Sequence record: ON185580.1 | Source of the DNA: Escherichia phage EC120 | Length of the DNA stretch: 44,544 nucleotides | Reading direction: 5' to 3' (one strand) | Shown here: piece by piece, positions 1 to 44,544 of the stretch | Numbering within the stretch: the first letter of the stretch is position 1 | Layout of the letters: the number at the start of each line of letters is the position of its first letter | Notes under the pieces: generated by a model | The model's database searches: none | Told to the model about the DNA's origin: nothing | What the model saw: the letters and a program-made list of their open reading frames with translations, nothing else | Program-made: the position numbers and the translations under genes

Positions 1-51
1 TCTGTTCGTTTCGTTCACTCCGCTTGCGCTACGTTCACTCGCTCACGTGTA

Positions 52-397
52 CCTTAGGCTATTCCTTTATGGATAGCTTAGGTTATAGCTTAGTGGCCTA
101 CCTTAGTTATAACCTTAGTGCATAGCTTAGTATCAGCTTAGTAGTGTACCTTAGTAAGTCTTAGTGTCTTCTCTTAGTGATTGCACATGCAAGCATGTAA
201 GATGCCATTAGGTCGCGGTCGGTAGACCGCTACAGAAGGAGAATAGTAATAAGATGCAGTAGGAGGAACACCAGAAACCTAGCCAACCTAGCCTATCCTA
301 GCTCTGTATCTATTGCTTTTCCTTAGTCTAACATGTGAGACAACCTATCTTATTCTTAGTGATGGTAACTTAGTGTTGACAAGATAATCTTAGTGTA
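52..397. repeat. Left-end array of short CTTAGT(G)/CTTAGG direct repeats (at least 13 copies)
   Basis: Motif CTTAG(T/G) recurs every 10-35 bp between about 52 and 397; the same motif recurs near the right end (44003-44485). Analogous to short repeat arrays next to T7 genome ends. Confidence 0.6.
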
Positions 398-404
398 ATA
401 CTAT
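376..404 (+). promoter_or_regulatory. Candidate host sigma70 early promoter
   Basis: TTGACA (376-381), 17-nt spacer, TACTAT (399-404); upstream of the first early ORFs, where T7-like phages carry host-RNAP promoters. Confidence 0.4.
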
Positions 405-505
405 GCATCACGTAGGCGGTGCTGAGGCACCTAGTAGCCAGCTAGTAAGGCGTACGAAGAGACTAGTGCCTACATTGTTCTTTAACAATTTGCTTAATGT
501 AGCCT

Positions 506-727
506 ATGTATGCCGTGGTTAACTACTTATTGAATGAGGTATTAACTATGACATTAAATAACCGTGAACTGTCCGTTCTCTTCACTCTGTTGTGCTACAT
601 GATTCGTAACAACGAATTACTTACAGATGATGAGTTAGCCTTGTATCACCGCTTTCTTAACGAAGGTTGGACCGATACAGTTAATCAATACCGTAACATG
701 ATAGATGAGTTGAGGGAGGGTAAATAA
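506..727 (+). CDS. Hypothetical early protein (73 aa; alternative RBS-supported start at 548)
   Basis: ORF in early region; GAGG-type RBS precedes the in-frame ATG at 548; stop overlaps next start (TAATG). Confidence 0.5.
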   Translation: MYAVVNYLLNEVLTMTLNNRELSVLFTLLCYMIRNNELLTDDELALYHRFLNEGWTDTVNQYRNMIDELREGK

Positions 728-951
728 TGTATCAACATGAGGTATTCTTTGAATCAGCTAGCGAAGCTATTCGCTTCCGTGATGATATGATGCAAGCTGG
801 TGTAGGCGTTAATGTGTATCACTATTTGATAGATTACGACACTGAATATCACCGAGTTACCTTAGTATCTGAGTATGACAACCAAGTCATTACTGAGTAT
901 CTAGGCAGTGAAGATTACGATTACGATGAAGTAATCACGACAAATCTCTAA
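727..951 (+). CDS. Hypothetical early protein (74 aa, acidic)
   Basis: ATG overlaps upstream stop; GGAGGG RBS 8 nt upstream. Confidence 0.6.
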   Translation: MYQHEVFFESASEAIRFRDDMMQAGVGVNVYHYLIDYDTEYHRVTLVSEYDNQVITEYLGSEDYDYDEVITTNL

Positions 952-1080
952 ATTAACTGTTGACAGCCACGGCATACAAGGTTACATTAAGCATCAAGAC
1001 GGCGACGTCTTTAAACATCCCGCTCTTTAACAATACGGTTTGTGTCTTGATAGGCTAACTAACTAACTAAGGTAATTATC

Positions 1081-1191
1081 ATGAAAGGGTTAATTTGTGT
1101 AGAACGTATGGTCAATGGTAAACTTGAAATATTACCACTGGAAAACCAATCTAGCTTCAAAGAGTGGTATGGCTGTTTCTCACTGATTTAA
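1081..1191 (+). CDS. Small hypothetical early protein (36 aa)
   Basis: ATG preceded by TAACTAACTAACTAAGG (stops in all frames plus RBS); below the track size cutoff. Confidence 0.3.
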   Translation: MKGLICVERMVNGKLEILPLENQSSFKEWYGCFSLI

Positions 1192-1342
1192 GGTAAAGGC
1201 TGGCACTAGTCAGCCTATCAAGGCGCAAACCAAGCTCTTTAACAATTTGGATGGTAGCTTCTTAGTCTGGATAGGTTAAACCTAGGAGATTCTCTTGAGT
1301 CTCCTATAATGTAACCTAACTAACTAAATGAGGATTAATAAC

Positions 1343-1696
1343 ATGGCTATGTCTAATATGACTTACTCTCAGGTTTACAACACCGCTCATGCTGCATTAG
1401 TTGAACGTATCTGGAATGATGCTATTGATTGTATTGATAACGCACATGATGCAATCCATGATGCGGCGGATAGTGCTGTACCAATCTATTATGCTGACAT
1501 CTTCTCCGTGATGGCGAGTGAAGGAATTGATCATTTCTTCGAAGACTCCGGCCTGATGCCAGACACTAAGGATGTAACCGTAGTATTGCAAGCCCGTATC
1601 TATGAGCAACTCACAATTGATCTATGGGAACGTGTTCAGTATATGATTGTTGAATACGTCAACTCCGCCGAATATTTAGAAGAAGAAGAGGAATAA
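1343..1696 (+). CDS. ocr: Ocr-like DNA-mimic anti-restriction protein (T7 gp0.3 homologue, 117 aa)
   Basis: Translation MAMSNMTY...[13 protein letters not shown]...[11 protein letters not shown]...[15 protein letters not shown]... with acidic C-terminus closely matches recalled T7 Ocr (same length). GAGGA RBS 8 nt before ATG 1343; track start 1328 is less likely. Confidence 0.85.
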
Positions 1697-1698
1697 GA

Positions 1699-1812
1699 AT
1701 GGAAAAGCTATACAACTTCATCTTTTCAGACGGTGTAACCCTGAAGTGTTCCCTACGATTCGCTCAGATTCGTGAGGAAGTGCTAGGTACTACATACAAA
1801 CTATTTAGCTGA
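1699..1812 (+). CDS. Small hypothetical early protein (37 aa)
   Basis: ATG 2 nt after ocr stop with GAGGA RBS; same position as T7 gene 0.4. Confidence 0.3.
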   Translation: MEKLYNFIFSDGVTLKCSLRFAQIREEVLGTTYKLFS

Positions 1813-1825
1813 CACTATAAGAGAA
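1803..1825 (+). promoter_or_regulatory. Variant phage-RNAP promoter-like sequence (ATTTAGCTGACACTATAAGAG)
   Basis: Matches the SP6-type promoter except A instead of G at the expected +1; may be weak or non-functional. Confidence 0.35.
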
Positions 1826-1888
1826 GTCTTAACAAGGCGTTGCTACGGTAGCGCCTGATTAAACTTTCACTTACTAGAGGTTAAAATT

Positions 1889-2014
1889 ATGAAACTATCG
1901 CCATCCGCTAAAGGCCTCATTGCAGAACTTAAAGACTCTTTGAGGAATCCAATCATTTGGGCACTTATCTACATACCTTATGGTATCTACCTATTTCACC
2001 TCATCACTGAGTAA
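1889..2014 (+). CDS. Small hydrophobic early protein (41 aa)
   Basis: GAGG RBS; predicted TM segment IIWALIYIPYGIYLFHLI. Confidence 0.3.
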   Translation: MKLSPSAKGLIAELKDSLRNPIIWALIYIPYGIYLFHLITE

Positions 2015-2048
2015 ATAGCCTATAGCCTACCTATGTGGGCTATGTGAT

Positions 2049-2071
2049 ATTTACTTACACTATAAGGTGAT
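2049..2071 (+). promoter_or_regulatory. Divergent phage promoter-like sequence (ATTTACTTACACTATAAGGTG)
   Basis: Shares the ATTTAC and CACTATA blocks but has altered spacing and TATAAG; low confidence. Confidence 0.25.
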
Positions 2072-2075
2072 TAAT

Positions 2076-2999
2076 ATGACTACTGAAAACATCCTTCTGT
2101 CTGTTCGTGAAGCTGCAACCGCTGAAATCAAGCAGCACTTAGACAATATCGGCACTTCTTACATCAAAGTTGGCGCTTGTCTGAATGAATTACGCGGTGA
2201 TTTCGAAGGTCAAAAAGACTTTTTAGCTTATGTAGAATCAGAGTTCGGCATCAAGAAAGCACAATGCTACAAGCTGATGAGTGTAGCCCGTGTCTTTGAA
2301 GGAGACGAACGCTTTAAAGGTGTGGCTATGCGTGTAATGCTGGCGCTTGTTCCTTTCGCTGATGAAAATATGATCATGGAGAAGGCCGCAGAACTCGCCG
2401 CAGAGGGCAAGCTGGACACTAACGCCGTAAACGCCCTGATTGATCCTAAGAAAGAGACAAAGGCCGAGACGGTACAACCTAAGGTTGAGTCGGTAAAACC
2501 GCAGGAGAACGCGACTGAGGCCGCAGAAACTATGCAAGGACATGCAACCTTTGAGGATTTCATATTAGAGAAGGCGAAAGAGGAGCTACAAAGTGTGCCG
2601 CCAGCAAGTGAGTCTGGTAACGACGAATCCGCACCGTGGGAAGACAAAAGCAAGCAGGAAGACACAAAGGCAGCGCCACGGGATAACACGGCTAACACCG
2701 AGAGTGCCGCTATTGCTGGCCTTCTGGCACAAATTAAAGCACTGACCGAGCAATTACAGGCAGCTAATGACCGCATTGCCTCCTTAAGCAGCACACGCGA
2801 AAGCAAGAAAGCAGCCGCGCCTATGCTGCCGCAATTCAAATCTTCCTGCTTCTATGCTCGCTTAGGTTTAAGCGCTGAGGAGGCAACGAAGAAGACAGCA
2901 GTTAACAAGGCACGCCGCGAACTGGTTAAGCTAGGCTACGGCGAAGGCCATGAAGCATGGCCCTTAATCTCTGAGGCAGTAGAAGAATTAACTAAGTAA
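2076..2999 (+). CDS. Early protein of unknown function (307 aa) directly upstream of RNAP
   Basis: AAGGTGA RBS 5 nt before ATG 2076 (track start 2067 is GTG). Globular N-terminal region, low-complexity K/E/T/A-rich linker, conserved-looking C-terminal 60 aa. Occupies the T7 gene 0.7 position but has no recognisable kinase motifs. Confidence 0.7.
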   Translation: MTTENILLSVREAATAEIKQHLDNIGTSYIKVGACLNELRGDFEGQKDFLAYVESEFGIKKAQCYKLMSVARVFEGDERFKGVAMRVMLALVPFADENMIMEKAAELAAEGKLDTNAVNALIDPKKETKAETVQPKVESVKPQENATEAAETMQGHATFEDFILEKAKEELQSVPPASESGNDESAPWEDKSKQEDTKAAPRDNTANTESAAIAGLLAQIKALTEQLQAANDRIASLSSTRESKKAAAPMLPQFKSSCFYARLGLSAEEATKKTAVNKARRELVKLGYGEGHEAWPLISEAVEELTK

Positions 3000-3062
3000 C
3001 CTTATCGGTGGCATCTTCTTAGGTGTCACCTATTAAGGTTTCTTTCACTAGGAGTAAACAAG

Positions 3063-5690
3063 ATGCAAGACCTACACGCTATTCAACTTCAACTTGAAGA
3101 AGAAATGTTTAACGGCGGTATCCGTCGCTTTGAAGCGGACCAACAACGCCAGATTGCATCCGGTAATGAATCAGACACGGCATGGAATCGCCGCTTATTG
3201 TCCGAGTTAATCGCGCCAATGGCTGAAGGTATTCAGGCATACAAGGAAGAGTATGAAGGTAAAAGAGGCCGTGCACCGCGTGCATTAGCTTTCATTAACT
3301 GCGTAGAAAACGAAGTGGCAGCATATATCACGATGAAAATCGTTATGGATATGCTGAACACGGATGTAACTTTGCAGGCTATAGCCATGAATGTAGCTGA
3401 CCGCATTGAGGACCAAGTACGTTTTAGCAAGCTGGAAGGTCACGCCGCCAAATACTTTGAGAAAGTTAAGAAGTCACTTAAGGCAAGTAAGACTAAATCA
3501 TATCGCCATGCGCACAACGTAGCGGTCGTGGCTGAGAAGTCAGTAGCTGACCGTGACGCTGATTTCTCTCGCTGGGAGGCGTGGCCTAAAGATACCTTGC
3601 TACAAATTGGTATGACCTTGCTAGAAATACTGGAAAATAGTGTATTCTTCAATGGTCAGCCTGTCTTTCTTCGCACCTTGCGCACTAATGGTGGCAAGCA
3701 TGGCGTTTACTACTTACAGACTAGCGAACACGTGGGTGAATGGATAACTGCATTTAAAGAGCACGTAGCTCAGCTGAGTCCAGCCTATGCGCCTTGCGTT
3801 ATTCCTCCTCGTCCGTGGGTTTCTCCGTTTAATGGTGGCTTCCATACTGAGAAAGTAGCAAGCCGTATTCGTCTAGTAAAAGGCAATCGTGAGCACGTCC
3901 GCAAGCTGACCAAAAAGCAAATGCCAGCGGTTTACAAGGCTGTTAACGCTTTGCAGGCGACTAAGTGGCAGGTTAATAAAGAGGTTTTGCAGGTAGTAGA
4001 GGACGTTATCCGTCTCGACCTTGGTTATGGTGTGCCTTCCTTTAAACCACTCATCGACCGTGAGAACAAGCCAGCTAATCCAGTGCCGTTAGAGTTCCAG
4101 CACCTGCGAGGCCGTGAATTGAAAGAGATGCTAACACCGGAGCAATGGCAGGCCTTCATCAACTGGAAGGGTGAATGTACTAAGCTGTATACCGCTGAGA
4201 CTAAGCGCGGCAGCAAGTCGGCGGCGACCGTCCGCATGGTAGGACAGGCCCGTAAATACAGCCAGTTTGACGCTATTTATTTTGTATATGCACTGGATAG
4301 CCGTTCACGCGTTTATGCGCAATCTAGCACGCTCTCGCCGCAATCAAACGACTTAGGCAAGGCATTGCTCCGTTTTACCGAAGGGCAGCGTCTTGATAGC
4401 GCTGAGGCGCTTAAGTGGTTTTTGGTGAACGGGGCGAATAACTGGGGTTGGGATAAGAAAACTTTTGACGTGCGCACCTCTAACGTGCTGGATGGCGAAT
4501 TTCAAGACATGTGCCGCGACATTGCAGCCGATCCGCTGACCTTCACTCAATGGGTAAATGCTGATTCCCCTTACGGCTTCCTTGCATGGTGCTTTGAATA
4601 TGCGCGTTATCTGGATGCACTGGATGAAGGCACGCAAGACCAATTCATGACGCACCTACCCGTCCATCAAGACGGTAGTTGCTCTGGTATCCAGCACTAT
4701 AGCGCGATGTTACGCGATGAAGTAGGTGCGAAAGCAGTAAACCTTAAGCCTTCTGACTTCCCTCAAGATATTTATGGCGCGGTTGCGCAGGTTGTTATCC
4801 AGAAGAATTACGCCTACATGAATGCAGACGATGCAGAGACTTTCACATCTGGAAGCGTCACACTTACAGGTGCAGAACTGCGTAGCATGGCTAGTGCGTG
4901 GGATATGATAGGAATCACTCGCGGATTGACCAAAAAGCCCGTAATGACACTACCTTATGGCAGCACACGTCTAACCTGCCGTGAATCAGTGATTGATTAT
5001 ATCGTTGATTTGGAAGAAAAAGAGGCCCAACGAGCTATTGCGGAAGGGCGTACCGCCAATCCTGTACATCCTTTTGATAATGACCGTAAGGACAGCCTGA
5101 CACCTAGTGCAGCTTATAACTATATGACGGCTTTAATCTGGCCTTCTATTTCGGAAGTGGTTAAAGCTCCTATAGTGGCAATGAAAATGATTCGTCAGCT
5201 TGCCCGTTTCGCAGCTAAAAGGAATGAAGGCTTAGAGTATACCTTGCCTACTGGCTTCATCTTGCAACAAAAGATTATGGCTACTGATATGCTCCGCGTA
5301 TCCACTTGCCTGATGGGAGAAATCAAGATGAGTCTACAGATTGAAACGGACGTAGTGGATGAAACGGCTATGATGGGCGCTGCTGCTCCTAACTTTGTGC
5401 ATGGTCATGATGCCAGTCACCTTATCTTAACAGTCTGCGACCTTGTTGATAAAGGGATTACATCTATCGCAGTCATTCATGATTCTTTCGGTACTCACGC
5501 AGGCCGTACAGCCGATCTTCGTGATAGCTTAAGGGCAGAAATGGTGAAGATGTATCAAGGCCGTAATGCCCTGCAAAGCCTGTTAGATGAGCATGAAGAA
5601 CGCTGGTTAGTAGACACCGGAATCCAAGTGCCAGAGCAAGGAGAGTTTGACCTTAACGAAATCTTAGTATCTGACTATTGCTTCGCATAA
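3063..5690 (+). CDS. Single-subunit DNA-dependent RNA polymerase (SP6-type)
   Basis: 875 aa; N-terminus [32 protein letters not shown] and C-terminus ...[10 protein letters not shown]...FA align by recall with SP6 RNAP; catalytic [14 protein letters not shown] and VIHDSFGTH motifs present. Confidence 0.97.
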
Positions 5691-5698
5691 TATTAATA

Positions 5699-5729
5699 GG
5701 CCATTCCTTCGGGAGTGGCCTTTTCTTTT
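5699..5729 (+). terminator. Intrinsic terminator after RNAP gene
   Basis: 9-bp stem GGCCATTCC/GGAGTGGCC with TTCG tetraloop, followed by TTTTCTTTT. Confidence 0.6.
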
Positions 5730-5763
5730 ACCTACTACCGGTAACATTTCATTAACATAAAGT

Positions 5764-5779
5764 GTCTCACATGTGAGAC
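5764..5779. repeat. Palindrome GTCTCACATGTGAGAC (copy 1)
   Basis: Perfect 16-bp palindrome, 2 nt upstream of phage promoter 5782. Confidence 0.8.
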
Positions 5780-5781
5780 TT

Positions 5782-5804
5782 ATTTACCGGACACTATAGG
5801 ATAG
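5782..5804 (+). promoter_or_regulatory. Phage-RNAP promoter (ATTTACCGGACACTATAGGATAG)
   Basis: 18-bp SP6-type core; expected +1 G at 5799. Confidence 0.7.
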
Positions 5805-5947
5805 CCGTCGGAGACGGGGAAAGAAAGGGAAGATAAAGGATATAAAAAGGAAGTGATAGGTATTAAAGGCTATATAGGTTATCTAGGAATACCTATTACC
5901 TTCTTCCTTCCTCTTATTACTACTTAGAGGAAGGGCAGATCTAGGTT

Positions 5948-5963
5948 GTCTCACATGTGAGAC
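5948..5963. repeat. Palindrome GTCTCACATGTGAGAC (copy 2)
   Basis: Perfect 16-bp palindrome, 5 nt upstream of promoter 5969. Confidence 0.8.
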
Positions 5964-5968
5964 TTCGT

Positions 5969-5991
5969 ATTTACCGGACAGTATAGATAAG
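5969..5991 (+). promoter_or_regulatory. Phage-RNAP promoter variant (ATTTACCGGACAGTATAGATAAG)
   Basis: One substitution in the core (CAGTATAG); expected +1 G at 5986. Confidence 0.6.
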
Positions 5992-6016
5992 ACTAACTTA
6001 CTTTGGAGATTTAACC

Positions 6017-6145
6017 ATGCGTAACTTTGAGAAGATGACCCGTAAAGCTAACCGTTTTGACATGGAAGAAGGGCAGAAGAAAGGCAAGAAGCTGAATAAA
6101 CCTGTCCGTGACCGTGCATCTAAACGCGCTGCGTGGGAGTTCTAA
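6017..6145 (+). CDS. Small basic protein, T7 gp1.1-like (42 aa)
   Basis: MRNFEKMTRKANR...KLNKPVRDRASKRAAWEF resembles recalled T7 gp1.1 (MRNFEKMT...KLNK..RDR..KR); below track cutoff. Confidence 0.5.
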   Translation: MRNFEKMTRKANRFDMEEGQKKGKKLNKPVRDRASKRAAWEF

Positions 6146-6148
6146 GTT

Positions 6149-8137
6149 ATGGCTATTATTCAGAATGTACCGTGTCCTGCCTGTCAAAAGAATGGACATG
6201 ATATTACTGGCAACCATCTTATGATATTTGAGGATGGCGCTGGTTACTGTAACCGTGGTCACTTCCATGATAATGGGAAGCCTTATTACCATAAGCCAGA
6301 GGGTGGTATCGAGATAACCGAATTGCCTATTACTGGCAATATCAAATATACACCTTCTCAATTCAAAGAAATGGAGAAGGAAGGGAAGATAAGCGACCCT
6401 AAGCTACGCGCCATCGCTCTTGGTGGTATGCGTATGAAAGACCGTTGGGAGGTCATGAATGAGCAAGAAAGGGCAGACCAAGAAGCAGAGTGGAAACTTG
6501 ATGTTGAATGGTTCCTCACGCTTAAGCGTAAGAACCTTGTTTCCAGACACATTCGCGGCGACATTTGCGCATTGTATGATGTACGTGTCGGACACGATGA
6601 AGAGGGTAGAGTCTCGCGGCATTACTATCCACGCTTCGAGAAAGGTGAGCTAGTAGGAGCTAAGTGTCGCACATTACCTAAAGATTTTAAGTTTGGTCAT
6701 TTAGGTAAACTCTTTGGTATGCAAGATCTTTTCGGTATGAATACTTTGTCTCACGTGTTAGACAAGGGGAGACGAAAGGATTGCTTGCTTATTGTAGGCG
6801 GTGAACTTGATGCACTAGCAGCGCAGCAGATGCTCCTTGATTCTGCCAAAGGTACTAAGTGGGAAGGACAACCATATCATGTGTGGTCTGTCAACAAGGG
6901 CGAGTCTTGCCTTGAAGAGATAGTGCAGAACCGTGAGCATATCGCCCAATTCAAGAAGATTATATGGGGTTTTGATGGAGATGAGGTAGGGCAGAAGCAG
7001 AATCAGCAAGCGGCTCGCCTGTTTCCTGGCAAATCCTATATCCTTGAATACCCCTCTGGTTGCAAAGATGCTAACAAGGCATTGATGGCTGGCAAGGCCA
7101 AAGAGTTTGTTGATGCATGGTTTAATGCCAAGTCATCTGATGAAGTCTTTGGTAGCCAGATTAAATCTATCGCATCTCAAAGGGATAAGCTCAAGGCTGC
7201 ACGTCCAGAGCAAGGACTATCATGGCCTTGGCCTAAGCTGAACAAGGTAACGCTAGGTATTCGTAAGAACCAACTTATCATTGTAGGCGCAGGCTCTGGT
7301 GTAGGTAAGACTGAGTTCCTTCGTGAAGTAGTTAAGCACCTCATTGAAGAACACGGTGAATCTGTAGGCATCATTTCTACAGAAGACCCGATGGTCAAGG
7401 TGTCCCGTGCTTTTATCGGCAAGTGGATTGATAAGCGTATTGAGTTACCGCCAACCAACGACCCGAAAGAAGATGGATACCGTGAGGTGTTCGACTACAC
7501 CGAGGAAGAAGCCAATGCTGCCATTGATTATGTAGCGGATACAGGGAAGCTGTTTGTGGCTGACCTAGAGGGTGACTATTCGATGGAGAAGGTAGAGCAG
7601 ACTTGCCTTGAGTTTGAGGCTATGGGTATTTCTAATATCATCATTGATAACTTAACGGGGATTAAATTAGATGAGCGTGCTTTTGGTGGGAAGGTTGGTG
7701 CACTTGATGAATGCGTCAAGCGGATTGGTACTATCAAAGACCGACACCCGGTTACTATATTCCTTGTATCGCACCTTACACGTCCTCCGGCAAACCGTAC
7801 CCAACACGAAGAAGGTGGCGAGGTTATCCTTTCTGACTTCCGAGGCTCAGGAGCTATCGGATTCTGGGCATCTTACGCCTTGGGGATTGAGCGTAACACA
7901 AGAGCTGAAACGCTTGATGAAAGAACTACCACGTACATCTCATGTGTCAAAGACCGCGACCAAGGTATCTGGACTGGAACCAAGGTCATGCTTAAGGGTG
8001 ACATTCAAACCGGACGTTTAATGGAACCACAAGCCCGTACTAAGTCATTTGATACAGGTGAAGCAAGGCAACAAGAAGTACCAGATTTACCGGACACTAT
8101 AGAAGAGACTAACTTCGATGAAGAAAGTGAGTTCTGA
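6149..8137 (+). CDS. DNA primase/helicase (T7 gp4-like)
   Basis: N-terminal Cys4 zinc-binding motif (CPACQ...C..GHFHD), Walker A GAGSGVGKTEF, acidic C-terminus ending EESEF. Confidence 0.93.
   Translation: MAIIQNVPCPACQKNGHDITGNHLMIFEDGAGYCNRGHFHDNGKPYYHKPEGGIEITELPITGNIKYTPSQFKEMEKEGKISDPKLRAIALGGMRMKDRWEVMNEQERADQEAEWKLDVEWFLTLKRKNLVSRHIRGDICALYDVRVGHDEEGRVSRHYYPRFEKGELVGAKCRTLPKDFKFGHLGKLFGMQDLFGMNTLSHVLDKGRRKDCLLIVGGELDALAAQQMLLDSAKGTKWEGQPYHVWSVNKGESCLEEIVQNREHIAQFKKIIWGFDGDEVGQKQNQQAARLFPGKSYILEYPSGCKDANKALMAGKAKEFVDAWFNAKSSDEVFGSQIKSIASQRDKLKAARPEQGLSWPWPKLNKVTLGIRKNQLIIVGAGSGVGKTEFLREVVKHLIEEHGESVGIISTEDPMVKVSRAFIGKWIDKRIELPPTNDPKEDGYREVFDYTEEEANAAIDYVADTGKLFVADLEGDYSMEKVEQTCLEFEAMGISNIIIDNLTGIKLDERAFGGKVGALDECVKRIGTIKDRHPVTIFLVSHLTRPPANRTQHEEGGEVILSDFRGSGAIGFWASYALGIERNTRAETLDERTTTYISCVKDRDQGIWTGTKVMLKGDIQTGRLMEPQARTKSFDTGEARQQEVPDLPDTIEETNFDEESEF
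8085..8107 (+). promoter_or_regulatory. Phage-RNAP promoter embedded in 3' end of primase-helicase gene
   Basis: ATTTACCGGACACTATAGAAGAG; expected +1 G at 8102. Confidence 0.6.
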
Positions 8138-8157
8138 TTAGTGTATTTATCAGGGCT

Positions 8158-8175
8158 TGTCTCACATGTGAGACA
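8158..8175. repeat. Palindrome TGTCTCACATGTGAGACA (copy 3)
   Basis: Perfect 18-bp palindrome (extendable with wobble pairs to 8153-8180) right after the primase-helicase stop, followed by CTCTTATT. Confidence 0.8.
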
Positions 8176-8213
8176 GGCTCTTATTAAGTACATTAAATAA
8201 CTGGAGATTGATT

Positions 8214-8897
8214 ATGTATAAATTAGTATTGAATGTAGGTGATTATGTTCGTAACATCAATGAAGCCTCACGTCGTTATCGTTGCCGTGGTGTAGTGGCT
8301 CGTGTAAGTGAGAACATGTATCATGTAGAATATGAGGATGGTATTAAGGCTTCTTACCACAAGAAAACAGCACATAAATACCTTGAAAAGATTGTAGAGA
8401 TAAACAATCAATGTAAGTGCATACATGATGAGGTTTGCGATAAATGTGCTCGCCAGATGCTTAAGAATTTCCTAGCTCCTCTTTATTATGGTTCTGGCCC
8501 TCAAACACTAGCAGAGTACATGGCAGAAAAGAAAACCACACTCAAGAAAGAGCGCCGCAATGTAATCACTGGTAAGACTCAAAGTGAAATGATTAAACTA
8601 TGTGGCACTGCATTAGGTGTTACGCAGTTTAATACTCGTTCATTGGGTAAATCCACAGGGCAAGCTATGGTGAAGATTGGTGAAGCCATGATGCAACCAA
8701 ATGTACCTGTGCGAATCGTGGATATTGACCATGCAATCACAGAGCATGGTACACCACGCCGTGTAGCTAACAATCATTTTGCCGACACTATAGAAGACAT
8801 TATTCGTAAGCAAGGGTTGAAGGGTCTTCACATCTTAAATGGTGAAGAATTACTGTACCTACCTATCGTTACTGAAGAAACCTACGTGAATATCTAA
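8214..8897 (+). CDS. Hypothetical protein (227 aa)
   Basis: GGAG RBS then ATG 8214 (track start 8208 is TTG); no recognised motifs. Confidence 0.65.
   Translation: MYKLVLNVGDYVRNINEASRRYRCRGVVARVSENMYHVEYEDGIKASYHKKTAHKYLEKIVEINNQCKCIHDEVCDKCARQMLKNFLAPLYYGSGPQTLAEYMAEKKTTLKKERRNVITGKTQSEMIKLCGTALGVTQFNTRSLGKSTGQAMVKIGEAMMQPNVPVRIVDIDHAITEHGTPRRVANNHFADTIEDIIRKQGLKGLHILNGEELLYLPIVTEETYVNI
8776..8798 (+). promoter_or_regulatory. Weak or divergent phage promoter-like sequence (ATTTTGCCGACACTATAGAAGAC)
   Basis: Conserved GACACTATAGAAG with 4 mismatches in the upstream half; lies inside a CDS. Confidence 0.4.
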
Positions 8898-8907
8898 GGA
8901 GTTAATC

Positions 8908-9126
8908 ATGACTAAAGTATTAATTTATATGCGTGGACCTCATAAATGCTATGCAGTTGTAGCACCAAATGGTGTTAAGCCCTATAGTACTTCAAAAGGA
9001 TTGGCATTAATAGGTGCTAGTAGTAGTGCAAGTTTCCAAATGGAACTTTTTGGTCATTGGACTGAATGGCAATTCCGTGAGGATTTTAAAGTCATTGGCA
9101 GCTTCATGGTGAAACATGCAGAATAA
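8908..9126 (+). CDS. Hypothetical protein (72 aa)
   Basis: GGAG RBS then ATG. Confidence 0.55.
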   Translation: MTKVLIYMRGPHKCYAVVAPNGVKPYSTSKGLALIGASSSASFQMELFGHWTEWQFREDFKVIGSFMVKHAE

Positions 9127-9292
9127 ACATAGTCTTAAAATGTTCGATGGTCATGAAGACCTGCAAGCCAAGATTACTAACCAAGCCTTCCTGTTCGCAC
9201 AGTTAACTATGGCTGAAGCAAAGAAGAATAGCCTGACGCGTGAACAGGTTATCAAGGAAAGTGAAGTGAAACGTAAGATTCGCAGTCGATAA
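9116..9292 (+). CDS. Small hypothetical protein (58 aa)
   Basis: ATG overlapping the end of the previous ORF in another frame; basic C-terminus. Confidence 0.3.
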   Translation: MQNKHSLKMFDGHEDLQAKITNQAFLFAQLTMAEAKKNSLTREQVIKESEVKRKIRSR

Positions 9293-9302
9293 GTCAAGGG
9301 TT

Positions 9303-9318
9303 GTCTCACACGTGAGAC
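9303..9318. repeat. Palindrome variant GTCTCACACGTGAGAC (copy 4)
   Basis: 7-bp arms identical to the other copies with a 2-nt central mismatch; extendable to 9299-9322; followed by CTTTCATC. Confidence 0.75.
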
Positions 9319-9349
9319 AGCCTTTCATCATATTGATTGGAGGTGCATT

Positions 9350-9457
9350 ATGCCACGTGATTATGATTCTGATTGGGATTTCCAAGATTCAATGAATCCA
9401 AAACCAGAACGTTCAGATGATTACTACGAAACAGAGGCAATGTATGAAGACTATTAA
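9350..9457 (+). CDS. Small acidic protein (35 aa)
   Basis: GGAGGTG RBS then ATG 9350; MPRDYDSDWDFQDSMNPKPERSDDYYETEAMYEDY. Confidence 0.3.
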   Translation: MPRDYDSDWDFQDSMNPKPERSDDYYETEAMYEDY

Positions 9458-9662
9458 ATTAAGCAAGGTTTGCTCTTGCGGTAAAGGTTATCGCAGTCGT
9501 ATTGATGGTAAGTGTGGGCATTGCAGGTCTAAGAAAGAGGCTGCTTTGTTTGATAAGTACCACAATGAATTAGCATATAACTATCCTCATCTAACACCTA
9601 ATTCTTTATTAGGACTTGGTTATAGGGTTAAATACTTTGGAGCAATCTATGAAATCAATTGA
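9444..9662 (+). CDS. Small Cys-rich (zinc-ribbon-like) protein (72 aa)
   Basis: GAGG RBS then ATG 9444; CSCGKGY...KCGHC (two CxxC pairs); overlaps DNAP start by 14 nt. Confidence 0.5.
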   Translation: MKTIKLSKVCSCGKGYRSRIDGKCGHCRSKKEAALFDKYHNELAYNYPHLTPNSLLGLGYRVKYFGAIYEIN

Positions 9663-12195
9663 TTGGAAGAAGGAGGCAGAAGGTCGTATCCTCGTGATGG
9701 ATGCGGAAGCTAAAGGACTCCTTGACGCTATCCGATATGGACACCGTGAAGATGTGCATATCATTTGCTGCATGGACTTGCTTACTACCGAGGAGTTTCT
9801 CTTCTTTGACCCGTATGAGATGCGTGACCCTGAAGCAAGAGAACGCCTGAAGGAATGGGAAGGTCATCAAGATGGTGACTTGGTTGATGGTGTTAACTTC
9901 CTGAAGCACTGTGAGGCTATTGTGTCGCAGAACTTCCTAGGGTATGACGGACTCCTCTTTGAGAAAGCATTCCCTAATATCTGGAAAGGTTTTAACTATA
10001 CCGAGAAGCGCGGCAAGGGCAGGCTCCGCGCTGACCTGTGTCCTGTGCGAGTTATGGACACGCTGGTGATGAGCCGCCTGTTAAACCCCGATAGACGCCT
10101 CCCTCCGCAAGCATATGCCAAAGGTATGGGTAACGTCGCCCCTCACTCAATTGAGGCGCACGGCATCCGTATAGGCCGCTATAAACCGGAGAACGAGGAC
10201 TGGTCTAAACTAACTGACCACATGGTTCACCGTGTACGTGAGGACGTGGCGATTGGTCGTGACTTGTTCCTCTGGCTCTTTAACGGGGAATGGATGGAGC
10301 ACAAACGCCGTGGCGTGAATAAACGCACTGGCCTAGGTATTGAGACAGCCTTCCACATGGAGTCCATTGTGGCGCTGGAGATGAGCCGTCAGGCCGAGCG
10401 CGGGTTCCGTCTGGACATCGACAAGGCTTTGGCCCGATGCGAAGAATTGGACGCTAAGATTGATGAGACAGTCGCAGCGTTCCGCCCTCACATGCCTATG
10501 CGTATCAAGTCTAAACCTTTTAAACCGGAAGAAAAGAATGAAGTATGCCAACGCGCAAATGAGTATGGAGCTAGCAACAATATACCTACTGTCCTTGACC
10601 CCTCACACTTTCTTCATGCCGAGAGACGAGGAGATCGCAAGACAGTATGGAGTGTCACTACTAAGTCTGGTGATTGGTCGGCTAGTGTCAAGAAAGACTT
10701 TCCTCACCTTAGAGGAAACCGTAATGACACGCCAAGCATCAAGTGGATTGGCGCTTACTCGCCTGTTACTTTCGAAGAGATTCCCTTGGGTAACAGGGAT
10801 ACAGTTAAGCAAGTGCTCTATGAGTATGGATGGAAAGGTGTTGAATTTAACGATACCGAGCAAGCTCATCTCGATGAGCACGGAGTGTTACCCAAACCTT
10901 GGAGTGGTAAGATAAATGAAAAGTCCCTCACTTTATGGCAAGAAAGAGCCGCACGTGAAGGTAAAACAGTCCCTGATTGGTGCTTGGGTATCGCTGCATG
11001 GTACATACTCGTATCCCGTCGTGGTCAGATACTCAACCGTGGTGACGTTGAAGCCTTCAACGAGAAGGGAACGTGGCCCTCGCAGGCTGGTGTACGAAAG
11101 TGTCGCGGCCTTGTACCTGTAGCATTCAACAAGGAGCTAGGAATCAATGCGCAGCAATACTACGAGAGGTACGGATGTTGGCCTACGTCTGACAAAGATG
11201 ACGGAGAGTGGCGTGTTCCAGCTGTTGCTATTAGTATTGGCACTTCTACGTTCCGTATGCGTCATCGTAACGTGGTTAATATTCCTGCCCGTGGCTTGTA
11301 TCCTTTACGTGATTTATTCATAGCAGGGAAAGGCAAGCTAATCCTTGGTTGTGACGGTGCAGGTCTTGAACTGCGTGTCCTGTCTCACTTCATGAATGAC
11401 CCTGAGTACCAAGAGATTGTACTGCACGGTGATATTCATACGCATAACCAGATGAAGGCTGGTCTTCCTAAGCGTGATATGGCGAAGACGTTTATATACG
11501 CCTTCCTCTATGGTTCTGGTATAGCCAACCTTGCAGCAGTATGTGGTGTTACTGAGGAGGAAATGAAGGAAGTTGTGGCAAGATTCGAGATTGAACTGCC
11601 ATCTCTTGCACGTCTTCGTGAGAATGTTATCGCACAAGGTAACAAGTTTGGCTACCTGCAAGCACCTGATGGGCATTGGGGTCGCATCCGCATGTCTGGT
11701 GGTGAACTTAAAGAGCACACGATGCTTAACGTATTACTCCAGATGACTGGCTCTTTGTGTATGAAATATGCATTAGTAAAGGCATTTGCAGTAATGCGCA
11801 AGGAAGGTGTAGCCTTGGATGCTATGGGAAACCCTTGTGGTGTGGCTAACGTCCACGATGAAATCCAGATGGAAGTTCCTGAAGAAGAGGTCTTGTACCT
11901 TAACTATGACCTACCTTTCACCTTAGAAGGGTTTGAAACAGAGAAGGCTGCTGTGAAAGCAGTTTTCGATGCAGAAGAGAAACGTGTTCATGTGGATTCT
12001 GAAGGACGTATGTGGTCTGCTGCAAACCTCGTTAGTATTGATGCTGATGCTGGTGTACTTCATTGTCAGCGCCGTTATCACCGTGCTGGGCATATCATTG
12101 CCGACGCCATGACTTGGGCTGGTCAGTATCTGAAGATGCGTTGCCCGATGGCAGGAGAATATAAGATTGGCGCAAGCTGGAAGGAAACACACTGA
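9649..12195 (+). CDS. DNA polymerase (family A, T7 gp5-like)
   Basis: Exo I motif VMDAEAKGL, Pol A motif DGAGLELR, motif B KTFIYAFLYGSG, motif C VHDEIQ. ATG 9649 chosen (track start 9616). Confidence 0.95.
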   Translation: MKSIDWKKEAEGRILVMDAEAKGLLDAIRYGHREDVHIICCMDLLTTEEFLFFDPYEMRDPEARERLKEWEGHQDGDLVDGVNFLKHCEAIVSQNFLGYDGLLFEKAFPNIWKGFNYTEKRGKGRLRADLCPVRVMDTLVMSRLLNPDRRLPPQAYAKGMGNVAPHSIEAHGIRIGRYKPENEDWSKLTDHMVHRVREDVAIGRDLFLWLFNGEWMEHKRRGVNKRTGLGIETAFHMESIVALEMSRQAERGFRLDIDKALARCEELDAKIDETVAAFRPHMPMRIKSKPFKPEEKNEVCQRANEYGASNNIPTVLDPSHFLHAERRGDRKTVWSVTTKSGDWSASVKKDFPHLRGNRNDTPSIKWIGAYSPVTFEEIPLGNRDTVKQVLYEYGWKGVEFNDTEQAHLDEHGVLPKPWSGKINEKSLTLWQERAAREGKTVPDWCLGIAAWYILVSRRGQILNRGDVEAFNEKGTWPSQAGVRKCRGLVPVAFNKELGINAQQYYERYGCWPTSDKDDGEWRVPAVAISIGTSTFRMRHRNVVNIPARGLYPLRDLFIAGKGKLILGCDGAGLELRVLSHFMNDPEYQEIVLHGDIHTHNQMKAGLPKRDMAKTFIYAFLYGSGIANLAAVCGVTEEEMKEVVARFEIELPSLARLRENVIAQGNKFGYLQAPDGHWGRIRMSGGELKEHTMLNVLLQMTGSLCMKYALVKAFAVMRKEGVALDAMGNPCGVANVHDEIQMEVPEEEVLYLNYDLPFTLEGFETEKAAVKAVFDAEEKRVHVDSEGRMWSAANLVSIDADAGVLHCQRRYHRAGHIIADAMTWAGQYLKMRCPMAGEYKIGASWKETH

Positions 12196-12311
12196 TGGAT
12201 AGGCTTGACATTATTTGCCTATTCTTCACTCTCTTTCTTACACTCCTTATGCTTGCTTGTTATGGGAGTATGAGACTAGATATACCTGATGAAGAAGAGG
12301 GTTACGACTAA
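12195..12311 (+). CDS. Small hydrophobic protein (38 aa)
   Basis: ATG overlaps DNAP stop (TGATG); predicted TM LDIICLFFTLFLTLLMLACYG. Confidence 0.3.
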   Translation: MDRLDIICLFFTLFLTLLMLACYGSMRLDIPDEEEGYD

Positions 12312-12409
12312 TGCAAACTGCTTTTATTATTCTTGGTATCATATTATTTATGGTAGTACTCTGGGCCTTCTCTGGCATTGACCCGGATTGTGATGGTAAC
12401 TACGACTGA
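12311..12409 (+). CDS. Small hydrophobic protein (32 aa)
   Basis: TAATG overlap with the previous ORF; predicted TM FIILGIILFMVVLWAF. Confidence 0.3.
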   Translation: MQTAFIILGIILFMVVLWAFSGIDPDCDGNYD

Positions 12410-12476
12410 GTTATACTCAAGGTCACTTACGAGTGGCCTTTATGGATAACTTATCCCTACTTATTTTGTCTAACAT

Positions 12477-12499
12477 GATTTACTGGACACTATAGAAGG
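12477..12499 (+). promoter_or_regulatory. Phage-RNAP promoter (consensus copy)
   Basis: ATTTACTGGACACTATAGAAGGA; expected +1 G at 12494. Confidence 0.75.
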
Positions 12500-12564
12500 A
12501 AAGCCTAGACAATCTAGGTTTATAAGGTAGTATAGGTAATTAAGTAAATATAGGAGATATAAAC

Positions 12565-12942
12565 ATGTCTATGGTAACTACTCTGGTATTTGTAGCTCAA
12601 TACTTTCGTGGTCTGGCTAATAAGTTCAAGTCCAAGGCTATCAAAGCTATTGAGTCTCGCATCGAGGCAGTACAGGCAGAGCAGGTTAAAGTTGAAGAAC
12701 ATCGTAGTTCTCAAATGATTGACTGCCATAACCGCTACTATGCATCTCGTGATGACCTTAATGCACGCCAAGTCAAAGAGGTTGAAGAGATGCTGGCACG
12801 TCACCAGCAAGAGCGCGACAGTCTGAAAGCTGAATTTGAAGAGAACAAGGCATCCATCGCCCTTGTACATCAAGCCGCATCTGACAGCCTGAAGAAAGAG
12901 ATTGTTATGCTGGAAATTGAGTTAGACAACCTGACCAAATAA
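12565..12942 (+). CDS. Hypothetical coiled-coil protein (125 aa)
   Basis: AGGAGA RBS; heptad-rich charged sequence. Confidence 0.65.
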   Translation: MSMVTTLVFVAQYFRGLANKFKSKAIKAIESRIEAVQAEQVKVEEHRSSQMIDCHNRYYASRDDLNARQVKEVEEMLARHQQERDSLKAEFEENKASIALVHQAASDSLKKEIVMLEIELDNLTK

Positions 12943-12963
12943 TTACTGGACACTATAGAACAA
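12941..12963 (+). promoter_or_regulatory. Phage-RNAP promoter
   Basis: AATTACTGGACACTATAGAACAA; overlaps the stop codon of the upstream ORF; expected +1 G at 12958. Confidence 0.7.
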
Positions 12964-13104
12964 TAGGTCGGCTTAGTTCGGCCTATGATTGTAAAGTGTT
13001 GAACCTTATTGTGCATCTTGCACAACCCGATGCTATATCGGGCTTTCTAGTGAGTACATGCTTGTGCTCAGTACAAAGCTAACTGACAATAGGAGACTAA
13101 ATAA

Positions 13105-13911
13105 ATGGCACGTGGTGATTTTGATTTTGGTGCTCAGGTTACTAAGGCTGAAGGTAAAGTATTTAAGAACCCTGAAGTTGGTGATCATGAAGCAGTAATC
13201 TCTGGCATCATTCATGTTGGTTCCTTCCAAGATATTTTTAAGAAAGGTAATACCACTGAGGTTAAGAAGCCAGCAAACTTTGTTCTTGTTAAGATTATCC
13301 TGATGGGTGACGACGACAAGAATGAAGATGATTCTCGCATGGAACAGTGGATGGCTGTGCCTCTGAAGTCTGGTGACAAGGCAACCTTGACTAAGTTCCT
13401 GAATGCAGTTGACCCTAAAGAGCTGCTTGGTGGTTTCGATGACTTCATCGGTGAATGCCTGACTGCAACTATGGTTGGCTCTGGCGACAAGAATGATGAT
13501 GGTACTTTCAAGTATGTTAACTGGAAAGGCTTTGGCGGTATGCCTGATAAGTTGAAGAAGCTTGTACTGGCTCAGGTAGAAGAGGAAGGTCTGTCTATGA
13601 CAGGTCATATCACCTTCGACAAGCTGACCAAAGAAATCCTTGATGACATCCCAGCTAACTTGGTGCGTCAATACTTCCTTAATGAAACACCTCGTGGTAA
13701 GAACCTGTCTGTTGCTGGTTCTCACGTAGAAGCAATCATTAAAGCTGCTCGTGAAGAAGACCCAGAGTGGAAGAAAGCCAAGAAGAAAGATGACGAGGAT
13801 GCTACTCCAGCTAATCGTAAATCTCTGGATACTGGTGAGTCTGTTCCACAGGAAGTACCTGAAGCAGAAGATACTCCTGCACCGGAGATGGATGAGGACG
13901 CGGAATATTAA
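13105..13911 (+). CDS. Acidic-tailed protein (268 aa); candidate ssDNA-binding protein
   Basis: AGGAGA RBS; C-terminus ...PEAEDTPAPEMDEDAEY (acidic tail ending in an aromatic residue, as in T7 gp2.5). No direct sequence similarity to T7 gp2.5 recognised, so the function is inferred. Confidence 0.7.
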   Translation: MARGDFDFGAQVTKAEGKVFKNPEVGDHEAVISGIIHVGSFQDIFKKGNTTEVKKPANFVLVKIILMGDDDKNEDDSRMEQWMAVPLKSGDKATLTKFLNAVDPKELLGGFDDFIGECLTATMVGSGDKNDDGTFKYVNWKGFGGMPDKLKKLVLAQVEEEGLSMTGHITFDKLTKEILDDIPANLVRQYFLNETPRGKNLSVAGSHVEAIIKAAREEDPEWKKAKKKDDEDATPANRKSLDTGESVPQEVPEAEDTPAPEMDEDAEY

Positions 13912-13920
13912 GGAGAAAGG

Positions 13921-14139
13921 ATGAAAGTACAAATCGTAACCCTGCACTGCAAGAAAGGTATCACAACGCTCGTAGGTAGCACTTTCCACTCTTTCTCCGA
14001 AGGGGAGATTTATGCTGACCTGCACTACATCTGGCGCGATGGACAGCACGTGGTGAACTACAGCGACCCAGCTACGGGGAAACGCCACGGCGTATCGCTT
14101 CCTGCGCATGACATTGCTCAGGTGAACACAGTTTTATAA
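13921..14139 (+). CDS. Hypothetical protein (72 aa)
   Basis: AAGGAGAAAGG RBS then ATG. Confidence 0.55.
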   Translation: MKVQIVTLHCKKGITTLVGSTFHSFSEGEIYADLHYIWRDGQHVVNYSDPATGKRHGVSLPAHDIAQVNTVL

Positions 14140-14140
14140 A

Positions 14141-14156
14141 GTCTCACATGTGAGAC
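14141..14156. repeat. Palindrome GTCTCACATGTGAGAC (copy 5)
   Basis: Perfect 16-bp palindrome starting 2 nt after the stop of ORF 13921-14139; 15 nt upstream of promoter 14172. Confidence 0.8.
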
Positions 14157-14171
14157 AAATCGGTGTCCGGT

Positions 14172-14194
14172 ATTTACTGGACACTATAGAAGAG
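14172..14194 (+). promoter_or_regulatory. Phage-RNAP promoter (consensus copy)
   Basis: ATTTACTGGACACTATAGAAGAG; expected +1 G at 14189. Confidence 0.75.
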
Positions 14195-14243
14195 AAGAAT
14201 TTTAATCGGCGATAATGCCACAACTAACAAAGGAGAATTTAAT

Positions 14244-14618
14244 ATGTTCAAGATTGAAACTATCGTAAACCGTGTTGTTAAAGGTGCTGCTCTGGTATCC
14301 GTTGAGTCTTTCATTATCGTCGATGAAGCTGATCAACTGGTAGCTGGTACTAAGGCTTATGATACTCGTGAAGAAGCTCAGGCTAAGATTGACAGCATGG
14401 GTAACTTCGCTGCGGGTCTGGAGTTCGCTCGTGCTTGCTTCCCTGAGCAGGCTGACAAAGCTCAGATTGGTAAGGCTAATATCGTAGCTGAATATCTGGA
14501 TTGGATTGCTGCTGGTAAGCCGGTGAAAGAAGTTAAAGCTGCGGAAGAAGTTGAAGCTCCGGCAGTAGAAGAAGTAGCTGCACCGGAAGTTCCGGTAAGC
14601 GAAGAAGAAGAGTTTTAA
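14244..14618 (+). CDS. Small acidic protein (124 aa) with C-terminal EEEEF tail
   Basis: Own promoter, strong RBS (AAAGGAGAA) and a terminator hairpin directly downstream; codon usage looks highly expressed. Confidence 0.7.
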   Translation: MFKIETIVNRVVKGAALVSVESFIIVDEADQLVAGTKAYDTREEAQAKIDSMGNFAAGLEFARACFPEQADKAQIGKANIVAEYLDWIAAGKPVKEVKAAEEVEAPAVEEVAAPEVPVSEEEEF

Positions 14619-14624
14619 TTGATG

Positions 14625-14657
14625 CCCTGTCTGCCTTAGTGTAGGCAGGGTCTTTTG
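14625..14657 (+). terminator. Hairpin terminator after ORF 14244-14618
   Basis: 10-bp stem CCCTGTCTGC/GTAGGCAGGG (two G-U pairs), loop CTTAGT, then TCTTTTG; same architecture as the post-capsid terminator. Confidence 0.5.
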
Positions 14658-14682
14658 CGTAATAGTTATTGGAGAATGAATT

Positions 14683-14973
14683 ATGCCGACTATTGAAGAA
14701 CGTTTCCTGATTCACGTGAGCTTCTCATCCATACATCTTGGTTATCTTATCACTATCCTCTTAGGTGAAGAGATTTATCTGCATAACCACTTAATACCAG
14801 AGTATGTATGTCACCGAGATAAGATACACCCTGCTAATTGGGCGAAAGAGTGGCTGCGTGAACATGTGCTGAAGGAGTGGCCTACATGCGACCAAACTTC
14901 GACTTCGGAGCTACAGTATCGGAAGACAATAACCTGTTGCTGTGGCCGACTGAAGGTAATCGAATCGCTTTAA
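14683..14973 (+). CDS. Hypothetical protein (96 aa); overlaps exonuclease start by 88 nt
   Basis: GGAGA RBS then ATG 14683; the long overlap lowers confidence. Confidence 0.35.
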   Translation: MPTIEERFLIHVSFSSIHLGYLITILLGEEIYLHNHLIPEYVCHRDKIHPANWAKEWLREHVLKEWPTCDQTSTSELQYRKTITCCCGRLKVIESL

Positions 14974-15914
14974 TAGATGCTGATATGTTACCTTACATCG
15001 TCGGGTATACAATCAGTGACATGACTTATGTACGAGCTACAACTCGTGTTAAGTCAGGACAAGTCCCATCAATCAAAGATACCCCTGAGTGTAAGCAAGC
15101 GTGTGACCGTGTGAACTCCTTGCTTAACTCTTGGGTGTATGCAGCAGAGTGTGATGCTGCTAAGTTATTCATGACGAAATCAGAAGCTAACTTCCGAGTT
15201 CGCCTAGCCTTCACCAAACCTTATAAGGGTCAACGTAAGACCGAGAAGCCTCCGTTCTTCTATGAATTGCGAGAGCATCTCTTAGAGGTTCATGGTGCAA
15301 TATTGGCAGATGGAGAAGAGGCTGATGACCTCATGAGCATTGCACAATGGGACAGCCACCGCCGCTTCCAGCAAGATACAGGTAACGAGTTCCCTATCGG
15401 TAGTCCAGAGCATAAAGCATTCTCTGATACTTGCATCGTTTCCTTAGATAAGGATTTGATGATTGTTCCCGGTTGGCATCTTCAGCCGGGTCAAGAGAAG
15501 AAATGGGTAGAGCCTATGGGTTGGCTTGAGTTACGCCGTAAGGCTAATGGTCAGGTTAAAGACCTTAAAGGTGCTGGCCTCATGTTTCATTATGCACAGA
15601 TGATTATCGGTGATGATATTGATAACTATGCTGGCATACCTGGACGTGGTGCTAAATACGCCTATGATCTTCTCAAAGATTGTAAGACAGAGAAAGAGTT
15701 GTACATGGCAGTGCTTGGTGCTTACAAGGCTAAGTTCGGACATGGACAAGTTAAGATTAAGAATTACCGAGGTGGTTATCGTATCGGCAAGGCTTTTGAC
15801 CTGATGCTCGAATGTGGTCGCCTAGCTCACATGGCAAGATTCAAAGGTGATATATGGCGAGCCGATAAGAACCCAATCTTGTGGGGGGATGATGCAGAAT
15901 GGTTAGCAAATTAA
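14886..15914 (+). CDS. 5'-3' exonuclease (T7 gp6-like, FEN/PIN fold)
   Basis: IALIDADMLPYIVGY and LDKDLMIVPG motifs parallel recalled T7 gp6 (ILVMDGDWL..., CDKDFKTIP); GAAGGAG RBS; ATG 14886 (track start 14877 is GTG). Confidence 0.8.
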   Translation: MRPNFDFGATVSEDNNLLLWPTEGNRIALIDADMLPYIVGYTISDMTYVRATTRVKSGQVPSIKDTPECKQACDRVNSLLNSWVYAAECDAAKLFMTKSEANFRVRLAFTKPYKGQRKTEKPPFFYELREHLLEVHGAILADGEEADDLMSIAQWDSHRRFQQDTGNEFPIGSPEHKAFSDTCIVSLDKDLMIVPGWHLQPGQEKKWVEPMGWLELRRKANGQVKDLKGAGLMFHYAQMIIGDDIDNYAGIPGRGAKYAYDLLKDCKTEKELYMAVLGAYKAKFGHGQVKIKNYRGGYRIGKAFDLMLECGRLAHMARFKGDIWRADKNPILWGDDAEWLAN

Positions 15915-16309
15915 AATCATCGGAGGTAGCAGCTTATAAGAGGGAACTGCTAGAGAAGCAAGGATGGAAGTGCCCCCTATGTGGCGGCAGTCTCAAGGCT
16001 GTTACTCCTATAAACCGTGTACTTGACCATGACCATGAGACAGGATTCTGCCGTGCTGTTGTATGCCGAGGCTGCAATGGTGCAGAAGGAAAGATTAAGG
16101 GTGTTATCTCTGGTTATGGTAAGGCTGGTAACAACCGTTACTTCCAGCTTCAATGGTTAGAGCGACTATATGAATACTGGAAGTTACATAGTACGCCTCA
16201 GACAGATAAGTTATATCACAAACATCAAACGGAGGCAGAGAAGCGCGAGGTTAAGAACCGTAAGGCACGCCTTGCTTATGCAAGAAAGAAGGAGGTTAAA
16301 GTTGGGTAA
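15899..16309 (+). CDS. Endonuclease VII-type Holliday-junction resolvase
   Basis: CPLCGG...DHDHETGFCRAVVCRGCN matches the T4 endonuclease VII zinc/HNH-like signature. Confidence 0.8.
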   Translation: MVSKLKSSEVAAYKRELLEKQGWKCPLCGGSLKAVTPINRVLDHDHETGFCRAVVCRGCNGAEGKIKGVISGYGKAGNNRYFQLQWLERLYEYWKLHSTPQTDKLYHKHQTEAEKREVKNRKARLAYARKKEVKVG

Positions 16310-17309
16310 GCTTCGCAGCTTGTACAAAGACTCCGAGGTACTTGATGCAATCGAGCAAGCTACCGACGAGAAAGGTAATGTTAATTACAATGAGATGGCA
16401 CGTGTATTATCGTGTCACCCTGTGGGTAAGAAGATTACCCGCCAGTTGGCTCGATACTGGCATGGTCAATTCAAGAAGACCAAGAAGAATGGTGATTATT
16501 ACCAGACCCTTCTGCAAGAAGATAAGCGTATCAAAGAAGAGCGTAAGCTCAGGACTCCTGACCGCTACGAGGATTTGGCTATTGTACCATTGCCTGACTC
16601 GCCTCATCGAAGTGTATTGGTAATCCCTGATACTCATGCACCTTATGAGCATCCAGATACCTTAGAGTTCCTTGCAGCAGTCGCGGCACGTTACCGTCCA
16701 GATACAGTGGTTCACTTAGGAGATGAGGCAGATAAACACGCCCTCTCCTTCCATGACTCTGACCCGAATCTGGATAGTGCTGGCATGGAGCTAGAGAAGG
16801 CTCGTGTCTTCATGCACAAGTTGCACAAGATGTTCCCTGTGATGCGCCTGTGTCATTCTAATCACGGCTCTATGCACTTCCGTAAGGCAAGCGCCAAGGG
16901 TATTCCAGTGCAATATCTTCGCACCTACCGTGAAGTCTTCTTCCCAAATGGAGGTGGCGACCAGTGGGATTGGCAGCATACACATGTTCTTGAGTTGCCG
17001 AATGGCGAACAGGTGGCATTCAAGCATCAACCTGCTGGCTCTGTCCTAGCAGATGCAGCGCATGAGCGTATGAACCTTGTGTGTGGTCACTTGCACGGTA
17101 AGATGTCTGTGGAGTACGCACGTAATACACATGAACAGTATTGGGCTGTGCAAGGTGGCTGCTTAATTGATGAGTCATCCCGTGCATTTGCCTATGGGCG
17201 TGAGTCTAAATACAAGCCAGCATTAGGTTGTGTGGTTATTCTGGAGGGTGTACCTCATATTGTCCCGATGCAAACCAATAGCGACAACCGTTGGATTGGC
17301 AAGATTTAG
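16302..17309 (+). CDS. Calcineurin-like metallophosphoesterase (335 aa from TTG; alternative ATG at 16393)
   Basis: Motifs IPDTHAPYEH (DxH), HLGDEADKH (GDxxD), CHSNHG (GNH-like), CGHLHG (GHxH). Strong AAGGAGG RBS 6 nt before TTG 16302. Confidence 0.75.
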   Translation: MGKLRSLYKDSEVLDAIEQATDEKGNVNYNEMARVLSCHPVGKKITRQLARYWHGQFKKTKKNGDYYQTLLQEDKRIKEERKLRTPDRYEDLAIVPLPDSPHRSVLVIPDTHAPYEHPDTLEFLAAVAARYRPDTVVHLGDEADKHALSFHDSDPNLDSAGMELEKARVFMHKLHKMFPVMRLCHSNHGSMHFRKASAKGIPVQYLRTYREVFFPNGGGDQWDWQHTHVLELPNGEQVAFKHQPAGSVLADAAHERMNLVCGHLHGKMSVEYARNTHEQYWAVQGGCLIDESSRAFAYGRESKYKPALGCVVILEGVPHIVPMQTNSDNRWIGKI

Positions 17310-17326
17310 TTGACACTATAGAACAA
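17304..17326 (+). promoter_or_regulatory. Phage-RNAP promoter (ATTTAGTTGACACTATAGAACAA)
   Basis: Overlaps the TAG stop of the phosphoesterase gene; expected +1 G at 17321. Confidence 0.7.
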
Positions 17327-17409
17327 AGGGCTAGGTAAGACTTTATCGGCTGGCGTATCCAAATGATATTGCACTAGCCCTTGATTGTATAGTGAATGGA
17401 GGATTCAAT

Positions 17410-17913
17410 ATGTCACACTATGAATGTAAGAAGTGTCATAAGCGTTATGATTACTGTACTTGTGGTCAAGAGAAAACATCTTTTAAAGTTGGAGACAAGG
17501 TATTTCGTAATGAAAAAGATTCTATTCCTTGGAATCAATTCTGCAAAGAAGCTGGTATTGACCCTGATAGCCCTGTAACCATAGATGATATTGATGGCAT
17601 TAACTTGTGCTTTCGTGAGGTGAGGGGTATAGGTTGGGATTCCAAAAAATTCAAACTTGCATCTGATAAGTTAGACAACAATATGGTAACTCAGCCTAAG
17701 CACTACGAGTTCTTTGATGGTGTAGAGGCAATCACTATCATTGCCCGCAGTATGACTGAAAAGCAATTCGCGGGGTACTGCATGGGTAATGCCCTTAAGT
17801 ATCGCCTGCGTGCAGGTAAGAAGTTCAATACTGAAGAAGACTTGAAGAAGGCAGATTATTATAAAGAGTTATTCCAGAAGCATCGTCACGAATGTATTGA
17901 TGAGGATATTTAA
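17410..17913 (+). CDS. Hypothetical protein with N-terminal Cys cluster (167 aa)
   Basis: GGAGGA RBS then ATG 17410; N-terminus CKKCHKRYDYCTCG; C-terminal GNALKYRLRAGKK motif of unknown function. Confidence 0.65.
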   Translation: MSHYECKKCHKRYDYCTCGQEKTSFKVGDKVFRNEKDSIPWNQFCKEAGIDPDSPVTIDDIDGINLCFREVRGIGWDSKKFKLASDKLDNNMVTQPKHYEFFDGVEAITIIARSMTEKQFAGYCMGNALKYRLRAGKKFNTEEDLKKADYYKELFQKHRHECIDEDI

Positions 17914-17914
17914 T

Positions 17915-18088
17915 ATGGAAGGTAAACTGTATAGAGGGTACTTCGGTAACTTATATAAAGTAAGCTCTCGCGGTTTTGTATTGACCTCTGATGATGAAGG
18001 TGCAATGTGGCACCTAAGTGCATATGGTTCTAACTTAGAACACTTTAAAGAGGCAATAGTCAAAGGTGTGATGAAGGAGGTGAAATGA
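17915..18088 (+). CDS. Small hypothetical protein (57 aa)
   Basis: ATG 2 nt after the upstream stop; its stop overlaps the ligase start. Confidence 0.45.
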   Translation: MEGKLYRGYFGNLYKVSSRGFVLTSDDEGAMWHLSAYGSNLEHFKEAIVKGVMKEVK

Positions 18089-19032
18089 ACATCTTCCAAT
18101 TCCTAGGTCTTCCAGAAGACCACCGCAATCATCCATTCATGCTGGTGAAGCATCGCGGTGAAGTTCCTGAGAAGAAACTTACTTTTCCATGTTATGCACA
18201 GGTGAAACGAGATGGTATCTTTTCTGCTGTTGTTGTTCGCACTGATGGTGTCGTTGGCATTTTTGGTCGCACTGGTAAGAAACTGGCAAACACTGAAGTC
18301 CTCGAACAAACATTTGCTACCTTTCCGGTTGGCATTTATCTTGGTGAGCTTCAGTCTATGGCCGTTGATATCTACCTTGAAGCTCTATCAGGGGTGGTAA
18401 ATCCTAATCGTACAGAGCCGCTTGACTTTATAGGCCAGCAGATTAAAGACAACCTGTATATCGACTTCTTTGATATGTTAACCATTAAGGCATTCCATGA
18501 TGGATTCACTGATGTTTCTTATCTCAAACGTTACGACGCTTTACATCGTCGCATCGGCACTCATCTTAGCGGGTACAACGCTATTCTTCCTATTACTCCT
18601 TGCCATAATGAGCGAGAAGTTGAAGCGTTTGCGCAAGAGCAAATAGATGCAGGCAGAGAGGGTGCTGTGTTTAAACTTGACGTGGAGTATGAAAGTGGGC
18701 ACAAGGGCTATCGTCAAACGAAGATCGTTCGTATGGTATCTTACGACCTAACCTGTATTGGGTGGGAGGAAGGAAAAGGTAAGTATAAAGGTAAAGTAGC
18801 TAACCTCATTTTCAAATGGAAAGGAGGCAAGTCTGTTAAGGCTATGCTGGGTCGTGGCTGGTCACATGAGGATGCAGCCCAAATGTATCACGATATTAAG
18901 CACGGTGGCGAACTGAACGTCATTTGGAAGATCTTCGCTGTCAAGGCGTTGCAGGAATCTAGCAAGGGAGTCCTGAGACTTCCCAAGGTTTCTGAATTAC
19001 GCCACGATAAGGAGGTTCCTGATGTTTATTGA
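18085..19032 (+). CDS. ATP-dependent DNA ligase
   Basis: Adenylation motif KRDG in CYAQVKRDGIF; size and position match T7 gp1.3-type ligases. Confidence 0.85.
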   Translation: MNIFQFLGLPEDHRNHPFMLVKHRGEVPEKKLTFPCYAQVKRDGIFSAVVVRTDGVVGIFGRTGKKLANTEVLEQTFATFPVGIYLGELQSMAVDIYLEALSGVVNPNRTEPLDFIGQQIKDNLYIDFFDMLTIKAFHDGFTDVSYLKRYDALHRRIGTHLSGYNAILPITPCHNEREVEAFAQEQIDAGREGAVFKLDVEYESGHKGYRQTKIVRMVSYDLTCIGWEEGKGKYKGKVANLIFKWKGGKSVKAMLGRGWSHEDAAQMYHDIKHGGELNVIWKIFAVKALQESSKGVLRLPKVSELRHDKEVPDVY

Positions 19033-19147
19033 TTTGAACGAAAAACAGCTTGAATTGTTAATAGAAGCCATTGAGCAATACTATTACATGTGGGGCTATC
19101 AGTCAGAAGAATTAGACTCCTTATATTCACAACTAAAAGGAGGTTAA
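19022..19147 (+). CDS. Small hypothetical protein (41 aa)
   Basis: ATG overlapping the ligase 3' end in another frame. Confidence 0.3.
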   Translation: MFIDLNEKQLELLIEAIEQYYYMWGYQSEELDSLYSQLKGG

Positions 19148-19149
19148 TT

Positions 19150-19347
19150 ATGTCTTTTGATTCTATGAAGGCAACTCGTGCTGTTGAGGTAGCAGAGGCC
19201 ATCTTCGAAACTCTATCCTGTGGCATGGAAGTGCCATATACTTTACTGGCTGATGCAGAAGAACTTGGTCTTTCTGTAGAAGCTATCCAAGAGAAGGTTG
19301 ACGAATTATATGGTACAGACGAAGAAGAAACCGACGATTTCATTTGA
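19150..19347 (+). CDS. Small acidic protein (65 aa)
   Basis: AAAGGAGG RBS then ATG 19150; C-terminus DEEETDDFI. Confidence 0.5.
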   Translation: MSFDSMKATRAVEVAEAIFETLSCGMEVPYTLLADAEELGLSVEAIQEKVDELYGTDEEETDDFI

Positions 19348-19357
19348 AGGAATGGAG

Positions 19358-19480
19358 ATGCTTGAGATGATTCTCAAGCCTTCTTCTCCTAAGGTGACTA
19401 AGACTCATGAAGAGTTAATCGTTGATGAAGTTAAGCGTTACATCATGGATTGTGTCAGAGCACAACTGGTGGTCCAATGA
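19358..19480 (+). CDS. Small hypothetical protein (40 aa)
   Basis: GAAGGA RBS; stop overlaps the GNAT start in an ATGA arrangement. Confidence 0.3.
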   Translation: MLEMILKPSSPKVTKTHEELIVDEVKRYIMDCVRAQLVVQ

Positions 19481-19938
19481 TACGTCCAGCTTCCTTCCTA
19501 GATATTCCTGAGATTATAAACCTTGGGAATAAATATGTGGAAGAGGAAGTCAAGGTTGTAGCCCACCACTCAGCCTCATGGAATGCAGAACAAAGTGCAC
19601 ATAACCTTTGTGCATCTCTTAGTAGAGAAGATTTATTCCTATGGGTTGCTGTAGATGAAGGGCAGATTGTAGGGTTCCTGTGGGCTGGCTATCACGAGTT
19701 GGCCCCTTGGACACCTGTAAGAGTTGCCTCTGACATTCTCTTTTATATTATACCAGAGAGGCGAGGAACACTTCTTGGTATGCGTCTCATCAAAGCCCTA
19801 AAGCAATGGGCTAGTGATAATGAATGCTCTGAGGTTCGCCTGTCTATCGCCTCTGGTATTAATGAAGAACGTGTCGGACGTATGTATAAGCGACTTGGCT
19901 TTGAACCGTTTGGCACTGTGTATAACATGAAGTTCTAA
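19477..19938 (+). CDS. GNAT-family N-acetyltransferase
   Basis: Acetyl-CoA-binding-like segment GQIVGFLWAGYH...RRGTLLGMRLIKALKQWA...KRLGFEP; ATG 19477 (track start 19450 is TTG). Confidence 0.7.
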   Translation: MIRPASFLDIPEIINLGNKYVEEEVKVVAHHSASWNAEQSAHNLCASLSREDLFLWVAVDEGQIVGFLWAGYHELAPWTPVRVASDILFYIIPERRGTLLGMRLIKALKQWASDNECSEVRLSIASGINEERVGRMYKRLGFEPFGTVYNMKF

Positions 19939-19947
19939 GGAGATAAC

Positions 19948-20157
19948 ATGGGTGTTGTAAAGAAAGCATTTAAGGCTATCGGTCTTGCTCAAGATGCACC
20001 ACGTATTGAAGCGAAAGTGCCAGCACAGCAGCTTGAGCGTAAGCCAGAGACTGAAGCTGAAGATATTCAGATTGGTGCAGGAGATGATGATGCTACTGCA
20101 TCTGCAAAAGGCAAGCGTGGCCTTGTCCGTCCGGTAGCTTCTAGCTTGAAGGTGTAA
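19948..20157 (+). CDS. Hypothetical protein (69 aa)
   Basis: AAGGAGA RBS; directly upstream of the portal gene. Confidence 0.55.
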   Translation: MGVVKKAFKAIGLAQDAPRIEAKVPAQQLERKPETEAEDIQIGAGDDDATASAKGKRGLVRPVASSLKV

Positions 20158-20158
20158 T

Positions 20159-21709
20159 ATGAAACAGAGCACAGATTTGGAGTATGGAGGTAAGCGGTCT
20201 AAGATACCTAAGCTATGGGAGAAATTCTCCACTAAACGTAGCTCTTTCCTTGATAGGGCGAAGCATTACTCCAAATTAACCTTGCCCTATCTGATGAATG
20301 ACAAAGGTGATAACGAGACTTCGCAGAATGGATGGCAAGGTGTAGGTGCTCAGGCAACCAACCATCTAGCCAACAAGCTAGCGCAAGTACTATTCCCTGC
20401 ACAGCGTTCCTTCTTCCGTGTAGACTTAACTGCACAAGGTGAGAAGGTTCTTAATCAGCGTGGCCTGAAGAAGACAGAGCTAGCTACCATCTTCGCTCAA
20501 GTGGAAACACGGGCAATGAAAGAGTTAGAGCAACGTCAATTCCGGCCTGCTGTAGTAGAAGCATTTAAGCATCTTATTGTTGCTGGCAGCTGTATGCTAT
20601 ACAAGCCGAGCAAAGGTGCAATCAGTGCTATCCCAATGCATCACTACGTAGTTAACCGTGATACCAATGGCGACCTGTTAGACATTATCTTGCTACAAGA
20701 GAAAGCCTTACGTACCTTTGACCCAGCTACACGTGCTGTAGTAGAGGTTGGCCTGAAAGGTAAGAAGTGCAAAGAAGATGACAGCGTTAAGCTGTACACA
20801 CATGCTAAGTATCTTGGTGATGGATTTTGGGAACTCAAGCAATCTGCTGATGATATCCCTGTGGGTAAGGTGAGTAAAATCAAATCAGAAAAGCTACCTT
20901 TCATCCCATTAACTTGGAAGCGAAGCTATGGTGAGGATTGGGGTCGCCCTCTTGCAGAGGATTACTCCGGTGATTTATTCGTTATCCAATTCTTATCTGA
21001 AGCGGTTGCCCGTGGTGCTGCGCTGATGGCAGATATCAAGTACCTGATTCGTCCGGGTGCTCAAACTGATGTTGACCACTTTGTTAACTCTGGCACTGGT
21101 GAGGTTATCACTGGTGTAGAAGAAGACATCCATATTGTACAGTTAGGTAAGTATGCAGACCTCACACCTATTAGCGCGGTTCTAGAGGTATACACTCGCC
21201 GTATCGGTGTTGTCTTCATGATGGAGACAATGACACGCCGTGACGCCGAACGTGTTACTGCTGTAGAAATCCAGCGAGATGCGTTAGAGATTGAGCAGAA
21301 CATGGGTGGTGTATACTCCCTCTTTGCTACTACTATGCAATCGCCAGTAGCGATGTGGGGTCTGCTGGAGGCAGGGGAGTCCTTCACTAGTGACCTAGTG
21401 GACCCTGTGATTATCACAGGTATTGAAGCTTTAGGACGCATGGCTGAGTTGGATAAACTGGCTAACTTTGCTCAGTATATGTCACTGCCATTACAATGGC
21501 CTGAGCCTGTCCTAGCTGCTGTGAAATGGCCTGACTATATGGATTGGGTGCGTGGTCAAATCTCTGCTGAACTGCCGTTCCTTAAATCAGCTGAAGAGAT
21601 GGCACAAGAACAGGAAGCACAGATGCAAGCACAGCAAGCACAGATGCTTGAAGAAGGTGTGGCTAAGGCCGTGCCGGGTGTAATTCAACAAGAACTTAAG
21701 GAGGCGTAA
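20159..21709 (+). CDS. Portal (head-to-tail connector) protein
   Basis: SQNGWQGVGAQATNHLANKLAQVLFP parallels recalled T7 gp8 (QTPWQAVGARGLNNLASKLMLALFP); 516 aa. Confidence 0.9.
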   Translation: MKQSTDLEYGGKRSKIPKLWEKFSTKRSSFLDRAKHYSKLTLPYLMNDKGDNETSQNGWQGVGAQATNHLANKLAQVLFPAQRSFFRVDLTAQGEKVLNQRGLKKTELATIFAQVETRAMKELEQRQFRPAVVEAFKHLIVAGSCMLYKPSKGAISAIPMHHYVVNRDTNGDLLDIILLQEKALRTFDPATRAVVEVGLKGKKCKEDDSVKLYTHAKYLGDGFWELKQSADDIPVGKVSKIKSEKLPFIPLTWKRSYGEDWGRPLAEDYSGDLFVIQFLSEAVARGAALMADIKYLIRPGAQTDVDHFVNSGTGEVITGVEEDIHIVQLGKYADLTPISAVLEVYTRRIGVVFMMETMTRRDAERVTAVEIQRDALEIEQNMGGVYSLFATTMQSPVAMWGLLEAGESFTSDLVDPVIITGIEALGRMAELDKLANFAQYMSLPLQWPEPVLAAVKWPDYMDWVRGQISAELPFLKSAEEMAQEQEAQMQAQQAQMLEEGVAKAVPGVIQQELKEA

Positions 21710-22629
21710 TGTCTTTCTCATTTACTGAACCGTCAACCACTCACCCTACTACTGAAGAGGGTCCGGTAGAAACCAAGGAGGTAACAACTGATGCTGCTAC
21801 TACTGATGCTACTGCTGACGCTGGCACTGCTGTACAAGATGACAATGCTGGTGCACAACCTACTGAAGACACCGGAGGAGAAGCTTCTGGACAGCCTTCA
21901 GAAAAAGGAGACAATGGCGGAGAGAATGGTGAATCTAAGCCAGATGATACCGCGACCGACACTGAGGAAGTGCAATACTTCTTCGGAGAACATGAAGTAA
22001 CAATAGACATCCCACAGGATGTAACTGACAGCCTTAAAGAGAAAGGCATTGATGCCAAGCAGGTTGCCAAGGAACTATATTCCAAAGGTGGCAAGTTTGA
22101 ACTGTCAGATGTAACCAAGCAGAAATTGTATGATGCTTTTGGCAAGTTTGCGGTAGATGCTTACCTGTCAGGTCTTAAGGCTCAAAATGAAGCCTTCTTC
22201 CTGAAAGAAGCCAACGCAGCTAAAGAGTTGGAAGCAGCTAACACCCAACGCTTCTCTGATGTTTCTAAGGAAATTGGTGGCGAAGAAGGTTGGTCCCGTC
22301 TTGAGGAGTGGGCGCTTGAAACGCTATCCGATGACGAACTCACGGCATTCAATGCTGTGATGGAGTCTGGCAACCAGTACCTCCAGCAGTACGCTGTGCG
22401 TGAACTGGAGAGCCGCCGTAAGGCTGCACAGGGTGATGATAGGCCATCCCTGATTGAGCCATCAGCACCTGCTAAGGCTAATGAAGAGAATGGCCCACTG
22501 ACGCGAGATCAGTACGTTCAAGCAATCGCAACTCTTAGCCAGAAGTACGGCAATGACCGTAAAGCTATGGCAGAAGCTCAGGCTAAACTGGACGCCCGTC
22601 GCCGTGCTGGCATGGCTCGCGGTATCTAA
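21709..22629 (+). CDS. Capsid assembly (scaffolding) protein
   Basis: Highly acidic, T/A/E/D-rich 306-aa protein between portal and capsid genes; start overlaps portal stop. Confidence 0.75.
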   Translation: MSFSFTEPSTTHPTTEEGPVETKEVTTDAATTDATADAGTAVQDDNAGAQPTEDTGGEASGQPSEKGDNGGENGESKPDDTATDTEEVQYFFGEHEVTIDIPQDVTDSLKEKGIDAKQVAKELYSKGGKFELSDVTKQKLYDAFGKFAVDAYLSGLKAQNEAFFLKEANAAKELEAANTQRFSDVSKEIGGEEGWSRLEEWALETLSDDELTAFNAVMESGNQYLQQYAVRELESRRKAAQGDDRPSLIEPSAPAKANEENGPLTRDQYVQAIATLSQKYGNDRKAMAEAQAKLDARRRAGMARGI

Positions 22630-22635
22630 TTCAGT

Positions 22636-22658
22636 ATTTACTGGACACTATAGAAGGG
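22636..22658 (+). promoter_or_regulatory. Phage-RNAP promoter upstream of major capsid gene
   Basis: ATTTACTGGACACTATAGAAGGG; expected +1 G at 22653; transcript begins with stem-loop GGGAGAA/TTCTCCC (22656-22672). Confidence 0.8.
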
Positions 22659-22708
22659 AGAAAAGTTCTCCCTAGTTATCAATTTGATTTATAAGGAGAT
22701 TATAATAC

Positions 22709-23917
22709 ATGTCTACACCGAATACTCTGACTAACGTTGCTGTATCTGCATCCGGTGAGGTTGACAGCCTTCTCATTGAGAAGTTTAATGGTAAGGTCAA
22801 TGAGCAGTACCTGAAAGGTGAGAACATTCTGTCCTACTTTGATGTACAAACTGTTACTGGCACTAACACAGTGAGCAACAAATATTTGGGCGAAACTGAG
22901 TTGCAGGTGCTAGCACCGGGTCAGTCTCCTAATGCCACCCCCACTCAGGCGGATAAAAACCAGTTGGTAATTGATACCACTGTCATTGCTCGTAACACTG
23001 TGGCTCACATCCACGATGTACAAGGTGACATCGATAGCCTGAAACCAAAATTGGCTATGAACCAAGCCAAGCAACTGAAACGTCTGGAAGACCAGATGGC
23101 AATTCAGCAGATGCTGTTAGGCGGTATTGCTAACACCAAGGCCAAACGTAACAAGCCGCGTGTTAAAGGGCATGGCTTCTCTATCAACGTTAACGTAACT
23201 GAGAGTGAAGCACTGGCTAACCCTCAGTATGTTATGGCTGCGGTAGAGTATGCTCTGGAGCAACAGCTTGAGCAGGAAGTGGACATCTCTGATGTAGCTA
23301 TCATGATGCCGTGGAAGTTCTTCAATGCTCTGCGTGATGCAGACCGAATTGTAGATAAGACTTACACTATCAGCCAGTCTGGTGCAACCATTAATGGCTT
23401 CGTTCTCTCTTCTTATAACTGCCCTGTGATCCCGTCTAACCGATTCCCTACCTTCGCTCAGAATCAGGCTCACCACCTGTTGTCTAATGAAGATAACGGC
23501 TATCGTTATGACCCTATCGCAGAGATGAATGGTGCAGTTGCTGTTCTGTTCACTGCCGACGCACTGCTGGTGGGTCGTACCATTGAAGTGACTGGTGACA
23601 TCTTCTATGAGAAGAAAGAGAAGACTTATTACATTGACACCTTCATGGCTGAGGGTGCAATCCCTGACCGTTGGGAAGCAGTGTCTGTAGTTACCACTAA
23701 ACGTAATGCAACTACTGGTGCTGCTGAAGGTTCTGGTGATGATCACGCAACCGTACTGGCTCGTGCACAGCGTAAGGCTGTATATGTCAAAACCGAAGGT
23801 GCTGCGGCTGCATTCTCTGCTGCCCCAGCAGGTATCCAAGCGGAAGACCTTGTAGCGGCGGTACGTGCTGTAATGGCAAATGACATCAAGCCGACTGCAA
23901 TGAAACCTGCTGAGTAA
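22709..23917 (+). CDS. Major capsid protein
   Basis: 402 aa; own promoter, strong RBS TAAGGAGA and a terminator directly downstream; T7 gp10-like position. Confidence 0.9.
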   Translation: MSTPNTLTNVAVSASGEVDSLLIEKFNGKVNEQYLKGENILSYFDVQTVTGTNTVSNKYLGETELQVLAPGQSPNATPTQADKNQLVIDTTVIARNTVAHIHDVQGDIDSLKPKLAMNQAKQLKRLEDQMAIQQMLLGGIANTKAKRNKPRVKGHGFSINVNVTESEALANPQYVMAAVEYALEQQLEQEVDISDVAIMMPWKFFNALRDADRIVDKTYTISQSGATINGFVLSSYNCPVIPSNRFPTFAQNQAHHLLSNEDNGYRYDPIAEMNGAVAVLFTADALLVGRTIEVTGDIFYEKKEKTYYIDTFMAEGAIPDRWEAVSVVTTKRNATTGAAEGSGDDHATVLARAQRKAVYVKTEGAAAAFSAAPAGIQAEDLVAAVRAVMANDIKPTAMKPAE

Positions 23918-23925
23918 TACCTATG

Positions 23926-23960
23926 CCCTATCTACCTTGCGTAGGTAGGGTTCTTTTTTT
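23926..23960 (+). terminator. Intrinsic terminator after major capsid gene
   Basis: Stem CCCTATCTACC/GGTAGGTAGGG (one G-U pair), loop TTGC, then TTCTTTTTTTG; positional analogue of T7 T-phi. Confidence 0.7.
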
Positions 23961-23973
23961 GTTAGGAGGATTC

Positions 23974-24711
23974 ATGCCTGTTATTAAACAACAAAGTTAC
24001 ACTGGCTATACTGTCTCAGATGTAGCCTTTCAAGTGATTGATAGTAAGCTGGAGGCTGTTAACCTTTGTATGCGAGCCATTGGTCGTGAGGGTGTGGATT
24101 CTCTCGACTCAGGCGACCTTGATGCTGAAGATGCTAGCAAAATGATTGATATCGTCTCCCAACGTTTCCAATACAACAAAGGCGGTGGCTGGTGGTTCAA
24201 TCGTGAACCTAACTGGCAGCTTGCACCAGACACGAACGGTGAGATTAACTTGCCTAATAACTGCCTAGCTGTATTGCAGTGCTACGCATTGGGTGAGAAG
24301 AAAGTGCCTATGACTATGCGTGCAGGTAAGCTCTACTCTACTTGGAGTCACACCTTTGATATGCGTAAGCATGTTAATGCTAATGGTATGATTCGTCTTA
24401 CCTTACTCACCTTACTACCCTACGAGCATTTACCTACAAGTGTAATGCAGGCTATTGCCTATCAAGCTGCTGTAGAGTTTATTGTGTCTAAGGATGCAGA
24501 TCAGACTAAGCTAGCCACTGCGCAGCAGATAGCCACTCAGCTTCTTATGGATGTACAATCTGAGCAAATGTCACAGAAGCGATTAAACATGCTGGTACAT
24601 AACCCCACTCAGCGTCAGTTTGGTATCATGGCTGGTGGCTCTCAGAATGTACCTGCTTACTCTCATTCACCTTATGAGAGTTGGGCGCTCCGTCCGTGGG
24701 AGGATCGTTAA
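23974..24711 (+). CDS. Tail tubular protein A (gp11-like)
   Basis: AGGAGGA RBS then ATG 23974; position and length match T7 gp11; weak recalled similarity. Confidence 0.7.
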   Translation: MPVIKQQSYTGYTVSDVAFQVIDSKLEAVNLCMRAIGREGVDSLDSGDLDAEDASKMIDIVSQRFQYNKGGGWWFNREPNWQLAPDTNGEINLPNNCLAVLQCYALGEKKVPMTMRAGKLYSTWSHTFDMRKHVNANGMIRLTLLTLLPYEHLPTSVMQAIAYQAAVEFIVSKDADQTKLATAQQIATQLLMDVQSEQMSQKRLNMLVHNPTQRQFGIMAGGSQNVPAYSHSPYESWALRPWEDR

Positions 24712-27113
24712 TGGAAGTACAAGGTTCATTAGGTAGACAAATCCAAGGGATTAGCCAGCAGCCGCCAGCGGTACGCTTGGATGGTCAGTGCACAGCTATG
24801 GTTAATATGATACCTGATGTAGTGAATGGTACTCAATCACGCATGGGTACAACTCATATTGCAAAGATACTTGATGCGGGGACTGATGACATGGCTACTC
24901 ATCATTATCGCAGAGGTGATGGTGATGAAGAGTATTTCTTCACGTTGAAGAAAGGACAAGTTCCTGAGATATTTGATAAGTATGGGCGCAAATGTAATGT
25001 GACTTCACAAGATGCACCTATGACCTACCTCTCTGAGGTTGTTAATCCAAGGGAAGATGTACAATTCATGACGATAGCTGATGTTACTTTCATGCTTAAT
25101 CGTAGGAAAGTAGTTAAAGCTAGTAACAGGAAGTCACCTAAAGTTGGAAACAAAGCCATTGTGTTTTGTGCGTATGGTCAATATGGTACATCTTATTCCA
25201 TTGTAATTAATGGGACCAACGCTGCTAGTTTTAAAACACCGGATGGTGGAAGTGCAGACCATGTTGAACAAATTCGAACTGAACGTATCGCTTCTGAATT
25301 GTACTCTAAGTTGCAGCAATGGAGCGGTGTGAGTGACTATGAAATACAAAGAGACGGTACTAGTATATTTATCGAGAGACGGGATGGTGCTAGCTTTACA
25401 ATAACAACCACCGATGGTGCAAAAGGTAAGGACTTAGTGGCTATCAAGAATAAAGTTAGCTCTACTGACCTACTCCCTTCTCGTGCGCCTGCTGGTTATA
25501 AAGTACAAGTGTGGCCTACTGGCAGCAAACCTGAGTCTCGTTACTGGCTGCAAGCTGAGCCTAAAGAGGGAAACCTTGTGTCTTGGAAAGAAACAATAGC
25601 TGCTGATGTATTACTTGGGTTTGATAAAGGCACAATGCCTTACATTATTGAACGTACAGATATCATCAACGGCATAGCTCAATTCAAGATAAGACAAGGT
25701 GATTGGGAAGATCGTAAAGTAGGGGATGACTTGACTAACCCTATGCCCTCTTTTATTGATGAGGAGGTACCCCAGACAATAGGTGGAATGTTCATGGTGC
25801 AGAACCGCCTATGCTTTACAGCAGGTGAAGCGGTTATTGCTTCTCGTACATCATACTTCTTCGATTTCTTTCGTTATACGGTTATCTCTGCATTGGCAAC
25901 TGACCCATTTGATATTTTCTCAGATGCTAGTGAAGTCTACCAGCTAAAACATGCAGTGACCTTAGATGGCGCTACCGTGTTGTTCTCTGATAAGTCACAA
26001 TTCATACTGCCAGGCGATAAGCCTTTAGAGAAGTCAAATGCACTGCTTAAGCCTGTTACAACATTTGAAGTGAACAATAAAGTGAAGCCAGTAGTAACTG
26101 GTGAATCGGTAATGTTTGCCACTAATGATGGTTCTTACTCTGGTGTACGAGAGTTCTATACAGACTCTTATAGTGACACTAAGAAGGCACAAGCAATCAC
26201 AAGTCATGTGAATAAACTCATCGAAGGTAACATTACCAACATGGCAGCAAGCACCAATGTCAACAGGTTACTTGTCACTACCGATAAGTATCGTAACATA
26301 ATCTACTGCTACGATTGGTTATGGCAAGGAACAGACCGTGTACAATCGGCATGGCATGTATGGAAGTGGCCTATAGGTACAAAGGTGCGAGGTATGTTTT
26401 ATTCTGGTGAATTACTTTACCTGCTCCTTGAGCGAGGAGATGGCGTATATCTGGAGAAGATGGATATGGGTGATGCACTAACCTACGGTTTGAATGACCG
26501 CATCAGAATGGATAGGCAAGCAGAGTTAGTCTTCAAGCATTTTAAAGCAGAAGATGAATGGGTGTCTGAACCTCTTCCTTGGACCCCTACTAACCCAGAG
26601 CTTTTGGATTGCATCTTAATAGAAGGATGGGATTCATATATTGGTGGTTCTTTCCTATTCAAATACAACCCCGGTGATAACACCTTGTCTACAACCTTTG
26701 ATATGCATGATGATAGCCACGTAAAAGCGAAGGTTATTGTTGGTCAGATTTACCCTCAAGAGTTTGAACCAACACCTGTAGTTATCAGAGATAGGCAAGA
26801 CCGTGTATCCTATATTGATGTACCTGTTGTGGGATTAGTTCACCTTAATCTTGATATGTATCCTGATTTCTCCGTGGAGGTTAAGAATGTGAAGAGTGGT
26901 AAAGTACGCAGGGTGCTAGCGTCAAACCGTATAGGTGGTGCTCTCAACAATACAGTAGGTTATGTTGAACCAAGAGAGGGTGTCTTCAGATTCCCACTGA
27001 GGGCTAAGAGTACGGATGCTGTTTATCGTATTATTGTAGAATCACCTCACACATTCCAGCTCCGCGATATTGAGTGGGAAGGGAGCTACAATCCAACCAA
27101 AAGGAGGGTCTAA
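24711..27113 (+). CDS. Tail tubular protein B (gp12-like)
   Basis: N-terminal GISQQPP motif as in T7 gp12 (GGISQQP); 800 aa; ATG 24711 overlaps the upstream stop. Confidence 0.85.
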   Translation: MEVQGSLGRQIQGISQQPPAVRLDGQCTAMVNMIPDVVNGTQSRMGTTHIAKILDAGTDDMATHHYRRGDGDEEYFFTLKKGQVPEIFDKYGRKCNVTSQDAPMTYLSEVVNPREDVQFMTIADVTFMLNRRKVVKASNRKSPKVGNKAIVFCAYGQYGTSYSIVINGTNAASFKTPDGGSADHVEQIRTERIASELYSKLQQWSGVSDYEIQRDGTSIFIERRDGASFTITTTDGAKGKDLVAIKNKVSSTDLLPSRAPAGYKVQVWPTGSKPESRYWLQAEPKEGNLVSWKETIAADVLLGFDKGTMPYIIERTDIINGIAQFKIRQGDWEDRKVGDDLTNPMPSFIDEEVPQTIGGMFMVQNRLCFTAGEAVIASRTSYFFDFFRYTVISALATDPFDIFSDASEVYQLKHAVTLDGATVLFSDKSQFILPGDKPLEKSNALLKPVTTFEVNNKVKPVVTGESVMFATNDGSYSGVREFYTDSYSDTKKAQAITSHVNKLIEGNITNMAASTNVNRLLVTTDKYRNIIYCYDWLWQGTDRVQSAWHVWKWPIGTKVRGMFYSGELLYLLLERGDGVYLEKMDMGDALTYGLNDRIRMDRQAELVFKHFKAEDEWVSEPLPWTPTNPELLDCILIEGWDSYIGGSFLFKYNPGDNTLSTTFDMHDDSHVKAKVIVGQIYPQEFEPTPVVIRDRQDRVSYIDVPVVGLVHLNLDMYPDFSVEVKNVKSGKVRRVLASNRIGGALNNTVGYVEPREGVFRFPLRAKSTDAVYRIIVESPHTFQLRDIEWEGSYNPTKRRV

Positions 27114-27835
27114 TGGCTATAGGTTCTGCCGTTATGGCTGGTATGTCTTCTATTGGTAGTATGTTTACAGGCAGCGGTGCAGCAGCCGCTGCTGGAGGTG
27201 CTGCCGCAGGTGGCGGAGGCTTGCTAGGTTCTCTAGGTGGCTTCCTAAGCGGCTCTACTGCTGGCTTCTCTAATGCTGGGCTTCTTGGTGCTGGCCTTCA
27301 AGGTTTAGGCTTGATTGGTGATCTCTTTGGTGGAAGTGATGAAGCCAAGGCAATGAAGAAAGCACAAGAAGAACAGTGGCGGCAGCAACTTATTGCTACA
27401 CAAGAAGCATACAAAACAGTAGCAGATGCAGAGCGTTCTGCTGCTAAACAATATCATGCAGATGCAATAAGCAATCAGGCTTCACTACTACAGCAGCGAG
27501 CACAGGTTGCATTACTAGCAGGTGCTACTGGTACTGGTGGTAACTCTGTATCTTCTATGCTGAATGACTTAGCAGCAGAGGGCGGGAGGAACCAGAGTAC
27601 AATTATTGATAACTATGAGAATCAGAAGATTAACTTCACCAATCAGCTTAAGTCTATCCAGCGAGGTGGACAGATGCAGATGCGTGAGTTTAAGAAGCCT
27701 TCTGCCGTGAGCACCTTGGTGCAAGGTATACCGAGTCTGGCATCTGCCTATGTAACAGGTAGTAAGTCCGGCATGGCTTTAGGTAAAGCTTTAACTGATT
27801 CTCGTACATATTCATCTGGAACAAGAGGTATTTAA
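27113..27835 (+). CDS. Internal virion protein (Gly/Ala-rich N-terminus)
   Basis: AGGAGGG RBS; ATG overlaps the upstream stop; low-complexity G/A/S N-terminal region. Confidence 0.6.
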   Translation: MAIGSAVMAGMSSIGSMFTGSGAAAAAGGAAAGGGGLLGSLGGFLSGSTAGFSNAGLLGAGLQGLGLIGDLFGGSDEAKAMKKAQEEQWRQQLIATQEAYKTVADAERSAAKQYHADAISNQASLLQQRAQVALLAGATGTGGNSVSSMLNDLAAEGGRNQSTIIDNYENQKINFTNQLKSIQRGGQMQMREFKKPSAVSTLVQGIPSLASAYVTGSKSGMALGKALTDSRTYSSGTRGI

Positions 27836-30783
27836 TGGCAATTGAGCGACAAGCAGTACAAGGTCTGCCACAAGTGCAGGCCACTTCTCCTAATGTCATG
27901 ACCTTTGCACCTCAGCGAGTTGGAGGTGTGGAGGTTGGCGTAGCTTCTACCTCCGGTAGTCGATTTATCGAAGACCTTATTCGAGCAGCCAGTAGTGTAG
28001 CTGATGTAACCACTGGTATCCTTAATCAAAAGATTGAGGAAGATAAGGTTGTTCAAATGGAACGGGCATATAACGGATTAATGCCTTCTGAGGATGCAAC
28101 TCGTGGTGGCGCTCGTGCTAACATGCTTGTCAAAGCTCAACTGCTAGCTAATGATGAAGCAGCACGAATGAAAGACATGGCTACTCGTTTCCAAGGAACG
28201 GATGACGAGTGGACACAACTTATGGTTGACTCTCGTAATGAGATGCAGAATAAGCTGTTCCAGCAATACCCTGAGTTGCAAGGTGACAAAGATACTATGC
28301 GTATGGTCACTAATGTCTTCCAAGAACAGCAGCCTCAGATTTGGGCGACACGAACCCAGCATAAACTTGACCGTGAACAAGCAGACCGTGAGGATACCTT
28401 TGACGGGCGAGTGGCTTCTACTTGGGATTCTAATATTGACCCTGAAGCATCTGGTTATGCTTTACAGGAACGAATCCGCGAAGGTCTTACTCAAGGATTA
28501 CTACCTGAACAGATGCACAAGAAGTTAGTCCAGCGAGCAATTTCACTTGCACAAGGCGGTGATGTTAGCATGGCTGAAGCCCTGAAGTATGTGAAGGACG
28601 ATAAGGGTGTTTCTGTTTATGCTAAGAATCCACAGCTTATCACAGCCATCACTAGTGGTAATGCAGTTTGGGCTAGGAATAATGTAGCTGATGTAACTCG
28701 TATGTCTTTCGAAGTTAAAGAATCCTACCTTGCAGGTGATTTAACTGATGAAGAATTGTTGGAACGAGCACAGCACATTAATAATCTGACAGGTAACTCT
28801 GTCTTCTCTAATCCAGAGCTAGAGGCACTGATGCGCCAACGGGCTAAGCAGAATGCAGAGCTAGGTGCAATGCAGGATATGCGACGTGAGCTTTACTCCG
28901 ACCGCCTGACTGGCTTCCAAGGTAAGACTGATAAAGAGAAGAAGGCTTACATTGATGTTATCAAACAGGATAGCCAACTTTATGCAGACCAGCAAATCAA
29001 ACAACGTGGCTTGGACCCTTACAGTCAAGAGGCTGAAGCTATTCGTGGTGCAGTGGAAGTGCAGCGCCTGCAATTCATGAACTCCAAAGGCTTAGTGGAT
29101 GATACCTTTGAGTCTCGTATCAAAGCCATGGAATCTATGCTATCGCCTGAGCACTTTGCCAAGGGCGAACCACAGGAGTTGATGACTATTCGCCAGTTGT
29201 GGGAACAGTTGCCAGAAGAGAGCCGAGGTGTCTTTGGTGACACGGTGAATGGCTACATGGATAACTACAACACTGCACTACAAATGGGAGAGACACCTTT
29301 GCAGGCTGCAAGGTTTGCGCGTGAAGCACAGCAGAAATTCTCTCGTACTGAGAAGGAAACCAAGAAGTTCAACTCAGCTATTGGAGATGCACTGGATGAG
29401 GTATCTGGTGCTGGCTGGTTTGATGGTAAAACCGAAGTGTCAGACTTAGGTAAAGCTATTGCGGAAGAAGAGTTACGAGCTAAGGCCAATATGTTGTGGT
29501 CTAGTGGTATGCGTAACATGGATTCTATCAAGAAGGCTTTAATTACTTGGGGCAATAAACGCTACACTCAAACAGAGGATGCAAAGACTTCCGGTGGCTA
29601 TTTCATTAAAGGTGATTACACTTCTGCCTCTGATATGCTTATGTCAGTTGGGAAAGGCGTAAATCCTACCGATGTACCTCTGGCGCTTGGTAGGTATGTA
29701 GAAACACAGATGCCAGAATTGAAGAAGGAGCTTCAAGAGTGGGAAACTAAAGATGATATATACATTGATTACAATGAACAGAAAGGTACTTTCGTGATTC
29801 GTGCTGGTGCAGCAGGTCGCCCTCTTTCTGGAGTAATCCCTGTAACCTCTTTAGATACCACTTCACTACTAGATTCTGCCTATCAGAAGAAAGTAGAGGA
29901 ACGAGATAAAGGCGAGTATGTTCACCCTTATCGTACAGATATTGGTGCACAAGAGCCTATGCCAGCTAAACCAACTGCCAAAGATATTGGTAAATTTGGA
30001 CTAGCTAACTTCCTCATGTCTTCTGCTTTTGCTTCTGGTGAGAATCTGCCTTCTAACTTCGAGATTAACTATCGAGGTAATATGCAACAATTCTATGACA
30101 AGCTAGCTATGGATGAGAATAAAGATAAAGTTGGCTTTAATAAGGCAACTGGAACCTTTACTCCATATAAAGATGCTCACGGTGAGTCTATCGGTTACGG
30201 TCATTTCTTAACGGAAGAAGAGAAGCGAAACGGGTATATTAAGATTGGTGATGAACTAGTTCCCTATCGAGGGTCTATGTCTCAGCTTACAGAGAGCAAG
30301 GCTCGCGCTCTTATGGAGCAAGATGCCAAGAAGCATGTGCCTCCTACTCGTGACTGGAAGATTCCGTTTGACCAGATGCATCCTGCACAGCAACGTGGCT
30401 TGATGGATTTAACCTACAATTTAGGTAAAGGTGGAATCCAGAACTCACCGCGTGCTCTTGCTGCATTCAAAGCTGGTAAGCTTACGGAAGGCTTTATCGA
30501 AATGCTGGGCACTGCATCAAGTGAAGGTAAGCGTATCCCTGGTCTACTGAAGCGACGCGCTGAGGCATACAATATGGCATCTGCTGGTGGTGTGCCTAAG
30601 ATTACCGAAGTGGAGACTCGTGAAGATGGCTCCATGTGGGTTAGGTTTGGTGGACCTATGCCAGCAGGTTCTGTCTCGGCATGGACTCATAAACGTATTG
30701 GCGCGGATGGTTGGTATCAGGTTTATGAGGCTGCACCTACCAAGTTAGCTAAAGGTTCTAAGGTAGGTAAATTTAAGTTGTAG
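27835..30783 (+). CDS. Internal virion protein with C-terminal lysozyme-like domain
   Basis: 981 aa; segment TFTPYKDAHGESIGYGHFLTEEEK resembles the T4/P22 lysozyme core (YKDTEGYYTIGIGH). Confidence 0.75.
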   Translation: MAIERQAVQGLPQVQATSPNVMTFAPQRVGGVEVGVASTSGSRFIEDLIRAASSVADVTTGILNQKIEEDKVVQMERAYNGLMPSEDATRGGARANMLVKAQLLANDEAARMKDMATRFQGTDDEWTQLMVDSRNEMQNKLFQQYPELQGDKDTMRMVTNVFQEQQPQIWATRTQHKLDREQADREDTFDGRVASTWDSNIDPEASGYALQERIREGLTQGLLPEQMHKKLVQRAISLAQGGDVSMAEALKYVKDDKGVSVYAKNPQLITAITSGNAVWARNNVADVTRMSFEVKESYLAGDLTDEELLERAQHINNLTGNSVFSNPELEALMRQRAKQNAELGAMQDMRRELYSDRLTGFQGKTDKEKKAYIDVIKQDSQLYADQQIKQRGLDPYSQEAEAIRGAVEVQRLQFMNSKGLVDDTFESRIKAMESMLSPEHFAKGEPQELMTIRQLWEQLPEESRGVFGDTVNGYMDNYNTALQMGETPLQAARFAREAQQKFSRTEKETKKFNSAIGDALDEVSGAGWFDGKTEVSDLGKAIAEEELRAKANMLWSSGMRNMDSIKKALITWGNKRYTQTEDAKTSGGYFIKGDYTSASDMLMSVGKGVNPTDVPLALGRYVETQMPELKKELQEWETKDDIYIDYNEQKGTFVIRAGAAGRPLSGVIPVTSLDTTSLLDSAYQKKVEERDKGEYVHPYRTDIGAQEPMPAKPTAKDIGKFGLANFLMSSAFASGENLPSNFEINYRGNMQQFYDKLAMDENKDKVGFNKATGTFTPYKDAHGESIGYGHFLTEEEKRNGYIKIGDELVPYRGSMSQLTESKARALMEQDAKKHVPPTRDWKIPFDQMHPAQQRGLMDLTYNLGKGGIQNSPRALAAFKAGKLTEGFIEMLGTASSEGKRIPGLLKRRAEAYNMASAGGVPKITEVETREDGSMWVRFGGPMPAGSVSAWTHKRIGADGWYQVYEAAPTKLAKGSKVGKFKL

Positions 30784-30799
30784 TATCTAACTCAAGGCT

Positions 30800-30817
30800 T
30801 GTCTCACATGTGAGACA
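30800..30817. repeat. Palindrome TGTCTCACATGTGAGACA (copy 6)
   Basis: Perfect 18-bp palindrome between two internal virion protein genes, followed by GGTCTTTATG. Confidence 0.8.
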
Positions 30818-30847
30818 GGTCTTTATGATAGGCACTATGGAGGAATT

Positions 30848-33800
30848 ATGGAACAAGACATTAAGACTAATTGGGCTGGATATGTCCAGTCTACTCCTGA
30901 GCCGTTTTCTATTGAGGCGGCTCCGGTATCGGCTCCTACGATACGCCAGCGTAATGAGTTACAAGAGCAAGTTCTTGAAGCTAAAGCTGATGCTGATATC
31001 TTAGGTGCTGTAGGTGCTGCCTTCCAGAATGAGTGGTTGGCATTCGGAGGCAAGCGGTGGTATGACCGTGCCACTGCTGATTTCACACCTCAACCAGACT
31101 TCGAGATACAACCTGAGCAACGTGAAGCACTACGTTTCAAATATGGTACAGATATGATGCAGACAATCACTGAGGGTGTTCGTTCTGAGGATGAATTGAA
31201 CTTCCGTATTCAGAATGCTGATGAAGACCTTGAGCGCAATAAGCGCATTGCTCAGGCTGGCTGGGTTGGCTCTGTGGCGACGATTGGCGCTGCTGTGCTT
31301 GACCCTGTGGGATGGGTTGCCTCTATTCCAACCGGTGGTGCCGCTAAAGTTGGACTCGTAGGCCGTGCTGTGCGTAGCGCTATCGCCGCTGGCGTAAGTA
31401 ATGCCGCTATCGAATCCATATTGGTCCAAGGTGACATGACTCGTGATTTAGATGACATTATGGTAGCACTAGGCTCCGGTATGGCTATGGGTGGCGTTAT
31501 TGGCGCTGTAGCGCGTGGTAGGGCCACTAAGCTCAGTGAGCAAGGGGATGACAGGGCTGCGAGCATTGTGCGCAGTGCAGACGCAGGGGACCGCTATGTG
31601 CGTGCTGTTGCTGATGATAGTATCGGTGCGATGCGTGTTAAGGGTGAAGAGGTACTCACTGAGGGTGCATTTGATATCTCTAGCAAAGGTGAAGGTTTGC
31701 TGAAAACCCTACAGCGGGAAGGTAATGCAATTGATATGACCCCTCGCCGCTGGGCCGGAACTCTGTCTGCCCTTGGTACTGTCGTACATTCCTCTCAGGA
31801 TGCAAGTGTACGCGGCCTTGGTGCTCGCCTGTTTGAGTCCCCCCAAGGCTTAGGTATGCAGAAGGCATCTGCTAGTCTCATGCAGAATACTAACTTGAAC
31901 CGTCTGAAATCTGCTGATATGAATCGTTTCAACGATGGGTTCGATTTATGGCTCAAAGAGAATAATATCAATCCGGTTGCAGGTCATACTAACTCTCACT
32001 ATGTGCAGCAATATAATGAGAAGGTATGGGAAGCTGTACGCATCGGTATGGATGAGTCTACGCCTAAGTCTATCCGTATGGCAGCAGAGGGGCAGCAAGC
32101 TATGTATCGTGAAGCATTAGCATTACGTCAACGCTCTGGTGAATCTGGGTTTGAAAAGGTTAAAGCAGATGATAAGTACATGCCTGATATTTTTGACAGT
32201 ATGAAGGCTCGTCGTCAATTCAGTATGCACGATAAAGAGGACATCATTGAGTTATTCTCTCGTGCATACCAGAATGGTTCTCGTAAGGTTCCAAAGGAAG
32301 TGGCTGATGATATTGCACGAGCACAAGTAAACCGCGTTGCTGATGCCACCTTGACCGGACAGCTTAGCTTTGAAAAGGCTATGTCTGGTCAAACCAAAGC
32401 AGAATATGAAGCACTAATGCGCAAAGCAGGCTTTAGTGATGAAGAGATTGAAAAGATGGTAGAAGCTCTGGATAATAAAGAAACCAGAGATAATATCTCT
32501 AACCGAGCTAAGATGAGTTTAGGCTTAGATGTTACTCAAGAGTACAATGGCATTCGTATGCGTGACTTTATGAACACTAACGTGGAAGAGTTAACAGATA
32601 ACTACATGAAGGAAGCGGCAGGTGGTGCTGCCTTGGCTCGTCAAGGTTTCTCTACCTATCAGGCTGCACTTAATGCAATTGATCTTGTAGAGCGAAATGC
32701 ACGAAATGCAGCTAAAGATACAAAAGCACACGCACAATTTGAAGCGGAGTCGGCTAAGATCCGTCAATCAGAGCCTGATTACAAGAAGGCACAAGAGAAG
32801 ATTGAAGAGTTAAAGAAGCGACTTAAATTGAAAGAGAAAGATGAAGCAGCTGGTCTGGCTATTGATGAAGAAATCCGTCAGATGCGAGAAGGGCTTCGCT
32901 TGATTATGGGTAAATCTATCGATTCAAACCCACAAGATTTGTCTACTAAAATGCTGCGTCGTGGGCGTGACATTACAGGTGTACTTCGCTTAGGTCAGAT
33001 GGGCTTCGCACAGCTAGGTGAACTTGCTAACTTCATGGGTGAGTTTGGTATTGCTGCCACCACTATGGCTTTAGGTAAGCAATTCCGCTTCACCTCTAAG
33101 GCGTTGCGTAATGGCGATGGCTTCTTTCGAGATAAGAATTTAGCTGAGGTTGAGCGAATGGTAGGTTACATTGGTGAAGACAACTGGCTGACAACTAAGG
33201 GTGCGCGTCCCGATGAGTTTGGTGATGTAACCACAGTGCGAGGTATGATGGCCCATTTTGACCAGTCCATGAACTCTATACGACGTGCTCAGACAAACCT
33301 ATCCCTCTTCCGCATGGCACAGGGTTCTCTGGAGCGAATGACCAATAGGCAAATAGCTTTGTCTTTCATTGACCACCTTGAAGGCAAGAAGATTATTCCT
33401 CAGAAGAAACTGGAGGAACTTGGTCTTACTCAGGAGTTCATGACTAACCTACAGAAGCACTATGATGCTAACTCTAAAGGTTCTGGCTTGCTTGGCTTTG
33501 ATACAATGCCTTATGCCATGGGTGAAACTTTAGCTAATGCTATTCGTCGTAAGTCAGGTCTAATTATCCAACGTAACTTCATTGGTGATGAAGGTATCTG
33601 GATGAACAAAGCACTAGGTAAGACATTTGCACAGCTTAAGTCATTCTCTCTTGTATCTGGTGAGAAGCAATTTGGTCGAGGGATTCGCCACGATAAAATT
33701 GGTCTTGCTAAGAAGACAGCTTATGGTTTTGCTTTGGGTTCAATAGTGTATGCGGCAAAAGCCTATGTGAACTCTATTGGTCGAGAAGACCAAGATGAAT

Positions 33801-34156
33801 ATTTGGAAGAGAAGTTATCGCCTAAAGGGTTGGCCTTTGGTGCAATGGGTATGATGAGTACAACTGCTGTATTTAGTCTAGGTGGAGATTTCTTAGGTGG
33901 CCTAGGTGTTCTACCTTCTGAGTTAGTACAATCCCGTTATGAGGCTGGCTTTCAGACTAAGGGTTTGATAGACCAAATACCACTAGTAGGTGTTGGTCAA
34001 GATGCATATCGTTTAGCAGATTCTATAACTAAATACGCAGAGGGTGATACAGAAGGTGTAGATGTGGCACGTAGGGCTTTACGCTTAGTGCCTCTAGCTA
34101 ATGTAATAGGAATCCAGAACGCATTGCGTTATGGCTTAGATGAACTGGAGGATTAA
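30848..34156 (+). CDS. Large internal virion (ejection) protein (gp16-like)
   Basis: 1102 aa; GGAGGA RBS; last and largest of the internal virion protein genes. Confidence 0.75.
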   Translation: MEQDIKTNWAGYVQSTPEPFSIEAAPVSAPTIRQRNELQEQVLEAKADADILGAVGAAFQNEWLAFGGKRWYDRATADFTPQPDFEIQPEQREALRFKYGTDMMQTITEGVRSEDELNFRIQNADEDLERNKRIAQAGWVGSVATIGAAVLDPVGWVASIPTGGAAKVGLVGRAVRSAIAAGVSNAAIESILVQGDMTRDLDDIMVALGSGMAMGGVIGAVARGRATKLSEQGDDRAASIVRSADAGDRYVRAVADDSIGAMRVKGEEVLTEGAFDISSKGEGLLKTLQREGNAIDMTPRRWAGTLSALGTVVHSSQDASVRGLGARLFESPQGLGMQKASASLMQNTNLNRLKSADMNRFNDGFDLWLKENNINPVAGHTNSHYVQQYNEKVWEAVRIGMDESTPKSIRMAAEGQQAMYREALALRQRSGESGFEKVKADDKYMPDIFDSMKARRQFSMHDKEDIIELFSRAYQNGSRKVPKEVADDIARAQVNRVADATLTGQLSFEKAMSGQTKAEYEALMRKAGFSDEEIEKMVEALDNKETRDNISNRAKMSLGLDVTQEYNGIRMRDFMNTNVEELTDNYMKEAAGGAALARQGFSTYQAALNAIDLVERNARNAAKDTKAHAQFEAESAKIRQSEPDYKKAQEKIEELKKRLKLKEKDEAAGLAIDEEIRQMREGLRLIMGKSIDSNPQDLSTKMLRRGRDITGVLRLGQMGFAQLGELANFMGEFGIAATTMALGKQFRFTSKALRNGDGFFRDKNLAEVERMVGYIGEDNWLTTKGARPDEFGDVTTVRGMMAHFDQSMNSIRRAQTNLSLFRMAQGSLERMTNRQIALSFIDHLEGKKIIPQKKLEELGLTQEFMTNLQKHYDANSKGSGLLGFDTMPYAMGETLANAIRRKSGLIIQRNFIGDEGIWMNKALGKTFAQLKSFSLVSGEKQFGRGIRHDKIGLAKKTAYGFALGSIVYAAKAYVNSIGREDQDEYLEEKLSPKGLAFGAMGMMSTTAVFSLGGDFLGGLGVLPSELVQSRYEAGFQTKGLIDQIPLVGVGQDAYRLADSITKYAEGDTEGVDVARRALRLVPLANVIGIQNALRYGLDELED

Positions 34157-35118
34157 TGAGTTATACTTTCACAGAACATATAGCCAACGGTACGCAAGTA
34201 ACCTATCCCTTTAGCTTTGCTGGTAGGGATAAAGGTTATCTTCGTGCCTCAGATGTGATAGTGGAGTCTCTTCAAGGTAACACTTGGATTGAGGTTACAT
34301 CTGGCTGGCAACTAACTGGCACGCACCAGATTACTTTTGATGTAGCACCAGTTGCAGGTTTGAAGTTCCGTATTAGAAGGGAAGTACAAAAGGAGTATCC
34401 ATACGCTGAGTTTGACCGTGGTGTTACCTTGGATATGAAGTCTTTAAATGGTTCTTTCATTCATATACTGGAGATTACACAGGAGTTACTTGACGGGTTT
34501 TATCCAGAAGGATACTTCATTAAACAGAATGTAAGCTGGGGCGGCAATAAGATTACTGATTTGGCTGATGGCACAAATCCGGGAGATGCAGTAAATAAAG
34601 GGCAGCTTGATGCCATCGACAAGAAGCATACAGATTGGAACGCCAAACAGGACATTGAGATTGCTGGCCTTAAGGCTGGTATGACTTCTGGTATTGCGCA
34701 CAGAACTGTTCCTTGGTACACGATAGCCCAAGGTGGTGAGATTTCCGTAAAACCACCTTATGAATTTCAAGATGCACTAGTTTTCCTTAATGGGGTGTTG
34801 CAGCACCAAATTGTAGGCGCATACTCTATAAGCAACAACACTATCACTTTCGCAGAGCCGCTTGTGGCTGGTACAGAGGTGTATGTGCTGATTGGTAGTC
34901 GTGTGGCTACATCTGAACCTAATATTCAGTTAGAGTTGAACTTTGACTTAGTAGAAGGCCAACAAGTAGTACAGATTGGCTCTGCATTTAAGTACATTGA
35001 GGTCTACCTTGATGGATTATTACAACCTAAACTTGCTTATCAGGTAGACGGTGACATTGTTACTTTCTCAGAGGGAGTGCCAGAATGCCGGATGACTGCT
35101 AAGATTATCACAGCATAA
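34156..35118 (+). CDS. Tail-fibre/tailspike adaptor protein (T7 gp17 N-terminal domain-like)
   Basis: N-terminus TYPFSFAGRDKGYLRASDVIVESL...FRIRREV resembles the tail-attachment domain of T7 gp17; no long fibre shaft. Confidence 0.65.
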   Translation: MSYTFTEHIANGTQVTYPFSFAGRDKGYLRASDVIVESLQGNTWIEVTSGWQLTGTHQITFDVAPVAGLKFRIRREVQKEYPYAEFDRGVTLDMKSLNGSFIHILEITQELLDGFYPEGYFIKQNVSWGGNKITDLADGTNPGDAVNKGQLDAIDKKHTDWNAKQDIEIAGLKAGMTSGIAHRTVPWYTIAQGGEISVKPPYEFQDALVFLNGVLQHQIVGAYSISNNTITFAEPLVAGTEVYVLIGSRVATSEPNIQLELNFDLVEGQQVVQIGSAFKYIEVYLDGLLQPKLAYQVDGDIVTFSEGVPECRMTAKIITA

Positions 35119-35127
35119 GGAGGTAGG

Positions 35128-35352
35128 ATGATTAACTCCGAACTGGTAGATAGTGGTGTGAAGCTTGCGCCACCTGCACTCGTATCAGGTGGGTACTTCC
35201 TCGGTATCAGTTGGGATAACTGGCTCGTAATTATGACCCTTATTTACACAGTAATGCAAATGGGTTGGTTTATTTATGAGAAGGTCCAGACTATAAAGAA
35301 GAGGAGAAAAGCTAAATGTACTCAGAAGTTGAAAGAGCAGGATACATCATAA
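35128..35352 (+). CDS. Putative holin (T7 gp17.5-like, 74 aa)
   Basis: AAGGAGG RBS; one strong TM (WLVIMTLIYTVMQMGWFIY) and a basic C-terminus; same relative position as T7 holin. Confidence 0.5.
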   Translation: MINSELVDSGVKLAPPALVSGGYFLGISWDNWLVIMTLIYTVMQMGWFIYEKVQTIKKRRKAKCTQKLKEQDTS

Positions 35353-35747
35353 GAGAAGATGGTGTTATCTTGAGCAAGAAGGGACAGCCGATGGTTGGTG
35401 CTATTCGTGAAAGAGGATACCGCACAGTAACATTAAGGATAGATAATAAATCCAAGACTTATAAAGTACATAGGTTGATTGCATGGAAGCATGTGCCGAA
35501 CCCTCATAACTATAAGGTTGTTAACCATAAAGACCGCAACCCATCTAATTGCCATAAAGATAACCTAGAGTGGTGCACTCAACAGGAAAACACTATACAT
35601 GCACACTATGGTTGTCTTGACATACAAGATAAAATAGATGAAGCCAAAGCATTAAGAAGCCAAGGCTGGTCTTATCCTAAAATCGGTAAATACTTTGGGT
35701 TAGACCATAAGACTGTTTGGTATTGGATTAATGGGAGAAGAACTTGA
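35316..35747 (+). CDS. HNH homing endonuclease (copy 1)
   Basis: HNH signature VNHKDRNPSNCHKDNLEW...QQEN; overlaps holin 3' end and small terminase start. Confidence 0.7.
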   Translation: MYSEVERAGYIIREDGVILSKKGQPMVGAIRERGYRTVTLRIDNKSKTYKVHRLIAWKHVPNPHNYKVVNHKDRNPSNCHKDNLEWCTQQENTIHAHYGCLDIQDKIDEAKALRSQGWSYPKIGKYFGLDHKTVWYWINGRRT

Positions 35748-36043
35748 GCGTACATAACAAACATGCAGCTACAGAAGACGAGGTTGGCATTCTGCATGGT
35801 GCTATTACCAAAATCTTCAATAAGAAAGCACAGGCAATACTGGACACTATAGAAGAAGACCCTGATGCAGCACTGCATTTAGTGTCTGGTAAAGACATTG
35901 GAGCTATGTGTAAGTGGGTTCTTGATAACGGCATTACCGCCACACCTGCTGCACAGCAGGAAGAATCCAAGTTATCTAAGCGCCTCAAGGCTATCCGAGA
36001 GGCATCCAGTGGCAAGATTATTCAGTTTACAAAAGAGGAGTGA
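35744..36043 (+). CDS. Putative terminase small subunit (TTG start)
   Basis: 99 aa directly upstream of large terminase; no in-frame ATG near the 5' end; GGAG 8 nt before TTG 35744. Confidence 0.45.
   Translation: MSVHNKHAATEDEVGILHGAITKIFNKKAQAILDTIEEDPDAALHLVSGKDIGAMCKWVLDNGITATPAAQQEESKLSKRLKAIREASSGKIIQFTKEE
35835..35857 (+). promoter_or_regulatory. Phage promoter-like sequence inside small terminase gene
   Basis: CAATACTGGACACTATAGAAGAA; 3 upstream mismatches to the consensus. Confidence 0.45.
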
Positions 36044-36044
36044 T

Positions 36045-36488
36045 ATGCATAGATGGTGTGAATCTCAAGGTTATACCATCTTACCTTCTGGTGTCATCCT
36101 TTCAAAGGGTGGCACCCCTCTCAAACCATTCAAGGCGGGTAGGGGTTATTTAGCAGTTAAAATTAAAAATAAAGAAGGTAAATGGCGTAATGTCTATGTT
36201 CATCAATTAGTGGCTTATAAATATTTACCTAAAACTAATAATGAAGTAAACCACAAAGACGGCGATAAGCACAACAATGATGTTAGCAACTTGGAGTGGG
36301 TAACAAGAAGCGAGAATAACTATTTAAAATGCAATGGAAATGATAGGAGTGCCTTAAATAGCTATTTAGCAAGATTAAAAGATTGCTTCTTGCAAGGTAA
36401 GGGTGTAGCAGAAACCGCTAGACTTACTGGTAAAAGTGAACCAAGAGTTTCTTCTCTCTTTAAGGAGTGGCGAAATGGCAAAGGCTAG
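36045..36488 (+). CDS. HNH homing endonuclease (copy 2)
   Basis: GAGGAG RBS then ATG 36045; VNHKDGDKHNNDVSNLEW...RSEN; clearly paralogous to copy 1; overlaps large terminase start. Confidence 0.75.
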   Translation: MHRWCESQGYTILPSGVILSKGGTPLKPFKAGRGYLAVKIKNKEGKWRNVYVHQLVAYKYLPKTNNEVNHKDGDKHNNDVSNLEWVTRSENNYLKCNGNDRSALNSYLARLKDCFLQGKGVAETARLTGKSEPRVSSLFKEWRNGKG

Positions 36489-38373
36489 AGAATCACAGGC
36501 AGAGGCATTAAAGCGGTGGGAAAACCTTAAAGAACTACAAGACACTTTTAAATATACAGCGGAAGGTTTGCTTCTCTTTGCAGATACAGTTATTCATAAC
36601 TTAATTGCAGGCAACCCTCATCTGATTCGTATGCAGGCGGATATCTTGAAGTTCCTATTTTACGGACACAAGTACCGCCTCATCGAAGCGCCTCGTGGTA
36701 TCGCTAAGACAACACTATCAGCAATCTATACGGTATTCCGTATTATTCATGAACCGCATAAGCGTATCATGGTTGTGTCCCAAAACGCCAAGCGAGCAGA
36801 GGAAATCGCAGGTTGGGTAGTTAAAATCTTCCGTGGCTTAGACTTTCTTGAGTTTATGCTGCCGGATATCTACGCTGGGGACCGTGCATCCGTTAAGGCG
36901 TTTGAGATTCATTACACCCTACGTGGTAGTGATAAGTCTCCTTCTGTATCCTGTTACTCAATCGAAGCAGGTATGCAGGGTGCTCGTGCTGATATTATTC
37001 TAGCGGATGACGTAGAGTCGATGCAGAATGCTCGTACGGCAGCGGGCCGTGCCTTGCTTGAGGAACTGACTAAGGAGTTTGAATCTATCAACCAGTTTGG
37101 GGATATCATTTACCTTGGTACACCTCAGAACGTAAACTCTATCTACAACAACCTACCTGCTCGTGGTTACTCTGTTCGTATCTGGACTGCGCGTTACCCT
37201 TCAGTAGAGCAAGAGCAATGTTATGGCGACTTCCTTGCACCTATGATTGTTCAAGATATGAAGGACAACCCAGCACTTCGCTCAGGGTACGGGTTGGATG
37301 GTAATAGTGGTGCACCTTGTGCCCCTGAAATGTATGATGATGAAGTCCTGATTGAGAAGGAAATCTCTCAAGGTGCTGCTAAGTTCCAGCTTCAGTTCAT
37401 GCTTAACACTCGCATGATGGATGCTGACAGATACCCATTACGCCTGAACAATCTAATCTTCACCTCGTTTGGTACAGAGGAAGTCCCTGTGATGCCTACG
37501 TGGAGTAATGATTCCATAAACATCATTGGTGATGCACCTAAGTATGGTAACAAGCCTACGGATTTCATGTACAGACCTGTAGCTCGCCCATACGAATGGG
37601 GTGCTGTCTCCCGCAAGATTATGTATATTGACCCTGCGGGTGGTGGTAAGAACGGAGATGAGACGGGTGTAGCCATCGTATTCCTGCACGGCACATTCAT
37701 TTATGTGTATCAGTGCTTTGGTGTACCTGGCGGATACCGAGAGTCGTCCCTGAATCGCATTGTGCAGGCCGCAAAGCAGGCGGGTGTTAAAGAGGTATTC
37801 ATTGAGAAGAACTTTGGTCATGGCGCGTTTGAGGCGGTAATTAAGCCGTACTTTGAACGAGAGTGGCCTGTAACTCTGGAAGAGGATTACGCCACCGGAC
37901 AGAAAGAGTTGCGTATCATTGAGACGCTGGAGCCGCTCATGGCAGCCCATAGGCTTATCTTCAATGCAGAGATGGTGAAGTCAGACTTTGAGTCGGTACA
38001 GCACTATCCGCTTGAACTACGCATGTCCTACAGTCTTTTCAATCAAATGTCGAACATAACGATTGAGAAGAACAGCCTCCGGCACGATGACCGCCTAGAC
38101 GCCCTGTATGGCGCTATACGGCAATTAACTTCTCAGATAGACTATGATGAGGTTACACGGATTAATCGCCTCAGAGCGCAGGAGATGCGCGATTACATCC
38201 ATGCTATGAACACACCTCATCTACGCAGGGCAATGCTATATGGAGATTACGGTACTGAGCGAAGAGTGACCAACACTTCCGTAGCGATGCAGCAGCGAGT
38301 TTACGGGCAGAACTACCGAAATAAATCGGCAAGCAGAAATACACTTTCTGCAAGGATTTCAAGGACTTATTAA
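36475..38373 (+). CDS. Terminase large subunit
   Basis: ATPase region ...YRLIEAPRGIAKTT... and nuclease region parallel recalled T7 gp19; TAAGGAG RBS then ATG 36475 (track start 36436). Confidence 0.9.
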   Translation: MAKARESQAEALKRWENLKELQDTFKYTAEGLLLFADTVIHNLIAGNPHLIRMQADILKFLFYGHKYRLIEAPRGIAKTTLSAIYTVFRIIHEPHKRIMVVSQNAKRAEEIAGWVVKIFRGLDFLEFMLPDIYAGDRASVKAFEIHYTLRGSDKSPSVSCYSIEAGMQGARADIILADDVESMQNARTAAGRALLEELTKEFESINQFGDIIYLGTPQNVNSIYNNLPARGYSVRIWTARYPSVEQEQCYGDFLAPMIVQDMKDNPALRSGYGLDGNSGAPCAPEMYDDEVLIEKEISQGAAKFQLQFMLNTRMMDADRYPLRLNNLIFTSFGTEEVPVMPTWSNDSINIIGDAPKYGNKPTDFMYRPVARPYEWGAVSRKIMYIDPAGGGKNGDETGVAIVFLHGTFIYVYQCFGVPGGYRESSLNRIVQAAKQAGVKEVFIEKNFGHGAFEAVIKPYFEREWPVTLEEDYATGQKELRIIETLEPLMAAHRLIFNAEMVKSDFESVQHYPLELRMSYSLFNQMSNITIEKNSLRHDDRLDALYGAIRQLTSQIDYDEVTRINRLRAQEMRDYIHAMNTPHLRRAMLYGDYGTERRVTNTSVAMQQRVYGQNYRNKSASRNTLSARISRTY

Positions 38374-38394
38374 TTACTGGACACTATAGAAGGA
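38372..38394 (+). promoter_or_regulatory. Phage-RNAP promoter overlapping terminase stop codon
   Basis: AATTACTGGACACTATAGAAGGA; expected +1 G at 38389. Confidence 0.75.
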
Positions 38395-38525
38395 AGGCCC
38401 AGAGAATAAGAGAAATAACAAGGATAATATAGTTAACCTAGGTTATATAGGTTACTATAGTATGGGTGTACTCCTGTACACCCTATTCCTACTTACTATT
38501 TACTTATATGTATAAGGAGTATTAG

Positions 38526-38807
38526 ATGGCTAATGATTATAGTGATCAACCTTTAACGGGTCGATATGACCGTAAGCAGATTACACCGACCAGTGAGGCA
38601 TTAATGCTCCCTGTTGTTACAGAGGAGTCTATTACGAAGAAAGCCAATGTTATCAATGATGCAACCAAATCTGGTAAACAGAAAGCAGCAATGGTATGTC
38701 GTCCTGTAGGTGGCACTCTTGAGATTGCCATTGCTACTGGTAGCAAAGAGGATGCAGATTGGTTGTCTGTTAAAATGGACAGCGTTGGTCTTATTACACC
38801 GGCTTAA
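38526..38807 (+). CDS. Hypothetical protein (93 aa), paralogue A
   Basis: Shares SGKQK(A/G)AMV and (E/Y)IAIA(T/R)GS blocks with the next ORF. Confidence 0.6.
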   Translation: MANDYSDQPLTGRYDRKQITPTSEALMLPVVTEESITKKANVINDATKSGKQKAAMVCRPVGGTLEIAIATGSKEDADWLSVKMDSVGLITPA

Positions 38808-38824
38808 TAAAAGGAGAAGATAAT

Positions 38825-39112
38825 ATGTCTAAGTATGGCGATGCAGGTACGACTACTGGTCAGGTTTTTCGTGTAAAAGCAGTACAAACTATTGCAACTG
38901 CAATTCCTATGCCTATCGTGGCAGAAGCTGACCTTAAAAAGAAAGATCATCCAATTAATATTGAACACCTATCTGGTAAGCAGAAAGGTGCTATGGTGGT
39001 TGTAGATAAAGGAGATAGCCTTTATATTGCTATTGCGCGTGGCTCTGCACCAACTGACAAGTGGGATGCAACTACTATGGAGGTGACACCTGTCACTCCA
39101 GAAGGGGATTAA
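38825..39112 (+). CDS. Hypothetical protein (95 aa), paralogue B
   Basis: Tandem paralogue of 38526-38807; AAGGAGAAGA RBS. Confidence 0.6.
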   Translation: MSKYGDAGTTTGQVFRVKAVQTIATAIPMPIVAEADLKKKDHPINIEHLSGKQKGAMVVVDKGDSLYIAIARGSAPTDKWDATTMEVTPVTPEGD

Positions 39113-39114
39113 TA

Positions 39115-39459
39115 ATGCTTAACAAATACTTCAAGCGTAAAGAGTTCGCTTGCCGTTGTGGGTGCGGTACATCCACTGTTGATGCTGAATTACTACAGGT
39201 AGTCACAGATGTGCGTGAGCACTTTGGTTCTCCTGTAGTTATCACTTCGGGGCATCGCTGTGCTAAGCACAATGCTAATGTAGGAGGAGCTAAGAACTCC
39301 ATGCATCTTACTGGTAAGGCTGCTGACATTAAGGTACGAGGCATCTTACCTTCTGATGTACATAAGTATCTTACTGATAAGTACCAAGGCAAGTATGGTA
39401 TTGGTAAATATACCTCCTTTACTCATATTGATGTACGTGACGGGTGTGCACGATGGTAG
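39115..39459 (+). CDS. Endolysin, peptidase M15-type (zinc D-Ala-D-Ala carboxypeptidase/L-Ala-D-Glu peptidase fold)
   Basis: SGHRC...H...D pattern (ITSGHRCAKHNANVGG...HLTGKAADI...HID) typical of the M15 family; ATG 39115 (track start 39061). Confidence 0.7.
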   Translation: MLNKYFKRKEFACRCGCGTSTVDAELLQVVTDVREHFGSPVVITSGHRCAKHNANVGGAKNSMHLTGKAADIKVRGILPSDVHKYLTDKYQGKYGIGKYTSFTHIDVRDGCARW

Positions 39460-39567
39460 GTTGTGTTGCATGGTGTGAACGCATGGTTGCTAAGGCTTCA
39501 GAGGAAGGCAACTATGAAGATTGGCAGAACTACTCAACTTTATTAGCTCAATGGAAAGGGAGATGCA

Positions 39568-39717
39568 ATGAAAAAGCTGTTCAAATCTAAGAAGGTTGTA
39601 GGTGCACTAGTTGCATTGGCAATTGCTCTTGTTTCTGTAGGTCTTGGTGTAGACCTTGGCTCTGGCACGGAATCCTCTGTGACAGATGTGGTCTGCCAAG
39701 TGATCACCTGTGAATAA
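39568..39717 (+). CDS. Small membrane protein (49 aa) in lysis region
   Basis: AAAGGGAGA RBS; N-terminal basic residues then TM VVGALVALAIALVSVGLGV. Confidence 0.35.
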   Translation: MKKLFKSKKVVGALVALAIALVSVGLGVDLGSGTESSVTDVVCQVITCE

Positions 39718-39931
39718 GTTTCTAGAAGTGCTGGCAGGTCTTATTGGCCTGCTTGTCTCTGCTAAGAAGAAACAAGAAGAGAAGGAGGCACAAAGTGAAG
39801 CGAATCATGCTAGCGACAATCCTGCTGATTGGTTCGCTGACCATTTCAGGGTGTCAGCAGGTGTTACCAGAGAAAGCAATGGTGAAACCTCTGAGGCCGA
39901 CGCTGACGGAAGTTTACGAGGTAGACGATAA
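39710..39931 (+). CDS. Candidate i-spanin-like membrane protein (GTG start, 73 aa)
   Basis: N-terminal TM FLEVLAGLIGLLVSA then charged region; contains the lipoprotein ORF in the +1 frame. Short for an i-spanin and weak RBS. Confidence 0.3.
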   Translation: MNKFLEVLAGLIGLLVSAKKKQEEKEAQSEANHASDNPADWFADHFRVSAGVTRESNGETSEADADGSLRGRR

Positions 39932-40004
39932 GGTCTGCTTCAGTGAACCTGACGCTACAAAATTAGGTTTGTATATTCTTTCGCTAGAACGCGGATATAA
40001 TTAA
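39795..40004 (+). CDS. Candidate o-spanin (outer-membrane lipoprotein, 69 aa from GTG)
   Basis: GAAGGAGG RBS 6 nt before GTG 39795; signal MKRIMLATILLIGSLTISG followed by Cys (lipobox-like ISGC); embedded in the +1 frame of the previous ORF. Confidence 0.5.
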   Translation: MKRIMLATILLIGSLTISGCQQVLPEKAMVKPLRPTLTEVYEVDDKVCFSEPDATKLGLYILSLERGYN

Positions 40005-40033
40005 TACATAGCTTTATGTATCAGTGTCTTACG

Positions 40034-40056
40034 ATTTACTGGACACTATAGAAGAG
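40034..40056 (+). promoter_or_regulatory. Phage-RNAP promoter upstream of tailspike genes
   Basis: ATTTACTGGACACTATAGAAGAG; expected +1 G at 40051. Confidence 0.75.
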
Positions 40057-40135
40057 ATAAGATAGCGCCGTTCTTTTGAGCGGCCTATTACTAGCCAATC
40101 TTCATAGGGAGGGTTGGAAAGTAATAGGAGATAGC

Positions 40136-42034
40136 ATGGCTAAATTAACCAAACCTAATACTGAAGGAATCTTGCATAAAGGACAATCTTTGTATGAGTA
40201 CCTTGATGCGAGAGTTTTAACATCAAAGCCGTTTGGTGCTGCAGGTGACGCCACTACTGATGATACGGAGGTTATAGCTGCTTCATTAAACTCTCAGAAA
40301 GCTGTCACAGTCTCAGATGGTGTATTCTCTAGCTCTGGTATTAATAGTAATTACTGTAACTTAGACGGTAGGGGTAGTGGCGTGCTAAGTCACCGTTCCA
40401 GTACAGGTAACTACTTAGTATTTAACAATCTACGTGCAGGTCGCTTAAGTAATATTACGGTAGAAAGTAATAAGGCGACTGATACAACTCAGGGACAGCA
40501 GGTATCTCTTGCTGGTGGAAGTGATGTTACTGTAAGTGACGTTAACTTCTCAAACGTTAAAGGTACTGGTTTCAGTTTAATCGCATACCCTAATGATGCG
40601 CCACCTGATGGACTTATGATTAAAGGTATTCGAGGTAGCTATTCCGGCTATGCTACTAATAAGGCAGCCGGATGCGTACTTGCTGACTCCTCAGTTAACT
40701 CCCTCATAGATAACGTCATTGCTAAGAACTACCCTCAGTTCGGAGCAGTAGAGTTGAAAGGTACAGCAAGTTACAACATAGTCAGTAATGTTATAGGGGC
40801 AGATTGCCAGCATGTAACTTACAACGGCACTGAAGGGCCAATAGCCCCTTCTAATAACCTTATCAAGGGGGTGATGGCTAATAATCCTAAGTATGCAGCG
40901 GTTGTTGCAGGCAAAGGTAGTACGAACTTAATATCAGATGTGCTCGTAGATTACTCAACCTCTGATGCTAGGCAGGCTCATGGTGTTACAGTAGAGGGTT
41001 CTGATAACGTCATAAATAATGTGCTTATGTCAGGATGTGATGGTACTAACTCTTTAGGACAAGGGCAGACTGCTACAATTGCACGCTTTATAGGTACAGC
41101 TAATAACAACTATGCGTCTGTATTTCCTAGCTACAGTGCTACAGGTGTTATTACTTTCGAATCCGGCTCTACCCGTAACTTCGTAGAGGTAAAGCACCCT
41201 GGCAGGAGAAACGACCTTCTCAGTTCTGCTAGTACTATTGACGGTGCAGCTACTATTGACGGCACTAATAATAGTAACGTAGTGCACGCACCTGCCTTAG
41301 GGCAGTACATAGGTAGTATGTCAGGTAGGTTCGAATGGCGGATTAAGTCCATGTCACTCCCTTCAGGCGTTCTTACTTCTGCTGATAAGTACAGAATGCT
41401 TGGGGATGGTGCTGTATCATTAGCTTTAGGTGGGGGTACTTCTTCTCAAGTTCGCCTATTTACTTCTGATGGTACTTCTCGGACAGTGTCCCTCACCAAC
41501 GGTAACGTGCGTCTTTCTACCAGTAGCACAGGATATTTGCAGTTAGGTGCTGATGCAATGACCCCAGACAGTACTGGTACATACGCATTAGGTTCCGCCA
41601 GCCGAGCATGGTCTGGCGGTTTTACTCAAGCAGCGTTCACTGTTACCTCAGATGCTCGGTGTAAAACAGAACCTCTTACTATTTCAGATGCCTTACTGGA
41701 TGCTTGGTCTGAAGTTGACTTTGTGCAGTTTCAGTATTTGGATCGTGTTGAGGAGAAGGGTGCAGACTCAGCTAGATGGCACTTTGGCGTCATCGCTCAG
41801 CGAGCTAAGGAGGCTTTCGAACGTCACGGTATAGATGCACATCGCTATGGCTTCTTGTGCTTCGACAGTTGGGAGGATGTATACGAGGAAGATGCCGATG
41901 GCTCTCGTAAACTGATTACACCAGCAGGTTCCCGCTACGGTATTCGTTACGAGGAAGTACTGATATTAGAGGCTGCGTTGATGCGGCGGACTATTAAGCG
42001 TATGCAGGAAGCACTAGCTTCCTTGCCTAAGTAA
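40136..42034 (+). CDS. Tailspike 1: beta-helix polysaccharide depolymerase with C-terminal self-cleaving chaperone domain
   Basis: 632 aa from ATG 40136 (AGGAGA RBS). Beta-helix-like Gly/Ser/Asn/Thr-rich repeats; C-terminal ~128 aa begins SDARCK (Ser codon 41648-41650), matching the peptidase S74 intramolecular chaperone signature. Confidence 0.8.
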   Translation: MAKLTKPNTEGILHKGQSLYEYLDARVLTSKPFGAAGDATTDDTEVIAASLNSQKAVTVSDGVFSSSGINSNYCNLDGRGSGVLSHRSSTGNYLVFNNLRAGRLSNITVESNKATDTTQGQQVSLAGGSDVTVSDVNFSNVKGTGFSLIAYPNDAPPDGLMIKGIRGSYSGYATNKAAGCVLADSSVNSLIDNVIAKNYPQFGAVELKGTASYNIVSNVIGADCQHVTYNGTEGPIAPSNNLIKGVMANNPKYAAVVAGKGSTNLISDVLVDYSTSDARQAHGVTVEGSDNVINNVLMSGCDGTNSLGQGQTATIARFIGTANNNYASVFPSYSATGVITFESGSTRNFVEVKHPGRRNDLLSSASTIDGAATIDGTNNSNVVHAPALGQYIGSMSGRFEWRIKSMSLPSGVLTSADKYRMLGDGAVSLALGGGTSSQVRLFTSDGTSRTVSLTNGNVRLSTSSTGYLQLGADAMTPDSTGTYALGSASRAWSGGFTQAAFTVTSDARCKTEPLTISDALLDAWSEVDFVQFQYLDRVEEKGADSARWHFGVIAQRAKEAFERHGIDAHRYGFLCFDSWEDVYEEDADGSRKLITPAGSRYGIRYEEVLILEAALMRRTIKRMQEALASLPK

Positions 42035-42039
42035 GCAAC

Positions 42040-42064
42040 AGGCAGTGCGTAAGCACTGCTTTTC
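42040..42064 (+). terminator. Hairpin plus T-tract between the two tailspike genes
   Basis: Stem GCAGTGC/GCACTGC with GTAA loop, then TTTTC; probable partial terminator. Confidence 0.45.
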
Positions 42065-42119
42065 ACGCAACTTTTCTTAAAGGTTATCATGGTGGTAGCC
42101 TTTCAGAAAAGGAGGTTAC

Positions 42120-43832
42120 ATGCTTCAAAGATTAAGTGCTTACTTGGTGAAGTACAAGAGTAAACTAACAGGTACTATTGAGCGCCTGCTATCTGATAAA
42201 CTATCGGATACAATAGATGTTGCGGATTTTGGAGTTAATCCCTCTTCTAATGACAACAGGCAAGCCCTTCAAGCTGCATTCAATGCGGTCAGATTGCTAG
42301 GTGGTGGTACTGTATCAGTCACTAAAGCTGGCGAATATAAACTCAGTGGTACTGTTGAGATATTTGCTAATACACACTTCAAGGTTGCTAAAGGTGTAAC
42401 ATTTGTACGTGACTACGAAACAGGAGATACGCTATTCAGATTATCACAAGGGCAAGCTAGTAATGTAACAGTCAGTGGAGGTGTCTATGAAGGCAATGGT
42501 CACATTAAAGGAGATACACCTTTTGTAGTATTTGCATCTACTAGTAATAATGATTTGAAGTTTGAAGGCATAACAGTTAACAATGTAGTGGACTACCACG
42601 CCATAGATTTAGCAGATTGGAACAACGTAGTTATTCGTGATTGTAAATTCCTAGGGTTTAAGAATACAGGCAGTCGTAACTTCTCAGAGGCTATACAGTT
42701 AGACCCAGGACTTATTACAGTAGGTCGCTATGTGCAGTCTAGTGGTTTACTGGTAGAGAATTGCTATGCTGGCCCAAACCTTGATTCTGGATTTGGCGGG
42801 TATGGTGCTCTAGTAGGAAATCATGCATCAGCTTATGGTGTTCAAGATAACAACATTAGAATCCTAAATTGCACTACAGATGGTGCGCTCTTTGCAGGTG
42901 TACGTGTATTTAACTGGAAAAACTGGACAGTACGTGGTTGCACCTTTAGAAACTCTAATGCAAGAGGTGTTCATGTTACACCTGTCTCCTCTCAAACTAA
43001 ACCGCAAGGAACCAGACAAGGTAGTGTTGTAGATTGTACTTTTGATGGTGTAAGAACACCAGTGCTAATTGCTGCACCATCTTGGCCTTTTACCGATATT
43101 AGTGACATTTGGCATGACCATATTGAAATTTCTAATAATACTATGATCCTCACAGAGGATGTATCCTATGGTGTAGATGCAAGGTGGTGTAAGAATTTAA
43201 TTGTAAAAGGTAATACAGGCTCTGGTGGCTTAGGTTTAATCGGTTTACGCTTTGGGACAAAATACCACATCGAAGGTAATACTTGGGAAAACGGAAGAGG
43301 TAGTGGGATTTGGTTAGGTGAGTCTGATGCTACTACATTCATTGGTACGGGTTTATCAGGAGAAGGTATACTTAGTCGTAATATCTTCTCTAAATTAGGG
43401 CAATATGGTATTCATGTAAACTGCAAGGTTGGCGGTCTAGTGATTAAGGCTAATAATATGAAGGAAGTATCTACAGCTGAAGCAGGTAGGCACTTCATTA
43501 GCATAGACACAGGGGCTAACAACATCCTAGTAGAAGGTAATATTGGAGTAGATGGAGAAAGCCCTAACAAGCCAAGCCTTGGTATTCGTGTTACTTCTTC
43601 TTGTTCCAATATTAAACTCATTGGCAATGATTGCTATGGTACACAGGCGCCTCAGAATAACCAAGGAGTCGGTTCTAGTACGGTGATTGTTTATGGACTA
43701 AATGGCAATCCTACAACTTTAGGCGTAGGTGCACCTGTAGGCTCTTTAGCAACTGATATCAATGGGTCTGGTGGTAGTACATTGTACGTTAAAGAATCTG
43801 GTACATCTGCTCAAGGTTGGGTTGCAAAGTAG
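42120..43832 (+). CDS. Tailspike 2: right-handed beta-helix (pectate-lyase-like) protein
   Basis: 570 aa; AAAGGAGG RBS; N-terminal DVADFGVNPSSNDNRQALQAAFNAV...GGGTVSV typical of pectate-lyase-fold tailspikes; no C-terminal chaperone domain. Confidence 0.8.
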   Translation: MLQRLSAYLVKYKSKLTGTIERLLSDKLSDTIDVADFGVNPSSNDNRQALQAAFNAVRLLGGGTVSVTKAGEYKLSGTVEIFANTHFKVAKGVTFVRDYETGDTLFRLSQGQASNVTVSGGVYEGNGHIKGDTPFVVFASTSNNDLKFEGITVNNVVDYHAIDLADWNNVVIRDCKFLGFKNTGSRNFSEAIQLDPGLITVGRYVQSSGLLVENCYAGPNLDSGFGGYGALVGNHASAYGVQDNNIRILNCTTDGALFAGVRVFNWKNWTVRGCTFRNSNARGVHVTPVSSQTKPQGTRQGSVVDCTFDGVRTPVLIAAPSWPFTDISDIWHDHIEISNNTMILTEDVSYGVDARWCKNLIVKGNTGSGGLGLIGLRFGTKYHIEGNTWENGRGSGIWLGESDATTFIGTGLSGEGILSRNIFSKLGQYGIHVNCKVGGLVIKANNMKEVSTAEAGRHFISIDTGANNILVEGNIGVDGESPNKPSLGIRVTSSCSNIKLIGNDCYGTQAPQNNQGVGSSTVIVYGLNGNPTTLGVGAPVGSLATDINGSGGSTLYVKESGTSAQGWVAK

Positions 43833-43841
43833 TAGGATTGA

Positions 43842-43991
43842 ATGCCATTAATCAAATCAGTTAAGCAAAGTGCTGTACGCCAGAACACAGAAGAGCTTAT
43901 TCAATCAGGACGTGACCCTAAGCAAGCTTATGCCATTGCCAAGGCTGTACAACGTCGTGCCTTGAAGAAACCTTCTGCATCTTCTGCGTAA
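43842..43991 (+). CDS. Small basic protein (49 aa) at right end
   Basis: ATG 43842 shortly after tailspike 2; weak RBS. Confidence 0.35.
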   Translation: MPLIKSVKQSAVRQNTEELIQSGRDPKQAYAIAKAVQRRALKKPSASSA

Positions 43992-44002
43992 GCAGGTTAA
44001 TA

Positions 44003-44485
44003 TCTTAGTGTACACAAGGGCAGACCTAGGTTTGCTCTTAGTGTATTTACAATGGAGGTCTTATGTATATACCTATGGAAGCACTAGTAGGTTGCCTGTG
44101 TTTGTTGGTAGGCTTCATTATAGGCTTAATAGCAAACCCTTAGTGTAATCCAAGGAGGTAACATGCAAGAAGAGAATTGGGATGTGTAATATTGGGTTTG
44201 GAGGAGGCTGAACCTTAGTCCTGTACAAGGATTAACCAAAGTCAAAATTTTGATATAGGCGTGTGTGAGGTGTCTCGCCCTCGCCCTCGCCGGATTTCCC
44301 CCATATGGGGCCGCGCTGCGGTTGGCTTGGGAATTGGGCTGGGCTGGTGGGCTGGGCTGGTCCGTCGTGGCCTAGGGCTTGCCGAGGTCTGCTCTTAGTG
44401 GCTGCACAAGGAGAACGCCTAGGAAGCGCTAGGGCACGCCTTAGTATTGGACAAGGTGATTGCCTTAGTTCAACCGCTTAGGGCT
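44003..44485. repeat. Right-end array of CTTAGT(G) repeats (at least 7 copies) flanking a GC-rich tandem-repeat core
   Basis: CTTAGTG-like motif at about 44004, 44037, 44140, 44214, 44394, 44440, 44464; same motif as the left-end array. Confidence 0.5.
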
Positions 44486-44544
44486 TACACGGGCCGTTTT
44501 AGGGCCATTCCTGAGCGTTTGACAGGGTGTGAGTGGGTGGGCTA

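Follow-up and report, generated by a model that had tools for sequence, protein, structure and literature searches.

Escherichia phage EC120 (ON185580.1) carries, ahead of its RNA polymerase (RNAP) gene, an open reading frame that resembles gene 0.3 (ocr) of phage T7, whose DNA-mimic product disarms restriction and BREX defenses of bacteria; the rest of its genome resembles that of phage SP6. The locus raised two questions: whether the gene is a functional ocr, and whether its presence in an SP6-type phage reflects exchange with T7-like phages. We analyzed the whole 44,544-nt stretch of DNA, referred to as the window, and all EC120 positions given here are positions in it.

The ocr gene (gene 0.3 homologue; 1343–1696, + strand, stop included) runs from ATG at 1343 to TAA at 1694–1696 and encodes 117 aa. 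Its allele is of the K1E type, also called type A here. A Shine–Dalgarno sequence, GAGGA, was read from the sequence at 1330–1334 (+), 8 nt before the ATG. ATG 1343 was preferred as the start because of this GAGGA and because the product then begins as T7 gp0.3 does (MAMSNMTY...); the first 24 nt of the gene are the same as those of the T7 gene at 23 positions. An in-frame ATG at 1328, used as the start in the mechanically made ORF list, was disfavored on these grounds.

The product scored 142.2 bits with the Pfam family PF08684 ("DNA mimic ocr"), whose cut-off is 25 bits; the match (E = 8.5e-42) spans positions 1–97 of the 101-position profile. In the alignment with T7 gp0.3 (PDB 1s7z), residues 1–117 paired with residues 1–117 without gaps at 66% identity (E = 8e-41). 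Both matches are far above chance. The original prediction of a near-collinear T7 Ocr homologue was borne out by the family match, by the alignment, which was significant over the full length, and by the fold match described below. Identity was uneven along the protein. It was 89% in residues 1–9, 45% in residues 10–42 (helix A and loop 1), 87% in residues 43–96, a block that includes the dimerization residues and the acidic 60–77 segment, and 33% in the C-terminal tail (residues 97–117).

The 3D structure of EC120 Ocr was modeled using AlphaFold with a 60-sequence homologue alignment, giving a pLDDT of 87.8 and a pTM of 0.81. The alignment was needed for a confident model, as the single-sequence model had a pLDDT of 51.6 and was unusable. 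Helices were modeled at residues 8–25, 35–45, 50–58, 65–68, and 76–115. A Foldseek search of the PDB returned T7 Ocr chains as its top eight matches (TM 0.73–0.85, probability 1.00); they were unbound or in complex with BrxX/PglX, PARIS AriA, a type I methyltransferase, or RNAP. No significant non-Ocr match was found in this search, the ninth match having E > 3. EC120 Ocr is thus predicted to adopt the all-helical Ocr fold.

EC120 Ocr contains 24 Asp/Glu and 4 Lys/Arg, with a net charge of −20 and a pI of 3.65. E88 was invariant in the 5-, 17-, and 60-sequence Ocr alignments. The acidic residue at this position constrains loop 2 (Kanwar 2016). Segment 60–77, presumed to be loop 2, keeps six of the seven acidic residues that T7 Ocr has there. 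Ocr activity has been reported to require 14 or more acidic residues, a pI no higher than 4.5, and an acidic side chain at residue 88 (Kanwar 2016, PMC4872106); EC120 Ocr has 24, 3.65, and E88, respectively. F54 and A58, residues of the dimer interface, were invariant in 17 Ocr homologues, and an F54D/A58E mutant of Ocr is dimerization-defective (PMC7261183). The dN/dS of EC120 ocr against the K1E copy was 0.07, indicating that ocr is under purifying selection.

Taking homology, fold, charge, key residues, and position together, we put at about 0.92 the probability that the 1343–1696 ORF encodes a working Ocr, orthologous to the product of T7 gene 0.3. By homology, EC120 Ocr would be expected to bind and inhibit type I restriction–modification (R-M) enzymes and the BREX protein PglX/BrxX.

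The genome around the gene is SP6-type (Molineuxvirinae, genus Vectrevirus), in agreement with what had been claimed before. The EC120 RNAP (875 aa, 3063–5690) is 86% identical to SP6 RNAP and 32% identical to T7 RNAP. SP6-type promoters, TTAC(T/C)GGACACTATAG and variants, occur 11 times on the + strand against 0.16 expected. A separate 320-aa adaptor protein (34156–35118) contains only the N-terminal (adaptor) domain of the T7 tail fibre by Pfam, and two tailspike-like proteins at the right end carry a Peptidase_S74 chaperone domain and a beta-helix domain. The nearest genomes were those of the Vectrevirus phages LI10P3, EEc4, 6949, LI10P5, and 6948, with about 97% identity over 98–99% of the first 25 kb.

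The RNAP gene and the first SP6-type phage promoter (1805–1824, +) are both downstream of ocr; this promoter is 109 nt after the ocr stop and ends the region open to host RNAP only. Because of this position, ocr would be read by host RNAP. Two sigma-70-like early promoter candidates precede it. The candidate at 376–404 (+; TTGACA, 17 nt, TACTAT; 10 of 12 consensus matches) is conserved in K1-5 and Mt1B1_P10. The one nearest to ocr, at 960–988 (+; TTGACA, 17 nt, TACATT; 10 of 12 matches), is near-identical in four aligned Vectrevirus genomes, in a stretch that is 100% identical to K1-5 and 85–88% identical to the other two. The number of sigma-70-like sites in 1–3100 was not above chance in a scan against shuffles, and position and conservation are what suggest that the two candidates function as promoters.

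A boxA-like motif, CTCTTTAACAA, is present at 1235–1245 (+), some 100 nt ahead of ocr, and two other copies, at 478–488 and 1023–1033 (+), each follow a sigma-70-like promoter. The motif had six matches in the window against 1.27 expected, with three of the six in the early region, and T7 has it at the equivalent position, about 110 nt upstream of gene 0.3. The EC120 motifs resemble the rrn and T7 boxA, and phage T145P2 has an extra copy within a 158-nt insertion. Between the last boxA and the ribosome-binding site is a long imperfect leader hairpin (1258–1333, +) with a minimum free energy of −32.1 kcal/mol (z = −3.97); none of 200 shuffles folded as well. The T7 leader forms a similar hairpin where its R0.3 RNase III site lies. 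The EC120 hairpin occupies the same position as that site and may likewise be processed by RNase III.

These features suggest a course of events in which ocr would be among the first genes to enter the cell. Host RNA polymerase would start at the sigma-70-type early promoters and reach ocr by way of a T7-like leader with boxA and hairpin. The 117-aa product would probably dimerize through the conserved F54/A58 interface and would shield the unmodified phage genome during cell entry. Dimerization, target binding, promoter use, and cleavage by RNase III are all predicted here from likeness to T7 and from the sequence.

The original prediction treated the occurrence of Ocr in an SP6-type genome as remarkable. 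This premise did not survive, as EC120 ocr is already known as a standard annotated gene of SP6/K1E-like phages. SP6 gp5 and K1-5 gp3 are "ocr-like anti-restriction" genes in RefSeq and occupy the same position, before a gene for a ~300-aa protein and the RNAP gene. SP6 Gp5, when expressed, fully inhibited Salmonella BREX (Went et al. 2024, PMC11341690). A gene identical to EC120 ocr is annotated as "protein Ocr" in OL362272. The nucleotide sequence of EC120 ocr is also 100% identical to those of 6948 and LI10P5, whose genomes are only about 97% identical to that of EC120. The Ocr of the Vectrevirus phages Sem1-4 is described as identical to that of phage 6949 (2026 paper, PMC13005862).

The K1E-type allele was found in at least 45 Vectrevirus records at 88–100% nucleotide identity, including K1E, LL11, AAPEc6, and ACG-C91. 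The 45 type A records and the 24 with at least 90% identity to the K1-5 type add up to about the number of records (67) in which 80% or more of the first 25 kb is covered. One ocr allele or the other thus appears to be present in practically all Vectrevirus phages. Ocr homologues were also present in Zindervirus SE29, in Acadevirus PM85 and MidiMira, and in an unclassified Klebsiella phage of Molineuxvirinae; tblastn matches to Ocr amounted to about 570 phage records in total. Since Ocr in an SP6-type genome is the rule, its presence is in itself no sign of exchange.

Signs of exchange came from comparisons of identity. No other substantial protein is nearly as well conserved between EC120 and T7 as Ocr. 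Ocr identity to T7 was 71% over 100 aa and 66% over the full length, whereas identities were 32% for RNAP, 25% for primase/helicase, 35% for DNA polymerase, 31% for portal, 20% for capsid, 35% for large terminase, and 27% for tail tube B. Compared with SP6, Ocr (61–64% identical) was more diverged than RNAP (86%).

Two ocr alleles occur within Vectrevirus. Type A (MAMSNMTY...) is carried by EC120 and K1E, and type B (MERNANAYY...) by K1-5, Mt1B1_P10, and T145P2; the two are 47% identical. When EC120 was aligned with K1-5, the 795 nt upstream of ocr (548–1342) had 99.3–100% nucleotide identity, ocr (1343–1675) had 55.7%, and the next ORF downstream (1699–1812) had 94%. The identity broke at the ocr start and resumed at the GAA/GAG poly-Glu tail of ocr, indicating that the replaced unit was exactly the ORF. 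The ocr leader is Vectrevirus-specific and common to both alleles. A blastn comparison of the EC120 window with T7 found no similarity in leader or flanks beyond the ocr ORF; only the short boxA motif was shared. Exchange of a whole module with T7 was dropped for this reason.

An Ocr tree was built by bootstrapped neighbor joining from 17 proteins and 100 columns. Ocrs of Molineuxvirinae fell in five places, each beside a Studiervirinae partner from a related host. SE29 (Zindervirus) paired with STP-SP7 (Kayfunavirus; 92% identity, bootstrap 100, Salmonella), F5M1D (unclassified) with KN1-1 (Przondovirus; 88%, bootstrap 98, Klebsiella), and PM85 (Acadevirus) with Lilpapawes (Minipunavirus; 53%, bootstrap 99, Proteus/Morganella). 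The K1-5 type of Vectrevirus grouped with K1F and IME278 of Kayfunavirus (83–84%, bootstrap 96 for the clade, E. coli K1/Enterobacter). EC120/K1E, SP6, and MidiMira grouped with T7, AP10, and Rambo (63–78%, bootstrap 74 for the clade, mixed enterobacteria). The tree was incongruent with subfamily taxonomy and grouped the proteins by host genus. Caveats are the small size of the tree in taxa and columns and the bootstrap of only 74 for the T7-type clade. Chimeric-looking Ocrs such as those of SE29 and STP-SP7 can also distort a single-gene tree of this kind.

Synonymous divergence pointed the same way. It was unsaturated in three cross-subfamily pairs, with a dS of 0.95 for SP6 and T7, 0.80 for F5M1D and KN1-1, and 0.57 for SE29 and STP-SP7. 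For comparison, dS was 0.54 for EC120 and K1E, within one genus, and 0.88 for T7 and AP10, of different genera in the same subfamily. Cross-subfamily values of 0.57–0.95 cannot be reconciled with inheritance from a common ancestor, given that the core proteins have since diverged to 20–35% identity. The original prediction of mosaic exchange of an early anti-defense module therefore stood in one part only: exchange was supported by the identity contrast (66–71% against 20–35%), the allele swap, and the tree, but what was exchanged was the ORF and not a module, because the leader and the neighboring genes are Vectrevirus-specific.

For the EC120 allele itself, synonymous sites were saturated against T7, AP10, SP6, and MidiMira (pS 0.77–0.82), so no recent T7-to-SP6-like transfer is shown. 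The allele formed the deepest branch of the T7-type Ocr clade, and no closer donor was found among the about 570 Ocr-bearing records. Any transfer behind the presence of this lineage in Vectrevirus, whichever way it ran, would have been ancient. The EC120 ocr lineage belongs to a T7-type Ocr clade common to both Autographiviridae subfamilies, and within Vectrevirus the K1E-type allele and the type B allele substitute for each other as ORF-exact cassettes.

Another possible history is vertical inheritance alone: the phage from which the T7-like and SP6-like lineages descend would already have had Ocr, which strong purifying selection then kept in place, with no exchange. Both subfamilies do have the same layout, with sigma-70 or sigma-70-like promoter sites, boxA, and a hairpin, and with ocr before the RNAP gene; the saturated synonymous sites fit a very old divergence, and the low dN/dS of ocr also agrees. 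This history does not, however, account for an Ocr so much closer to that of T7 than the seven core proteins are, or for one that has diverged further from its SP6 counterpart than RNAP has. It is also at odds with 47%-identical alleles between flanks of 99–100% (upstream) and 94% (downstream) in one genus, with the five tree places of Molineuxvirinae Ocrs (bootstrap 96–100 for four of the groupings), and with three cross-subfamily pairs whose dS values are like those of within-genus pairs. Congruence of the Ocr phylogeny with phage taxonomy is what the tree points away from, in a small sample, and we regard purely vertical descent as very unlikely. The opposite extreme is that EC120 or its immediate ancestors took ocr from a co-infecting Teseptimavirus. 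The allele does lie inside the T7-type clade, its best partners beyond Vectrevirus are AP10 and T7 (70–72% over residues 1–100), and its first 24 nt nearly coincide with those of T7. Yet its overall nucleotide identity to T7 is only 66–71%, with synonymous saturation, and the flanks have no T7 similarity beyond boxA in blastn. Moreover, the sharing of the allele by at least 45 Vectrevirus records makes it a long-standing resident of the genus, and no Studiervirinae ocr with more than 90% identity and a dS below 0.5 was present among the Ocr-bearing records. Such a recent import is extremely improbable.

A further alternative concerns function rather than history. The low-charge K1E-type allele might have a target spectrum other than that of T7 Ocr, for example weaker inhibition of type I R-M, a main action on host RNAP or BREX, or escape from systems that sense Ocr, such as PARIS. 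Twelve of the 34 acidic positions of T7 Ocr are gone from EC120 Ocr, mostly in residues 10–42 and 97–117. Divergence is concentrated in these surface regions, and affinity or target spectrum could differ. EC120 Ocr has the fewest acidic residues among the 60 family members sampled (24, range 24–39), against a mean of 32.5 for members not of the K1E type. In addition, two alleles are kept in one genus, suggesting diversifying or balancing selection, and one Salmonella PARIS system was triggered by neither SP6 Gp5 nor T7 Ocr (PMC11341690), indicating that sensing depends on the pairing of system and Ocr. On the other side, EC120 Ocr lies within every tested functional limit (acidic count, pI, and E88), Ocr can do without about half of its acidic residues (Roberts 2012, PMC3439906; Kanwar 2016, PMC4872106), and other family members also reach net charges of −19 to −22. 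A functional shift is therefore judged unlikely, and a conventional Ocr orthologue is the reading that we retain for EC120. For the family as a whole, we propose, tentatively and with considerable doubt, that ocr circulates as an ORF-exact cassette among T7-like and SP6-like phages of one host genus, and that the low-charge K1E-type and the K1F-like K1-5-type alleles are balanced in Vectrevirus because they differ in the defenses that they block or leave untriggered (type I R-M, BREX, and PARIS).

EC120 Ocr was compared with named systems. It shares with T7 gp0.3 the PF08684 match, the length of 117 aa, a gapless alignment, the predicted fold, F54, A58, and E88, and an acidic C-terminal tail, as well as the early position behind sigma-70 promoters (candidates in EC120), boxA, and a leader hairpin. 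They differ in charge, T7 Ocr having 34 acidic residues and a net charge of −28 against 24 and −20, and in setting, as EC120 Ocr sits in an SP6-type genome whose core proteins are 20–35% identical to those of T7. Structures of T7 Ocr include 1s7z and the complexes 2y7c, 7eew, 6r9b, 8q56, 8zek, 9ex7, and 8v45. SP6 Gp5 (NP_853565.1, Zindervirus) is an Ocr homologue at the same position in the same subfamily, but it is only 61–64% identical to EC120 Ocr, has the full 34 acidic residues, and is closer to T7 Ocr (77–78%, dS 0.95) than to the EC120 allele. The type A Ocrs of K1E, 6948, LI10P5, and Sem1-4 are of EC120's allele, with no difference of substance; nucleotide identity is 100% to 6948 and LI10P5 and 89–99% to at least 45 records. 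Type B, represented by K1-5 gp3 and K1F gp0.3, belongs to the same family and in Vectrevirus has the same slot, leader, and downstream gene. It differs from EC120 Ocr in its 47% identity, its 110-aa length, its MERNANAYY... N-terminus, and its short tail, and the K1-5 type is 83–84% identical to Kayfunavirus Ocr (K1F and IME278). Two functional analogues act on the same defense. ArdA of conjugative elements is an acidic DNA-mimic inhibitor of type I R-M that is unrelated to Ocr in sequence and fold. The T3 gp0.3 SAMase occupies the same gene slot and defeats type I R-M by degrading S-adenosylmethionine rather than by DNA mimicry; its sequence and fold are also unrelated.

For EC120, the result is a routine annotation: a Vectrevirus with its expected Ocr gene. 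It matters when K1E-like coliphages are selected for therapy against hosts that carry type I R-M or BREX. The ocr allele swap is a modest extension of known early-region mosaicism and not a new kind of system. Allele dimorphism and host-structured exchange concern the Ocr family rather than EC120 and are the only points of mild interest. The allele swap and the host-genus pairs (dS down to 0.57) could guide work on matching DNA-mimic variants to host defenses, and the same pattern is relevant to abortive-infection systems that sense Ocr.

Other small early ORFs were also variable. In sister Vectrevirus phages, unrelated ORFs stand in place of those at 1081–1191 (+, 36 aa) and 1889–2014 (+, 41 aa): one of 54 aa in T145P2 and Mt1B1_P10, one of ~62 aa in K1-5 and Mt1B1_P10, and one of 75 aa in phage 6948. 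These swaps assort independently of the ocr allele, indicating that the early region is pieced together from ORF-sized cassettes, with conserved intergenic stretches in between. The Ocrs of SE29 (301–648 of the locus examined) and STP-SP7 (163–543 of the locus examined), 92% identical despite different subfamilies, look chimeric, with a type B N-terminus (MERNANAYY) joined to a type-A-like C-terminal half (EQLTIDMW...IVDEYLE).

Several other loci in the window were recorded. A 310-aa early protein (2067–2999, +) has counterparts in SP6 gp7 and K1-5 gp6 and gave no match in a Pfam search; its slot is that of the gp0.7 kinase in T7. Indels are frequent in its acidic middle region, where EC120 has an insertion of 39 nt. 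A gp1.1 homologue (6017–6145, +; PF08200) is unusually T7-like, with 56% identity over 41 aa, and a 167-aa protein (17410–17913, +) has a DUF3310 C-terminal part that is 64% identical to T7 gp1.7 over 73 aa. The left end (1–400, +) contains many short repeats with CTTAGT(G), upstream of the first sigma-70-like promoter.

Among the homologues, Ocr also varied in length, setting, and label. An Ocr homologue with 54% identity and a PF08684 match was found at 6001–6342 of a 106,559-bp contig (Logan SRR14739082_2836), amid many small genes. This contig also has a T7 gp1.1-like gene, and no close relative of it was found in the phage collection. It suggests that Ocr also exists outside genomes of 38–46 kb, the size range of Autographiviridae. 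The gp0.3 of K1F (301–810 of the locus examined) is 169 aa long with a C-terminal extension of ~55 aa, and the phiA1122 homologue is 140 aa long with an additional PF27024 domain. In several GenBank records, among them OR424384.1, MK134560.1, and OQ729742.1, the Ocr gene is labeled "protein kinase" or "receptor binding protein kinase". A T7 0.3–0.7 fusion (deletion H1) has been described (PMC7261183), and these kinase labels were probably carried over from it.

Follow-up and report, generated by a model that had tools for sequence, protein, structure and literature searches.

A 21-base motif recurs along the genome of Escherichia phage EC120 (record ON185580.1), and the question raised by these repeats is whether they are read as promoters by an RNA polymerase of the phage itself and, if so, whether they constitute a promoter set of a new kind. 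The stretch analyzed here (the window, 44,544 nt) covers nearly the whole genome of a Vectrevirus, a K1-5/K1E-like coliphage of the SP6 supergroup, with nucleotide identities of 97% to EEc4, EEc2, and LI10P3 and 94–95% to K1-5. The repeats are, with high confidence, 13 promoters of the K1-5/K1E type for the single-subunit RNA polymerase encoded by the phage (Table 1). The set is already known from K1-5 and K1E, and its match to the promoters described there makes it an ordinary one.

An earlier reading made from the letters alone (the sequence-only reading) had listed twelve strong matches and two variants in the early region. Searching for ATTTACYGGACACTATAGAAG with three mismatches or fewer returned all of the twelve, on the + strand only, one of them a single base away from where it had been placed (12478, not 12477). 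The chance expectation is 0, and matches were found in 0 of 100 dinucleotide-preserving shuffles. Scanning both strands with a position-weight matrix yielded exactly 13 sites scoring 28–38 bits, that is, the twelve pattern matches and the early variant at 1803 (ATTTAGCTGACACTATA followed by AGAG); leave-one-out scores of these sites are 20.6–37.6 bits, while the next-best genomic site has 7.8 bits and the maximum across 20 shuffled genomes is 15.2 bits. The other early variant, at 2049 (TATTTACTTACACTATAAGG), is missing from the scored sites: it is without the invariant G at -9 and requires a 1-base gap. As a promoter, this candidate (2048..2068, + strand) was rejected; the homologous regions of SP6, VR702, PP1, F4M1D, and phD2B are not promoter-like.

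Table 1. Coordinates of the polymerase gene, promoters, terminator-like hairpins, palindromes, and palindrome-capped hairpins in the window. Scores of promoters are from the position-weight matrix (leave-one-out scores in parentheses); start sites (+1) are predicted. The twelve pattern matches, all on the + strand, are the promoter rows from 5782 to 40034.
Feature	Coordinates	Strand	+1	Score	Details
Promoter	1803..1823	+	1820	28.0 bits (23.2)	First promoter; A at +1 (ATTTAGCTGACACTATA; AGAG)
Single-subunit (T7-family) RNA polymerase gene	3063..5690	+			875 aa; Pfam RNA_pol 4e-89, RPOL_N 1.5e-31
Specificity-loop coding region	5277..5366	+			Residues 739-768, from alignment with SP6 and T7; Ser747 codon 5301-5303
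Terminator-like hairpin and T-run	5698..5721	+			Directly 3' of polymerase gene; 10-bp stem with 6 GC pairs, then TTTCTTTT
Palindrome, 16 bp, GTCTCACATGTGAGAC	5764..5779	.			2 nt upstream of promoter 5782
Promoter	5782..5802	+	5799	32.9 bits	First of tandem pair just past polymerase gene; intergenic
Palindrome, 16 bp, GTCTCACATGTGAGAC	5948..5963	.			5 nt upstream of promoter 5969
Promoter	5969..5989	+	5986	28.1 bits	Second of tandem pair
Promoter	8085..8105	+	8102	38.0 bits	In 3' end of primase-helicase gene; frame reads D-L-P-D-T-I-E-E
Palindrome-capped RNA hairpin, long, interrupted	8140..8195	+		-27.9 kcal/mol, z = -7.9	38 nt downstream of 8102 start
Promoter	8776..8796	+	8793	28.1 bits	In gp10 homologue
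Palindrome-capped hairpin, second	9285..9337	+		z = -5.2	Upstream of DNA polymerase gene block
Promoter	12478..12498	+	12495	36.6 bits	Intergenic; exact consensus
Promoter	12941..12961	+	12958	34.6 bits	Over stop codon of gp15 homologue; GAAC start
Palindrome, 16 bp, GTCTCACATGTGAGAC	14141..14156	.			15 nt upstream of promoter 14172
Promoter	14172..14192	+	14189	38.3 bits	Intergenic; exact consensus
Terminator-like hairpin	14624..14651	+			3' of gp18 homologue; terminator in R4596 record
Promoter	17304..17324	+	17321	32.1 bits	Over stop codon of phosphoesterase gene (gp22)
Promoter	22636..22656	+	22653	36.8 bits	Upstream of major capsid gene
Terminator-like hairpin and T7 run	23925..23951	+			Directly 3' of major capsid gene; position of T7 T-phi
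Palindrome-capped hairpin, third	30782..30836	+		z = -4.0	Between gp35 and gp36 internal virion protein genes
Promoter-like site	35835..35855	+	35852	30.2 bits (24.8)	In small-terminase gene; reads I-L-D-T-I-E-E
Promoter	38372..38392	+	38389	34.9 bits	Over stop codon of large-terminase gene
Promoter	40034..40054	+	40051	38.3 bits	Upstream of K5-lyase tailspike gene

The assignment of the repeats to a phage polymerase, as originally proposed, is well founded: a T7-family polymerase is encoded, the core GACACTATAG is that of SP6, and the sites run in the direction of the genes and have syntenic counterparts in K1-5, K1E, and SP6. Like the promoters of the SP6 supergroup (Molineuxvirinae), the motif covers about 20 bp (-17 to +4 or further) and occurs in many gene-co-oriented copies, far above chance. 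A base-frequency table gives TATA at -4 to -1, a purine at the start, and an AT-rich stretch at -17 to -13, and this layout is likewise present in eight genera. No promoter features are annotated in the public records of K1-5, K1E, SP6, EEc4, and R4596. Could the repeats serve replication, recombination, or packaging instead? The tandem pair at 5782 and 5969 flanks a purine-rich inverted-repeat region and is located at the position of the primary origin at phi1.1A/1.1B in T7, and both sites may also serve replication; this role would be additional to promoter function, as in T7. As an explanation in place of promoters it is exceedingly improbable, considering that the core does not differ from the SP6 promoter as defined by experiment, that all copies have a single orientation and most lie just upstream of genes, and that a published expression system runs on K1E polymerase and the promoter of the K1E capsid gene (PMC6412113).

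The polymerase has 100% amino acid identity with the EEc2 enzyme and shares 750 of its 875 residues with SP6 polymerase; the closest solved structure is that of T7 RNA polymerase. The sequence-only reading had called the promoter consensus distinct, placed its difference from SP6 at -12 to -10, and taken it for a sign of co-evolved polymerase specificity. The consensus does differ from that of SP6 over these three positions, but it is the K1-5/K1E promoter and not new, and clean separation of the two sets is found only at -11. Positions -12 and -10 are variable within both genomes, while -11 is T in eight and C in five of the 13 sites here and G in all 13 sites of SP6 and all 13 of Klebsiella phage VR702. 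In T7 polymerase, bases -10/-11 are read by Asn748. Residues R746, N748, R756, and Q758 of T7 align with R745, S747, K755, and S757 of the present enzyme and with R, R, K, and S of SP6. The specificity loops of this phage and SP6 differ at six positions, five of them conservatively; aligning them, as had been suggested, leaves a sole non-conservative change, at the equivalent of T7 Asn748, where SP6 has Arg746 and this phage Ser747 (RVSTC here, RVRTC in SP6 and VR702).

Similar pairings are seen in related phages. Era103 has Ser in the loop with C at -11, and phD2B and PP1 have Arg and Lys, respectively, both with G at -11; exceptions are Klebsiella phage F4M1D (Arg, with T or C) and a Proteus phage (Arg, with A). 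Each of eight Molineuxvirinae genera has its own consensus at matching genome positions. Judging from this covariation, the Ser747/Arg746 replacement is most likely the cause of the pyrimidine/G difference at -11, the residue-to-base assignment being correlative. Co-evolution fits the data, and the idea is already published, in that K1E and SP6 polymerase/promoter pairs form separate clusters (PMC11880802). Against the residue-to-base assignment, the same study reports that K1E- and SP6-type enzymes depart from the recognition rules derived from T7, and that a T7 polymerase into which their three key residues had been grafted was inactive. Alternatively, the difference at -12 to -10 would be neutral drift within a single common specificity, and the polymerases would cross-recognize both promoter types with no co-evolution. 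The within-genome variation at -12 and -10, the small number of loop differences, and the breaking of a simple Arg-to-G rule by F4M1D and the Proteus phage are in line with drift, as is site 17304, which departs from the SP6 consensus solely by T at -11, so that some cross-recognition by SP6 polymerase is possible; 1803 is likewise near the SP6 form. Drift is nevertheless unlikely in view of the perfect partition at -11, its coincidence with Ser versus Arg at the Asn748-equivalent position, the separate published clustering, and the fact that the copies embedded in genes changed -11 despite altering amino acids.

These embedded copies are part of a wider overlap between promoters and genes. 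As previously noted, 8085 lies in the primase-helicase gene (6149-8137) and 35835 in the small-terminase gene (35744-36043), and three others extend over stop codons: 12941 over 12940-12942, 17304 over 17307-17309, and 38372 over 38371-38373. To these can be added 8776, embedded in a gp10 homologue (8208-8897), and 1803, overlapping the TGA (1810-1812) of a small gp4 homologue (1699-1812). Such locations are no oddity but normal in T7/SP6-type phages; promoters come to lie within genes or over stop codons because of tight gene packing.

The copies at 8085, 8776, and 35835 might be by-products of coding sequence without promoter activity, an explanation that appears quite improbable. All three score 28–38 bits, well over background. 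The helicase-gene promoter is kept in frame, 29–35 nt before the helicase stop, in eight genera, and its nucleotides follow the consensus of each genus while the encoded peptides vary (LPDT, LGDT, LETT, LGRT, IVAG, IGAT, and LPPS, each then IE). The gp10 copy tracks the consensus in the same manner in three lineages: it is common to SP6 and VR702, both of which have G at -11 and an Arg codon, while the present phage has C and Ala. Selection would thus preserve embedded sites as promoters even when this dictates amino acids of the helicase tail. The by-product explanation has most to draw on at 35835, where the upstream part (-17 to -14) is degenerate, with CAAT for ATTT; the site falls on a conserved peptide motif and is present only in Vectrevirus among the genera compared, and Vectrevirus sequences are too alike for conservation to be informative. 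On the other side, peptides similar to ILDTIE in other genera (e.g., AILDAIED in VR702) use codons forming no promoter, and by our own count, of the codon combinations that can encode ILDTIE, about 1 in 864 yields the promoter sequence. If 35835 is a promoter, it may be weak, given the missing AT-rich part. In this phage, unlike K1-5/K1E, the small-terminase gene has two HNH endonuclease genes inserted around it, so that the site now stands before an HNH gene and then the large-terminase gene.

If events run as in T7 and SP6, the left end would be transcribed by host RNA polymerase, through the polymerase gene and up to the terminator behind it. A sigma-70 consensus scan of the window was not above chance overall, and it is only their location that makes two of its matches, 376-404 and 960-988, plausible as early promoters. 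The phage polymerase would then start at G (A at 1820) after ...ACACTATA and proceed rightward in overlapping units, which hairpin/T-run terminators after the gp18 and capsid genes would partly stop; the R4596 record annotates terminators at the counterparts of the polymerase- and capsid-gene hairpins as well. The start sites are predicted from SP6/T7 precedent. On the model of the T7 complex, an AT-rich recognition loop would read ATTTA at -17 to -13, the specificity loop would read -12 to -5 in the major groove, and TATA would be melted. The sites differ in their starts: the first promoter, which precedes gp5, gp6, and the polymerase gene, is an A-start variant, two middle promoters begin with GAAC, and most others with GAAG. 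The first promoter of SP6, VR702, PP1, F4M1D, and phD2B is likewise a TATA|AGAG or TATA|AGAT variant, and the promoter syntenic to 12941 begins with GAACAA in SP6, VR702, PP1, and phD2B. Promoter 5782 is syntenic in K1-5, K1E, and SP6; the small gene downstream of 5969 is annotated as T7 gene 1.1-like in homologous records, and the R4596 record notes Pfam Phage_1_1 for its counterpart there. Probably, site-to-site differences set promoter strength.

Some of the promoters are preceded by the 16-bp palindrome GTCTCACATGTGAGAC (cross-genus form, GTCYMACRYGTKRGAC). Its near edge is 2–15 nt from the -17 edge in the window, and across genera this distance is about +19 nt at one extreme, while at the other (Proteus) the palindrome overlaps -17 by one base. 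At the left end, a further copy precedes the first early promoter. Of the eight genera compared, seven share the palindrome positions; for the remaining one, the Proteus phage, only the left-end copy was found. A copy in the helicase gene occurs in six genomes, and the distance from it to the next start site is 1339 nt in four of them, 1342 nt in SP6, and 1360 nt in F4M1D. Furthermore, the palindrome caps three RNA hairpins, all of which fold more weakly on the - strand. Covariation involves 23 pairs, 13 with compensatory changes, in 21 sequences from seven phages at three sites. As in T7-type RNase III hairpins, they are intergenic, have about 20 bp or more with an internal loop, and covary on the transcribed strand; the hairpin at 8140..8195 is a candidate RNase III-type processing site. 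The post-helicase hairpin is called a terminator in one public record. No family was matched in an Rfam scan of the window, and a literature search on the palindrome sequences gave no matches.

A pure RNA helix is weakened as a reading of the palindrome core by half-site mixes, since both T.G and C.A occur, and a pure DNA site by the three copies with stem extensions on the + strand only and with compensatory changes. A parS-like site for a ParB-type protein was considered and rejected: Pfam found nothing ParB-like beside clustered copies in two high-GC viral contigs. A tentative and rather doubtful proposal is that the palindrome is a second cis-element, apparently undescribed so far, to which a subset of the promoters is coupled. 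Binding of it by a sequence-specific factor, whether in the form of DNA or of an RNA hairpin, would amount to factor-dependent control, in SP6-type phages, of transcripts or of promoters for a single-subunit polymerase, for which we know of no T7 counterpart. The conserved palindrome and hairpins, for which no description was found, are candidates for a role in regulation or processing.

As regards the promoters, this isolate is confirmed to use the standard K1-5/K1E transcription program, and confident annotation of the sites is possible. The comparison of eight genera is a clean natural experiment on the co-variation of promoter and polymerase, in which embedded promoters forced amino acid changes in the helicase tail, and Ser747/Arg746 with base -11 is a pointer toward orthogonal polymerase/promoter pairs of the SP6 type.

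Among known systems, T7 has class II and III promoters, with phi1.1A/1.1B after gene 1, phi4c inside gene 4, and phi2.5 initiating with A. The present phage is similar in relying on one phage polymerase with co-oriented promoters (about 13–17, of 23 bp), whose strength is apparently graded by deviation from the consensus, and in the layout: the polymerase gene is directly followed by a tandem pair and then a gene 1.1 homologue, the primase-helicase gene contains a promoter, and the capsid gene has a terminator behind it. It differs in that the polymerase is only about one third identical in amino acids (31.6% by tblastn, 36% by alignment), the recognition sequence is another, a promoter stands upstream of the polymerase gene itself, and a T7 lysozyme-type regulator is not evident. 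Closer is SP6 (Zindervirus), whose promoter ATTTAGGTGACACTATAGAAG has an identical core from -9 to +1 and a similar AT-rich part at -17 to -13. Twelve of the 13 sites are syntenic, and the A-start variant before the polymerase gene and the position-specific initial transcribed sequences are shared. SP6 is without the small-terminase site and has its own inside gene 36 (29393); its consensus at -12/-10 is G/T, as against C/G here, and G at -11 within ATTTAGGTGACACTATAG, constant in SP6, is found at none of the 13 sites. The motif would work like the SP6 promoter, yet strictly speaking it is not one. The closest are K1-5 and K1E, with the same consensus ATTTACYGGACACTATAGAAG at the same 13 gene-relative positions, a polymerase about 99% identical, and near-identical single sites, weak ones included, that differ by single bases only (e.g., GGATAC in K1-5 at the helicase site); their promoters were reportedly described along with the genomes, by Scholl et al. 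in 2004 (J Mol Biol 335:1151) and Stummeyer et al. in 2006 (Mol Microbiol 60:1123).

The repeated motif is real, and its reading as a set of phage promoters is right in substance. With the pattern proposed in the sequence-only reading and up to three mismatches allowed, 12 matches are found, all on the + strand, while shuffled versions of the window give no match to it; the 12 copies lie where they had been placed, save one that starts at 12478 instead of 12477 (sites are named by the first base of the 21-base motif). A position-weight matrix made from the motif sites and scanned over both strands of the window returns exactly 13 sites with 28–38 bits (20.6–37.6 in leave-one-out scoring), against 7.8 bits for the next best site in the window and 15.2 for the best among 20 shuffled genomes. 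The thirteenth is 1803 (ATTTAGCTGACACTATA followed by AGAG), one of two proposed early variants. The other, at 2048/2049, does not hold: it has no matrix score, does not have the G that is invariant at -9, and aligns only with a one-base gap. As a promoter it is also rejected by comparison, the matching stretch upstream of the gp6 homologue being unlike the phages' own promoters in SP6, VR702, PP1, F4M1D, and phD2B.

The first 25 kb of the window share ~97% nucleotide identity with Escherichia phages EEc4, EEc2, LI10P3, and 6949, and 94–95% with K1-5, and the 875-aa product of the T7-family RNA polymerase gene is 100% identical to that of EEc2 and contains the Pfam RNA_pol and RPOL_N domains. 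Together, these place the window, as judged from sequence, in the genus Vectrevirus of the Molineuxvirinae (the SP6 supergroup of T7-like phages), as a nearly complete genome; every gene is on the + strand. The genome carries a pair of tailspike genes, of which the first shares 99% identity with the K5 lyase of K1-5. The second encodes a 570-aa beta-helix protein, which is not the K1 endosialidase and resembles it only in the N-terminal adaptor part, suggesting a host range that may be other than K1.

K1-5 (AY370674) and K1E (AM084415) share all 13 promoter sequences and their locations, SP6 carries its own version at 12 syntenic positions, and each of the other genera compared has a genus-specific consensus at matching genome positions, as seen from whole genomes of the subfamily. 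Such a pattern reads as the signature of cognate promoters for the phage-encoded polymerase. What this new isolate carries is the already described promoter set of K1-5/K1E. Scholl and colleagues in 2004 and Stummeyer and colleagues in 2006 reportedly listed the K1-5 and K1E promoters alongside the genomes; promoter annotation is absent from all five public records inspected (K1-5, K1E, SP6, EEc4, and R4596). Furthermore, expression has been driven by the K1E polymerase from the K1E capsid-gene promoter in a published system (PMC6412113), and “K1E” and “SP6” form separate polymerase/promoter clusters in a 2025 survey (PMC11880802).

Promoter consensus and peptide encoded at the helicase-gene promoter
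Phage	Consensus	Peptide
Window, K1-5, K1E	ATTTACYGGACACTATAG	LPDTIEE (window)
SP6, Klebsiella VR702	ATTTAGGTGACACTATAG	LGDTIEE (SP6)
Proteus MidiMira	AATTARAGACCACTATAG	LETTIEE
Pectobacterium PP1	AATTAGGGCGGACTATAG	LGRTIEQ
Erwinia Era103	ATTAACCACCCAGTATAG	LPPSIEE
Klebsiella F4M1D	TAATAGTGGCGAGTATAG	IVAGIEE
Lelliottia phD2B	AATTAGGGGCTACTATAG	IGATIEQ

A difference from the SP6 consensus had been claimed for -12 to -10, together with a co-evolved specificity of the polymerase. Only -11 separates the two phages completely (T8/C5/G0 in the window, G13 in the SP6 frequency table, and G13 also in VR702), whereas neither -12 nor -10 is constant in either genome. With the register of the specificity loop fixed by the invariant anchors R746, G753, T763, and D770 (T7 numbering), the equivalents of T7 contact residues R746/N748/R756/Q758 are R745/S747/K755/S757 in this polymerase and R/R/K/S in SP6; the loops differ at six residues, and Ser vs Arg is the only non-conservative change. 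Work on the promoter complex of T7 and on the T7/T3 swap established that N748 reads -10/-11 in that enzyme, which makes Ser747 the leading candidate behind the altered -11 preference. Ser occurs with C/Y at -11 in this phage and Era103, and Arg or Lys with G in SP6, VR702, phD2B, and PP1; the Proteus phage pairs Arg with A and F4M1D pairs it with T or C, so that the pattern across genera is suggestive, not absolute. The clean -11 split and the Ser/Arg difference support co-evolution, and the mechanism at the residue level is what we infer from them. No solved structure is closer to this polymerase than that of T7, and K1E- and SP6-type enzymes are reported to depart from T7 rules (PMC11880802).

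Several promoters are located inside genes or over stop codons. Gene context agrees for 8085, which falls in the primase-helicase gene within 53 nt of its end, for 35835 in the small-terminase gene, and for the stop-codon overlaps of 12941, 17304, and 38372; two further cases had been missed, 8776 within the gp10 homologue and 1803, overlapping the TGA that ends the small gp4 homologue. The helicase promoter is present in frame in eight genera, with +1 at 29–35 nt ahead of the stop codon. Its nucleotides track the genus consensus and the encoded peptide varies accordingly, and therefore the promoter dictates part of the helicase tail. The embedded promoter sets four residues just before the acidic C-terminal tail ending in EF. 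The gp10-embedded copy is shared with SP6 and VR702, and its -11 C/G switches together with an Ala/Arg codon. By these comparisons, the helicase- and gp10-embedded copies appear to be real promoters. The copy at 35835 is Vectrevirus-specific and degenerate in its AT-rich upstream part, and other genera encode similar small-terminase peptides (e.g., AILDAIED in VR702) with codons yielding no promoter; this copy is probably a promoter, though a weaker one. Promoters within genes are the norm in this group of phages; in T7, gene 4 contains one. Two HNH_3 homing-endonuclease genes, neither of which is present in K1-5, flank the small-terminase gene, and these insertions have abolished the overlap between the small- and large-terminase genes.

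Only the palindrome and its hairpins may be new. The perfect 16-bp palindrome GTCTCACATGTGAGAC has eight copies in the window, five of them exact, vs 0.17 expected, and occurs at syntenic positions in the form GTCYMACRYGTKRGAC in seven of the eight genera compared; only the left-end copy was recovered from the Proteus phage. One copy precedes the first early promoter. The palindrome adjoins promoter position -17, or overlaps it, in Era103 and the Proteus phage. The helicase-gene copy occurs in six genomes, lying 1339 nt ahead of the next start site in four of them, 1342 nt in SP6, and 1360 nt in F4M1D. At three copies (8159, 9303, and 30801), the stem is extended, on the + strand only, into paralogous hairpins of ~55 nt with a palindrome cap, an internal loop, and a lower stem, and compensatory changes are seen at 13 of 23 pairs in an alignment of 21 hairpins from seven phages. 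The hairpins resemble RNase III processing sites of the T7 type; the first is called a terminator in one public record. An Rfam scan of the window gave no family matching the palindrome or hairpins, and no description of the palindrome was found in the searchable literature. Clusters of 3–4 copies of the same palindrome, 30–50 nt apart, are also found in two IMG/VR contigs, which are unrelated high-GC viral sequences whose genes neighbouring the clusters give no Pfam clue to function.

Coordinates of the features (window, unless another sequence is named)
Feature	Position	Remark
gp4 homologue	1699-1812	
First promoter	1803-1823	ahead of gp5, gp6, and polymerase gene
Hairpin	2021-2044	upstream of gp6 homologue
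RNA polymerase gene	3063-5690	+ strand
Terminator-like hairpin and T-run	5698-5721	after polymerase gene
Terminator-like hairpin and T-run	14624-14651	after gp18
Terminator-like hairpin and T-run	23925-23951	after capsid gene
Inverted repeat	5800-5945	purine-rich, AT-rich
Helicase C-terminus	8048-8137	
gp10 homologue	8208-8897	
Palindrome 1	326-341	
Palindrome 2	5764-5779	2 nt upstream of 5782
Palindrome 3	5948-5963	5 nt upstream of 5969
Palindrome 4	6748-6763	
Palindrome 5	8159-8174	
Palindrome 6	9303-9318	
Palindrome 7	14141-14156	15 nt upstream of 14172
Palindrome 8	30801-30816	
Palindrome hairpin	8140-8195	folding z = -7.9
Palindrome hairpin	9285-9337	folding z = -5.2
Palindrome hairpin	30782-30836	folding z = -4.0
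HNH_3 gene	35316-35747	Pfam 5e-9
HNH_3 gene	36045-36488	Pfam 2.6e-11
First tailspike gene	40136-42034	
Second tailspike gene	42120-43832	
A-start first promoter, comparison genome L002	2104	
A-start first promoter, L007	~2267	
A-start first promoter, L009	~2693	
A-start first promoter, L011	~3596	
A-start first promoter, L012	~2132	
Palindrome cluster, contig L087	2061-2159	
Palindrome cluster, contig L090	964-1019	

In the first promoter, AGAG or AGAT replaces GAAG after TATA, and this A-start is shared by six genera (the window, SP6, VR702, PP1, F4M1D, and phD2B). A conserved A-start promoter at this place would give positive feedback, that is, autoregulated transcription of the polymerase gene. 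Initial transcribed sequences, too, depend on promoter position and are conserved between genera: transcripts from the two middle promoters would begin with GAACAA and those from the capsid promoter with GAAGGG, suggesting that promoter strength may be tuned site by site. The hairpin upstream of the gp6 homologue has conserved AGCCTA and TGTGAA on its flanks and stem sequences that differ among genera with pairing apparently kept; it lies ahead of gp6 and the polymerase gene and might act there as terminator, attenuator or processing site. The three terminator-like hairpins are annotated as terminators in a related record (R4596). Directly 3′ of the polymerase gene, the tandem promoters 5782 and 5969 flank the inverted repeat and precede a small gene, the homologue of which carries a T7 gene 1.1-like annotation. 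This arrangement mirrors phi1.1A/1.1B of T7, and the inverted repeat sits where T7 has its primary replication origin.

Follow-up and report, generated by a model that had tools for sequence, protein, structure and literature searches.

The 307-residue protein encoded immediately upstream of the RNA polymerase gene in the analysed stretch of 44,544 nucleotides (hereafter the window), which derives from a K1-5/K1E-like phage (Vectrevirus, SP6-type), is probably a KorB-like, site-specific DNA-binding regulator or organiser of the phage's own genome, a reading based on sequence comparison and structure modelling in which binding is predicted. The protein exhibits homology to known domains, and its genome carries a repeated and strongly enriched palindrome that is restricted to genomes possessing the gene and whose half-site covaries with residues of the predicted recognition helix; from these computational observations we infer physical binding, dimerisation and every downstream effect considered below. 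Accounts of gene control in the T7 supergroup usually invoke polymerases and the proteins that bind them, promoter strengths and terminators, and do without site-specific DNA-binding regulators. If the protein reads eight to ten operators per genome, phages of the SP6/K1-5 type would gain an extra layer of control. Literature searches on the gene, DUF3102, phage J-proteins, SP6 early functions and the palindrome returned no functional study and no binding experiment, while an earlier description of the repeat is possible.

Gene position and conservation

According to the ORF list, the gene occupies positions 2076-2999 of the + strand and encodes 307 residues plus a stop codon, within an open reading frame extending from 2067 to 2999. 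The ATG at 2076 agrees with the MTTE... start of the homologues, giving the 307-residue product. The gene and the elements directly upstream of it are as follows:

1803..1825, + strand: SP6-type phage-promoter-like sequence ATTTAGCTGACACTATAAGAGAA, 5' of a 41-aa ORF and of the gene
2048..2070, + strand: degenerate phage-promoter-like sequence directly 5' of the gene, with the core ACACTATA retained and the upstream half displaced by 1 nt
2064..2070, + strand: ribosome-binding site AAGGTGA, 5 nt 5' of the ATG, read directly from the sequence
2076..2999, + strand: gene for the 307-aa protein, equivalent to vec3_07 of phage VEc3 and to 'gene 6' of SP6 (AY370673)

The promoter-like sequences that the original prediction had placed upstream of the gene thus correspond to SP6-type phage-promoter-like sequences, one good (1803-1825) and one degenerate (2048-2070), the consensus G at +1 being absent from both. 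The SP6-type promoter pattern is matched four times in the window, against 0.02 matches expected.

The RNA polymerase gene (3063-5690, 875 aa) lies directly downstream, and the other ORFs upstream of it encode 73, 74, 122 and 41 aa, in agreement with the earlier description of the gene as the largest early gene after that of the polymerase. Its position just 5' of the RNA polymerase gene is conserved among Molineuxvirinae, Colwellvirinae and Gajwadongvirus, and 213 phage records retain it there. The protein matches PHROG 4571 ('unknown function') and is annotated as hypothetical in nearly all records, so that it was rightly called uncharacterised. Occupying the same place relative to gene 1 as T7 gene 0.7, it represents a positional analogue of that gene, as had been proposed, and the homologue in phage phiA318 was called 'similar to gene 0.7' (PMC4099482). 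The likeness to the T7 gp0.7 kinase is one of map position, immediately 5' of the RNA polymerase gene, whereas the sequences differ (BLASTP against T7 gp0.7, E = 17) and no kinase family was detected; a gp0.7-type kinase identity was therefore rejected, and the reported lack of kinase motifs holds. More generally, the labels 'kinase', 'endolysin' and 'late transcription factor' attached to this family in the literature and in GenBank would be corrected by the present reading.

Direct searches with the window protein against Pfam, NCBIfam, PADLOC and PDB sequences returned coiled-coil noise only, the sole match among the PADLOC defence and anti-defence profiles being of coiled-coil type (E 0.087). 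Homology to a housekeeping enzyme, a finding that the original prediction had named as speaking against it, was not encountered. Its suggestion that the protein targets host transcription or defence gained no support, the fold of the N-terminal domain and its covariation with the palindrome implicating the phage's own DNA.

Domain organization of the protein

The tripartite organization described earlier was confirmed and refined by an AF2 model, from which the part boundaries below are taken (single-sequence AlphaFold gave a pLDDT of 46.6 only). By homology and modelling, the protein is predicted to comprise four parts, i.e., an N-terminal DUF3102 domain whose helix-turn-helix is of the ParB/KorB type, an acidic linker that is disordered, a long helix forming a coiled coil, and a compact C-terminal J-domain homologue:

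2103..2441, + strand: N-terminal domain, residues 10-122; helical, pLDDT 75-88; DUF3102-type with a predicted ParB/KorB-like DNA-binding fold
2211..2297, + strand: predicted helix-turn-helix, residues 46-74; AF2 helices 46-57 and 61-74; covariation with the half-site
2442..2690, + strand: acidic, mostly disordered linker, residues 123-205 (disordered over about 126-205); pLDDT below 50; net charge -9
2691..2807, + strand: coiled coil, residues 206-244; one long AF2 helix with hydrophobic residues at 3-4 spacing; presumed dimerisation element
2808..2996, + strand: C-terminal domain, residues 245-307; J-domain homologue preceded by an invariant P-x-L-P-Q-F motif

Pfam DUF3102 (PF11300) was matched by 11/32, 12/32 and 26/31 family members, with a best E of 1.4e-14, and structural neighbours in BFVD carry the DUF3102 name. 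The window protein itself did not match PF11300 even at E up to 10, and its membership is therefore transitive, through homologues that do match. The N-terminal domain displays a predicted helix-turn-helix of the ParB/KorB fold; its profile found no match among PDB sequences, and Foldseek against the PDB gave weak matches only. An N-terminal ParB/Srx (CTP-binding) domain was not matched in Pfam or NCBIfam, and the DNA-binding domain begins at about residue 10. Since DUF3102 has no described function, membership names a fold and not a mechanism; the present results would offer the first function-level handle on this Pfam family. The predicted recognition helix corresponds to residues 61-74, KAQCYKLMSVARVF, within which Q63, Y65 and K66 (codon 2271-2273) are proposed as specificity residues. 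The domain is acidic, with a net charge of -5, an observation that runs against a DNA-binding model.

The linker contains an acidic-aromatic motif, ESAPWED (residues 184-190), and such motifs (DDIPFD/ESAPWED) are restricted to some clades, being present in 19 of 106 representatives. In the coiled coil, L223 is invariant in the family alignment.

A palindrome repeated across the genome

A 16-bp palindrome, GTCTCACATGTGAGAC, occurs in eight copies in the window against 0.17 expected, all of them outside the coordinates of the gene. Seven of the eight are intergenic; three abut phage promoters, three lie in terminator-like hairpins and one is situated at the left end. The copies, listed without strand, are:

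326..341: copy 1, GTCTAACATGTGAGAC, one mismatch; genome left end, 34 bp 5' of the -35 element of the first sigma70-like promoter (376-404)
5764..5779: copy 2, perfect; ends 2 bp before phage promoter 5782, the first promoter after the RNA polymerase gene
5948..5963: copy 3, perfect; 5 bp before phage promoter 5969
6748..6763: copy 4, GTCTCACGTGTTAGAC, two mismatches; within the primase/helicase ORF, syntenic with SP6 7071
8159..8174: copy 5, perfect; 22 nt past the primase stop codon, terminator-like, with a 13-bp stem and U-rich tail (MFE -20.3 kcal/mol)
9303..9318: copy 6, one mismatch, the palindrome holding apart from its centre; intergenic, its stem extended and its tail rich in U
14141..14156: copy 7, perfect; 2 nt past a stop codon and 15 bp before phage promoter 14172
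30801..30816: copy 8, perfect; intergenic, its stem extended and its tail rich in U; in synteny with SP6 30569 and PM116 31971

The positions of several copies just past stop codons raise the alternative that the palindromes act as RNA, i.e., as intrinsic terminators, processing sites or 3'-end stabilising hairpins, with the protein either acting in termination or antitermination by binding to the RNA hairpins, or being unrelated, its covariation then stemming from shared ancestry. When tested for a stable G+C-rich stem followed by a U run, three of the eight copies (8159, 9303 and 30801) qualified, with stems of 12-13 bp, and this alternative is favoured by their U-rich tails and by the extension of their stems (-18 to -20 kcal/mol), as well as by the annotation of a copy in Proteus phage PM116 as a Rho-independent terminator. 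The remaining copies either form 6-7-bp stems without a clear U run, as do those at 5764, 5948 and 14141, or, in the case of the left-end copy, lie 5' of all early promoters, all of which argues against a role as RNA. A search with the covariance models of Rfam 15 at gathering score returned no match in the window, and the palindrome was on that ground rejected as a known RNA family. Helix-turn-helix domains of the ParB/KorB fold, moreover, bind double-stranded DNA. The similarity of copies 8159, 9303 and 30801 to ordinary intrinsic terminators is an observation that sits poorly with a DNA-binding model.

Palindromes in relatives and covariation with the recognition helix

Such a repeat was found in all 53 relatives examined, while T7 and phiKMV are devoid of it. 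In whole-genome counts, the top repeated inverted repeat had 3-8 perfect-arm copies in six of seven relatives, compared with 1-2 in shuffled sequences, 2 in T7 and 1 in phiKMV; SP6, whose arms are unequal (GTCTAAC and GTCCAAC), has two perfect-arm copies, or nine copies once one mismatch per arm is tolerated. With one mismatch per arm allowed, all 46 tabulated family loci and genomes carry the palindrome type expected for their clade. In a scan of viral contigs, every stretch with at least three GTCTCACNNNGTGAGAC sites belonged to a contig encoding the gene; among stretches with a single site, none of the 104 that are gene-less came from a known carrier, and two that hold the gene did.

The half-site was found to vary with the proposed specificity residues. 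GTCTCAC accompanies Q63/Y65/K66 in four clades whose proteins share 35-44% identity, and this arm sequence is identical across phages of Escherichia, Erwinia, Vibrio and Pseudomonas. GTCCAAC/GTCTAAC is associated with replacement of K66 by N or H, in clades whose proteins share 47-69% identity with that of the window. GTTTCAC, the class C half-site, accompanies Y65 to S, and GTCTACA, GTCTAGT and GTAACAC accompany Q63 to Y, W or H together with K66 to R. Across all 307 positions, among the 46 columns invariant in class A (GTCTCAC), only K66 differs in every class B (GTCCAAC) sequence. A point against the binding model is that the covariation comprises about six independent changes, in clades that share ancestry. 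At least seven natural specificity classes of the palindrome can be read out among the relatives.

These data bear further on the proposed role of the palindromes as RNA. Conservation of the arm sequence itself, and not of pairing alone, in phages whose proteins are only 35-44% identical is unlike ordinary terminators, and the single-column result for K66 would be hard to obtain from ancestry alone. The variant half-site GTCTAAC recurs in imperfect copies, in one arm or the other, and as + strand RNA at least eight copies would contain a C.A mismatch and others C.U or A.G. On the other side, most asymmetric SP6 copies would yield a tolerated U.G pair on the transcribed strand, and a loop readily accommodates a spacer of either 2 or 3 nt. 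Taken together, a function as RNA appears distinctly improbable. The orientation bias of the SP6 asymmetry, also considered as proof of RNA function, was discarded, being not significant and contradicted by Klebsiella-phage copies.

The spacing of the half-sites, at 2 or 3 bp, varies between clades and inside some genomes, and is more easily accommodated by a hairpin than by a rigid dimer. The distance from palindrome to promoter ranges from 1 to 17 bp, which argues against a fixed activator geometry.

Two other candidate readers of the palindrome were considered and rejected. Since E. coli phages with differing variants of the protein differ in their palindrome (K1-type versus ECBP5), phages of the same host do not share one palindrome and the reader is not a host factor. 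The phage RNA polymerase was dismissed because the type of palindrome does not follow that of the promoter: between Vectrevirus and SP6 the palindrome differs and the promoter types are shared, while Colwellvirinae possess other promoters and the same palindrome. A scan of 34 other small ORFs in the window turned up no further conserved candidate, the matches being limited to two HNH endonucleases, one weak HTH_23 match and the small terminase, and no gene for a ParA-type or KorA-type partner was found among the ORFs scanned.

The C-terminal J-like domain

The compact part of the C-terminal domain (residues 250-307) was modelled with a pLDDT above 90, and both fold and sequence profile identify it as a relative of the J-domain (PF00226, DnaJ). 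This homology (profile E 8.2e-7 to solved J-domains) is established via an intermediate subfamily, the profile of the GYG subfamily alone giving no significant match to the PDB. As in J-domain proteins (DnaJ/Hsp40), a helix II / loop / helix III hairpin is present, and the domain retains a basic helix II, KKTAVNKARRELVK. It differs from them in an invariant PxLPQF extension on the N-terminal side of helix I and in the loop between helices II and III, where Y288-G289-E290 (nt 2937-2945) stand in place of His-Pro-Asp (HPD), as part of a G-Y-G-x-G-H motif invariant in the subfamily. A true HPD was seen only in rare metagenomic relatives; these and the intermediate relatives derive from metagenomic contigs, all under 2 kb, and tblastn with them against isolated phages retrieved the SP6-type family only. 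Loss of HPD makes canonical DnaK activation unlikely, and the invariant GYGxGH in its place suggests a new interface. The domain is thus an example of a J-domain whose fold is kept and whose catalytic loop is replaced, and Tim16/Pam16 is likewise an HPD-less 'J-like' protein. In CbpA and in polyomavirus large T antigen, DNA binding is likewise found together with a J-domain, in both cases one that retains a functional HPD; the analogy with them is functional only, as DNA-binding folds and domain order differ.

J-domain ancestry and the retained basic helix KKTAVNKARRELVK could also point to host takeover, in which the helix-turn-helix would have a host protein or host DNA as its target, and DnaK or another host factor would be sequestered or misdirected by the J-like domain. 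Early expression beside ocr and the polymerase would suit such a role, and the Rki protein of phage RB43 is a phage J-protein that acts on DnaK. Set against this are the replacement of HPD by an invariant motif suggestive of a new interface, the lack of matches to defence and anti-defence models, and the fact that the specificity residues follow the phage-genome repeat and not the host species; we consider this explanation very improbable as the principal function. A host-directed side activity through the J-like domain, e.g., on DnaK, is possible.

Alternatively, binding to the palindromes may serve replication of the phage DNA. The modules of palindrome plus promoter that follow the polymerase gene and occupy the left end would then be origins, which the protein would mark and to which it would recruit the replisome or a remodelling factor by means of the J-like domain and the acidic-aromatic motif of the linker, in loose parallel to the J-domain and origin-binding domain of polyomavirus large T antigen. 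Every clade has a copy next to the phage promoter(s) that come first after the RNA polymerase gene, and often another at a left-end promoter; in the window a purine/AT-rich stretch (5805-5945) separates promoters 5782 and 5969. The equivalent positions in T7 hold phi1.1A/B and phiOL, where that phage has its primary origin of replication and a secondary one. Several phage and plasmid initiators are activated by J-proteins and DnaK, the presumed ancestral state being represented by the relatives with a true J-domain, and the linker motif resembles the acidic, aromatic-ended tails that dock to replisomes. Nevertheless, five of the eight copies are not beside such a promoter and three are terminator-like, the motif is confined to the 19 representatives mentioned above, the loss of HPD disfavours activation of DnaK, and the literature covered yielded no mapped origin for these phages, so that replication as the main role seems unlikely.

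Proposed mode of action and comparison with known systems

In the favoured reading, that of a KorB-like regulator, the protein would be made early alongside the polymerase, and the coiled coil (residues 206-244) would hold two chains together, the N-terminal DUF3102 domain of each reading one GTCTCAC half-site of GTCTCACATGTGAGAC with a specificity fixed by Q63, Y65 and K66. The eight copies would mark the borders of transcription units, being placed immediately 5' of phage-polymerase promoters (the first ones past the polymerase gene always among them), within hairpins resembling terminators downstream of genes, and ahead of the early promoters at the left end. Having lost the HPD loop for firing DnaK, the J-domain may act as a docking or effector module for a partner. 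As with KorB of RK2, one regulator at many dispersed palindromic operators could then set promoter use or read-through, and possibly origin use.

KorB of plasmid RK2 is a ParB-family global repressor acting at about a dozen dispersed palindromic operators that are promoter-proximal or distant. The phage protein resembles it in being acidic and in having multiple dispersed palindromes, eight in the window, as its predicted binding sites. Unlike KorB, it was found by the searches to have neither a ParB/Srx CTP-binding domain nor a KorA-like partner; its dimerisation is predicted to involve a coiled coil where KorB possesses an SH3-like C-terminal domain; it adds a J-like domain; and the relevant promoters belong to a single-subunit phage RNA polymerase. 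The ParB/Spo0J/Noc-parS systems share a 16-bp palindromic site, and the class C half-site GTTTCAC is identical to the parS half-site of TGTTNCACGTGAAACA, from which GTCTCAC is one base off. The phage half-sites are, however, 2-3 bp further apart than those of parS, and in contrast to ParB the protein has no CTPase domain, ParA partner or evidence of spreading or sliding.

A broader proposal, which we put forward tentatively and regard as rather doubtful in its entirety, is that SP6-type phages, unlike T7, may possess a dedicated genome-wide DNA-bound organiser, in which a ParB/KorB-fold reader of parS-like palindromes is joined to a repurposed J-domain (HPD to GYGxGH) and is stationed at the 5' edge of single-subunit-polymerase promoters and at the ends of units, gating phage-polymerase promoter use or read-through and licensing promoter-linked origins via a partner (phage polymerase, primase-helicase or DnaK). 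With such an organiser, the T7 supergroup would have its first described regulator of transcription or replication that binds DNA sequence-specifically, and the J-domain fold a new use.

SP6 RNA polymerase comes from phages of the SP6/K1-5 type, which are also in wide therapeutic use against K1 E. coli, Klebsiella, Salmonella, Vibrio and plant pathogens. If the proposed function is correct, refactoring or recoding of their genomes must respect the control layer formed by the palindromes, and the natural specificity classes could be exploited as an orthogonal set of operators and repressors.

Genomic context and distribution of the early gene

The window represents a complete or near-complete genome of a K1-5/K1E-like coliphage (Vectrevirus, Molineuxvirinae, SP6-type), and its bases 1800-3100 match Escherichia phage VEc3 at 99.5% identity. 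The 307-aa early ORF of the original prediction was confirmed (open frame 2067-2999, with ATG 2076 agreeing with the MTTE start of its homologues), as were its rank as the largest early ORF ahead of the 875-aa RNA polymerase and the SP6-type promoter-like sequences upstream (four pattern matches in the window versus 0.02 expected). The kinase signature that it was said to lack was indeed absent in a family search, and comparison with T7 gp0.7 revealed no similarity (E = 17).

1803-1825: SP6-type promoter-like sequence, good
2048-2070: SP6-type promoter-like sequence, degenerate
5 nt upstream of ATG 2076, + strand: ribosome-binding site AAGGTGA

The VEc3 counterpart, vec3_07 (labelled 'hypothetical protein'), comes after an ocr gene and a pair of very small ORFs, with the RNA polymerase gene next in line; in VEc3 and six more distant records (7/7) the homologue lies immediately before the polymerase gene or is separated from it by one small ORF. 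Full-length homologues were found by tblastn in 213 phage records, including Molineuxvirinae (phages of Escherichia, Salmonella, Klebsiella, Proteus, Erwinia, Pectobacterium and Lelliottia), Colwellvirinae (phages of Vibrio, Pseudomonas, Marinomonas, Aeromonas and Shewanella) and Gajwadongvirus, while 1.84 billion cluster representatives, searched with a profile, yielded 540 relatives at E <= 1e-3 and 95 at E <= 1e-30. The homologues are called hypothetical by their sources, and their PHROG family is one of 'unknown function'. The labels 'andolysin/endolysin' and 'late transcription factor' in a few records (KY295891, PP179315/PP179317, vB_EcolP_P433.1, ON624112) are unsupported by the comparisons made, as is the gene-0.7-like kinase label of the phiA318 homologue, which was equated with that kinase by position only (PMC4099482).

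Of note, the 122-aa ORF at 1328-1696 (+) is a strong match to ocr, a DNA mimic (Pfam PF08684, E 9.7e-42), its VEc3 counterpart being labelled 'ocr protein'. Terminator-like hairpins occur at 2021-2044 (+), just ahead of the degenerate promoter and the early gene (TATAGCC...GGCTATG, with a T-rich tail), and, in strong form, at 5698-5721 (+), right behind the polymerase gene (AGGCCATTCC TTCG GGAGTGGCCT and a T run).

Domain organisation of the encoded protein

An AlphaFold2 model, built with a 32-sequence alignment, bore out the proposed tripartite layout of globular N-domain, linker and short C-domain, and refined it as follows.

Residues 10-122: helical N-domain (pLDDT 75-88)
Residues about 126-205: disordered acidic stretch, net charge -9
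Residues 206-244: single long helix with 3-4 hydrophobic spacing (coiled coil)
Residues 250-307: compact C-domain (pLDDT >90)

In family alignments, invariant residues are concentrated in the N-domain, at L223 of the coiled coil, and in P249-x-L-P-Q-F254 and G287-Y-G-x-x-H292. The window protein alone returned no family matches, DUF3102 included; relatives match Pfam DUF3102 (11/32, 12/32 and 26/31 members, E down to 1.4e-14), Foldseek indicated weak agreement with a DUF3102-type N-domain, and viral structural neighbours carry that name. A profile search detected no solved structure for the N-domain by sequence, and the literature yielded no described function for DUF3102. The source of one relative (P0194) lists it as 'uncharacterized protein family UPF0137', and Pfam UPF0137 is matched by one distant relative (E 1.4e-4), a hint that this family and DUF3102-like domains are connected.

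The linker contains an acidic-aromatic motif, ESAPWED (residues 184-190; 2625-2645), represented in Vibrio-phage relatives by DDIPFD or DVPFD, forms similar to DDDIPF at the tip of bacterial SSB. Such motifs occur in 19 of 106 50%-identity representatives versus 2 after shuffling, and are restricted to some clades.

In distant representatives of the C-domain, the inter-helix loop grades from GYGxGH through (I/L)(Y/F)T... and HY(N/T)P(D/E) to the true HPD of J-domains. Three distant relatives pass Pfam DnaJ (E down to 3e-11), and 24 of 43 C-terminal segments match DnaJ at E <1. The profile of the GYG subfamily (proteins with GYGxGH in place of HPD) did not reach J-domains on its own; a profile of intermediates with neither HPD nor GYG found solely solved J-domains (37, best E 8.2e-7), and the GYG subfamily matched these intermediates with 99.8% probability (E 1.8e-28). 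Because the intermediates bridge the GYG subfamily to solved J-domains, the C-domain is a J-domain by descent and fold. HPD, the defining feature of J-domains, is absent, its counterpart being Y288-G289-E290 in an approximate alignment to E. coli DnaJ, and the protein would therefore strictly be no functional J-protein.

A palindrome family associated with the gene

A terminator scan listed one small palindrome twice, outside the coordinates of the early gene. This palindrome, GTCTCACATGTGAGAC, has eight window copies at <=2 mismatches, five of them perfect, versus 0.17 expected; seven of the eight are intergenic, and Rfam returned no matching families.

326: genome left end, with the first sigma70-like promoter 34 bp downstream
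5764: ends 2 bp before a phage promoter
5948: ends 5 bp before a phage promoter
6748-6763: inside the primase gene, at the identical place in SP6
8159, 9303 and 30801: 11-22 nt past stop codons, in 12-13-bp stems with U-rich tails
14141: ends 15 bp before a phage promoter

Inverted repeats of the same family, with 7-nt arms, were present in 7/7 whole genomes of relatives and 44/44 IMG/VR loci.

Half-site classes of the repeat among relatives
GTCTCAC, spacer 2: Vectrevirus and Erwinia phages
GTCTCAC, spacer 3: Vibrio VEN-like and Pseudomonas Nerthus-like phages
GTCCAAC / GTCTAAC, spacer 2-3: SP6 relatives; Klebsiella, Proteus, Lelliottia and Pectobacterium phages
GTTTCAC, spacer 2-3: loci L049, L051
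GTCTACA, spacer 2-3: loci L054, L058, L060
GTCTAGT, spacer 2: ECBP5-like phages
GTAACAC, spacer 2: locus L055
GTTCGAG, spacer 2: Marinomonas phage CPP1m

Relatives' genomes hold 3-8 copies each versus 1-2 in shuffles, apart from SP6, which has two perfect-arm copies and nine when one mismatch per arm is permitted; T7 and phiKMV, both without the gene, have two and one. In a reverse scan of viral contigs with GTCTCACNNNGTGAGAC, the listed stretches with at least three sites all came from gene-carrying contigs; among the matches listed, 104 single-site stretches lacked the gene, none from a known carrier, and two held it.

In every clade, some copies directly adjoin the clade's own phage promoter; the first promoter(s) past the polymerase gene are always among those adjoined, and a left-end promoter often is. 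As an alternative reading, the protein may mark replication origins: the T7 promoters at comparable positions, at the left end and directly behind gene 1, serve as origins.

Coding-region copies occur at window 6748-6763, VEN 4636, Nerthus 5159 and phiEa100 5800, those of VEN and Nerthus lying in RNA polymerase genes equally far (1551 nt) from the start codon; as such copies are kept at matching places, selection on DNA inside ORFs is implied. In ECBP5 (about 6060 and about 14595) and locus L061, a second inverted repeat, GTACTAG-TTRG-CTAGTAC, is placed a few bases past copies of the first, GTCTAGT-NN-ACTAGAC.

The palindrome hairpins may act at the RNA level, with or without the protein, since copies 8159, 9303 and 30801 resemble real terminator hairpins and the 2/3-nt spacer variation fits a loop. 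Against a role in RNA alone, however, arm sequence is conserved beyond its pairing among very distant phages, the half-site variant GTCTAAC recurs in one or the other arm of imperfect copies, giving C.U, A.G or C.A mismatches in RNA, the left-end copy stands ahead of all early promoters, and promoter-proximal stems are merely 6-7 bp. These observations argue that the protein reads the palindrome as duplex DNA, while some copies may double as RNA hairpins. A flexible linker of about 80 residues between DNA-binding domain and coiled coil could explain the spacer tolerance.

Covariation of half-site and predicted recognition helix

Half-site class and predicted recognition helix (residues 61-74) map one-to-one. 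A covariation scan took in every one of the 307 alignment positions, with none selected beforehand. Among the 21 GTCTCAC sequences, which span four clades with mutual identity of only 35-44%, 46 columns are invariant, and K66 is the sole one differing in 15/15 GTCCAAC/GTCTAAC sequences, which carry N or H there; these latter proteins are nearer to the window protein (47-69% identity). Furthermore, Y65 is replaced by S in the GTTTCAC class, while in the GTCTACA, GTCTAGT and GTAACAC classes Q63 becomes Y, W or H and K66 becomes R, with about six independent specificity changes overall. Shared ancestry alone would be an unlikely cause, because half-site classes are discordant with overall relatedness and the columns that separate the classes belong to the helix with which a fold of this kind reads bases.

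A host factor as reader was excluded, as E. coli phages with two protein classes carry two palindromes, and the phage polymerase is an improbable reader, since palindrome type varies independently of promoter type. Among 34 small window ORFs no further conserved DNA-binding candidate was found. Two window ORFs match HNH_3 homing-endonuclease domains (the scan included 8214-8897 and 17410-17913), and one small ORF gave a weak HTH_23 match.

Putative mode of action

Computation directly yielded the domain identities, the repeat with its confinement to gene-carrying genomes, and the covariation; comparative sequence analysis and structure prediction of moderate confidence suggest a putative site-specific DNA-binding regulator. 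The protein would pair as a dimer via its coiled coil, each helix-turn-helix reading one half-site, and occupancy at unit borders would tune promoter use, read-through or origin firing, while a partner would dock on the J-like domain, which lacks HPD, and on the PxLPQF motif. Alternatively, the J-like domain may be host-directed.

As a working model, KorB of RK2 comes closest, being a single regulator that serves many palindromic operators scattered over its replicon. The window half-site is also one base off that of parS, and in one clade the two are the same. Unlike the ParB/KorB family, the protein has neither a CTP-binding N-domain nor a partner gene, and therefore strictly lies outside it. 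Neither the domain architecture, the repeat nor their link is described in the literature searched, which did not cover the two original SP6/K1-5 genome papers; if true, a site-specific regulator that combines a helix-turn-helix and a degenerate J-domain in one protein, and has operators spread over the genome, would be unexpected in this phage group.

Finally, a small conserved hairpin-like leader, CCGTCGGAGACGGGG, lies at 5799-5825, just downstream of the first promoter past the polymerase gene, with a counterpart ('cccgtcgg') in SP6 at about 6125 and PM116 at about 6480. Beyond it, a purine/AT-rich stretch reaches as far as the second promoter. The element could be a leader, processing site or origin element.

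Follow-up and report, generated by a model that had tools for sequence, protein, structure and literature searches.

The closest described counterpart of the locus considered here is the primary-origin region of bacteriophage T7, in which gene 1, the tandem promoters phi1.1A (5848) and phi1.1B (5923) and gene 1.1 (6007) follow one another, with a hairpin between the two promoters that we take to be the RNase III site R1.1. Host RNase III processes T7 transcripts at specific sites (PMC6938266), the promoters phiOR and phi6.5 have been named as secondary origins of T7 (PMC8373140), and tandem promoters raise the initiation of T7-type replication in vitro (PMC12796468). Phages of the K1-5, K1E and SP6 type find use in phage therapy and phage engineering, and laboratories employ their polymerases and promoters as tools. 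To our knowledge the replication origin of this group has not been mapped experimentally, and our literature searches found no origin-mapping or marker-frequency data for SP6/K1-5 phages. A passage in PMC4837284 credits Dobbins et al. (2004) with the suggestion of an origin located at gene 14 of SP6, which encodes the DNA polymerase.

We have analyzed a 44,544-nt stretch of Escherichia phage EC120 (ON185580.1; hereafter the window), a length that corresponds to the whole genome of a phage of the Vectrevirus kind (Autographiviridae, Molineuxvirinae). The region of interest directly follows the RNA polymerase gene and has the T7 gene order. The locus is an orthologue of a known phage control region, with a role in starting middle transcription that is secure from its sequence and with a likely RNA-processing hairpin.

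Setting and identity of the locus

Over 601 nt around the locus the window is 96–99% identical to K1-5, K1E and many other Vectrevirus coliphages. In K1-5 (96% identity over these 601 nt, with the promoters, the palindromes and gene 8 all shared) the counterpart stretch has the RNA polymerase gene on one side and, on the other, a 42-codon 'gene 8' followed by the primase/helicase gene; no feature is annotated in this intergenic stretch in the K1-5, K1E and SP6 records that we examined. The locus is framed in the window by the following features.

3063–5690, plus strand: phage single-subunit RNA polymerase gene, an 875-aa open reading frame (Pfam RNA_pol, E 4e-89, and RPOL_N; K1-5 annotation) that forms the upstream boundary
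6005–6008, plus strand: Shine-Dalgarno sequence GGAG of gene 8, visible 8 nt ahead of the ATG start codon (6017)
6017–6145, plus strand: gene 8, encoding a 42-aa homologue of T7 gp1.1 (BLASTP, Pfam PF08200)
6149–8137, plus strand: DNA primase/helicase gene (Pfam DnaB_C and Toprim_2; K1-5 annotation), the first replication gene that P1 and P2 would serve

The gene 8 product is 56% identical to T7 gp1.1 (BLASTP, E 1e-12) and scores 58.6 bits against Pfam PF08200 Phage_1_1 ('Bacteriophage 1.1 protein'), for which the cut-off is 21; the RefSeq note of its SP6 orthologue reads 'other names: gp1.1'. Because gene 8 is a gp1.1 homologue, the order RNA polymerase gene, tandem promoters, gene 1.1 is syntenic with T7, and membership of this family makes the locus the positional homologue of T7 phi1.1A–R1.1–phi1.1B. 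Its gene content and order mark it as the form that the T7 gene 1/gene 1.1 control region takes in the SP6/K1-5 group. The initial annotation had drawn the likeness to T7 from the polymerase gene and the paired promoters, and the nature of the gene that follows puts this part of the comparison on firmer ground than had been claimed.

Terminator, promoters and conserved layout

A terminator of the polymerase gene, two phage promoters at 5782 and 5969 and a palindrome before each of them had been proposed for this region, and all were recovered here at the stated coordinates, promoters and terminator both well beyond chance expectation.

5698–5729, plus strand: intrinsic terminator predicted to end early (host-polymerase) transcription, with a 10-pair stem at 5698–5721 (6 GC pairs, TTCG loop) and the T-run tail TTTCTTTT
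5764–5779, plus strand: hairpin-motif copy 1, GTCTCACATGTGAGAC, a perfect 16-mer in the short-stem form, 2 nt upstream of P1
5782–5799, plus strand: phage promoter P1, ATTTACCGGACACTATAG, matching the consensus of this genome at every position, with its +1 at G5799
5948–5963, plus strand: hairpin-motif copy 2, GTCTCACATGTGAGAC, likewise a perfect 16-mer in the short-stem form, 5 nt upstream of P2
5969–5986, plus strand: phage promoter P2, ATTTACCGGACAGTATAG, with one mismatch to the consensus (G at −5) and its +1 at G5986

Twelve phage promoter sites are found across the genome when up to three mismatches are allowed, against 0.04 expected, and they show the hallmarks of SP6-group promoters: an 18-nt conserved sequence that ends in TATAG, has a G at +1 and is repeated on the coding strand. 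SP6 and K1E have promoters at the same positions. P1 is kept in every relative, its specificity bases varying with the lineage, and in most other lineages P2, too, has non-consensus bases in the interval −5 to −1. The terminator stem, with compensatory changes, and the T run are kept in all aligned relatives. From the sequence of these elements, early transcription would stop at the terminator (5698–5729) and middle transcription by the phage RNA polymerase certainly starts at P1 and P2; from these tandem start sites (+1 at 5799 and 5986) the polymerase would then transcribe gene 8, the primase/helicase gene and the genes that follow. We consider it highly probable that the locus acts as the transcription start and leader of P1/P2.

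Conservation was assessed by aligning the intergenic regions of K1-5, SP6, UAB_Phi78, GRNsp03, SE29 and four Klebsiella phages, and by inspecting a further 25 viral contigs retrieved through the C-terminus of the RNA polymerase, whose identity to the window polymerase extends down to 72%. All complete loci contain the terminator, the hairpin motif, P1, a 5' hairpin, AGG decamers, a pyrimidine-rich segment, often a second hairpin motif, P2 and gene 1.1, and this order is kept even where the promoter specificity bases differ. The layout is thus conserved in Vectrevirus, Zindervirus, the Klebsiella phages and more distant contigs. SP6 retains it at ~70% identity, and K1-5, K1E and SP6 differ from the window only by point changes and by one-unit length changes in the AGG array. 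Purine content falls to 0.43–0.44 in the most distant lineages, in which purine richness is not kept.

Composition and duplex stability of the spacer

The P1–P2 spacer is 187 nt long and forms the non-coding leader of P1 transcripts. It contains the following elements, several of which overlap.

5805–5817, plus strand: 5' leader hairpin of the P1 transcript, CCGTC-GGA-GACGG
5826–5887, plus strand: purine-rich array of seven AGG triplets, a degenerate decamer repeat phased at 9–11 nt
5839–5899, either strand: least stable 61-bp duplex segment downstream of P1 (72% AT, dG −66.4 kcal/mol, z 2.95, top 0.17% of windows)
5847–5905, plus strand: long imperfect hairpin, a candidate RNase III-type processing site, in which a purine arm (5847–5864) pairs with a pyrimidine arm (5888–5905)
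5906–5934, plus strand: second small hairpin, the inverted repeat CCTTCCTCT...AGAGGAAGG, seen in the minimum-free-energy and centroid folds

The initial annotation characterized 5805–5945 as AT- and purine-rich, a description that fits part of this stretch. The segment 5805–5870 is 79% purine, which places it in the top 0.07% of windows and is essentially the genome maximum, and a 61-nt core, which duplex stability places at 5839–5899, reaches 72% AT (top 0.5%). The description does not extend to 5888–5927, which is 75% pyrimidine and lies in the bottom 0.1% of windows for purine, or to 5800–5945 as a whole, which at 60.3% AT against a genome mean of 55% is matched or exceeded by ~17% of equal-sized windows; clear AT-richness is limited to the 61-nt core. 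The 61 nt downstream of P2 are unremarkable at 64% AT.

We scanned duplex stability with nearest-neighbor DNA energies, taking for each promoter the least stable 61-mer starting no more than 100 nt downstream. P1 ranks fourth of the 12 promoters (z 2.95), behind P8085 (8178–8238, z 3.48), P38372 (z 3.46) and P12478 (z 3.45), and the DNA downstream of P2 is the most stable of all (z 1.32). The P38372 module sits after the terminase gene, as phiOR does in T7. In SP6 the same scan ranks P12542 first (z 3.95), followed by P37773 (z 3.41) and P1 (z 3.35). The unstable 61-mer in the P1–P2 spacer is kept in all ten lineages tested, with z between 2.3 and 3.9. Applied to T7 as a control, the scan returns phiOL (z 4.54), phi1.1B and phi1.1A (4.23), phi6.5 (4.16) and phiOR (3.51), with all remaining promoters at 3.16 or below. 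Since the replication-linked promoters of T7 come out on top, the measure recovers them; for phi1.1A/B, phiOR and phi6.5 the link to replication has support in the literature, and phiOL was reportedly called a 'replication promoter' by Dunn and Studier (1983). On this scale P1 has conserved but moderate T7-like instability and P2 has none. GC skew and detrended cumulative skew show no inflection at the locus, the skew being uniformly positive with a merely local minimum near 6 kb and its global minimum at 26.3 kb; the T7 control has its minimum at 9.5 kb and not at the T7 origin, so that GC skew is uninformative about the origin.

The AGG triplets within 5826–5887 are spaced by 11, 11, 10, 9, 9 and 9 nt, and 42 of the 50 such spacings across 11 lineages fall between 9 and 11 nt. 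This is the longest such chain in the genome, where shuffled genomes reach 4 at most, and it supplies the purine arm of the long hairpin. It is too degenerate for Tandem Repeats Finder, which returned nothing on the spacer. Comparable arrays follow SP6 P37773 (7 units) and occur in SE29 at 14325 and 40870, in leaders equivalent to those at 12478 and 38372 of the window. Iteron-type origins of the lambda or plasmid style consist of several direct repeats of ~17–22 bp that bind a dedicated initiator protein, beside an AT-rich segment. We know of no initiator gene in the SP6/K1-5 group, and we rejected this class of origin here, the repeats being degenerate decamers that share only AGG and that have similar arrays in mRNA leaders elsewhere. 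A CsrA-type decoy was also ruled out, most of the AGG repeats being without the GGA core that it needs.

The P1 leader as RNA

The 5' leader hairpin is the sole helix that RNAalifold recovers from 31 sequences, and its third pair (columns 12/20) covaries, being GC in 21, AU in 5 and UA in 4 of them. The long hairpin is built on an 18-nt inverted repeat (5847–5864/5888–5905) whose arms are 83% complementary and which contains the shorter inverted repeat GATAGGTATT...AATACCTAT that had been pointed out previously. It folds better than shuffled sequences in 11 of 11 lineage representatives, whether the shuffles are global (z −3.0 to −7.7) or 15-nt block shuffles that keep local composition (z −2.2 to −8.0). 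The RNAalifold consensus of the 31 sequences is without the long stem; the register of this stem differs between lineages, and alignment-based covariation is for that reason not obtained for it. Between the window and K1-5 the stem differs by one G·U to A-U change. The second small hairpin is present in Vectrevirus and SP6-type spacers. A small open reading frame in the spacer was ruled out, there being no start codon and the length differences not being multiples of three, and an Rfam scan of 5500–6300 gave sub-threshold noise only, with no family match.

The 3' arms of the long hairpin and of its T7 counterpart, which sits between phi1.1A and phi1.1B, agree at 13 of 14 positions (p ~0.004–0.009), the common sequence being ATT(G)ACCTTCTTCC. 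The occurrence of a long hairpin in all lineages, the T7 hairpin with its shared 3' arm and the RNase III processing of T7 transcripts together make a predicted RNase III-type processing site the likeliest role for the inverted repeat, and we give the assignment of the long hairpin to this type an even chance of being correct. The long hairpin would then be processed in the manner of T7 R1.1, separating and stabilizing the transcripts, and the 5' hairpin may stabilize the P1 RNA. For the inverted repeat, and for the palindromes too, RNA hairpins are a better reading than origin elements.

A family of hairpin motifs

The palindrome found before P1 and P2 has eight copies across the genome at up to three mismatches, against 0.17 expected. 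In SP6 and the Klebsiella phages the copy before P1 reads GTCCAAC-NN-GTTGGAC, both arms having changed together. The 16-mer is one form of a broader motif, GTCYMAC-NN-GTKRGAC, which occupies eight places shared by the window, SP6, SE29 and K1E. Four of these precede promoters, namely the host-type promoter at the left end, P1, P2 and the promoter at 14172; one lies within the primase gene and one behind it; the remaining two follow the next gene cluster and the gene ending at 30783. Two of its pairs covary, pair 4/13 being T-A, C-G or T·G and pair 5/12 being C-G or A-T.

The copies at 8159, 9303 and 30801, which have no adjacent promoter, extend to stems of 13 bp, and the hairpins lie at 8152–8181, 9296–9325 and 30794–30823. 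Across 12 sequences 99.1% of the cells of these stems pair and compensatory double changes occur at 6 of 13 pairs; none of 500 shuffles reaches the observed values, and controls slid along the sequence pair at 31–53%. The frequent G·U pairs would be A·C mismatches on the other strand. Taken with the compensatory changes and the controls, these pairs identify the three copies, as far as sequence comparison can, as strand-specific RNA hairpins (or plus-strand single-stranded DNA hairpins). At P1 and P2 the promoter's own TTATTTA follows the stem like a terminator tail. Members of the family could be weak terminators, 3'-end stabilizers or processing sites, and our sequence analysis found no sign of the palindrome copies acting as origin elements. 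Literature searches by text, whether directed at the palindrome or at an origin in the SP6 group, gave nothing specific. The attempt to track the palindrome type to a co-varying phage gene through the mosaic phage SE29 failed, since SE29 carries both types, and a second match to the spacer in K1E was ruled out as a duplicated module, being just promoter and palindrome copies.

Discussion

The sequence does not single out the P1/P2 locus as a replication origin. Use of the locus as an origin in vivo, argued by analogy to T7, is a real possibility that we rate a little short of an even chance. Synteny with T7, the tandem arrangement of the promoters, an unstable segment after P1 that is conserved across lineages and the position beside the polymerase and replication genes make it plausible, and it is countered by three equal or better candidates elsewhere and by a clear departure from the T7 arrangement. 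By analogy only, transcripts from P1 could, as at T7 origins, serve as primers for rightward DNA synthesis in the segment 5839–5899, where the duplex melts easily, the primase/helicase would load on the displaced strand, and the locus would be one of approximately four promoter-leader modules able to act as origins. Among these modules it would probably fire first, because P1 is the first phage promoter of consensus sequence to follow the polymerase gene and the locus adjoins the replication genes.

A somewhat less probable reading, though one that we take seriously, is that the region serves transcription and RNA processing only: P1 and P2 would start the middle genes, the leader would control mRNA processing or stability, and replication would begin mainly elsewhere, with P8085 (with 8178–8238), P12478 (with 12512–12572) and P38372 (with 38403–38463) as candidate sites. 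These three modules are less stable (z 3.45–3.48) than the DNA downstream of P1 (2.95) or P2 (1.32), and in SP6 it is the promoter after the DNA polymerase gene, P12542, that ranks first (z 3.95). The origin at SP6 gene 14 for which the passage in PMC4837284 cites Dobbins et al. would match this 12478/12542 module and not P1/P2. The conserved features of the spacer are also RNA-like, given the covariation of the 5' hairpin and the presence of the long hairpin in every lineage. Set against this reading, rank in instability does not decide the primary origin even in T7, where phiOL stands above phi1.1B; the module of gene 1, tandem promoters and gene 1.1 has survived the deep divergence of T7 and SP6, while other middle genes were rearranged; and the instability after P1 is kept in ten lineages. 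A role of the P1 leader as an R-loop switch, or as a non-coding RNA with a function of its own, is in our estimation quite unlikely. In such a scheme the AGG-phased purine 5' half would either form an unusually stable hybrid of RNA and DNA or be the binding site of a host factor, the pyrimidine 3' half would compete by folding back, and the fate of the primer hybrid would depend on RNA folding, as in ColE1 RNA II. The segment 5810–5870 is the second most hybrid-favoring 61-mer in the genome when hybrid and duplex energies are compared with nearest-neighbor parameters. The T7 primary origin falls in the worst 1% on the same measure, for which reason the hybrid-energy rank is not counted as evidence for an origin. 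The AGG array is the densest and longest phased array in the genome, a complementary pyrimidine arm and a long hairpin exist in all lineages, and SP6 and SE29 have arrays of the same sort behind their counterparts of the 38372 and 12478 promoters; opposing this, purine richness is lost in the most distant lineages (0.43–0.44), the leader matches no Rfam family, and its AGG motifs mostly fall outside the GGA-core pattern of a CsrA-type decoy.

The palindromes have a DNA-level explanation of their own, as operator sites for a dimeric phage or host DNA-binding protein that regulates the promoters or marks the origin. A perfect dyad lies 2–15 nt upstream of three phage promoters and also upstream of the left-end host-type promoter, and its core is conserved with the central 2 nt free and with both arms changing together between lineages. 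We nevertheless think it improbable that they are operators: the two arm types coexist in SE29, an argument against one factor specific to either type; most SP6 copies are asymmetric, a T·G pair on the plus strand being C·A on the other; three syntenic copies form the 13-bp stems with the strand-specific RNA hairpin signature (99.1% pairing, 6/13 pairs with compensatory changes, many G·U); and the distance from palindrome to promoter is not fixed. A broader proposal, rather unlikely in our judgment, takes the AGG decamer array and its pyrimidine arm, which recur after the phi1.1A/B- and phiOR-equivalent promoters and after the DNA polymerase gene, to define origin modules specific to the Molineuxvirinae, in which a purine-rich transcript would act through a persistent hybrid or through factor recruitment, with RNA folding as the control. 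In the same proposal the eight strand-specific hairpins of the family GUCYMAC-NN-GUKRGAC would be an undescribed processing or termination signal.

If P1/P2 is an origin, promoter-primed initiation beside the polymerase gene, as in T7, would extend across the deepest split in the family, and the fragment would be usable for phage-dependent plasmid replication. Duplex stability downstream of phage promoters offers a cheap predictor of origins, with four testable candidates in the present genome. Less expected in this work are the AGG arrays and the hairpin family, conserved non-coding elements without an assigned function.

Comparison with known systems

The P1 leader resembles a ColE1-type R-loop origin in having a promoter-driven purine-rich transcript with a competing fold-back, a speculative likeness between sequences that share no homology. 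The relationship to T7 is much closer. In both phages the locus lies ~13–15% from the left end, directly after the RNA polymerase gene, and has two rightward tandem phage promoters with a hairpin between them, an easily melted segment downstream of the first promoter and then a gene of the gp1.1 family. The long hairpin of the window, with its 18-bp stem, has the form expected of an R1.1-type site, an imperfect hairpin of ~20 bp between the tandem promoters. Compared with R1.1 this stem is longer, with a larger loop and a register that varies between lineages, and its cleavage by RNase III is a prediction.

The likeness to the T7 primary origin that the initial annotation proposed holds for the gene order and the tandem promoters, is strengthened by the gp1.1 homologue, is moderate for the unstable segment after P1 and does not extend to an AT-rich block after both promoters. 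In T7 the AT-rich element follows both promoters, the 61 nt after phi1.1B being 78.7% AT (top 0.08% of windows, z 4.23), whereas in the window the unstable segment is milder (72% AT, z 2.95) and lies between P1 and P2, with nothing comparable after P2 (z 1.32). The spacer is also longer, at 187 nt against 75 nt in T7, and T7 has no counterpart of the phased AGG array, of the strong terminator that precedes P1 or of the conserved hairpin motif found ahead of P1 and P2; the primase/helicase gene follows directly after gene 1.1 in the window, a further difference from T7. The T7 secondary origins phiOR and phi6.5, and phiOL, each consist of a promoter followed by a low-stability leader, as do the window modules. 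Their equivalents in the window are the modules at 38372 (after the terminase gene, like phiOR), 12478 and 8085, which lie outside the locus and compete with it for the role of origin.

Hairpin family

Eight sites in the window belong to a hairpin family with the consensus GTCYMAC-NN-GTKRGAC, and their places are syntenic in SP6, SE29 and K1E. In three copies the hairpin is a 13-bp stem, within which compensatory changes and plus-strand G.U pairs are present; pairing in these stems holds in 99.1% of cells, a result that 0 of 500 shuffles matched.

Hairpin-family 16-mers: window 326, 5764, 5948, 6748, 8159, 9303, 14141, 30801
13-bp stems: window 8152-8181, 9296-9325, 30794-30823
Copy within the primase gene: window 6748-6763; SP6 (L037) 7071; SE29 (L039) 7753; K1E (L040) 8005

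The family also extends into coding sequence. The primase/helicase gene holds one degenerate copy of the motif in all four genomes (the window, SP6, SE29 and K1E), the residue encoded there being either His or Asn, a switch that tracks the motif type. Some distant contigs (L023, L030 and L031) additionally carry a copy inside the RNAP gene, at position 1038. Candidate roles for these hairpins are as a terminator, a stabilizer of RNA ends or a processing site.

The SE29 genome is mosaic, some segments being SP6-like and others K1-5-like. It bears a duplication of ~1 kb (positions 9163 and 10163), as seen from hairpin contexts that are identical 1000 nt apart and from the primase C-terminus being matched twice.

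Promoter P2 and the DNA downstream

In most lineages the second promoter of the putative origin, P2 (window 5969-5986 and equivalents), departs from the consensus close to the start site; the first, P1, is consensus. Vectrevirus and the relative L029 have -5 C>G in P2; at -1, SP6 and the Klebsiella phages have A>T and L030 has A>G. In some relatives an HNH homing-endonuclease gene separates the P2 leader from the start codon of gene 1.1, so the DNA directly downstream of P2 is not position-critical.

HNH insertion: VEc3 (L041) 513-929; UAB_Phi78 (L008) 793-1203; corresponding to window about 6011-6016

Upstream of the RNAP gene there is a weak promoter-like site, ATTTAGCTGACACTATAA, which has 3 mismatches and an A at +1 (window 1803-1820; SP6 counterpart at 2104).

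Genome ends

After the left-end hairpin copy, a host-type TTGACA promoter-like sequence is found amid repeated 'cttagtg' motifs (window 342-400). Near the right end, window 44303-44363 is the 61-mer of the genome that most favors the RNA:DNA hybrid over the DNA duplex, with a purine-rich transcript, and is probably terminal-repeat sequence. SP6 has the same signal at both genome ends.

Other promoter modules as candidate origins

Phased AGG arrays (spacing 9-11 nt) resembling that between P1 and P2 recur in related phages in the leaders of two other promoters, the equivalents of window 12478 and 38372, with a hairpin and a stretch rich in pyrimidines downstream of each array.

Phased AGG arrays: SP6 (L037) 37792-37851; SE29 (L039) 14325-14364 and 40870-40901
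Degenerate arrays: window 12515-12560 and 38435-38455
Promoter plus unstable-DNA modules: window 8085-8246, 12478-12572, 38372-38463

The least stable DNA of the genome lies downstream of three other phage promoters (z about 3.45-3.48 for duplex stability). Judged by this T7-validated criterion, the 8085, 12478 and 38372 modules equal or surpass the P1-P2 region as candidate origins. The 38372 module is positioned after the terminase gene, as is phiOR of T7.

Follow-up and report, generated by a model that had tools for sequence, protein, structure and literature searches.

The window analysed here is the whole 44,544-bp stretch of DNA from Escherichia phage EC120 (ON185580.1), a K1E/K1-5-like Vectrevirus. 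An 18-bp palindrome occurs in it eight times when up to three mismatches are allowed, against 0.04 copies expected, and none of 100 shuffled windows reached this number. The six copies named in a preliminary description are all present. Their 18-mers begin at 5763, 5947, 8158, 9302, 14140, and 30800; the earlier starts of 8158 and 30800 were identical, and those of 5764, 5948, 9303, and 14141 mark a 16-bp core, one base inside the 18-mer. The central variant of the copy at 9302 was confirmed as an AC centre. The supposed half-site at 332-342 turned out to be a complete, degenerate copy at 325-342. An additional copy at 6747-6764, overlooked earlier, is in frame within the primase/helicase ORF (6149-8137); contrary to what had been proposed, not every member of the family is therefore intergenic. 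As described before, three copies lie upstream of phage promoters, and four follow stop codons (ORF ends 8137, 9292, 14139, and 30783). The features are listed in Table 1. The spacing between palindrome and promoter is variable, with the core ending at -15 to -32, which argues against an activator of fixed geometry. The GenBank annotations of K1E, K1-5, and both SP6 records contain no feature at the palindrome sites, and an Rfam scan of the window (E ≤ 1) returned one sub-threshold, unrelated match only. A full-text literature search yielded nothing relevant on the palindrome, on RNase III in SP6/K1-5, or on DUF3102; Scholl et al. 2004 (JMB) and Dobbins et al. 2004 (J Bacteriol) may remark on the palindrome.

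Table 1. Palindrome copies, associated RNA hairpins, and the gp6 gene in the window (dG and z refer to the RNA fold; cleavage positions are predictions).
Feature	Position	Strand	Context and remarks
Left-end copy, AGTCTAACATGTGAGACA	325..342	.	Hybrid half-sites CTAAC/CTCAC; the first strong early promoter of sigma-70 type (376-404) follows, with its -35 hexamer 33 nt past the end of the copy
gp6 gene, proposed trans-acting factor	2067..2999	+	Annotated as hypothetical; probable true start ATG 2076
Bare copy P1, TGTCTCACATGTGAGACT	5763..5780	.	After the early terminator (5698-5721); covers positions -36 through -19 of phage promoter 5782-5801, the first one
Bare copy P2	5947..5964	.	Covers positions -39 through -22 of phage promoter 5969-5988, the second one
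In-frame primase/helicase copy, TGTCTCACGTGTTAGACA	6747..6764	.	TTG TCT CAC GTG TTA GAC A = LSHVLD
Class A1 two-part RNA hairpin	8139..8195	+	Core 8158-8175 at apex; dG -28.7, z -7.8; between primase/helicase stop and SD of gene 10; promoter 8085 upstream; RNase III cleavage predicted after ~8184 by analogy with T7 R1.1
Class A2 two-part RNA hairpin	9283..9339	+	Core 9302-9319, central AC; dG -25.4, z -5.5; from stop of ORF 9116-9292 to SD of next small gene; RNase III cleavage predicted after ~9328
Comparator: fourth T7-type RNase III-like hairpin, no palindrome	12407..12452	+	T7-like apex (GGTCACTTACGAGTGGCC)
Isolated half-site, TGTCTAACATG	12467..12477	.	Directly adjoins phage promoter 12478-12497; possibly a decayed or half operator
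Bare copy, AGTCTCACATGTGAGACA	14140..14157	.	One base past the stop of ORF 13921-14139; promoter 14172-14191 follows 14 nt downstream
Class A3 two-part RNA hairpin	30781..30837	+	Core 30800-30817; dG -21.6, z -4.2; between internal-virion-protein genes 35 and 36; flanks ACTCAAGG / GGTCTTTATGA homologous to T7 R1.1; RNase III cleavage predicted after 30826 (CUUUAU^GAUAGG)

The palindrome was found at homologous positions across Molineuxvirinae, Gajwadongvirus, and Colwellvirinae. Absence from close relatives had been named as an observation that would speak against a specific function; the motif in fact occurs throughout the SP6 group. All SP6-type genera examined have it at homologous sites, between diverging flanks, which bears out the claim that it is far more conserved than ordinary terminator stems. 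The left-end copy has a homologue in all genera and adjoins a phage promoter in PM116 and phiEa1H, and some relatives carry copies inside the RNAP and ligase genes. PM116 proved unsuitable as a palindrome-free control, the family being kept there with a 3-nt centre. In an IMG/VR scan, single-copy matches outside SP6-like contigs appeared at about the chance rate.

The core half-site follows the rule 5'-(T/A)GTC-Y-M-AC-R, and the centre, searched as NN, was R-Y in 65 of 65 copies, with fixed spacing. Only the half-sites CCAAC, CTAAC, and CTCAC were found (Y5, M6; no G6). Asymmetries outside the hairpins are unbiased by strand (14 G.U on the + strand versus 11 A.C), and no known transcription unit includes the copies at the left and right genome ends. 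The codons of the in-gene copy (TCC AAC GTG TTG GAC) are identical across genera, with variation at neighbouring synonymous sites; the PM116 and ECBP5 helicases have neither the site nor the SNV residues. The copy at 6747 followed the sequence switch of the family at three of four positions, including an N-to-H codon change; at the fourth, the switch would introduce a TGA stop. On the basis of the symmetric degeneracy, the absence of strand bias, the frozen codons, and the co-variation with the gp6 recognition helix considered below, a duplex-DNA site for a dimeric protein is the best-supported reading of the 18-bp core in all copies. The earlier suggestion of a dimeric binding site can thus be retained for the core of every copy, binding itself being proposed from these features.

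The gp6 gene was present in 211 of 211 SP6-type phage records and in no T7-type record. Structure modelling predicts an N-terminal KorB/ParB-like helix-turn-helix domain (aa 10-125; pLDDT of the helix-turn-helix 92-96) with a recognition helix at aa 64-77 carrying the putative specificity residue K69. Beyond this domain, the model has a disordered linker, then a long helix (208-250), and at the C-terminus a small domain resembling a J-domain, the latter likeness being structural only. The four top Foldseek hits of the model were VirB/ParB/KorB DNA complexes. The gp6 sequence had no match in Pfam or PDB. In the Pfam search, DUF3102 (PF11300) was not matched by the gp6 of the window, and the homologue P0137 scored 23.7 bits against it (E 6e-5), below the gathering cutoff of 24.4. 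A ParB/Srx N-terminal CTP-binding domain was not detected by Pfam, and the model passes from a long N-terminal helix directly to the helix-turn-helix.

The operator sequence co-varies with residue 69 of gp6. The base C at motif position 6 was observed in 69 of 98 half-sites of K69 genomes, A6 persisting in 29, and in none of 204 half-sites of N/H69 genomes. Homologues with R69 accompany other palindromes, namely GTCTAGT in ECBP5 and GTCTACC in L130. The gp6 tree shows at least nine changes at residue 69, and the motif follows the residue. Seven of eight blind predictions made from the protein sequence alone held (L128, L129, L130, L131, L133, L134, and L135), and the eighth genome, L132, was mosaic. 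Both motif forms also occur together in K1-5 (at A2), L094 (at A1), and SE29. These mosaics weaken a strict model of one specificity per genome and indicate one of two things, tolerance of A:T by K69 or the presence of non-cognate sites.

It is unlikely, in our estimation, that the operator is bound by a different protein, be it a host transcription factor or another phage product, and that the gp6 co-variation reflects linkage or coincidence. The tie between gp6 and DNA is drawn from sequence and modelling, and the cognate sites in the mosaic SE29 are those nearest to the gp6 gene, so simple linkage within a recombination block would fit there too. Small conserved proteins of unknown function adjoin some copies (ORFs 9116-9292 and 13921-14139); these and ORF 19090-19347 showed no domain match and no co-varying column. 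Against another binder, a genome-wide screen of conserved proteins yielded no candidate besides gp6 with a DNA-binding-like fold, nor a comparable recognition-helix column elsewhere, and the residue changed repeatedly on the tree. Sites far from gp6 (30.8 kb in the window; 21-35 kb in phiEa1H) follow its residue. The pairings of Lys with G and Asn with A fit the usual recognition chemistry. Phages of E. coli differ in motif type (L128 and L134 versus the window), which argues against a host factor, and of the host consensus sites considered (CRP, LexA, TyrR, DeoR, SlmA, MatP, and PurR) none fits.

At 8158, 9302, and 30800, the palindrome forms the tip of a two-part RNA hairpin of 23 bp with an internal loop (class A; dG -22 to -29, z -4 to -8). 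Each of the three hairpins extends from a stop codon to a point shortly before the following SD. Of the 23 pairs in each hairpin, 5-8 show double (compensatory) changes, and strand-specific G.U pairs are conserved. Hairpin cells were paired in 98.2% of cases versus 28-44% in slid controls, and none of 500 shuffles matched the observed value. The flanks ACTCAAGG...GCCTTTATGA are shared with the T7 RNase III site R1.1, and for this reason the three hairpins are read as T7-type processing signals. R1.1 is reportedly a proven RNase III site, cut after nt 5887 (Dunn & Studier 1983). Class A elements also have in common with T7 RNase III sites (R1.1, R1.3, and others) the two-part stem with internal loop, the stop-to-RBS position, and the nearness to phage promoters, and their flanks match R1.1 nearly exactly (AACTCAAGGTC...GCCTTTATGATTG). 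They differ from the T7 sites in that the apical 18 nt form an invariant palindrome, the upper stem is longer by ~3 bp, and cleavage is predicted, no cleavage report for an SP6-type phage having been found. RNase III processing restricted to these three long hairpins homologous to R1.1 is strongly supported by the comparison, and the enzyme cutting them would be that of the host. Unlike the T7 sites, five of the eight window copies have no extended stem and cannot be RNase III substrates. These bare copies (325, 5763, 5947, 6747, and 14140) form stems of 6-7 bp (dG ~-8 to -11), short of the extended helix of about two turns, with z-scores from -0.7 to +1.2, except for -2.1 at 6747 owing to unrelated flanking pairing. 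In position, P2 corresponds to T7 R1.1, located between phi1.1A and phi1.1B. The fourth hairpin at 12407..12452, of a type also present at SP6 12233, has no palindrome, and hairpin and operator are therefore separable.

That all copies act at the RNA level only, as a hairpin module for RNase III or another RNA factor in processing or 3'-end stabilisation, with conservation reflecting the preference of that factor, appears improbable. The three covarying hairpins homologous to T7 RNase III sites agree with it, as does the location of every copy on the sense side of the transcribed strand; T7, too, reportedly pairs RNase III sites with promoters (Dunn & Studier 1983). However, the bare copies are too short for RNase III and their folding is not significant, the two-fold symmetry of the R-Y centre and the Y/M degeneracies is unexplained by it, end copies fall outside known transcription units, and RNase III hairpins occur without the palindrome. 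Outside the hairpins, stem-breaking mismatches (C:A, A:G, and C:U) are as frequent as G.U, and the RNA-only model was rejected for the core because the asymmetries there have no strand bias. A host enzyme could not account for the switch of motif type or for the tracking of a phage protein residue. The RNA-processing hairpin suggested earlier is accordingly retained for 8158, 9302, and 30800 and not for the other copies; the core may still have an RNA role, since the three hairpin copies show RNA-level selection on overlapping nucleotides. A hairpin that pauses or terminates the phage RNAP, also raised earlier, is highly improbable, as is an intrinsic terminator acting on the host RNAP: a consensus scan flagged only 5764-5779 and 5948-5963, owing to the T-rich start of the adjacent promoter, and PM116 annotators labelled the homologous A1 hairpin a rho-independent terminator, but the U-tract required of an intrinsic terminator is absent at 8158, 9302, 14140, 30800, and 6747, termination within the primase/helicase gene here or the RNAP and ligase genes of relatives would be harmful, and a terminator needs neither two-fold symmetric sequence rules nor gp6 co-variation.

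On comparative grounds, we consider it likely that the palindrome is an operator for a gp6 dimer and that three copies double as the tips of T7-type RNase III hairpins. The dimer would bind the 18-bp duplex through its KorB/ParB-like helix-turn-helix, with residue 69 reading base pair 6/13, as C:G where it is Lys and as A:T where it is Asn. The occupied operators, about eight in number, would lie upstream of the first host-type early promoter, immediately upstream of three phage promoters, in the primase/helicase gene, and at three intergenic junctions. At these junctions, the transcribed palindrome would form the apical stem-loop of an RNase III hairpin separating the upstream cistron from the ribosome-binding site of the next gene. 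Our best guess is that gp6 modulates or insulates, in the manner of KorB, the early promoter and the first of the middle promoters and would thereby time the early-to-middle switch. A more far-reaching version, which we regard as doubtful, is a global KorB-like control circuit in SP6-type phages that T7 does not have: gp6 would act on ~8 operators, and RNase III hairpin tips would by design use the same 18 nt, coupling DNA occupancy to mRNA processing at the three junctions. In such a circuit, gp6 may time or insulate host-type and phage-type promoters and possibly affect origin use beside the RNAP gene; for the coupling, a gp6 roadblock could set transcript cut sites, or gp6 could also bind the RNA hairpin.

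The closest parallel is KorB, a global regulator of the ParB helix-turn-helix family on plasmid RK2, and its OB sites, which like the proposed gp6 operators are short perfect palindromes in ~8-12 copies per replicon; KorB acts as a dimer, as gp6 would. In RK2, some OB sites lie immediately upstream of promoters, some are distant, and some are within genes, and the proposed gp6 operators are laid out likewise. The two systems differ in that neither a ParB N-terminal (CTPase) domain nor a sequence-level ParB/KorB match was detected in gp6, which ends in a coiled coil and a J-like domain; the replicon in this case, a lytic phage of the T7 supergroup, is transcribed by a single-subunit RNAP, and three operators double as RNase III hairpin tips. 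The similarity of gp6 to ParB-parS, SopB-sopC, and VirB is at the fold level. The Vectrevirus half-site TGTCTCAC resembles the parS half-site TGTTNCAC, but parS has no counterpart to the 2-bp (or 3-bp) centre of the operator. Unlike ParB systems, gp6 has no ParA partner or CTPase domain, and a lytic phage has no obvious partition need. As in the co-evolution of RNAP and promoters (T7, T3, SP6, and K1E), a many-copy cis element switches with few residues of a phage-encoded reader; here, however, the reader is not the RNAP, and promoter and palindrome types vary independently, L128 combining K1E-type promoters with CCAAC operators and L129 phD2B-type promoters with CTCAC.

The T7 supergroup is the textbook case of phage regulation without classical operator-repressor circuits, control being attributed to RNAP, promoters, lysozyme, and inhibitors of the host RNAP. 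If the proposed reading is true, a conserved early DNA-binding protein with genome-wide operators would be a missing regulatory layer in the whole SP6 branch, whose 211 sequenced members include therapeutic K1 phages and the phage from which SP6 RNAP comes, and the universally hypothetical core gene gp6 would be given a function. Its natural specificity switches (Lys with C:G, Asn with A:T, and Arg with other half-sites) could provide orthogonal protein-operator pairs in the form of K/N/R69 variants for synthetic biology, beside the SP6/K1E RNAP promoters. The three intergenic R1.1 homologues would extend RNase III-dependent mRNA processing to the SP6 group, and the three hairpin copies would be a clear instance of a DNA-level and an RNA-level signal residing in the same sequence.

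The window covers nearly the whole genome of a K1E/K1-5-like Vectrevirus (SP6 group, Autographiviridae: Molineuxvirinae) with about 97% identity to Escherichia phage EEc4. The 18-bp palindrome TGTCTCACATGTGAGACA was found in eight copies at three or fewer mismatches, against 0.04 expected. All six copies listed in the preliminary description exist; the half-site placed there at 332-342 is instead a full, degenerate copy, and the eighth copy lies within a gene. The promoter positions and ORF ends bear out the earlier remarks that phage promoters stand downstream of three copies and stop codons upstream of several, in all four. On comparative sequence grounds, two signals are superimposed on this family: three copies are homologous to T7 R1.1, the symmetry rules of the core are of the DNA type, and the operator co-varies with a helix of the early protein gp6.

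Positions of palindrome copies, hairpins, and neighbouring features in the window and related genomes (single numbers are start positions)
Genome	Position	Feature	Remark
Window	~265-300	Heptamer-like repeats AACCTAGCC AACCTAGCC TATCCTAGC	Immediately left of left-end palindrome; reminiscent of short repeats adjoining the T7 terminal repeat
Window	325-342	Left-end palindrome	Bare
Window	2067-2999	gp6 ORF	
Window	5763; 5947; 14140	Palindromes	Bare
Window	6747-6764	Palindrome, in frame in primase/helicase gene	Bare
Window	8085-8104	Perfect-consensus phage promoter	Inside 3' end of primase/helicase gene
Window	8139-8195	Hairpin	
Window	8158	Palindrome A1	Hairpin-embedded; cleavage predicted after about 8184
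Window	9302	Palindrome A2	Hairpin-embedded; cleavage predicted after about 9328
Window	~12407-12452	T7-type RNase III-like hairpin	No palindrome
Window	12467-12477	Isolated operator half-site	3' of preceding hairpin; abuts promoter 12478
Window	14158-14190	Inverted copy, GTGTCCGG..CTGGACAC	Just 5' of gene-18 promoter
Window	27835-34156	Genes 35 and 36	Large internal virion proteins
Window	30800	Palindrome A3	Hairpin-embedded; cleavage predicted after about 30826
SP6 (L003)	12221-12262	T7-type RNase III-like hairpin	No palindrome
SP6 (L003)	~14272-14300	Inverted copy	
phD2B (L005)	~14515-14545	Inverted copy	
PP1 (L007)	~16858-16890	Inverted copy	
PM116 (L006)	386	Left-end palindrome	2-nt centre
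PM116 (L006)	~6455; ~9815; ~10905; ~31970	Palindromes	3-nt centre
ECBP5 (L125)	695-1729	CDS of gp6 homologue	
ECBP5 (L125)	1372-1387	Operator	Within that CDS
ECBP5 (L125)	6062-6077; 14591-14606	Second palindrome TACTAGTTRGCTAGTA	Between operator and phage promoter
SE29 (L132)	9163; 10163	A1 hairpin in duplicate	1 kb apart
K1-5 (L002)	9569	A2 copy	CCAAC type

A search of SP6-like relatives recovered the motif at the same or homologous positions throughout the SP6 group genomes examined. K1E and K1-5 share the window's set of copies, place for place, SP6 has the form TGTCTAAC-RY-GTTGGACA, and Klebsiella, Lelliottia, and Pectobacterium members, together with many uncultured contigs, have TGTCCAAC-RY-GTTGGACA at homologous positions; the distant Erwinia phage phiEa1H has the Vectrevirus form. 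The homologous positions are the left end, 3' of the RNAP gene, inside and 3' of the primase/helicase gene, 5' of the DNA polymerase gene, and between the internal-virion genes 35 and 36; some clades have additional copies within the ligase, gp23, and RNAP genes and at the right end. The half-sites were nearly restricted to CCAAC, CTAAC, and CTCAC (124 distinct sites), and the centre was without exception purine-pyrimidine (65/65 copies, with NN allowed in the search). Judged by the genomes compared, the palindrome family is ancient and occurs in discrete forms.

Outside the hairpins, asymmetries of the core had no strand bias (14 sense-strand G.U versus 11 A.C, plus 10 other mismatches), and one homologous site is asymmetric either way round (TGTCTAAC..GTTGGACA in Kp7 versus TGTCCAAC..GTTAGACA in L044, L057, and L014). 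The permitted variation (Y5, M6, and R9) is two-fold symmetric by chemical class, as expected of major-groove reading by a dimer, unlike an RNA stem. In the latter, double transversions from A-U to C-G would be rare and G-C intermediates expected. In these comparisons, the 18-bp core acts like an operator in duplex DNA. The in-gene copy reads TCC AAC GTG TTG GAC identically in ULIP33, PP1, and Kp7, with differences at neighbouring synonymous sites. Different residues occupy this place in the helicases of PM116 and ECBP5 (MTAFLD and QQAVLD), so SNV is not required by the helicase. In Vectrevirus, three of the four positions followed the family's switch, including an Asn-to-His codon, and the change at the fourth would give an in-frame TGA. 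Selection on this copy evidently acts at the nucleotide level.

RNA folding placed A1, A2, and A3 with their flanks in 23-bp two-part hairpins, comprising an upper stem of 13 bp, an asymmetric internal loop, and a lower stem of 9-11 bp (-22 to -29 kcal/mol; z-scores from -4 to -8); the five bare copies, folded with flanks, gave stems of 6-7 bp only. Alignments of the three homologous families revealed compensatory changes in the extensions across genera and, in each hairpin, about three conserved G.U pairs whose counterparts on the opposite strand would be A.C. In the A2 family, 98.2% of cells were paired versus 28-44% with partners slid, and the observed covariation was reached by 0/500 shuffles. 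Each hairpin starts at the stop codon of the preceding gene and ends 0-7 nt short of the following Shine-Dalgarno sequence. Its flanks have the sequence of the T7 R1.1 flanks: AACTCAAGGTC-(apex)-GCCTTTATGATTG in T7, AACTCAAGGTC-T(palindrome)GG-GCCTTTATGATTG in Kp7, and ACTCAAGGCT-(palindrome)-GGTCTTTATGATAGG in the window. T7 R1.1 is reportedly cut after nt 5887 (CCUUUAU^GAUUG; Dunn & Studier 1983). By this analogy, it is quite likely that host RNase III would cleave the three palindrome-tipped hairpins in the same manner.

A fourth T7-type hairpin has an apex, GGTCACTTACGAGTGGCC, that resembles the T7 R1.1 apex rather than the palindrome, indicating that hairpin and palindrome are separable modules. 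The promoter in the 3' end of the primase/helicase gene has its start site about 36 nt upstream of the A1 hairpin, an order also seen at several T7 sites. In Salmonella phage SE29, the duplicated A1 hairpins surround an extra DnaB_C-like ORF, and the type of the K1-5 A2 copy coincides with a changed downstream gene; from these two cases, hairpins or operators may mark recombination junctions between modules.

All conserved proteins were screened for columns common to the window, K1-5, and phiEa1H yet different in CCAAC-type genomes. Such a column, residue 69, was found in gp6, within the HTH-like segment FGIKKAQCY(K/N/H)LM. K69 accompanies CTCAC, and N69 accompanies CCAAC or CTAAC, at every locus with both readable, among them L101, which has Vectrevirus-like flanks. 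C at motif position 6 was present in 69/98 half-sites of eight K69 loci versus 0/204 of 17 N/H69 loci, and some A6 half-sites persist in K69 genomes. Eight further homologues were picked on protein sequence only, and their contigs were fetched afterwards. N69 was accompanied by CCAAC in L128 (6/6) and L134 (5/5) and by CTAAC in L135 (4/4), K69 by CTCAC in L129 (6/6), L131, and, mostly, L133, and R69 in L130 by a new form, GTCTACC-GT-GGTAGAC. Mosaic genomes occur; SE29 (K69) combines CTCAC and CCAAC, and its cognate sites are those nearest gp6, so linkage would fit too. On the gp6 tree (20 taxa), residue 69 changed at least nine times, and the motif agrees at every tip.

The correspondence extends to Colwellvirinae, another subfamily, in which Vibrio phage AS51 (L136) and Pseudomonas phage Alpheus (L137) have the K-type helix and, in their first 14 kb, five and seven copies of GTCTCAC-RNY-GTGAGAC, respectively. 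Among Molineuxvirinae, Proteus phage PM116 alone departs from the constant half-site spacing: most of its copies have an extra base between the half-sites, and the 2-nt centre is kept solely at the left end. The 3-nt centres of PM116, AS51, and Alpheus imply that the spacing accepted by the dimer has changed. ECBP5 (R69; helix KKAWAYRLMKV) has zero copies of the SP6-type motif and about seven of its own palindrome, GTCTAGT-RY-ACTAGAC, likewise adjoining promoters. One ECBP5 operator lies inside its gp6 homologue, hinting at autoregulation, and the second ECBP5 palindrome adjoins two of the GTCTAGT palindromes. Lys-G and Asn-A are classical recognition pairings. Taken from this co-variation, gp6 dimers probably dock on the operator, with residue 69 reading bp 6/13.

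The AlphaFold model of gp6, built on a 44-sequence alignment, is confident for an N-terminal helical domain (aa 10-125), in which helix 49-60 is followed by a turn and helix 64-77, bearing residue 69; beyond it are a disordered linker, a 43-residue helix, and a small C-terminal domain. The similarity of its fold to ParB/KorB-type proteins was moderate, and sequence-based searches assigned no family, with the sole exception of a borderline DUF3102 match for one homologue. The N-domain was present in 211 phage records, equal to the count with SP6-type RNAP and with a near-identical genus breakdown; no T7-group record carrying it was seen in the genus summary or 40 sampled rows. Nearly every annotated record listed labels the gene 'hypothetical protein'. 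No trace of the gp6-operator link or the T7 R1.1 homology appeared in the literature searched, which excludes two 2004 genome papers where the palindrome may already be mentioned.

Two further features were observed in the window. The specificity region of the gene-18 promoter has an inverted copy, with homologues also in L019 and L042, that co-varies with the promoter across genera (CCGCCC/GGGCGG in PP1, GCCCC/GGGGC in phD2B, and GTGCAGCAC/GTGTTGCAC in L019); read-through RNA would form a strong hairpin (dG -22.2, z -3.0 with the palindrome hairpin included). Genes 35 and 36 share 34 and 36 columns exclusively with distant phiEa1H in comparison with six other genera, versus 0-6 for any other protein, which suggests that this module is mosaic in origin or has evolved separately.

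In all genera, the left-end copy precedes the first strong sigma-70 promoter by 11-45 nt (33 nt in the window), a position from which the early operon that encodes gp6 could be autoregulated or shut off. Further copies directly adjoin, on the upstream side, the first two phage promoters and the gene-18 promoter. Their cores end at -15 to -32, a variability that speaks against an activator of fixed geometry. Alternative operator roles include roadblocking, DNA organisation, and origin function, the region 3' of the RNAP gene being syntenic with the T7 primary origin. From the placement of the copies, KorB-like control or insulation of promoters by gp6 can be put forward tentatively, as a speculative role. 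We infer that these compact genomes offer costless palindrome sites only in front of promoters, at the apex of hairpins, or in tolerant coding sequence, which may be the reason for operators in hairpin tips.

Follow-up and report, generated by a model that had tools for sequence, protein, structure and literature searches.

Between the DNA polymerase and exonuclease genes of Escherichia phage EC120 lies a gene of 124 codons with a promoter, a ribosome-binding site and a terminator of its own. Is this locus a device for making one small acidic protein in bulk, and if so, what would the phage use that much of it for? We analysed the whole stretch of 44,544 nucleotides (sequence record ON185580.1), called the window below; all coordinates refer to it.

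The window is a complete Vectrevirus genome, that of a K1-5/K1E/SP6-like podophage (Autographiviridae, Molineuxvirinae). Over 14100–14700 it shares 100% identity with Escherichia phage EEc4 and 96–99% with dozens of K1-5-like phages. All genes lie on the + strand. The early genes are followed by those for RNA polymerase, primase-helicase and DNA polymerase, several small genes and the exonuclease gene; then come endonuclease VII, phosphoesterase, ligase, portal, scaffold, major capsid and the tail genes. The product of the gene in question, gene 18, is gp18 of phage K1-5, listed as SP6_20 in one SP6 record. The following genes serve as landmarks:

3063–5690, + strand: RNA polymerase gene
6149–8137, + strand: primase-helicase gene
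9616–12195, + strand: DNA polymerase gene
13105–13911, + strand: gp16 gene, encoding 268 aa with an OB-fold and an acidic tail that ends in EMDEDAEY
14244–14618, + strand: gene 18 ORF, encoding 124 aa with a pI of 4.33
21709–22629, + strand: scaffold gene

Gene 18 belongs to the DNA-metabolism module; the portal gene lies 6 kb downstream of it. In the relatives compared, both gene 18 and the gp16 gene are always found between the DNA polymerase and exonuclease genes, and for gene 18 this position is constant across Molineuxvirinae and Colwellvirinae.

Expression signals of gene 18

The elements of the gene 18 cassette, together with the major capsid cassette to which it is compared, are these:

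14172–14194, + strand: predicted SP6-type phage RNA polymerase promoter, ATTTACTGGACACTATAGAAGAG, an exact match to the window consensus
14189–14243, + strand: 5' leader of gene 18, 55 nt
14208–14219, + strand: small possible hairpin in the leader, GGCG..TGCC, weak (4 pairs, some compensatory change)
14230–14235, + strand: Shine-Dalgarno sequence AAGGAG, 8 nt before the ATG at 14244
14624–14657, + strand: predicted intrinsic (class I type) terminator, an 11-bp GC-rich hairpin (14624–14651) followed by CTTTTG
22636–23957, + strand: major capsid cassette, with promoter (22636–22658), 56-nt leader, gene (22709–23917) and terminator (23925–23951)

The promoter belongs to the SP6-type class in that it matches the consensus of this phage (ATTTA..GACACTATAGAAG) over about 23 nt, has a G at +1 and recurs upstream of genes on the coding strand. 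Eight copies with at most three mismatches occur in the window, against none in 100 shuffles; the promoter core is present 12 times, on the + strand in every case. Only the copies at 14172 and 40034 reproduce the consensus exactly. By the SP6 convention, the predicted +1 is G14189, 55 nt before the ATG of gene 18. A phage-type promoter (..TATAGA..) is located directly upstream of the gene 18 homologue in at least 8 of 10 relatives, and in Vibrio phage AS51 a promoter is annotated at this place. The Shine-Dalgarno sequence is strong but not unique, as several other genes have an equally good one.

At the other end, the hairpin starts 6 nt after the stop codon and has a folding energy of −18.3 kcal/mol. 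With its stable GC-rich stem, the immediate U-run and its place downstream of a stop codon, it has the properties of an intrinsic terminator. Strong hairpins with a T-rich tail (stem of 10 bp or more with 5 or more G-C pairs) occur at four places on the + strand (3007, 5698, 14624 and 23925), compared with a mean of 0.15 in 60 dinucleotide shuffles. We compared ten phages of nine host genera: Escherichia (the window and K1-5), Pectobacterium, Erwinia, Klebsiella, Proteus, Vibrio, Pseudomonas, Marinomonas and Aeromonas. All ten have a hairpin and T-run within 60 nt after the gene 18 homologue (−16 to −26 kcal/mol); the stems differ in sequence, with compensatory double changes in 7 of 11 aligned pairs. 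For UAB_Phi78 and SP6, the literature already records a terminator at the same position, behind ‘a protein of unknown function’ (PMC4837284).

Only gene 18 and the capsid gene stand alone between a phage promoter with a short leader (55 nt for the former, 56 nt for the latter) and a strong Shine-Dalgarno sequence on one side and a terminator on the other. The remaining two strong hairpins, at 3007 and 5698, lie in the early, host-transcribed region and have no phage promoter upstream. A preliminary description of this DNA had put forward a consensus phage promoter 55 nt upstream of the ORF, a near-ideal ribosome-binding site, a hairpin terminator directly downstream and an arrangement common only to gene 18 and the major capsid gene. 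All four statements hold, the last of them across the whole window.

The same layout is familiar from the gene 10 unit of T7 (phi10 promoter, leader, strong Shine-Dalgarno sequence, Tphi), which like the gene 18 cassette serves a single gene and ends in a hairpin with a U-run. Here it is the capsid gene that has the layout of the T7 unit, and gene 18 copies its leader length and a similar terminator sequence. Unlike the T7 unit, the gene 18 cassette drives a small middle-gene protein and not a structural one, and its terminator must let pass the transcription of four downstream genes.

Two further features of the capsid cassette were observed. Its terminator and that of gene 18 (23925–23960 and 14624–14657) are alike, ATGCCCTGTCTGCC..GGCAGGGTCTTTTG for gene 18 versus ATGCCCTATCTACC..GGTAGGGTTCTTTTTTTG for the capsid gene, and the differences between their arms are paired, as if the two had been duplicated or had co-evolved for the same polymerase. 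The capsid leader (22653–22708) has a strong 5' hairpin, GGGAGAAAAGTTCTCCC, a few nucleotides after +1, reminiscent of the stabilising stem-loop in the phi10 leader of T7.

The codons of gene 18 point in the same direction as its signals. Its E. coli codon adaptation index (CAI) of 0.662 ranks first among 49 ORFs, ahead of gp16 (0.508, second) and the capsid gene (0.489), with a median of about 0.28; the CAI weights follow Sharp & Li 1987, and the reference-free effective number of codons (Nc) agrees, its value of 30.7 for gene 18 being the genome minimum. Almost only E. coli major codons are used: GCT for 19 of 23 Ala, GGT for 6 of 6 Gly, CTG for 4 of 4 Leu, CGT for 3 of 3 Arg and CCG for 4 of 5 Pro, CTG and CCG being minority codons in the rest of the genome. 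Our literature search, part of which was badly targeted, found no usable transcriptome or proteome of the SP6-like phage group.

From these sequence features we conclude with high confidence that the gene 18 cassette is built as a dedicated high-output expression unit. A monocistronic unit with a consensus-strength promoter, a short leader, a strong Shine-Dalgarno sequence, host-optimal codons and a 3' hairpin would give a short, stable and heavily translated mRNA. The proposal of the preliminary description that the protein is likely made in very large amounts is strengthened by the top CAI, the lowest Nc and the conservation of the layout in relatives; high abundance of gp18 is what codon bias and signals predict. 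The cassette also offers a compact, naturally optimised expression unit for SP6 RNA polymerase.

The hairpin probably has a second role. The next phage promoter after 14194 is at 17304, with none in between, so that gene 19 and the exonuclease, endonuclease VII and phosphoesterase genes need read-through transcription. The hairpin would then also be an attenuator for the downstream genes 19–22: partial read-through would supply these promoter-less genes at a much lower level, splitting bulk synthesis of gp18 from low synthesis of nucleases.

The gp18 protein and its acidic tail

The protein belongs to PHROG 4429 (E = 1.1e-57, residues 1–124 against positions 1–121 of a 121-position profile), to which no function is assigned; in the database records examined, the gene is labelled ‘hypothetical’. 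The family is present in 212 phage records, whose hosts span Vibrio, Pseudomonas, Marinomonas, Aeromonas and Enterobacterales. Among 1.8 billion representatives, an exhaustive phmmer search retrieved only 24 clusters, which contain only small phage proteins. A profile search retrieved 310 proteins; the 120 of them listed are all 110–128 aa long and mostly encoded on contigs of at most about 45 kb. No domain fusion occurs among these listed matches, hence they offer no Rosetta-stone clue. In the literature we found no functional study of gp18.

The protein consists of two parts:

14244–14528, + strand: folded head, codons 1–95 (AlphaFold2 model, pLDDT above 90)
14529–14618, + strand: disordered linker rich in Ala, Glu, Pro and Val that ends in SEEEEF-COOH, codons 96–124 and the stop codon (pLDDT about 60)

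In structure prediction, one of the checks named in the preliminary description, the model, built on 21 diverse sequences, gave a confident head (residues 1–95) but no significant fold match. The head is composed of a β-hairpin (residues 3–26, with strands 3–13 and 16–26) and three helices (residues 42–51, 53–65 and 71–89). Its pI is 4.56, with 14 acidic and 9 basic residues. In the alignment, K37, A45, G58, A64, K72, K77, A78, N79, A82, W87 and G91 are near-invariant. The head resembles DUF1508/UPF0339, a YegP-like β-hairpin-helix module, only below significance, and none of the 21 diverse family members gives a Pfam match to it at E up to 1; to our knowledge, DUF1508 has no known function. 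Searches with gp18 in Pfam, NCBIfam and PADLOC returned nothing meaningful, and sequence searches of the PDB, with the single protein and with profiles, returned only chance matches (TraR and GH20).

The informative trait of the family is at its very end. Of 179 members, 175 have a C-terminus in which an acidic run leads to an aromatic residue, usually Phe, at one of the last two positions. The last six residues take 40 distinct forms, for instance SEEEEF, SEEETF, SEEVDF, EGEESF, DDDENF and NPEETF, and the linker before them varies freely in sequence and length while the acidic, aromatic-tipped end stays. Only three sizeable proteins of the window end in this way: the primase-helicase (NFDEESEF), gp16 and gp18.

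Such tails are known from T7, the textbook minimal replisome, which relies for its coordination on those of gp2.5 and gp4, acidic and tipped with Phe. Both attach to the front basic patch of T7 DNA polymerase, and the Phe at their end is critical for function (PMC12339929 and references cited there). The gp2.5 tail ends in EEADEDGDF and that of gp4 in WSNDTDF, compared with VSEEEEF in gp18. In all three, the C-terminus is disordered and acidic with a final Phe, and the gene is part of the replication module. Unlike the T7 proteins, gp18 has a body that is neither an OB fold nor a helicase, namely the 95-aa domain of a β-hairpin and three helices. The front basic patch, KWKRRW in T7, aligns to -WGRIRM in the polymerase of the window, which keeps two of the four basic residues. 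As a separate observation, the tail of the primase-helicase suggests by analogy that the T7 mode of tail-to-polymerase docking may be conserved in this distant subfamily.

Compared with SSBs of the gp2.5 type, gp18 has the acidic, aromatic-tipped disordered tail but not the OB-fold DNA-binding core. We rejected gp18 as the phage SSB, the OB fold being in gp16 and not in gp18. It can instead be described as an SSB-type interaction tail on a new body. The likely SSB of this phage, analogous to gp2.5 of T7, is gp16: among its homologues, 85 of 87 end in Phe or Tyr after acidic residues. Its gene has its own promoter. Its distribution is nearly identical to that of gp18, 215 versus 212 phage records with the same host breakdown. 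In their study of remote gp2.5 homologues, Lopes et al. 2010 do not mention SP6, K1-5 or K1E in the main text.

Several of these traits appear to be undescribed in the available literature: the extreme codon bias of gene 18, the family-wide acidic, aromatic-tipped tail on a head without OB fold, the co-occurring OB-fold protein gp16 with the same tail, and the apparent lack of a structural relative for the gp18 head.

Candidate functions of gp18

For the acidity of the protein, the preliminary description had offered two explanations, a nucleic-acid mimic or a replisome accessory protein. The second fits better, given the tail, the position between polymerase and exonuclease and the SSB-like neighbour; a mimic of the Ocr type is unsupported. 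The reading that we favour, with a confidence that stays somewhat below even, is that gp18 is an abundant protein of the replication and recombination phase, where it would act stoichiometrically and dock via its acidic, Phe-tipped tail. Its docking place would be the basic sites into which the SSB (gp16; gp2.5 in T7) and the primase-helicase insert their own tails, whether these sites belong to the DNA polymerase or to the OB cleft of the SSB. With the conserved Lys/Asn/Trp face of its head, gp18 would bind a further partner, which may be DNA or another replisome protein.

A more specific form of this reading is possible, and correspondingly more doubtful. It would make gp18 a third tail-bearing component of the replisome, without OB fold and made above the level of the capsid protein, whose tail competes or hands over with those of gp16 and the helicase at the polymerase. 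The protein would then be a regulator or adaptor of tail-mediated traffic, one without a T7 counterpart, and the phage would offer a natural case of competition among three proteins for one docking mode. The sister group of T7, formed by SP6, K1-5 and their relatives, contains widely used therapeutic and biotechnological phages and has no annotated SSB; should both gp18 and gp16 prove to be replication proteins with such tails, there would be candidate roles for two conserved core genes of this group.

The predicted output of gp18 exceeds that of the capsid protein and goes beyond what a catalytic accessory would need, so that it would suit the titration of an abundant host factor just as well. 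In such a host takeover, gp18 would bind an abundant host protein in bulk, for example a nucleoid protein, or would act as a decoy of the E. coli SSB tip (DDDIPF), competing for or recruiting SSB-interacting enzymes of the host such as ExoI, RecQ, PriA or Pol III chi. Stoichiometric amounts are what the extreme codon bias and the dedicated promoter and terminator suggest, and a tail of the gp18 type is common to bacterial SSBs. T7 has a precedent in the same interval between polymerase and exonuclease, which holds the genes of gp5.5, an abundantly made H-NS binder, and of gp5.9, an acidic RecBCD inhibitor. Neither of these two, however, has the acidic Phe tail, and profile comparison detects no sequence relation of gp18 to T7 gp5.3, gp5.5, gp5.7 or gp5.9. 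The tail of gp18 also lacks the Ile-Pro of the SSB tip. Moreover, the family is kept by phages whose hosts differ widely, and its distribution tracks that of the phage's own gp16 almost exactly, for which a phage-internal partner is the better explanation. We regard titration of a host protein as unlikely, if still deserving of attention.

The conserved residues K37, K72, K77, N79 and W87 may be read in yet another manner, as the nucleic-acid-binding site of a second abundant coating protein, without OB fold and comparable in its role to p5 or p6 of phi29. On this account the Lys/Trp face would bind DNA or RNA, while the acidic tail would auto-inhibit the site and couple the protein to the polymerase, as in gp2.5. 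An architecture of tail plus basic or aromatic site mirrors that of SSBs, and the predicted abundance would suit a protein that coats nucleic acid. We nevertheless consider a coating protein improbable, and continue to prefer a stoichiometric replication protein that docks by its tail.

An anti-restriction or anti-defence DNA mimic of the Ocr/ArdA type could account for the overall pI of 4.33 and the probable high copy number. The negative charge, however, resides mainly in the disordered tail and not on a rigid DNA-shaped surface, the head being only mildly acidic, and gene 18 is a middle gene behind a phage promoter instead of an early one. It is also a core gene of fixed synteny, unlike typical accessory anti-defence genes, and no PADLOC, Pfam or structural match links gp18 to known mimics. 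Such a role is very improbable.

A decoration or scaffold-like virion protein encoded outside the structural module, to which the expression architecture shared only with the capsid gene and the scaffold-like acidity might have pointed, is scarcely credible and was rejected, as gene 18 sits in the DNA-metabolism module far upstream of the portal gene, the scaffold has a separate gene and no PHROG structural annotation exists for gp18.

Minor elements of the window

The strong hairpin at 3007–3030 (10 bp, 5 G-C pairs, moderately T-rich tail) sits between a 310-aa early gene (2067–2999) and the RNA polymerase gene, which starts at 3063. It is a possible early attenuator.

Besides gp16, the window encodes gp15 (12478–12942), a predicted coiled coil of 125 aa whose gene ranks fourth in CAI and has a phage promoter of its own (12478). 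The label of gp15 in PHROG and RefSeq, ‘polysaccharide chain length determinant protein’, goes back to weak, coiled-coil-like matches (TIGR03007 reaches 21 bits, the cutoff being 279), and we take it for a probable annotation artefact.

A repeated element adjoins the gene 18 promoter:

14141–14156, no strand assigned: perfect 16-bp palindrome GTCTCACATGTGAGAC, 2 nt after the stop codon of the upstream gene and 15 nt before the promoter

Copies of GTCTCACATGTGAGAC (16 bp, at most two mismatches) are found at 326, 5764, 5948, 6748, 8159, 9303, 14141 and 30801, eight compared with 0.17 expected, and seven of the eight are intergenic. Neither the palindrome nor the window as a whole gave a match in Rfam. 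A phage promoter follows 2–15 nt downstream of the copies at 5764, 5948 and 14141. At 8159, 9303 and 30801, G-U wobbles lengthen the stem to about 12 bp, and a T-rich run comes after it; this pattern suggests an RNA hairpin. The copy at 14141–14156 may form a hairpin at the 3' end of the upstream transcript or serve as a protein-binding site. Relatives keep a palindrome at the same place with changed half-sites: GTCCAACGTGTTGGAC in PP1, TGTCCAACAGTGTTGGACA in a Proteus phage and GTCTCACGGCGTGAGAC in Vibrio phage AS51.
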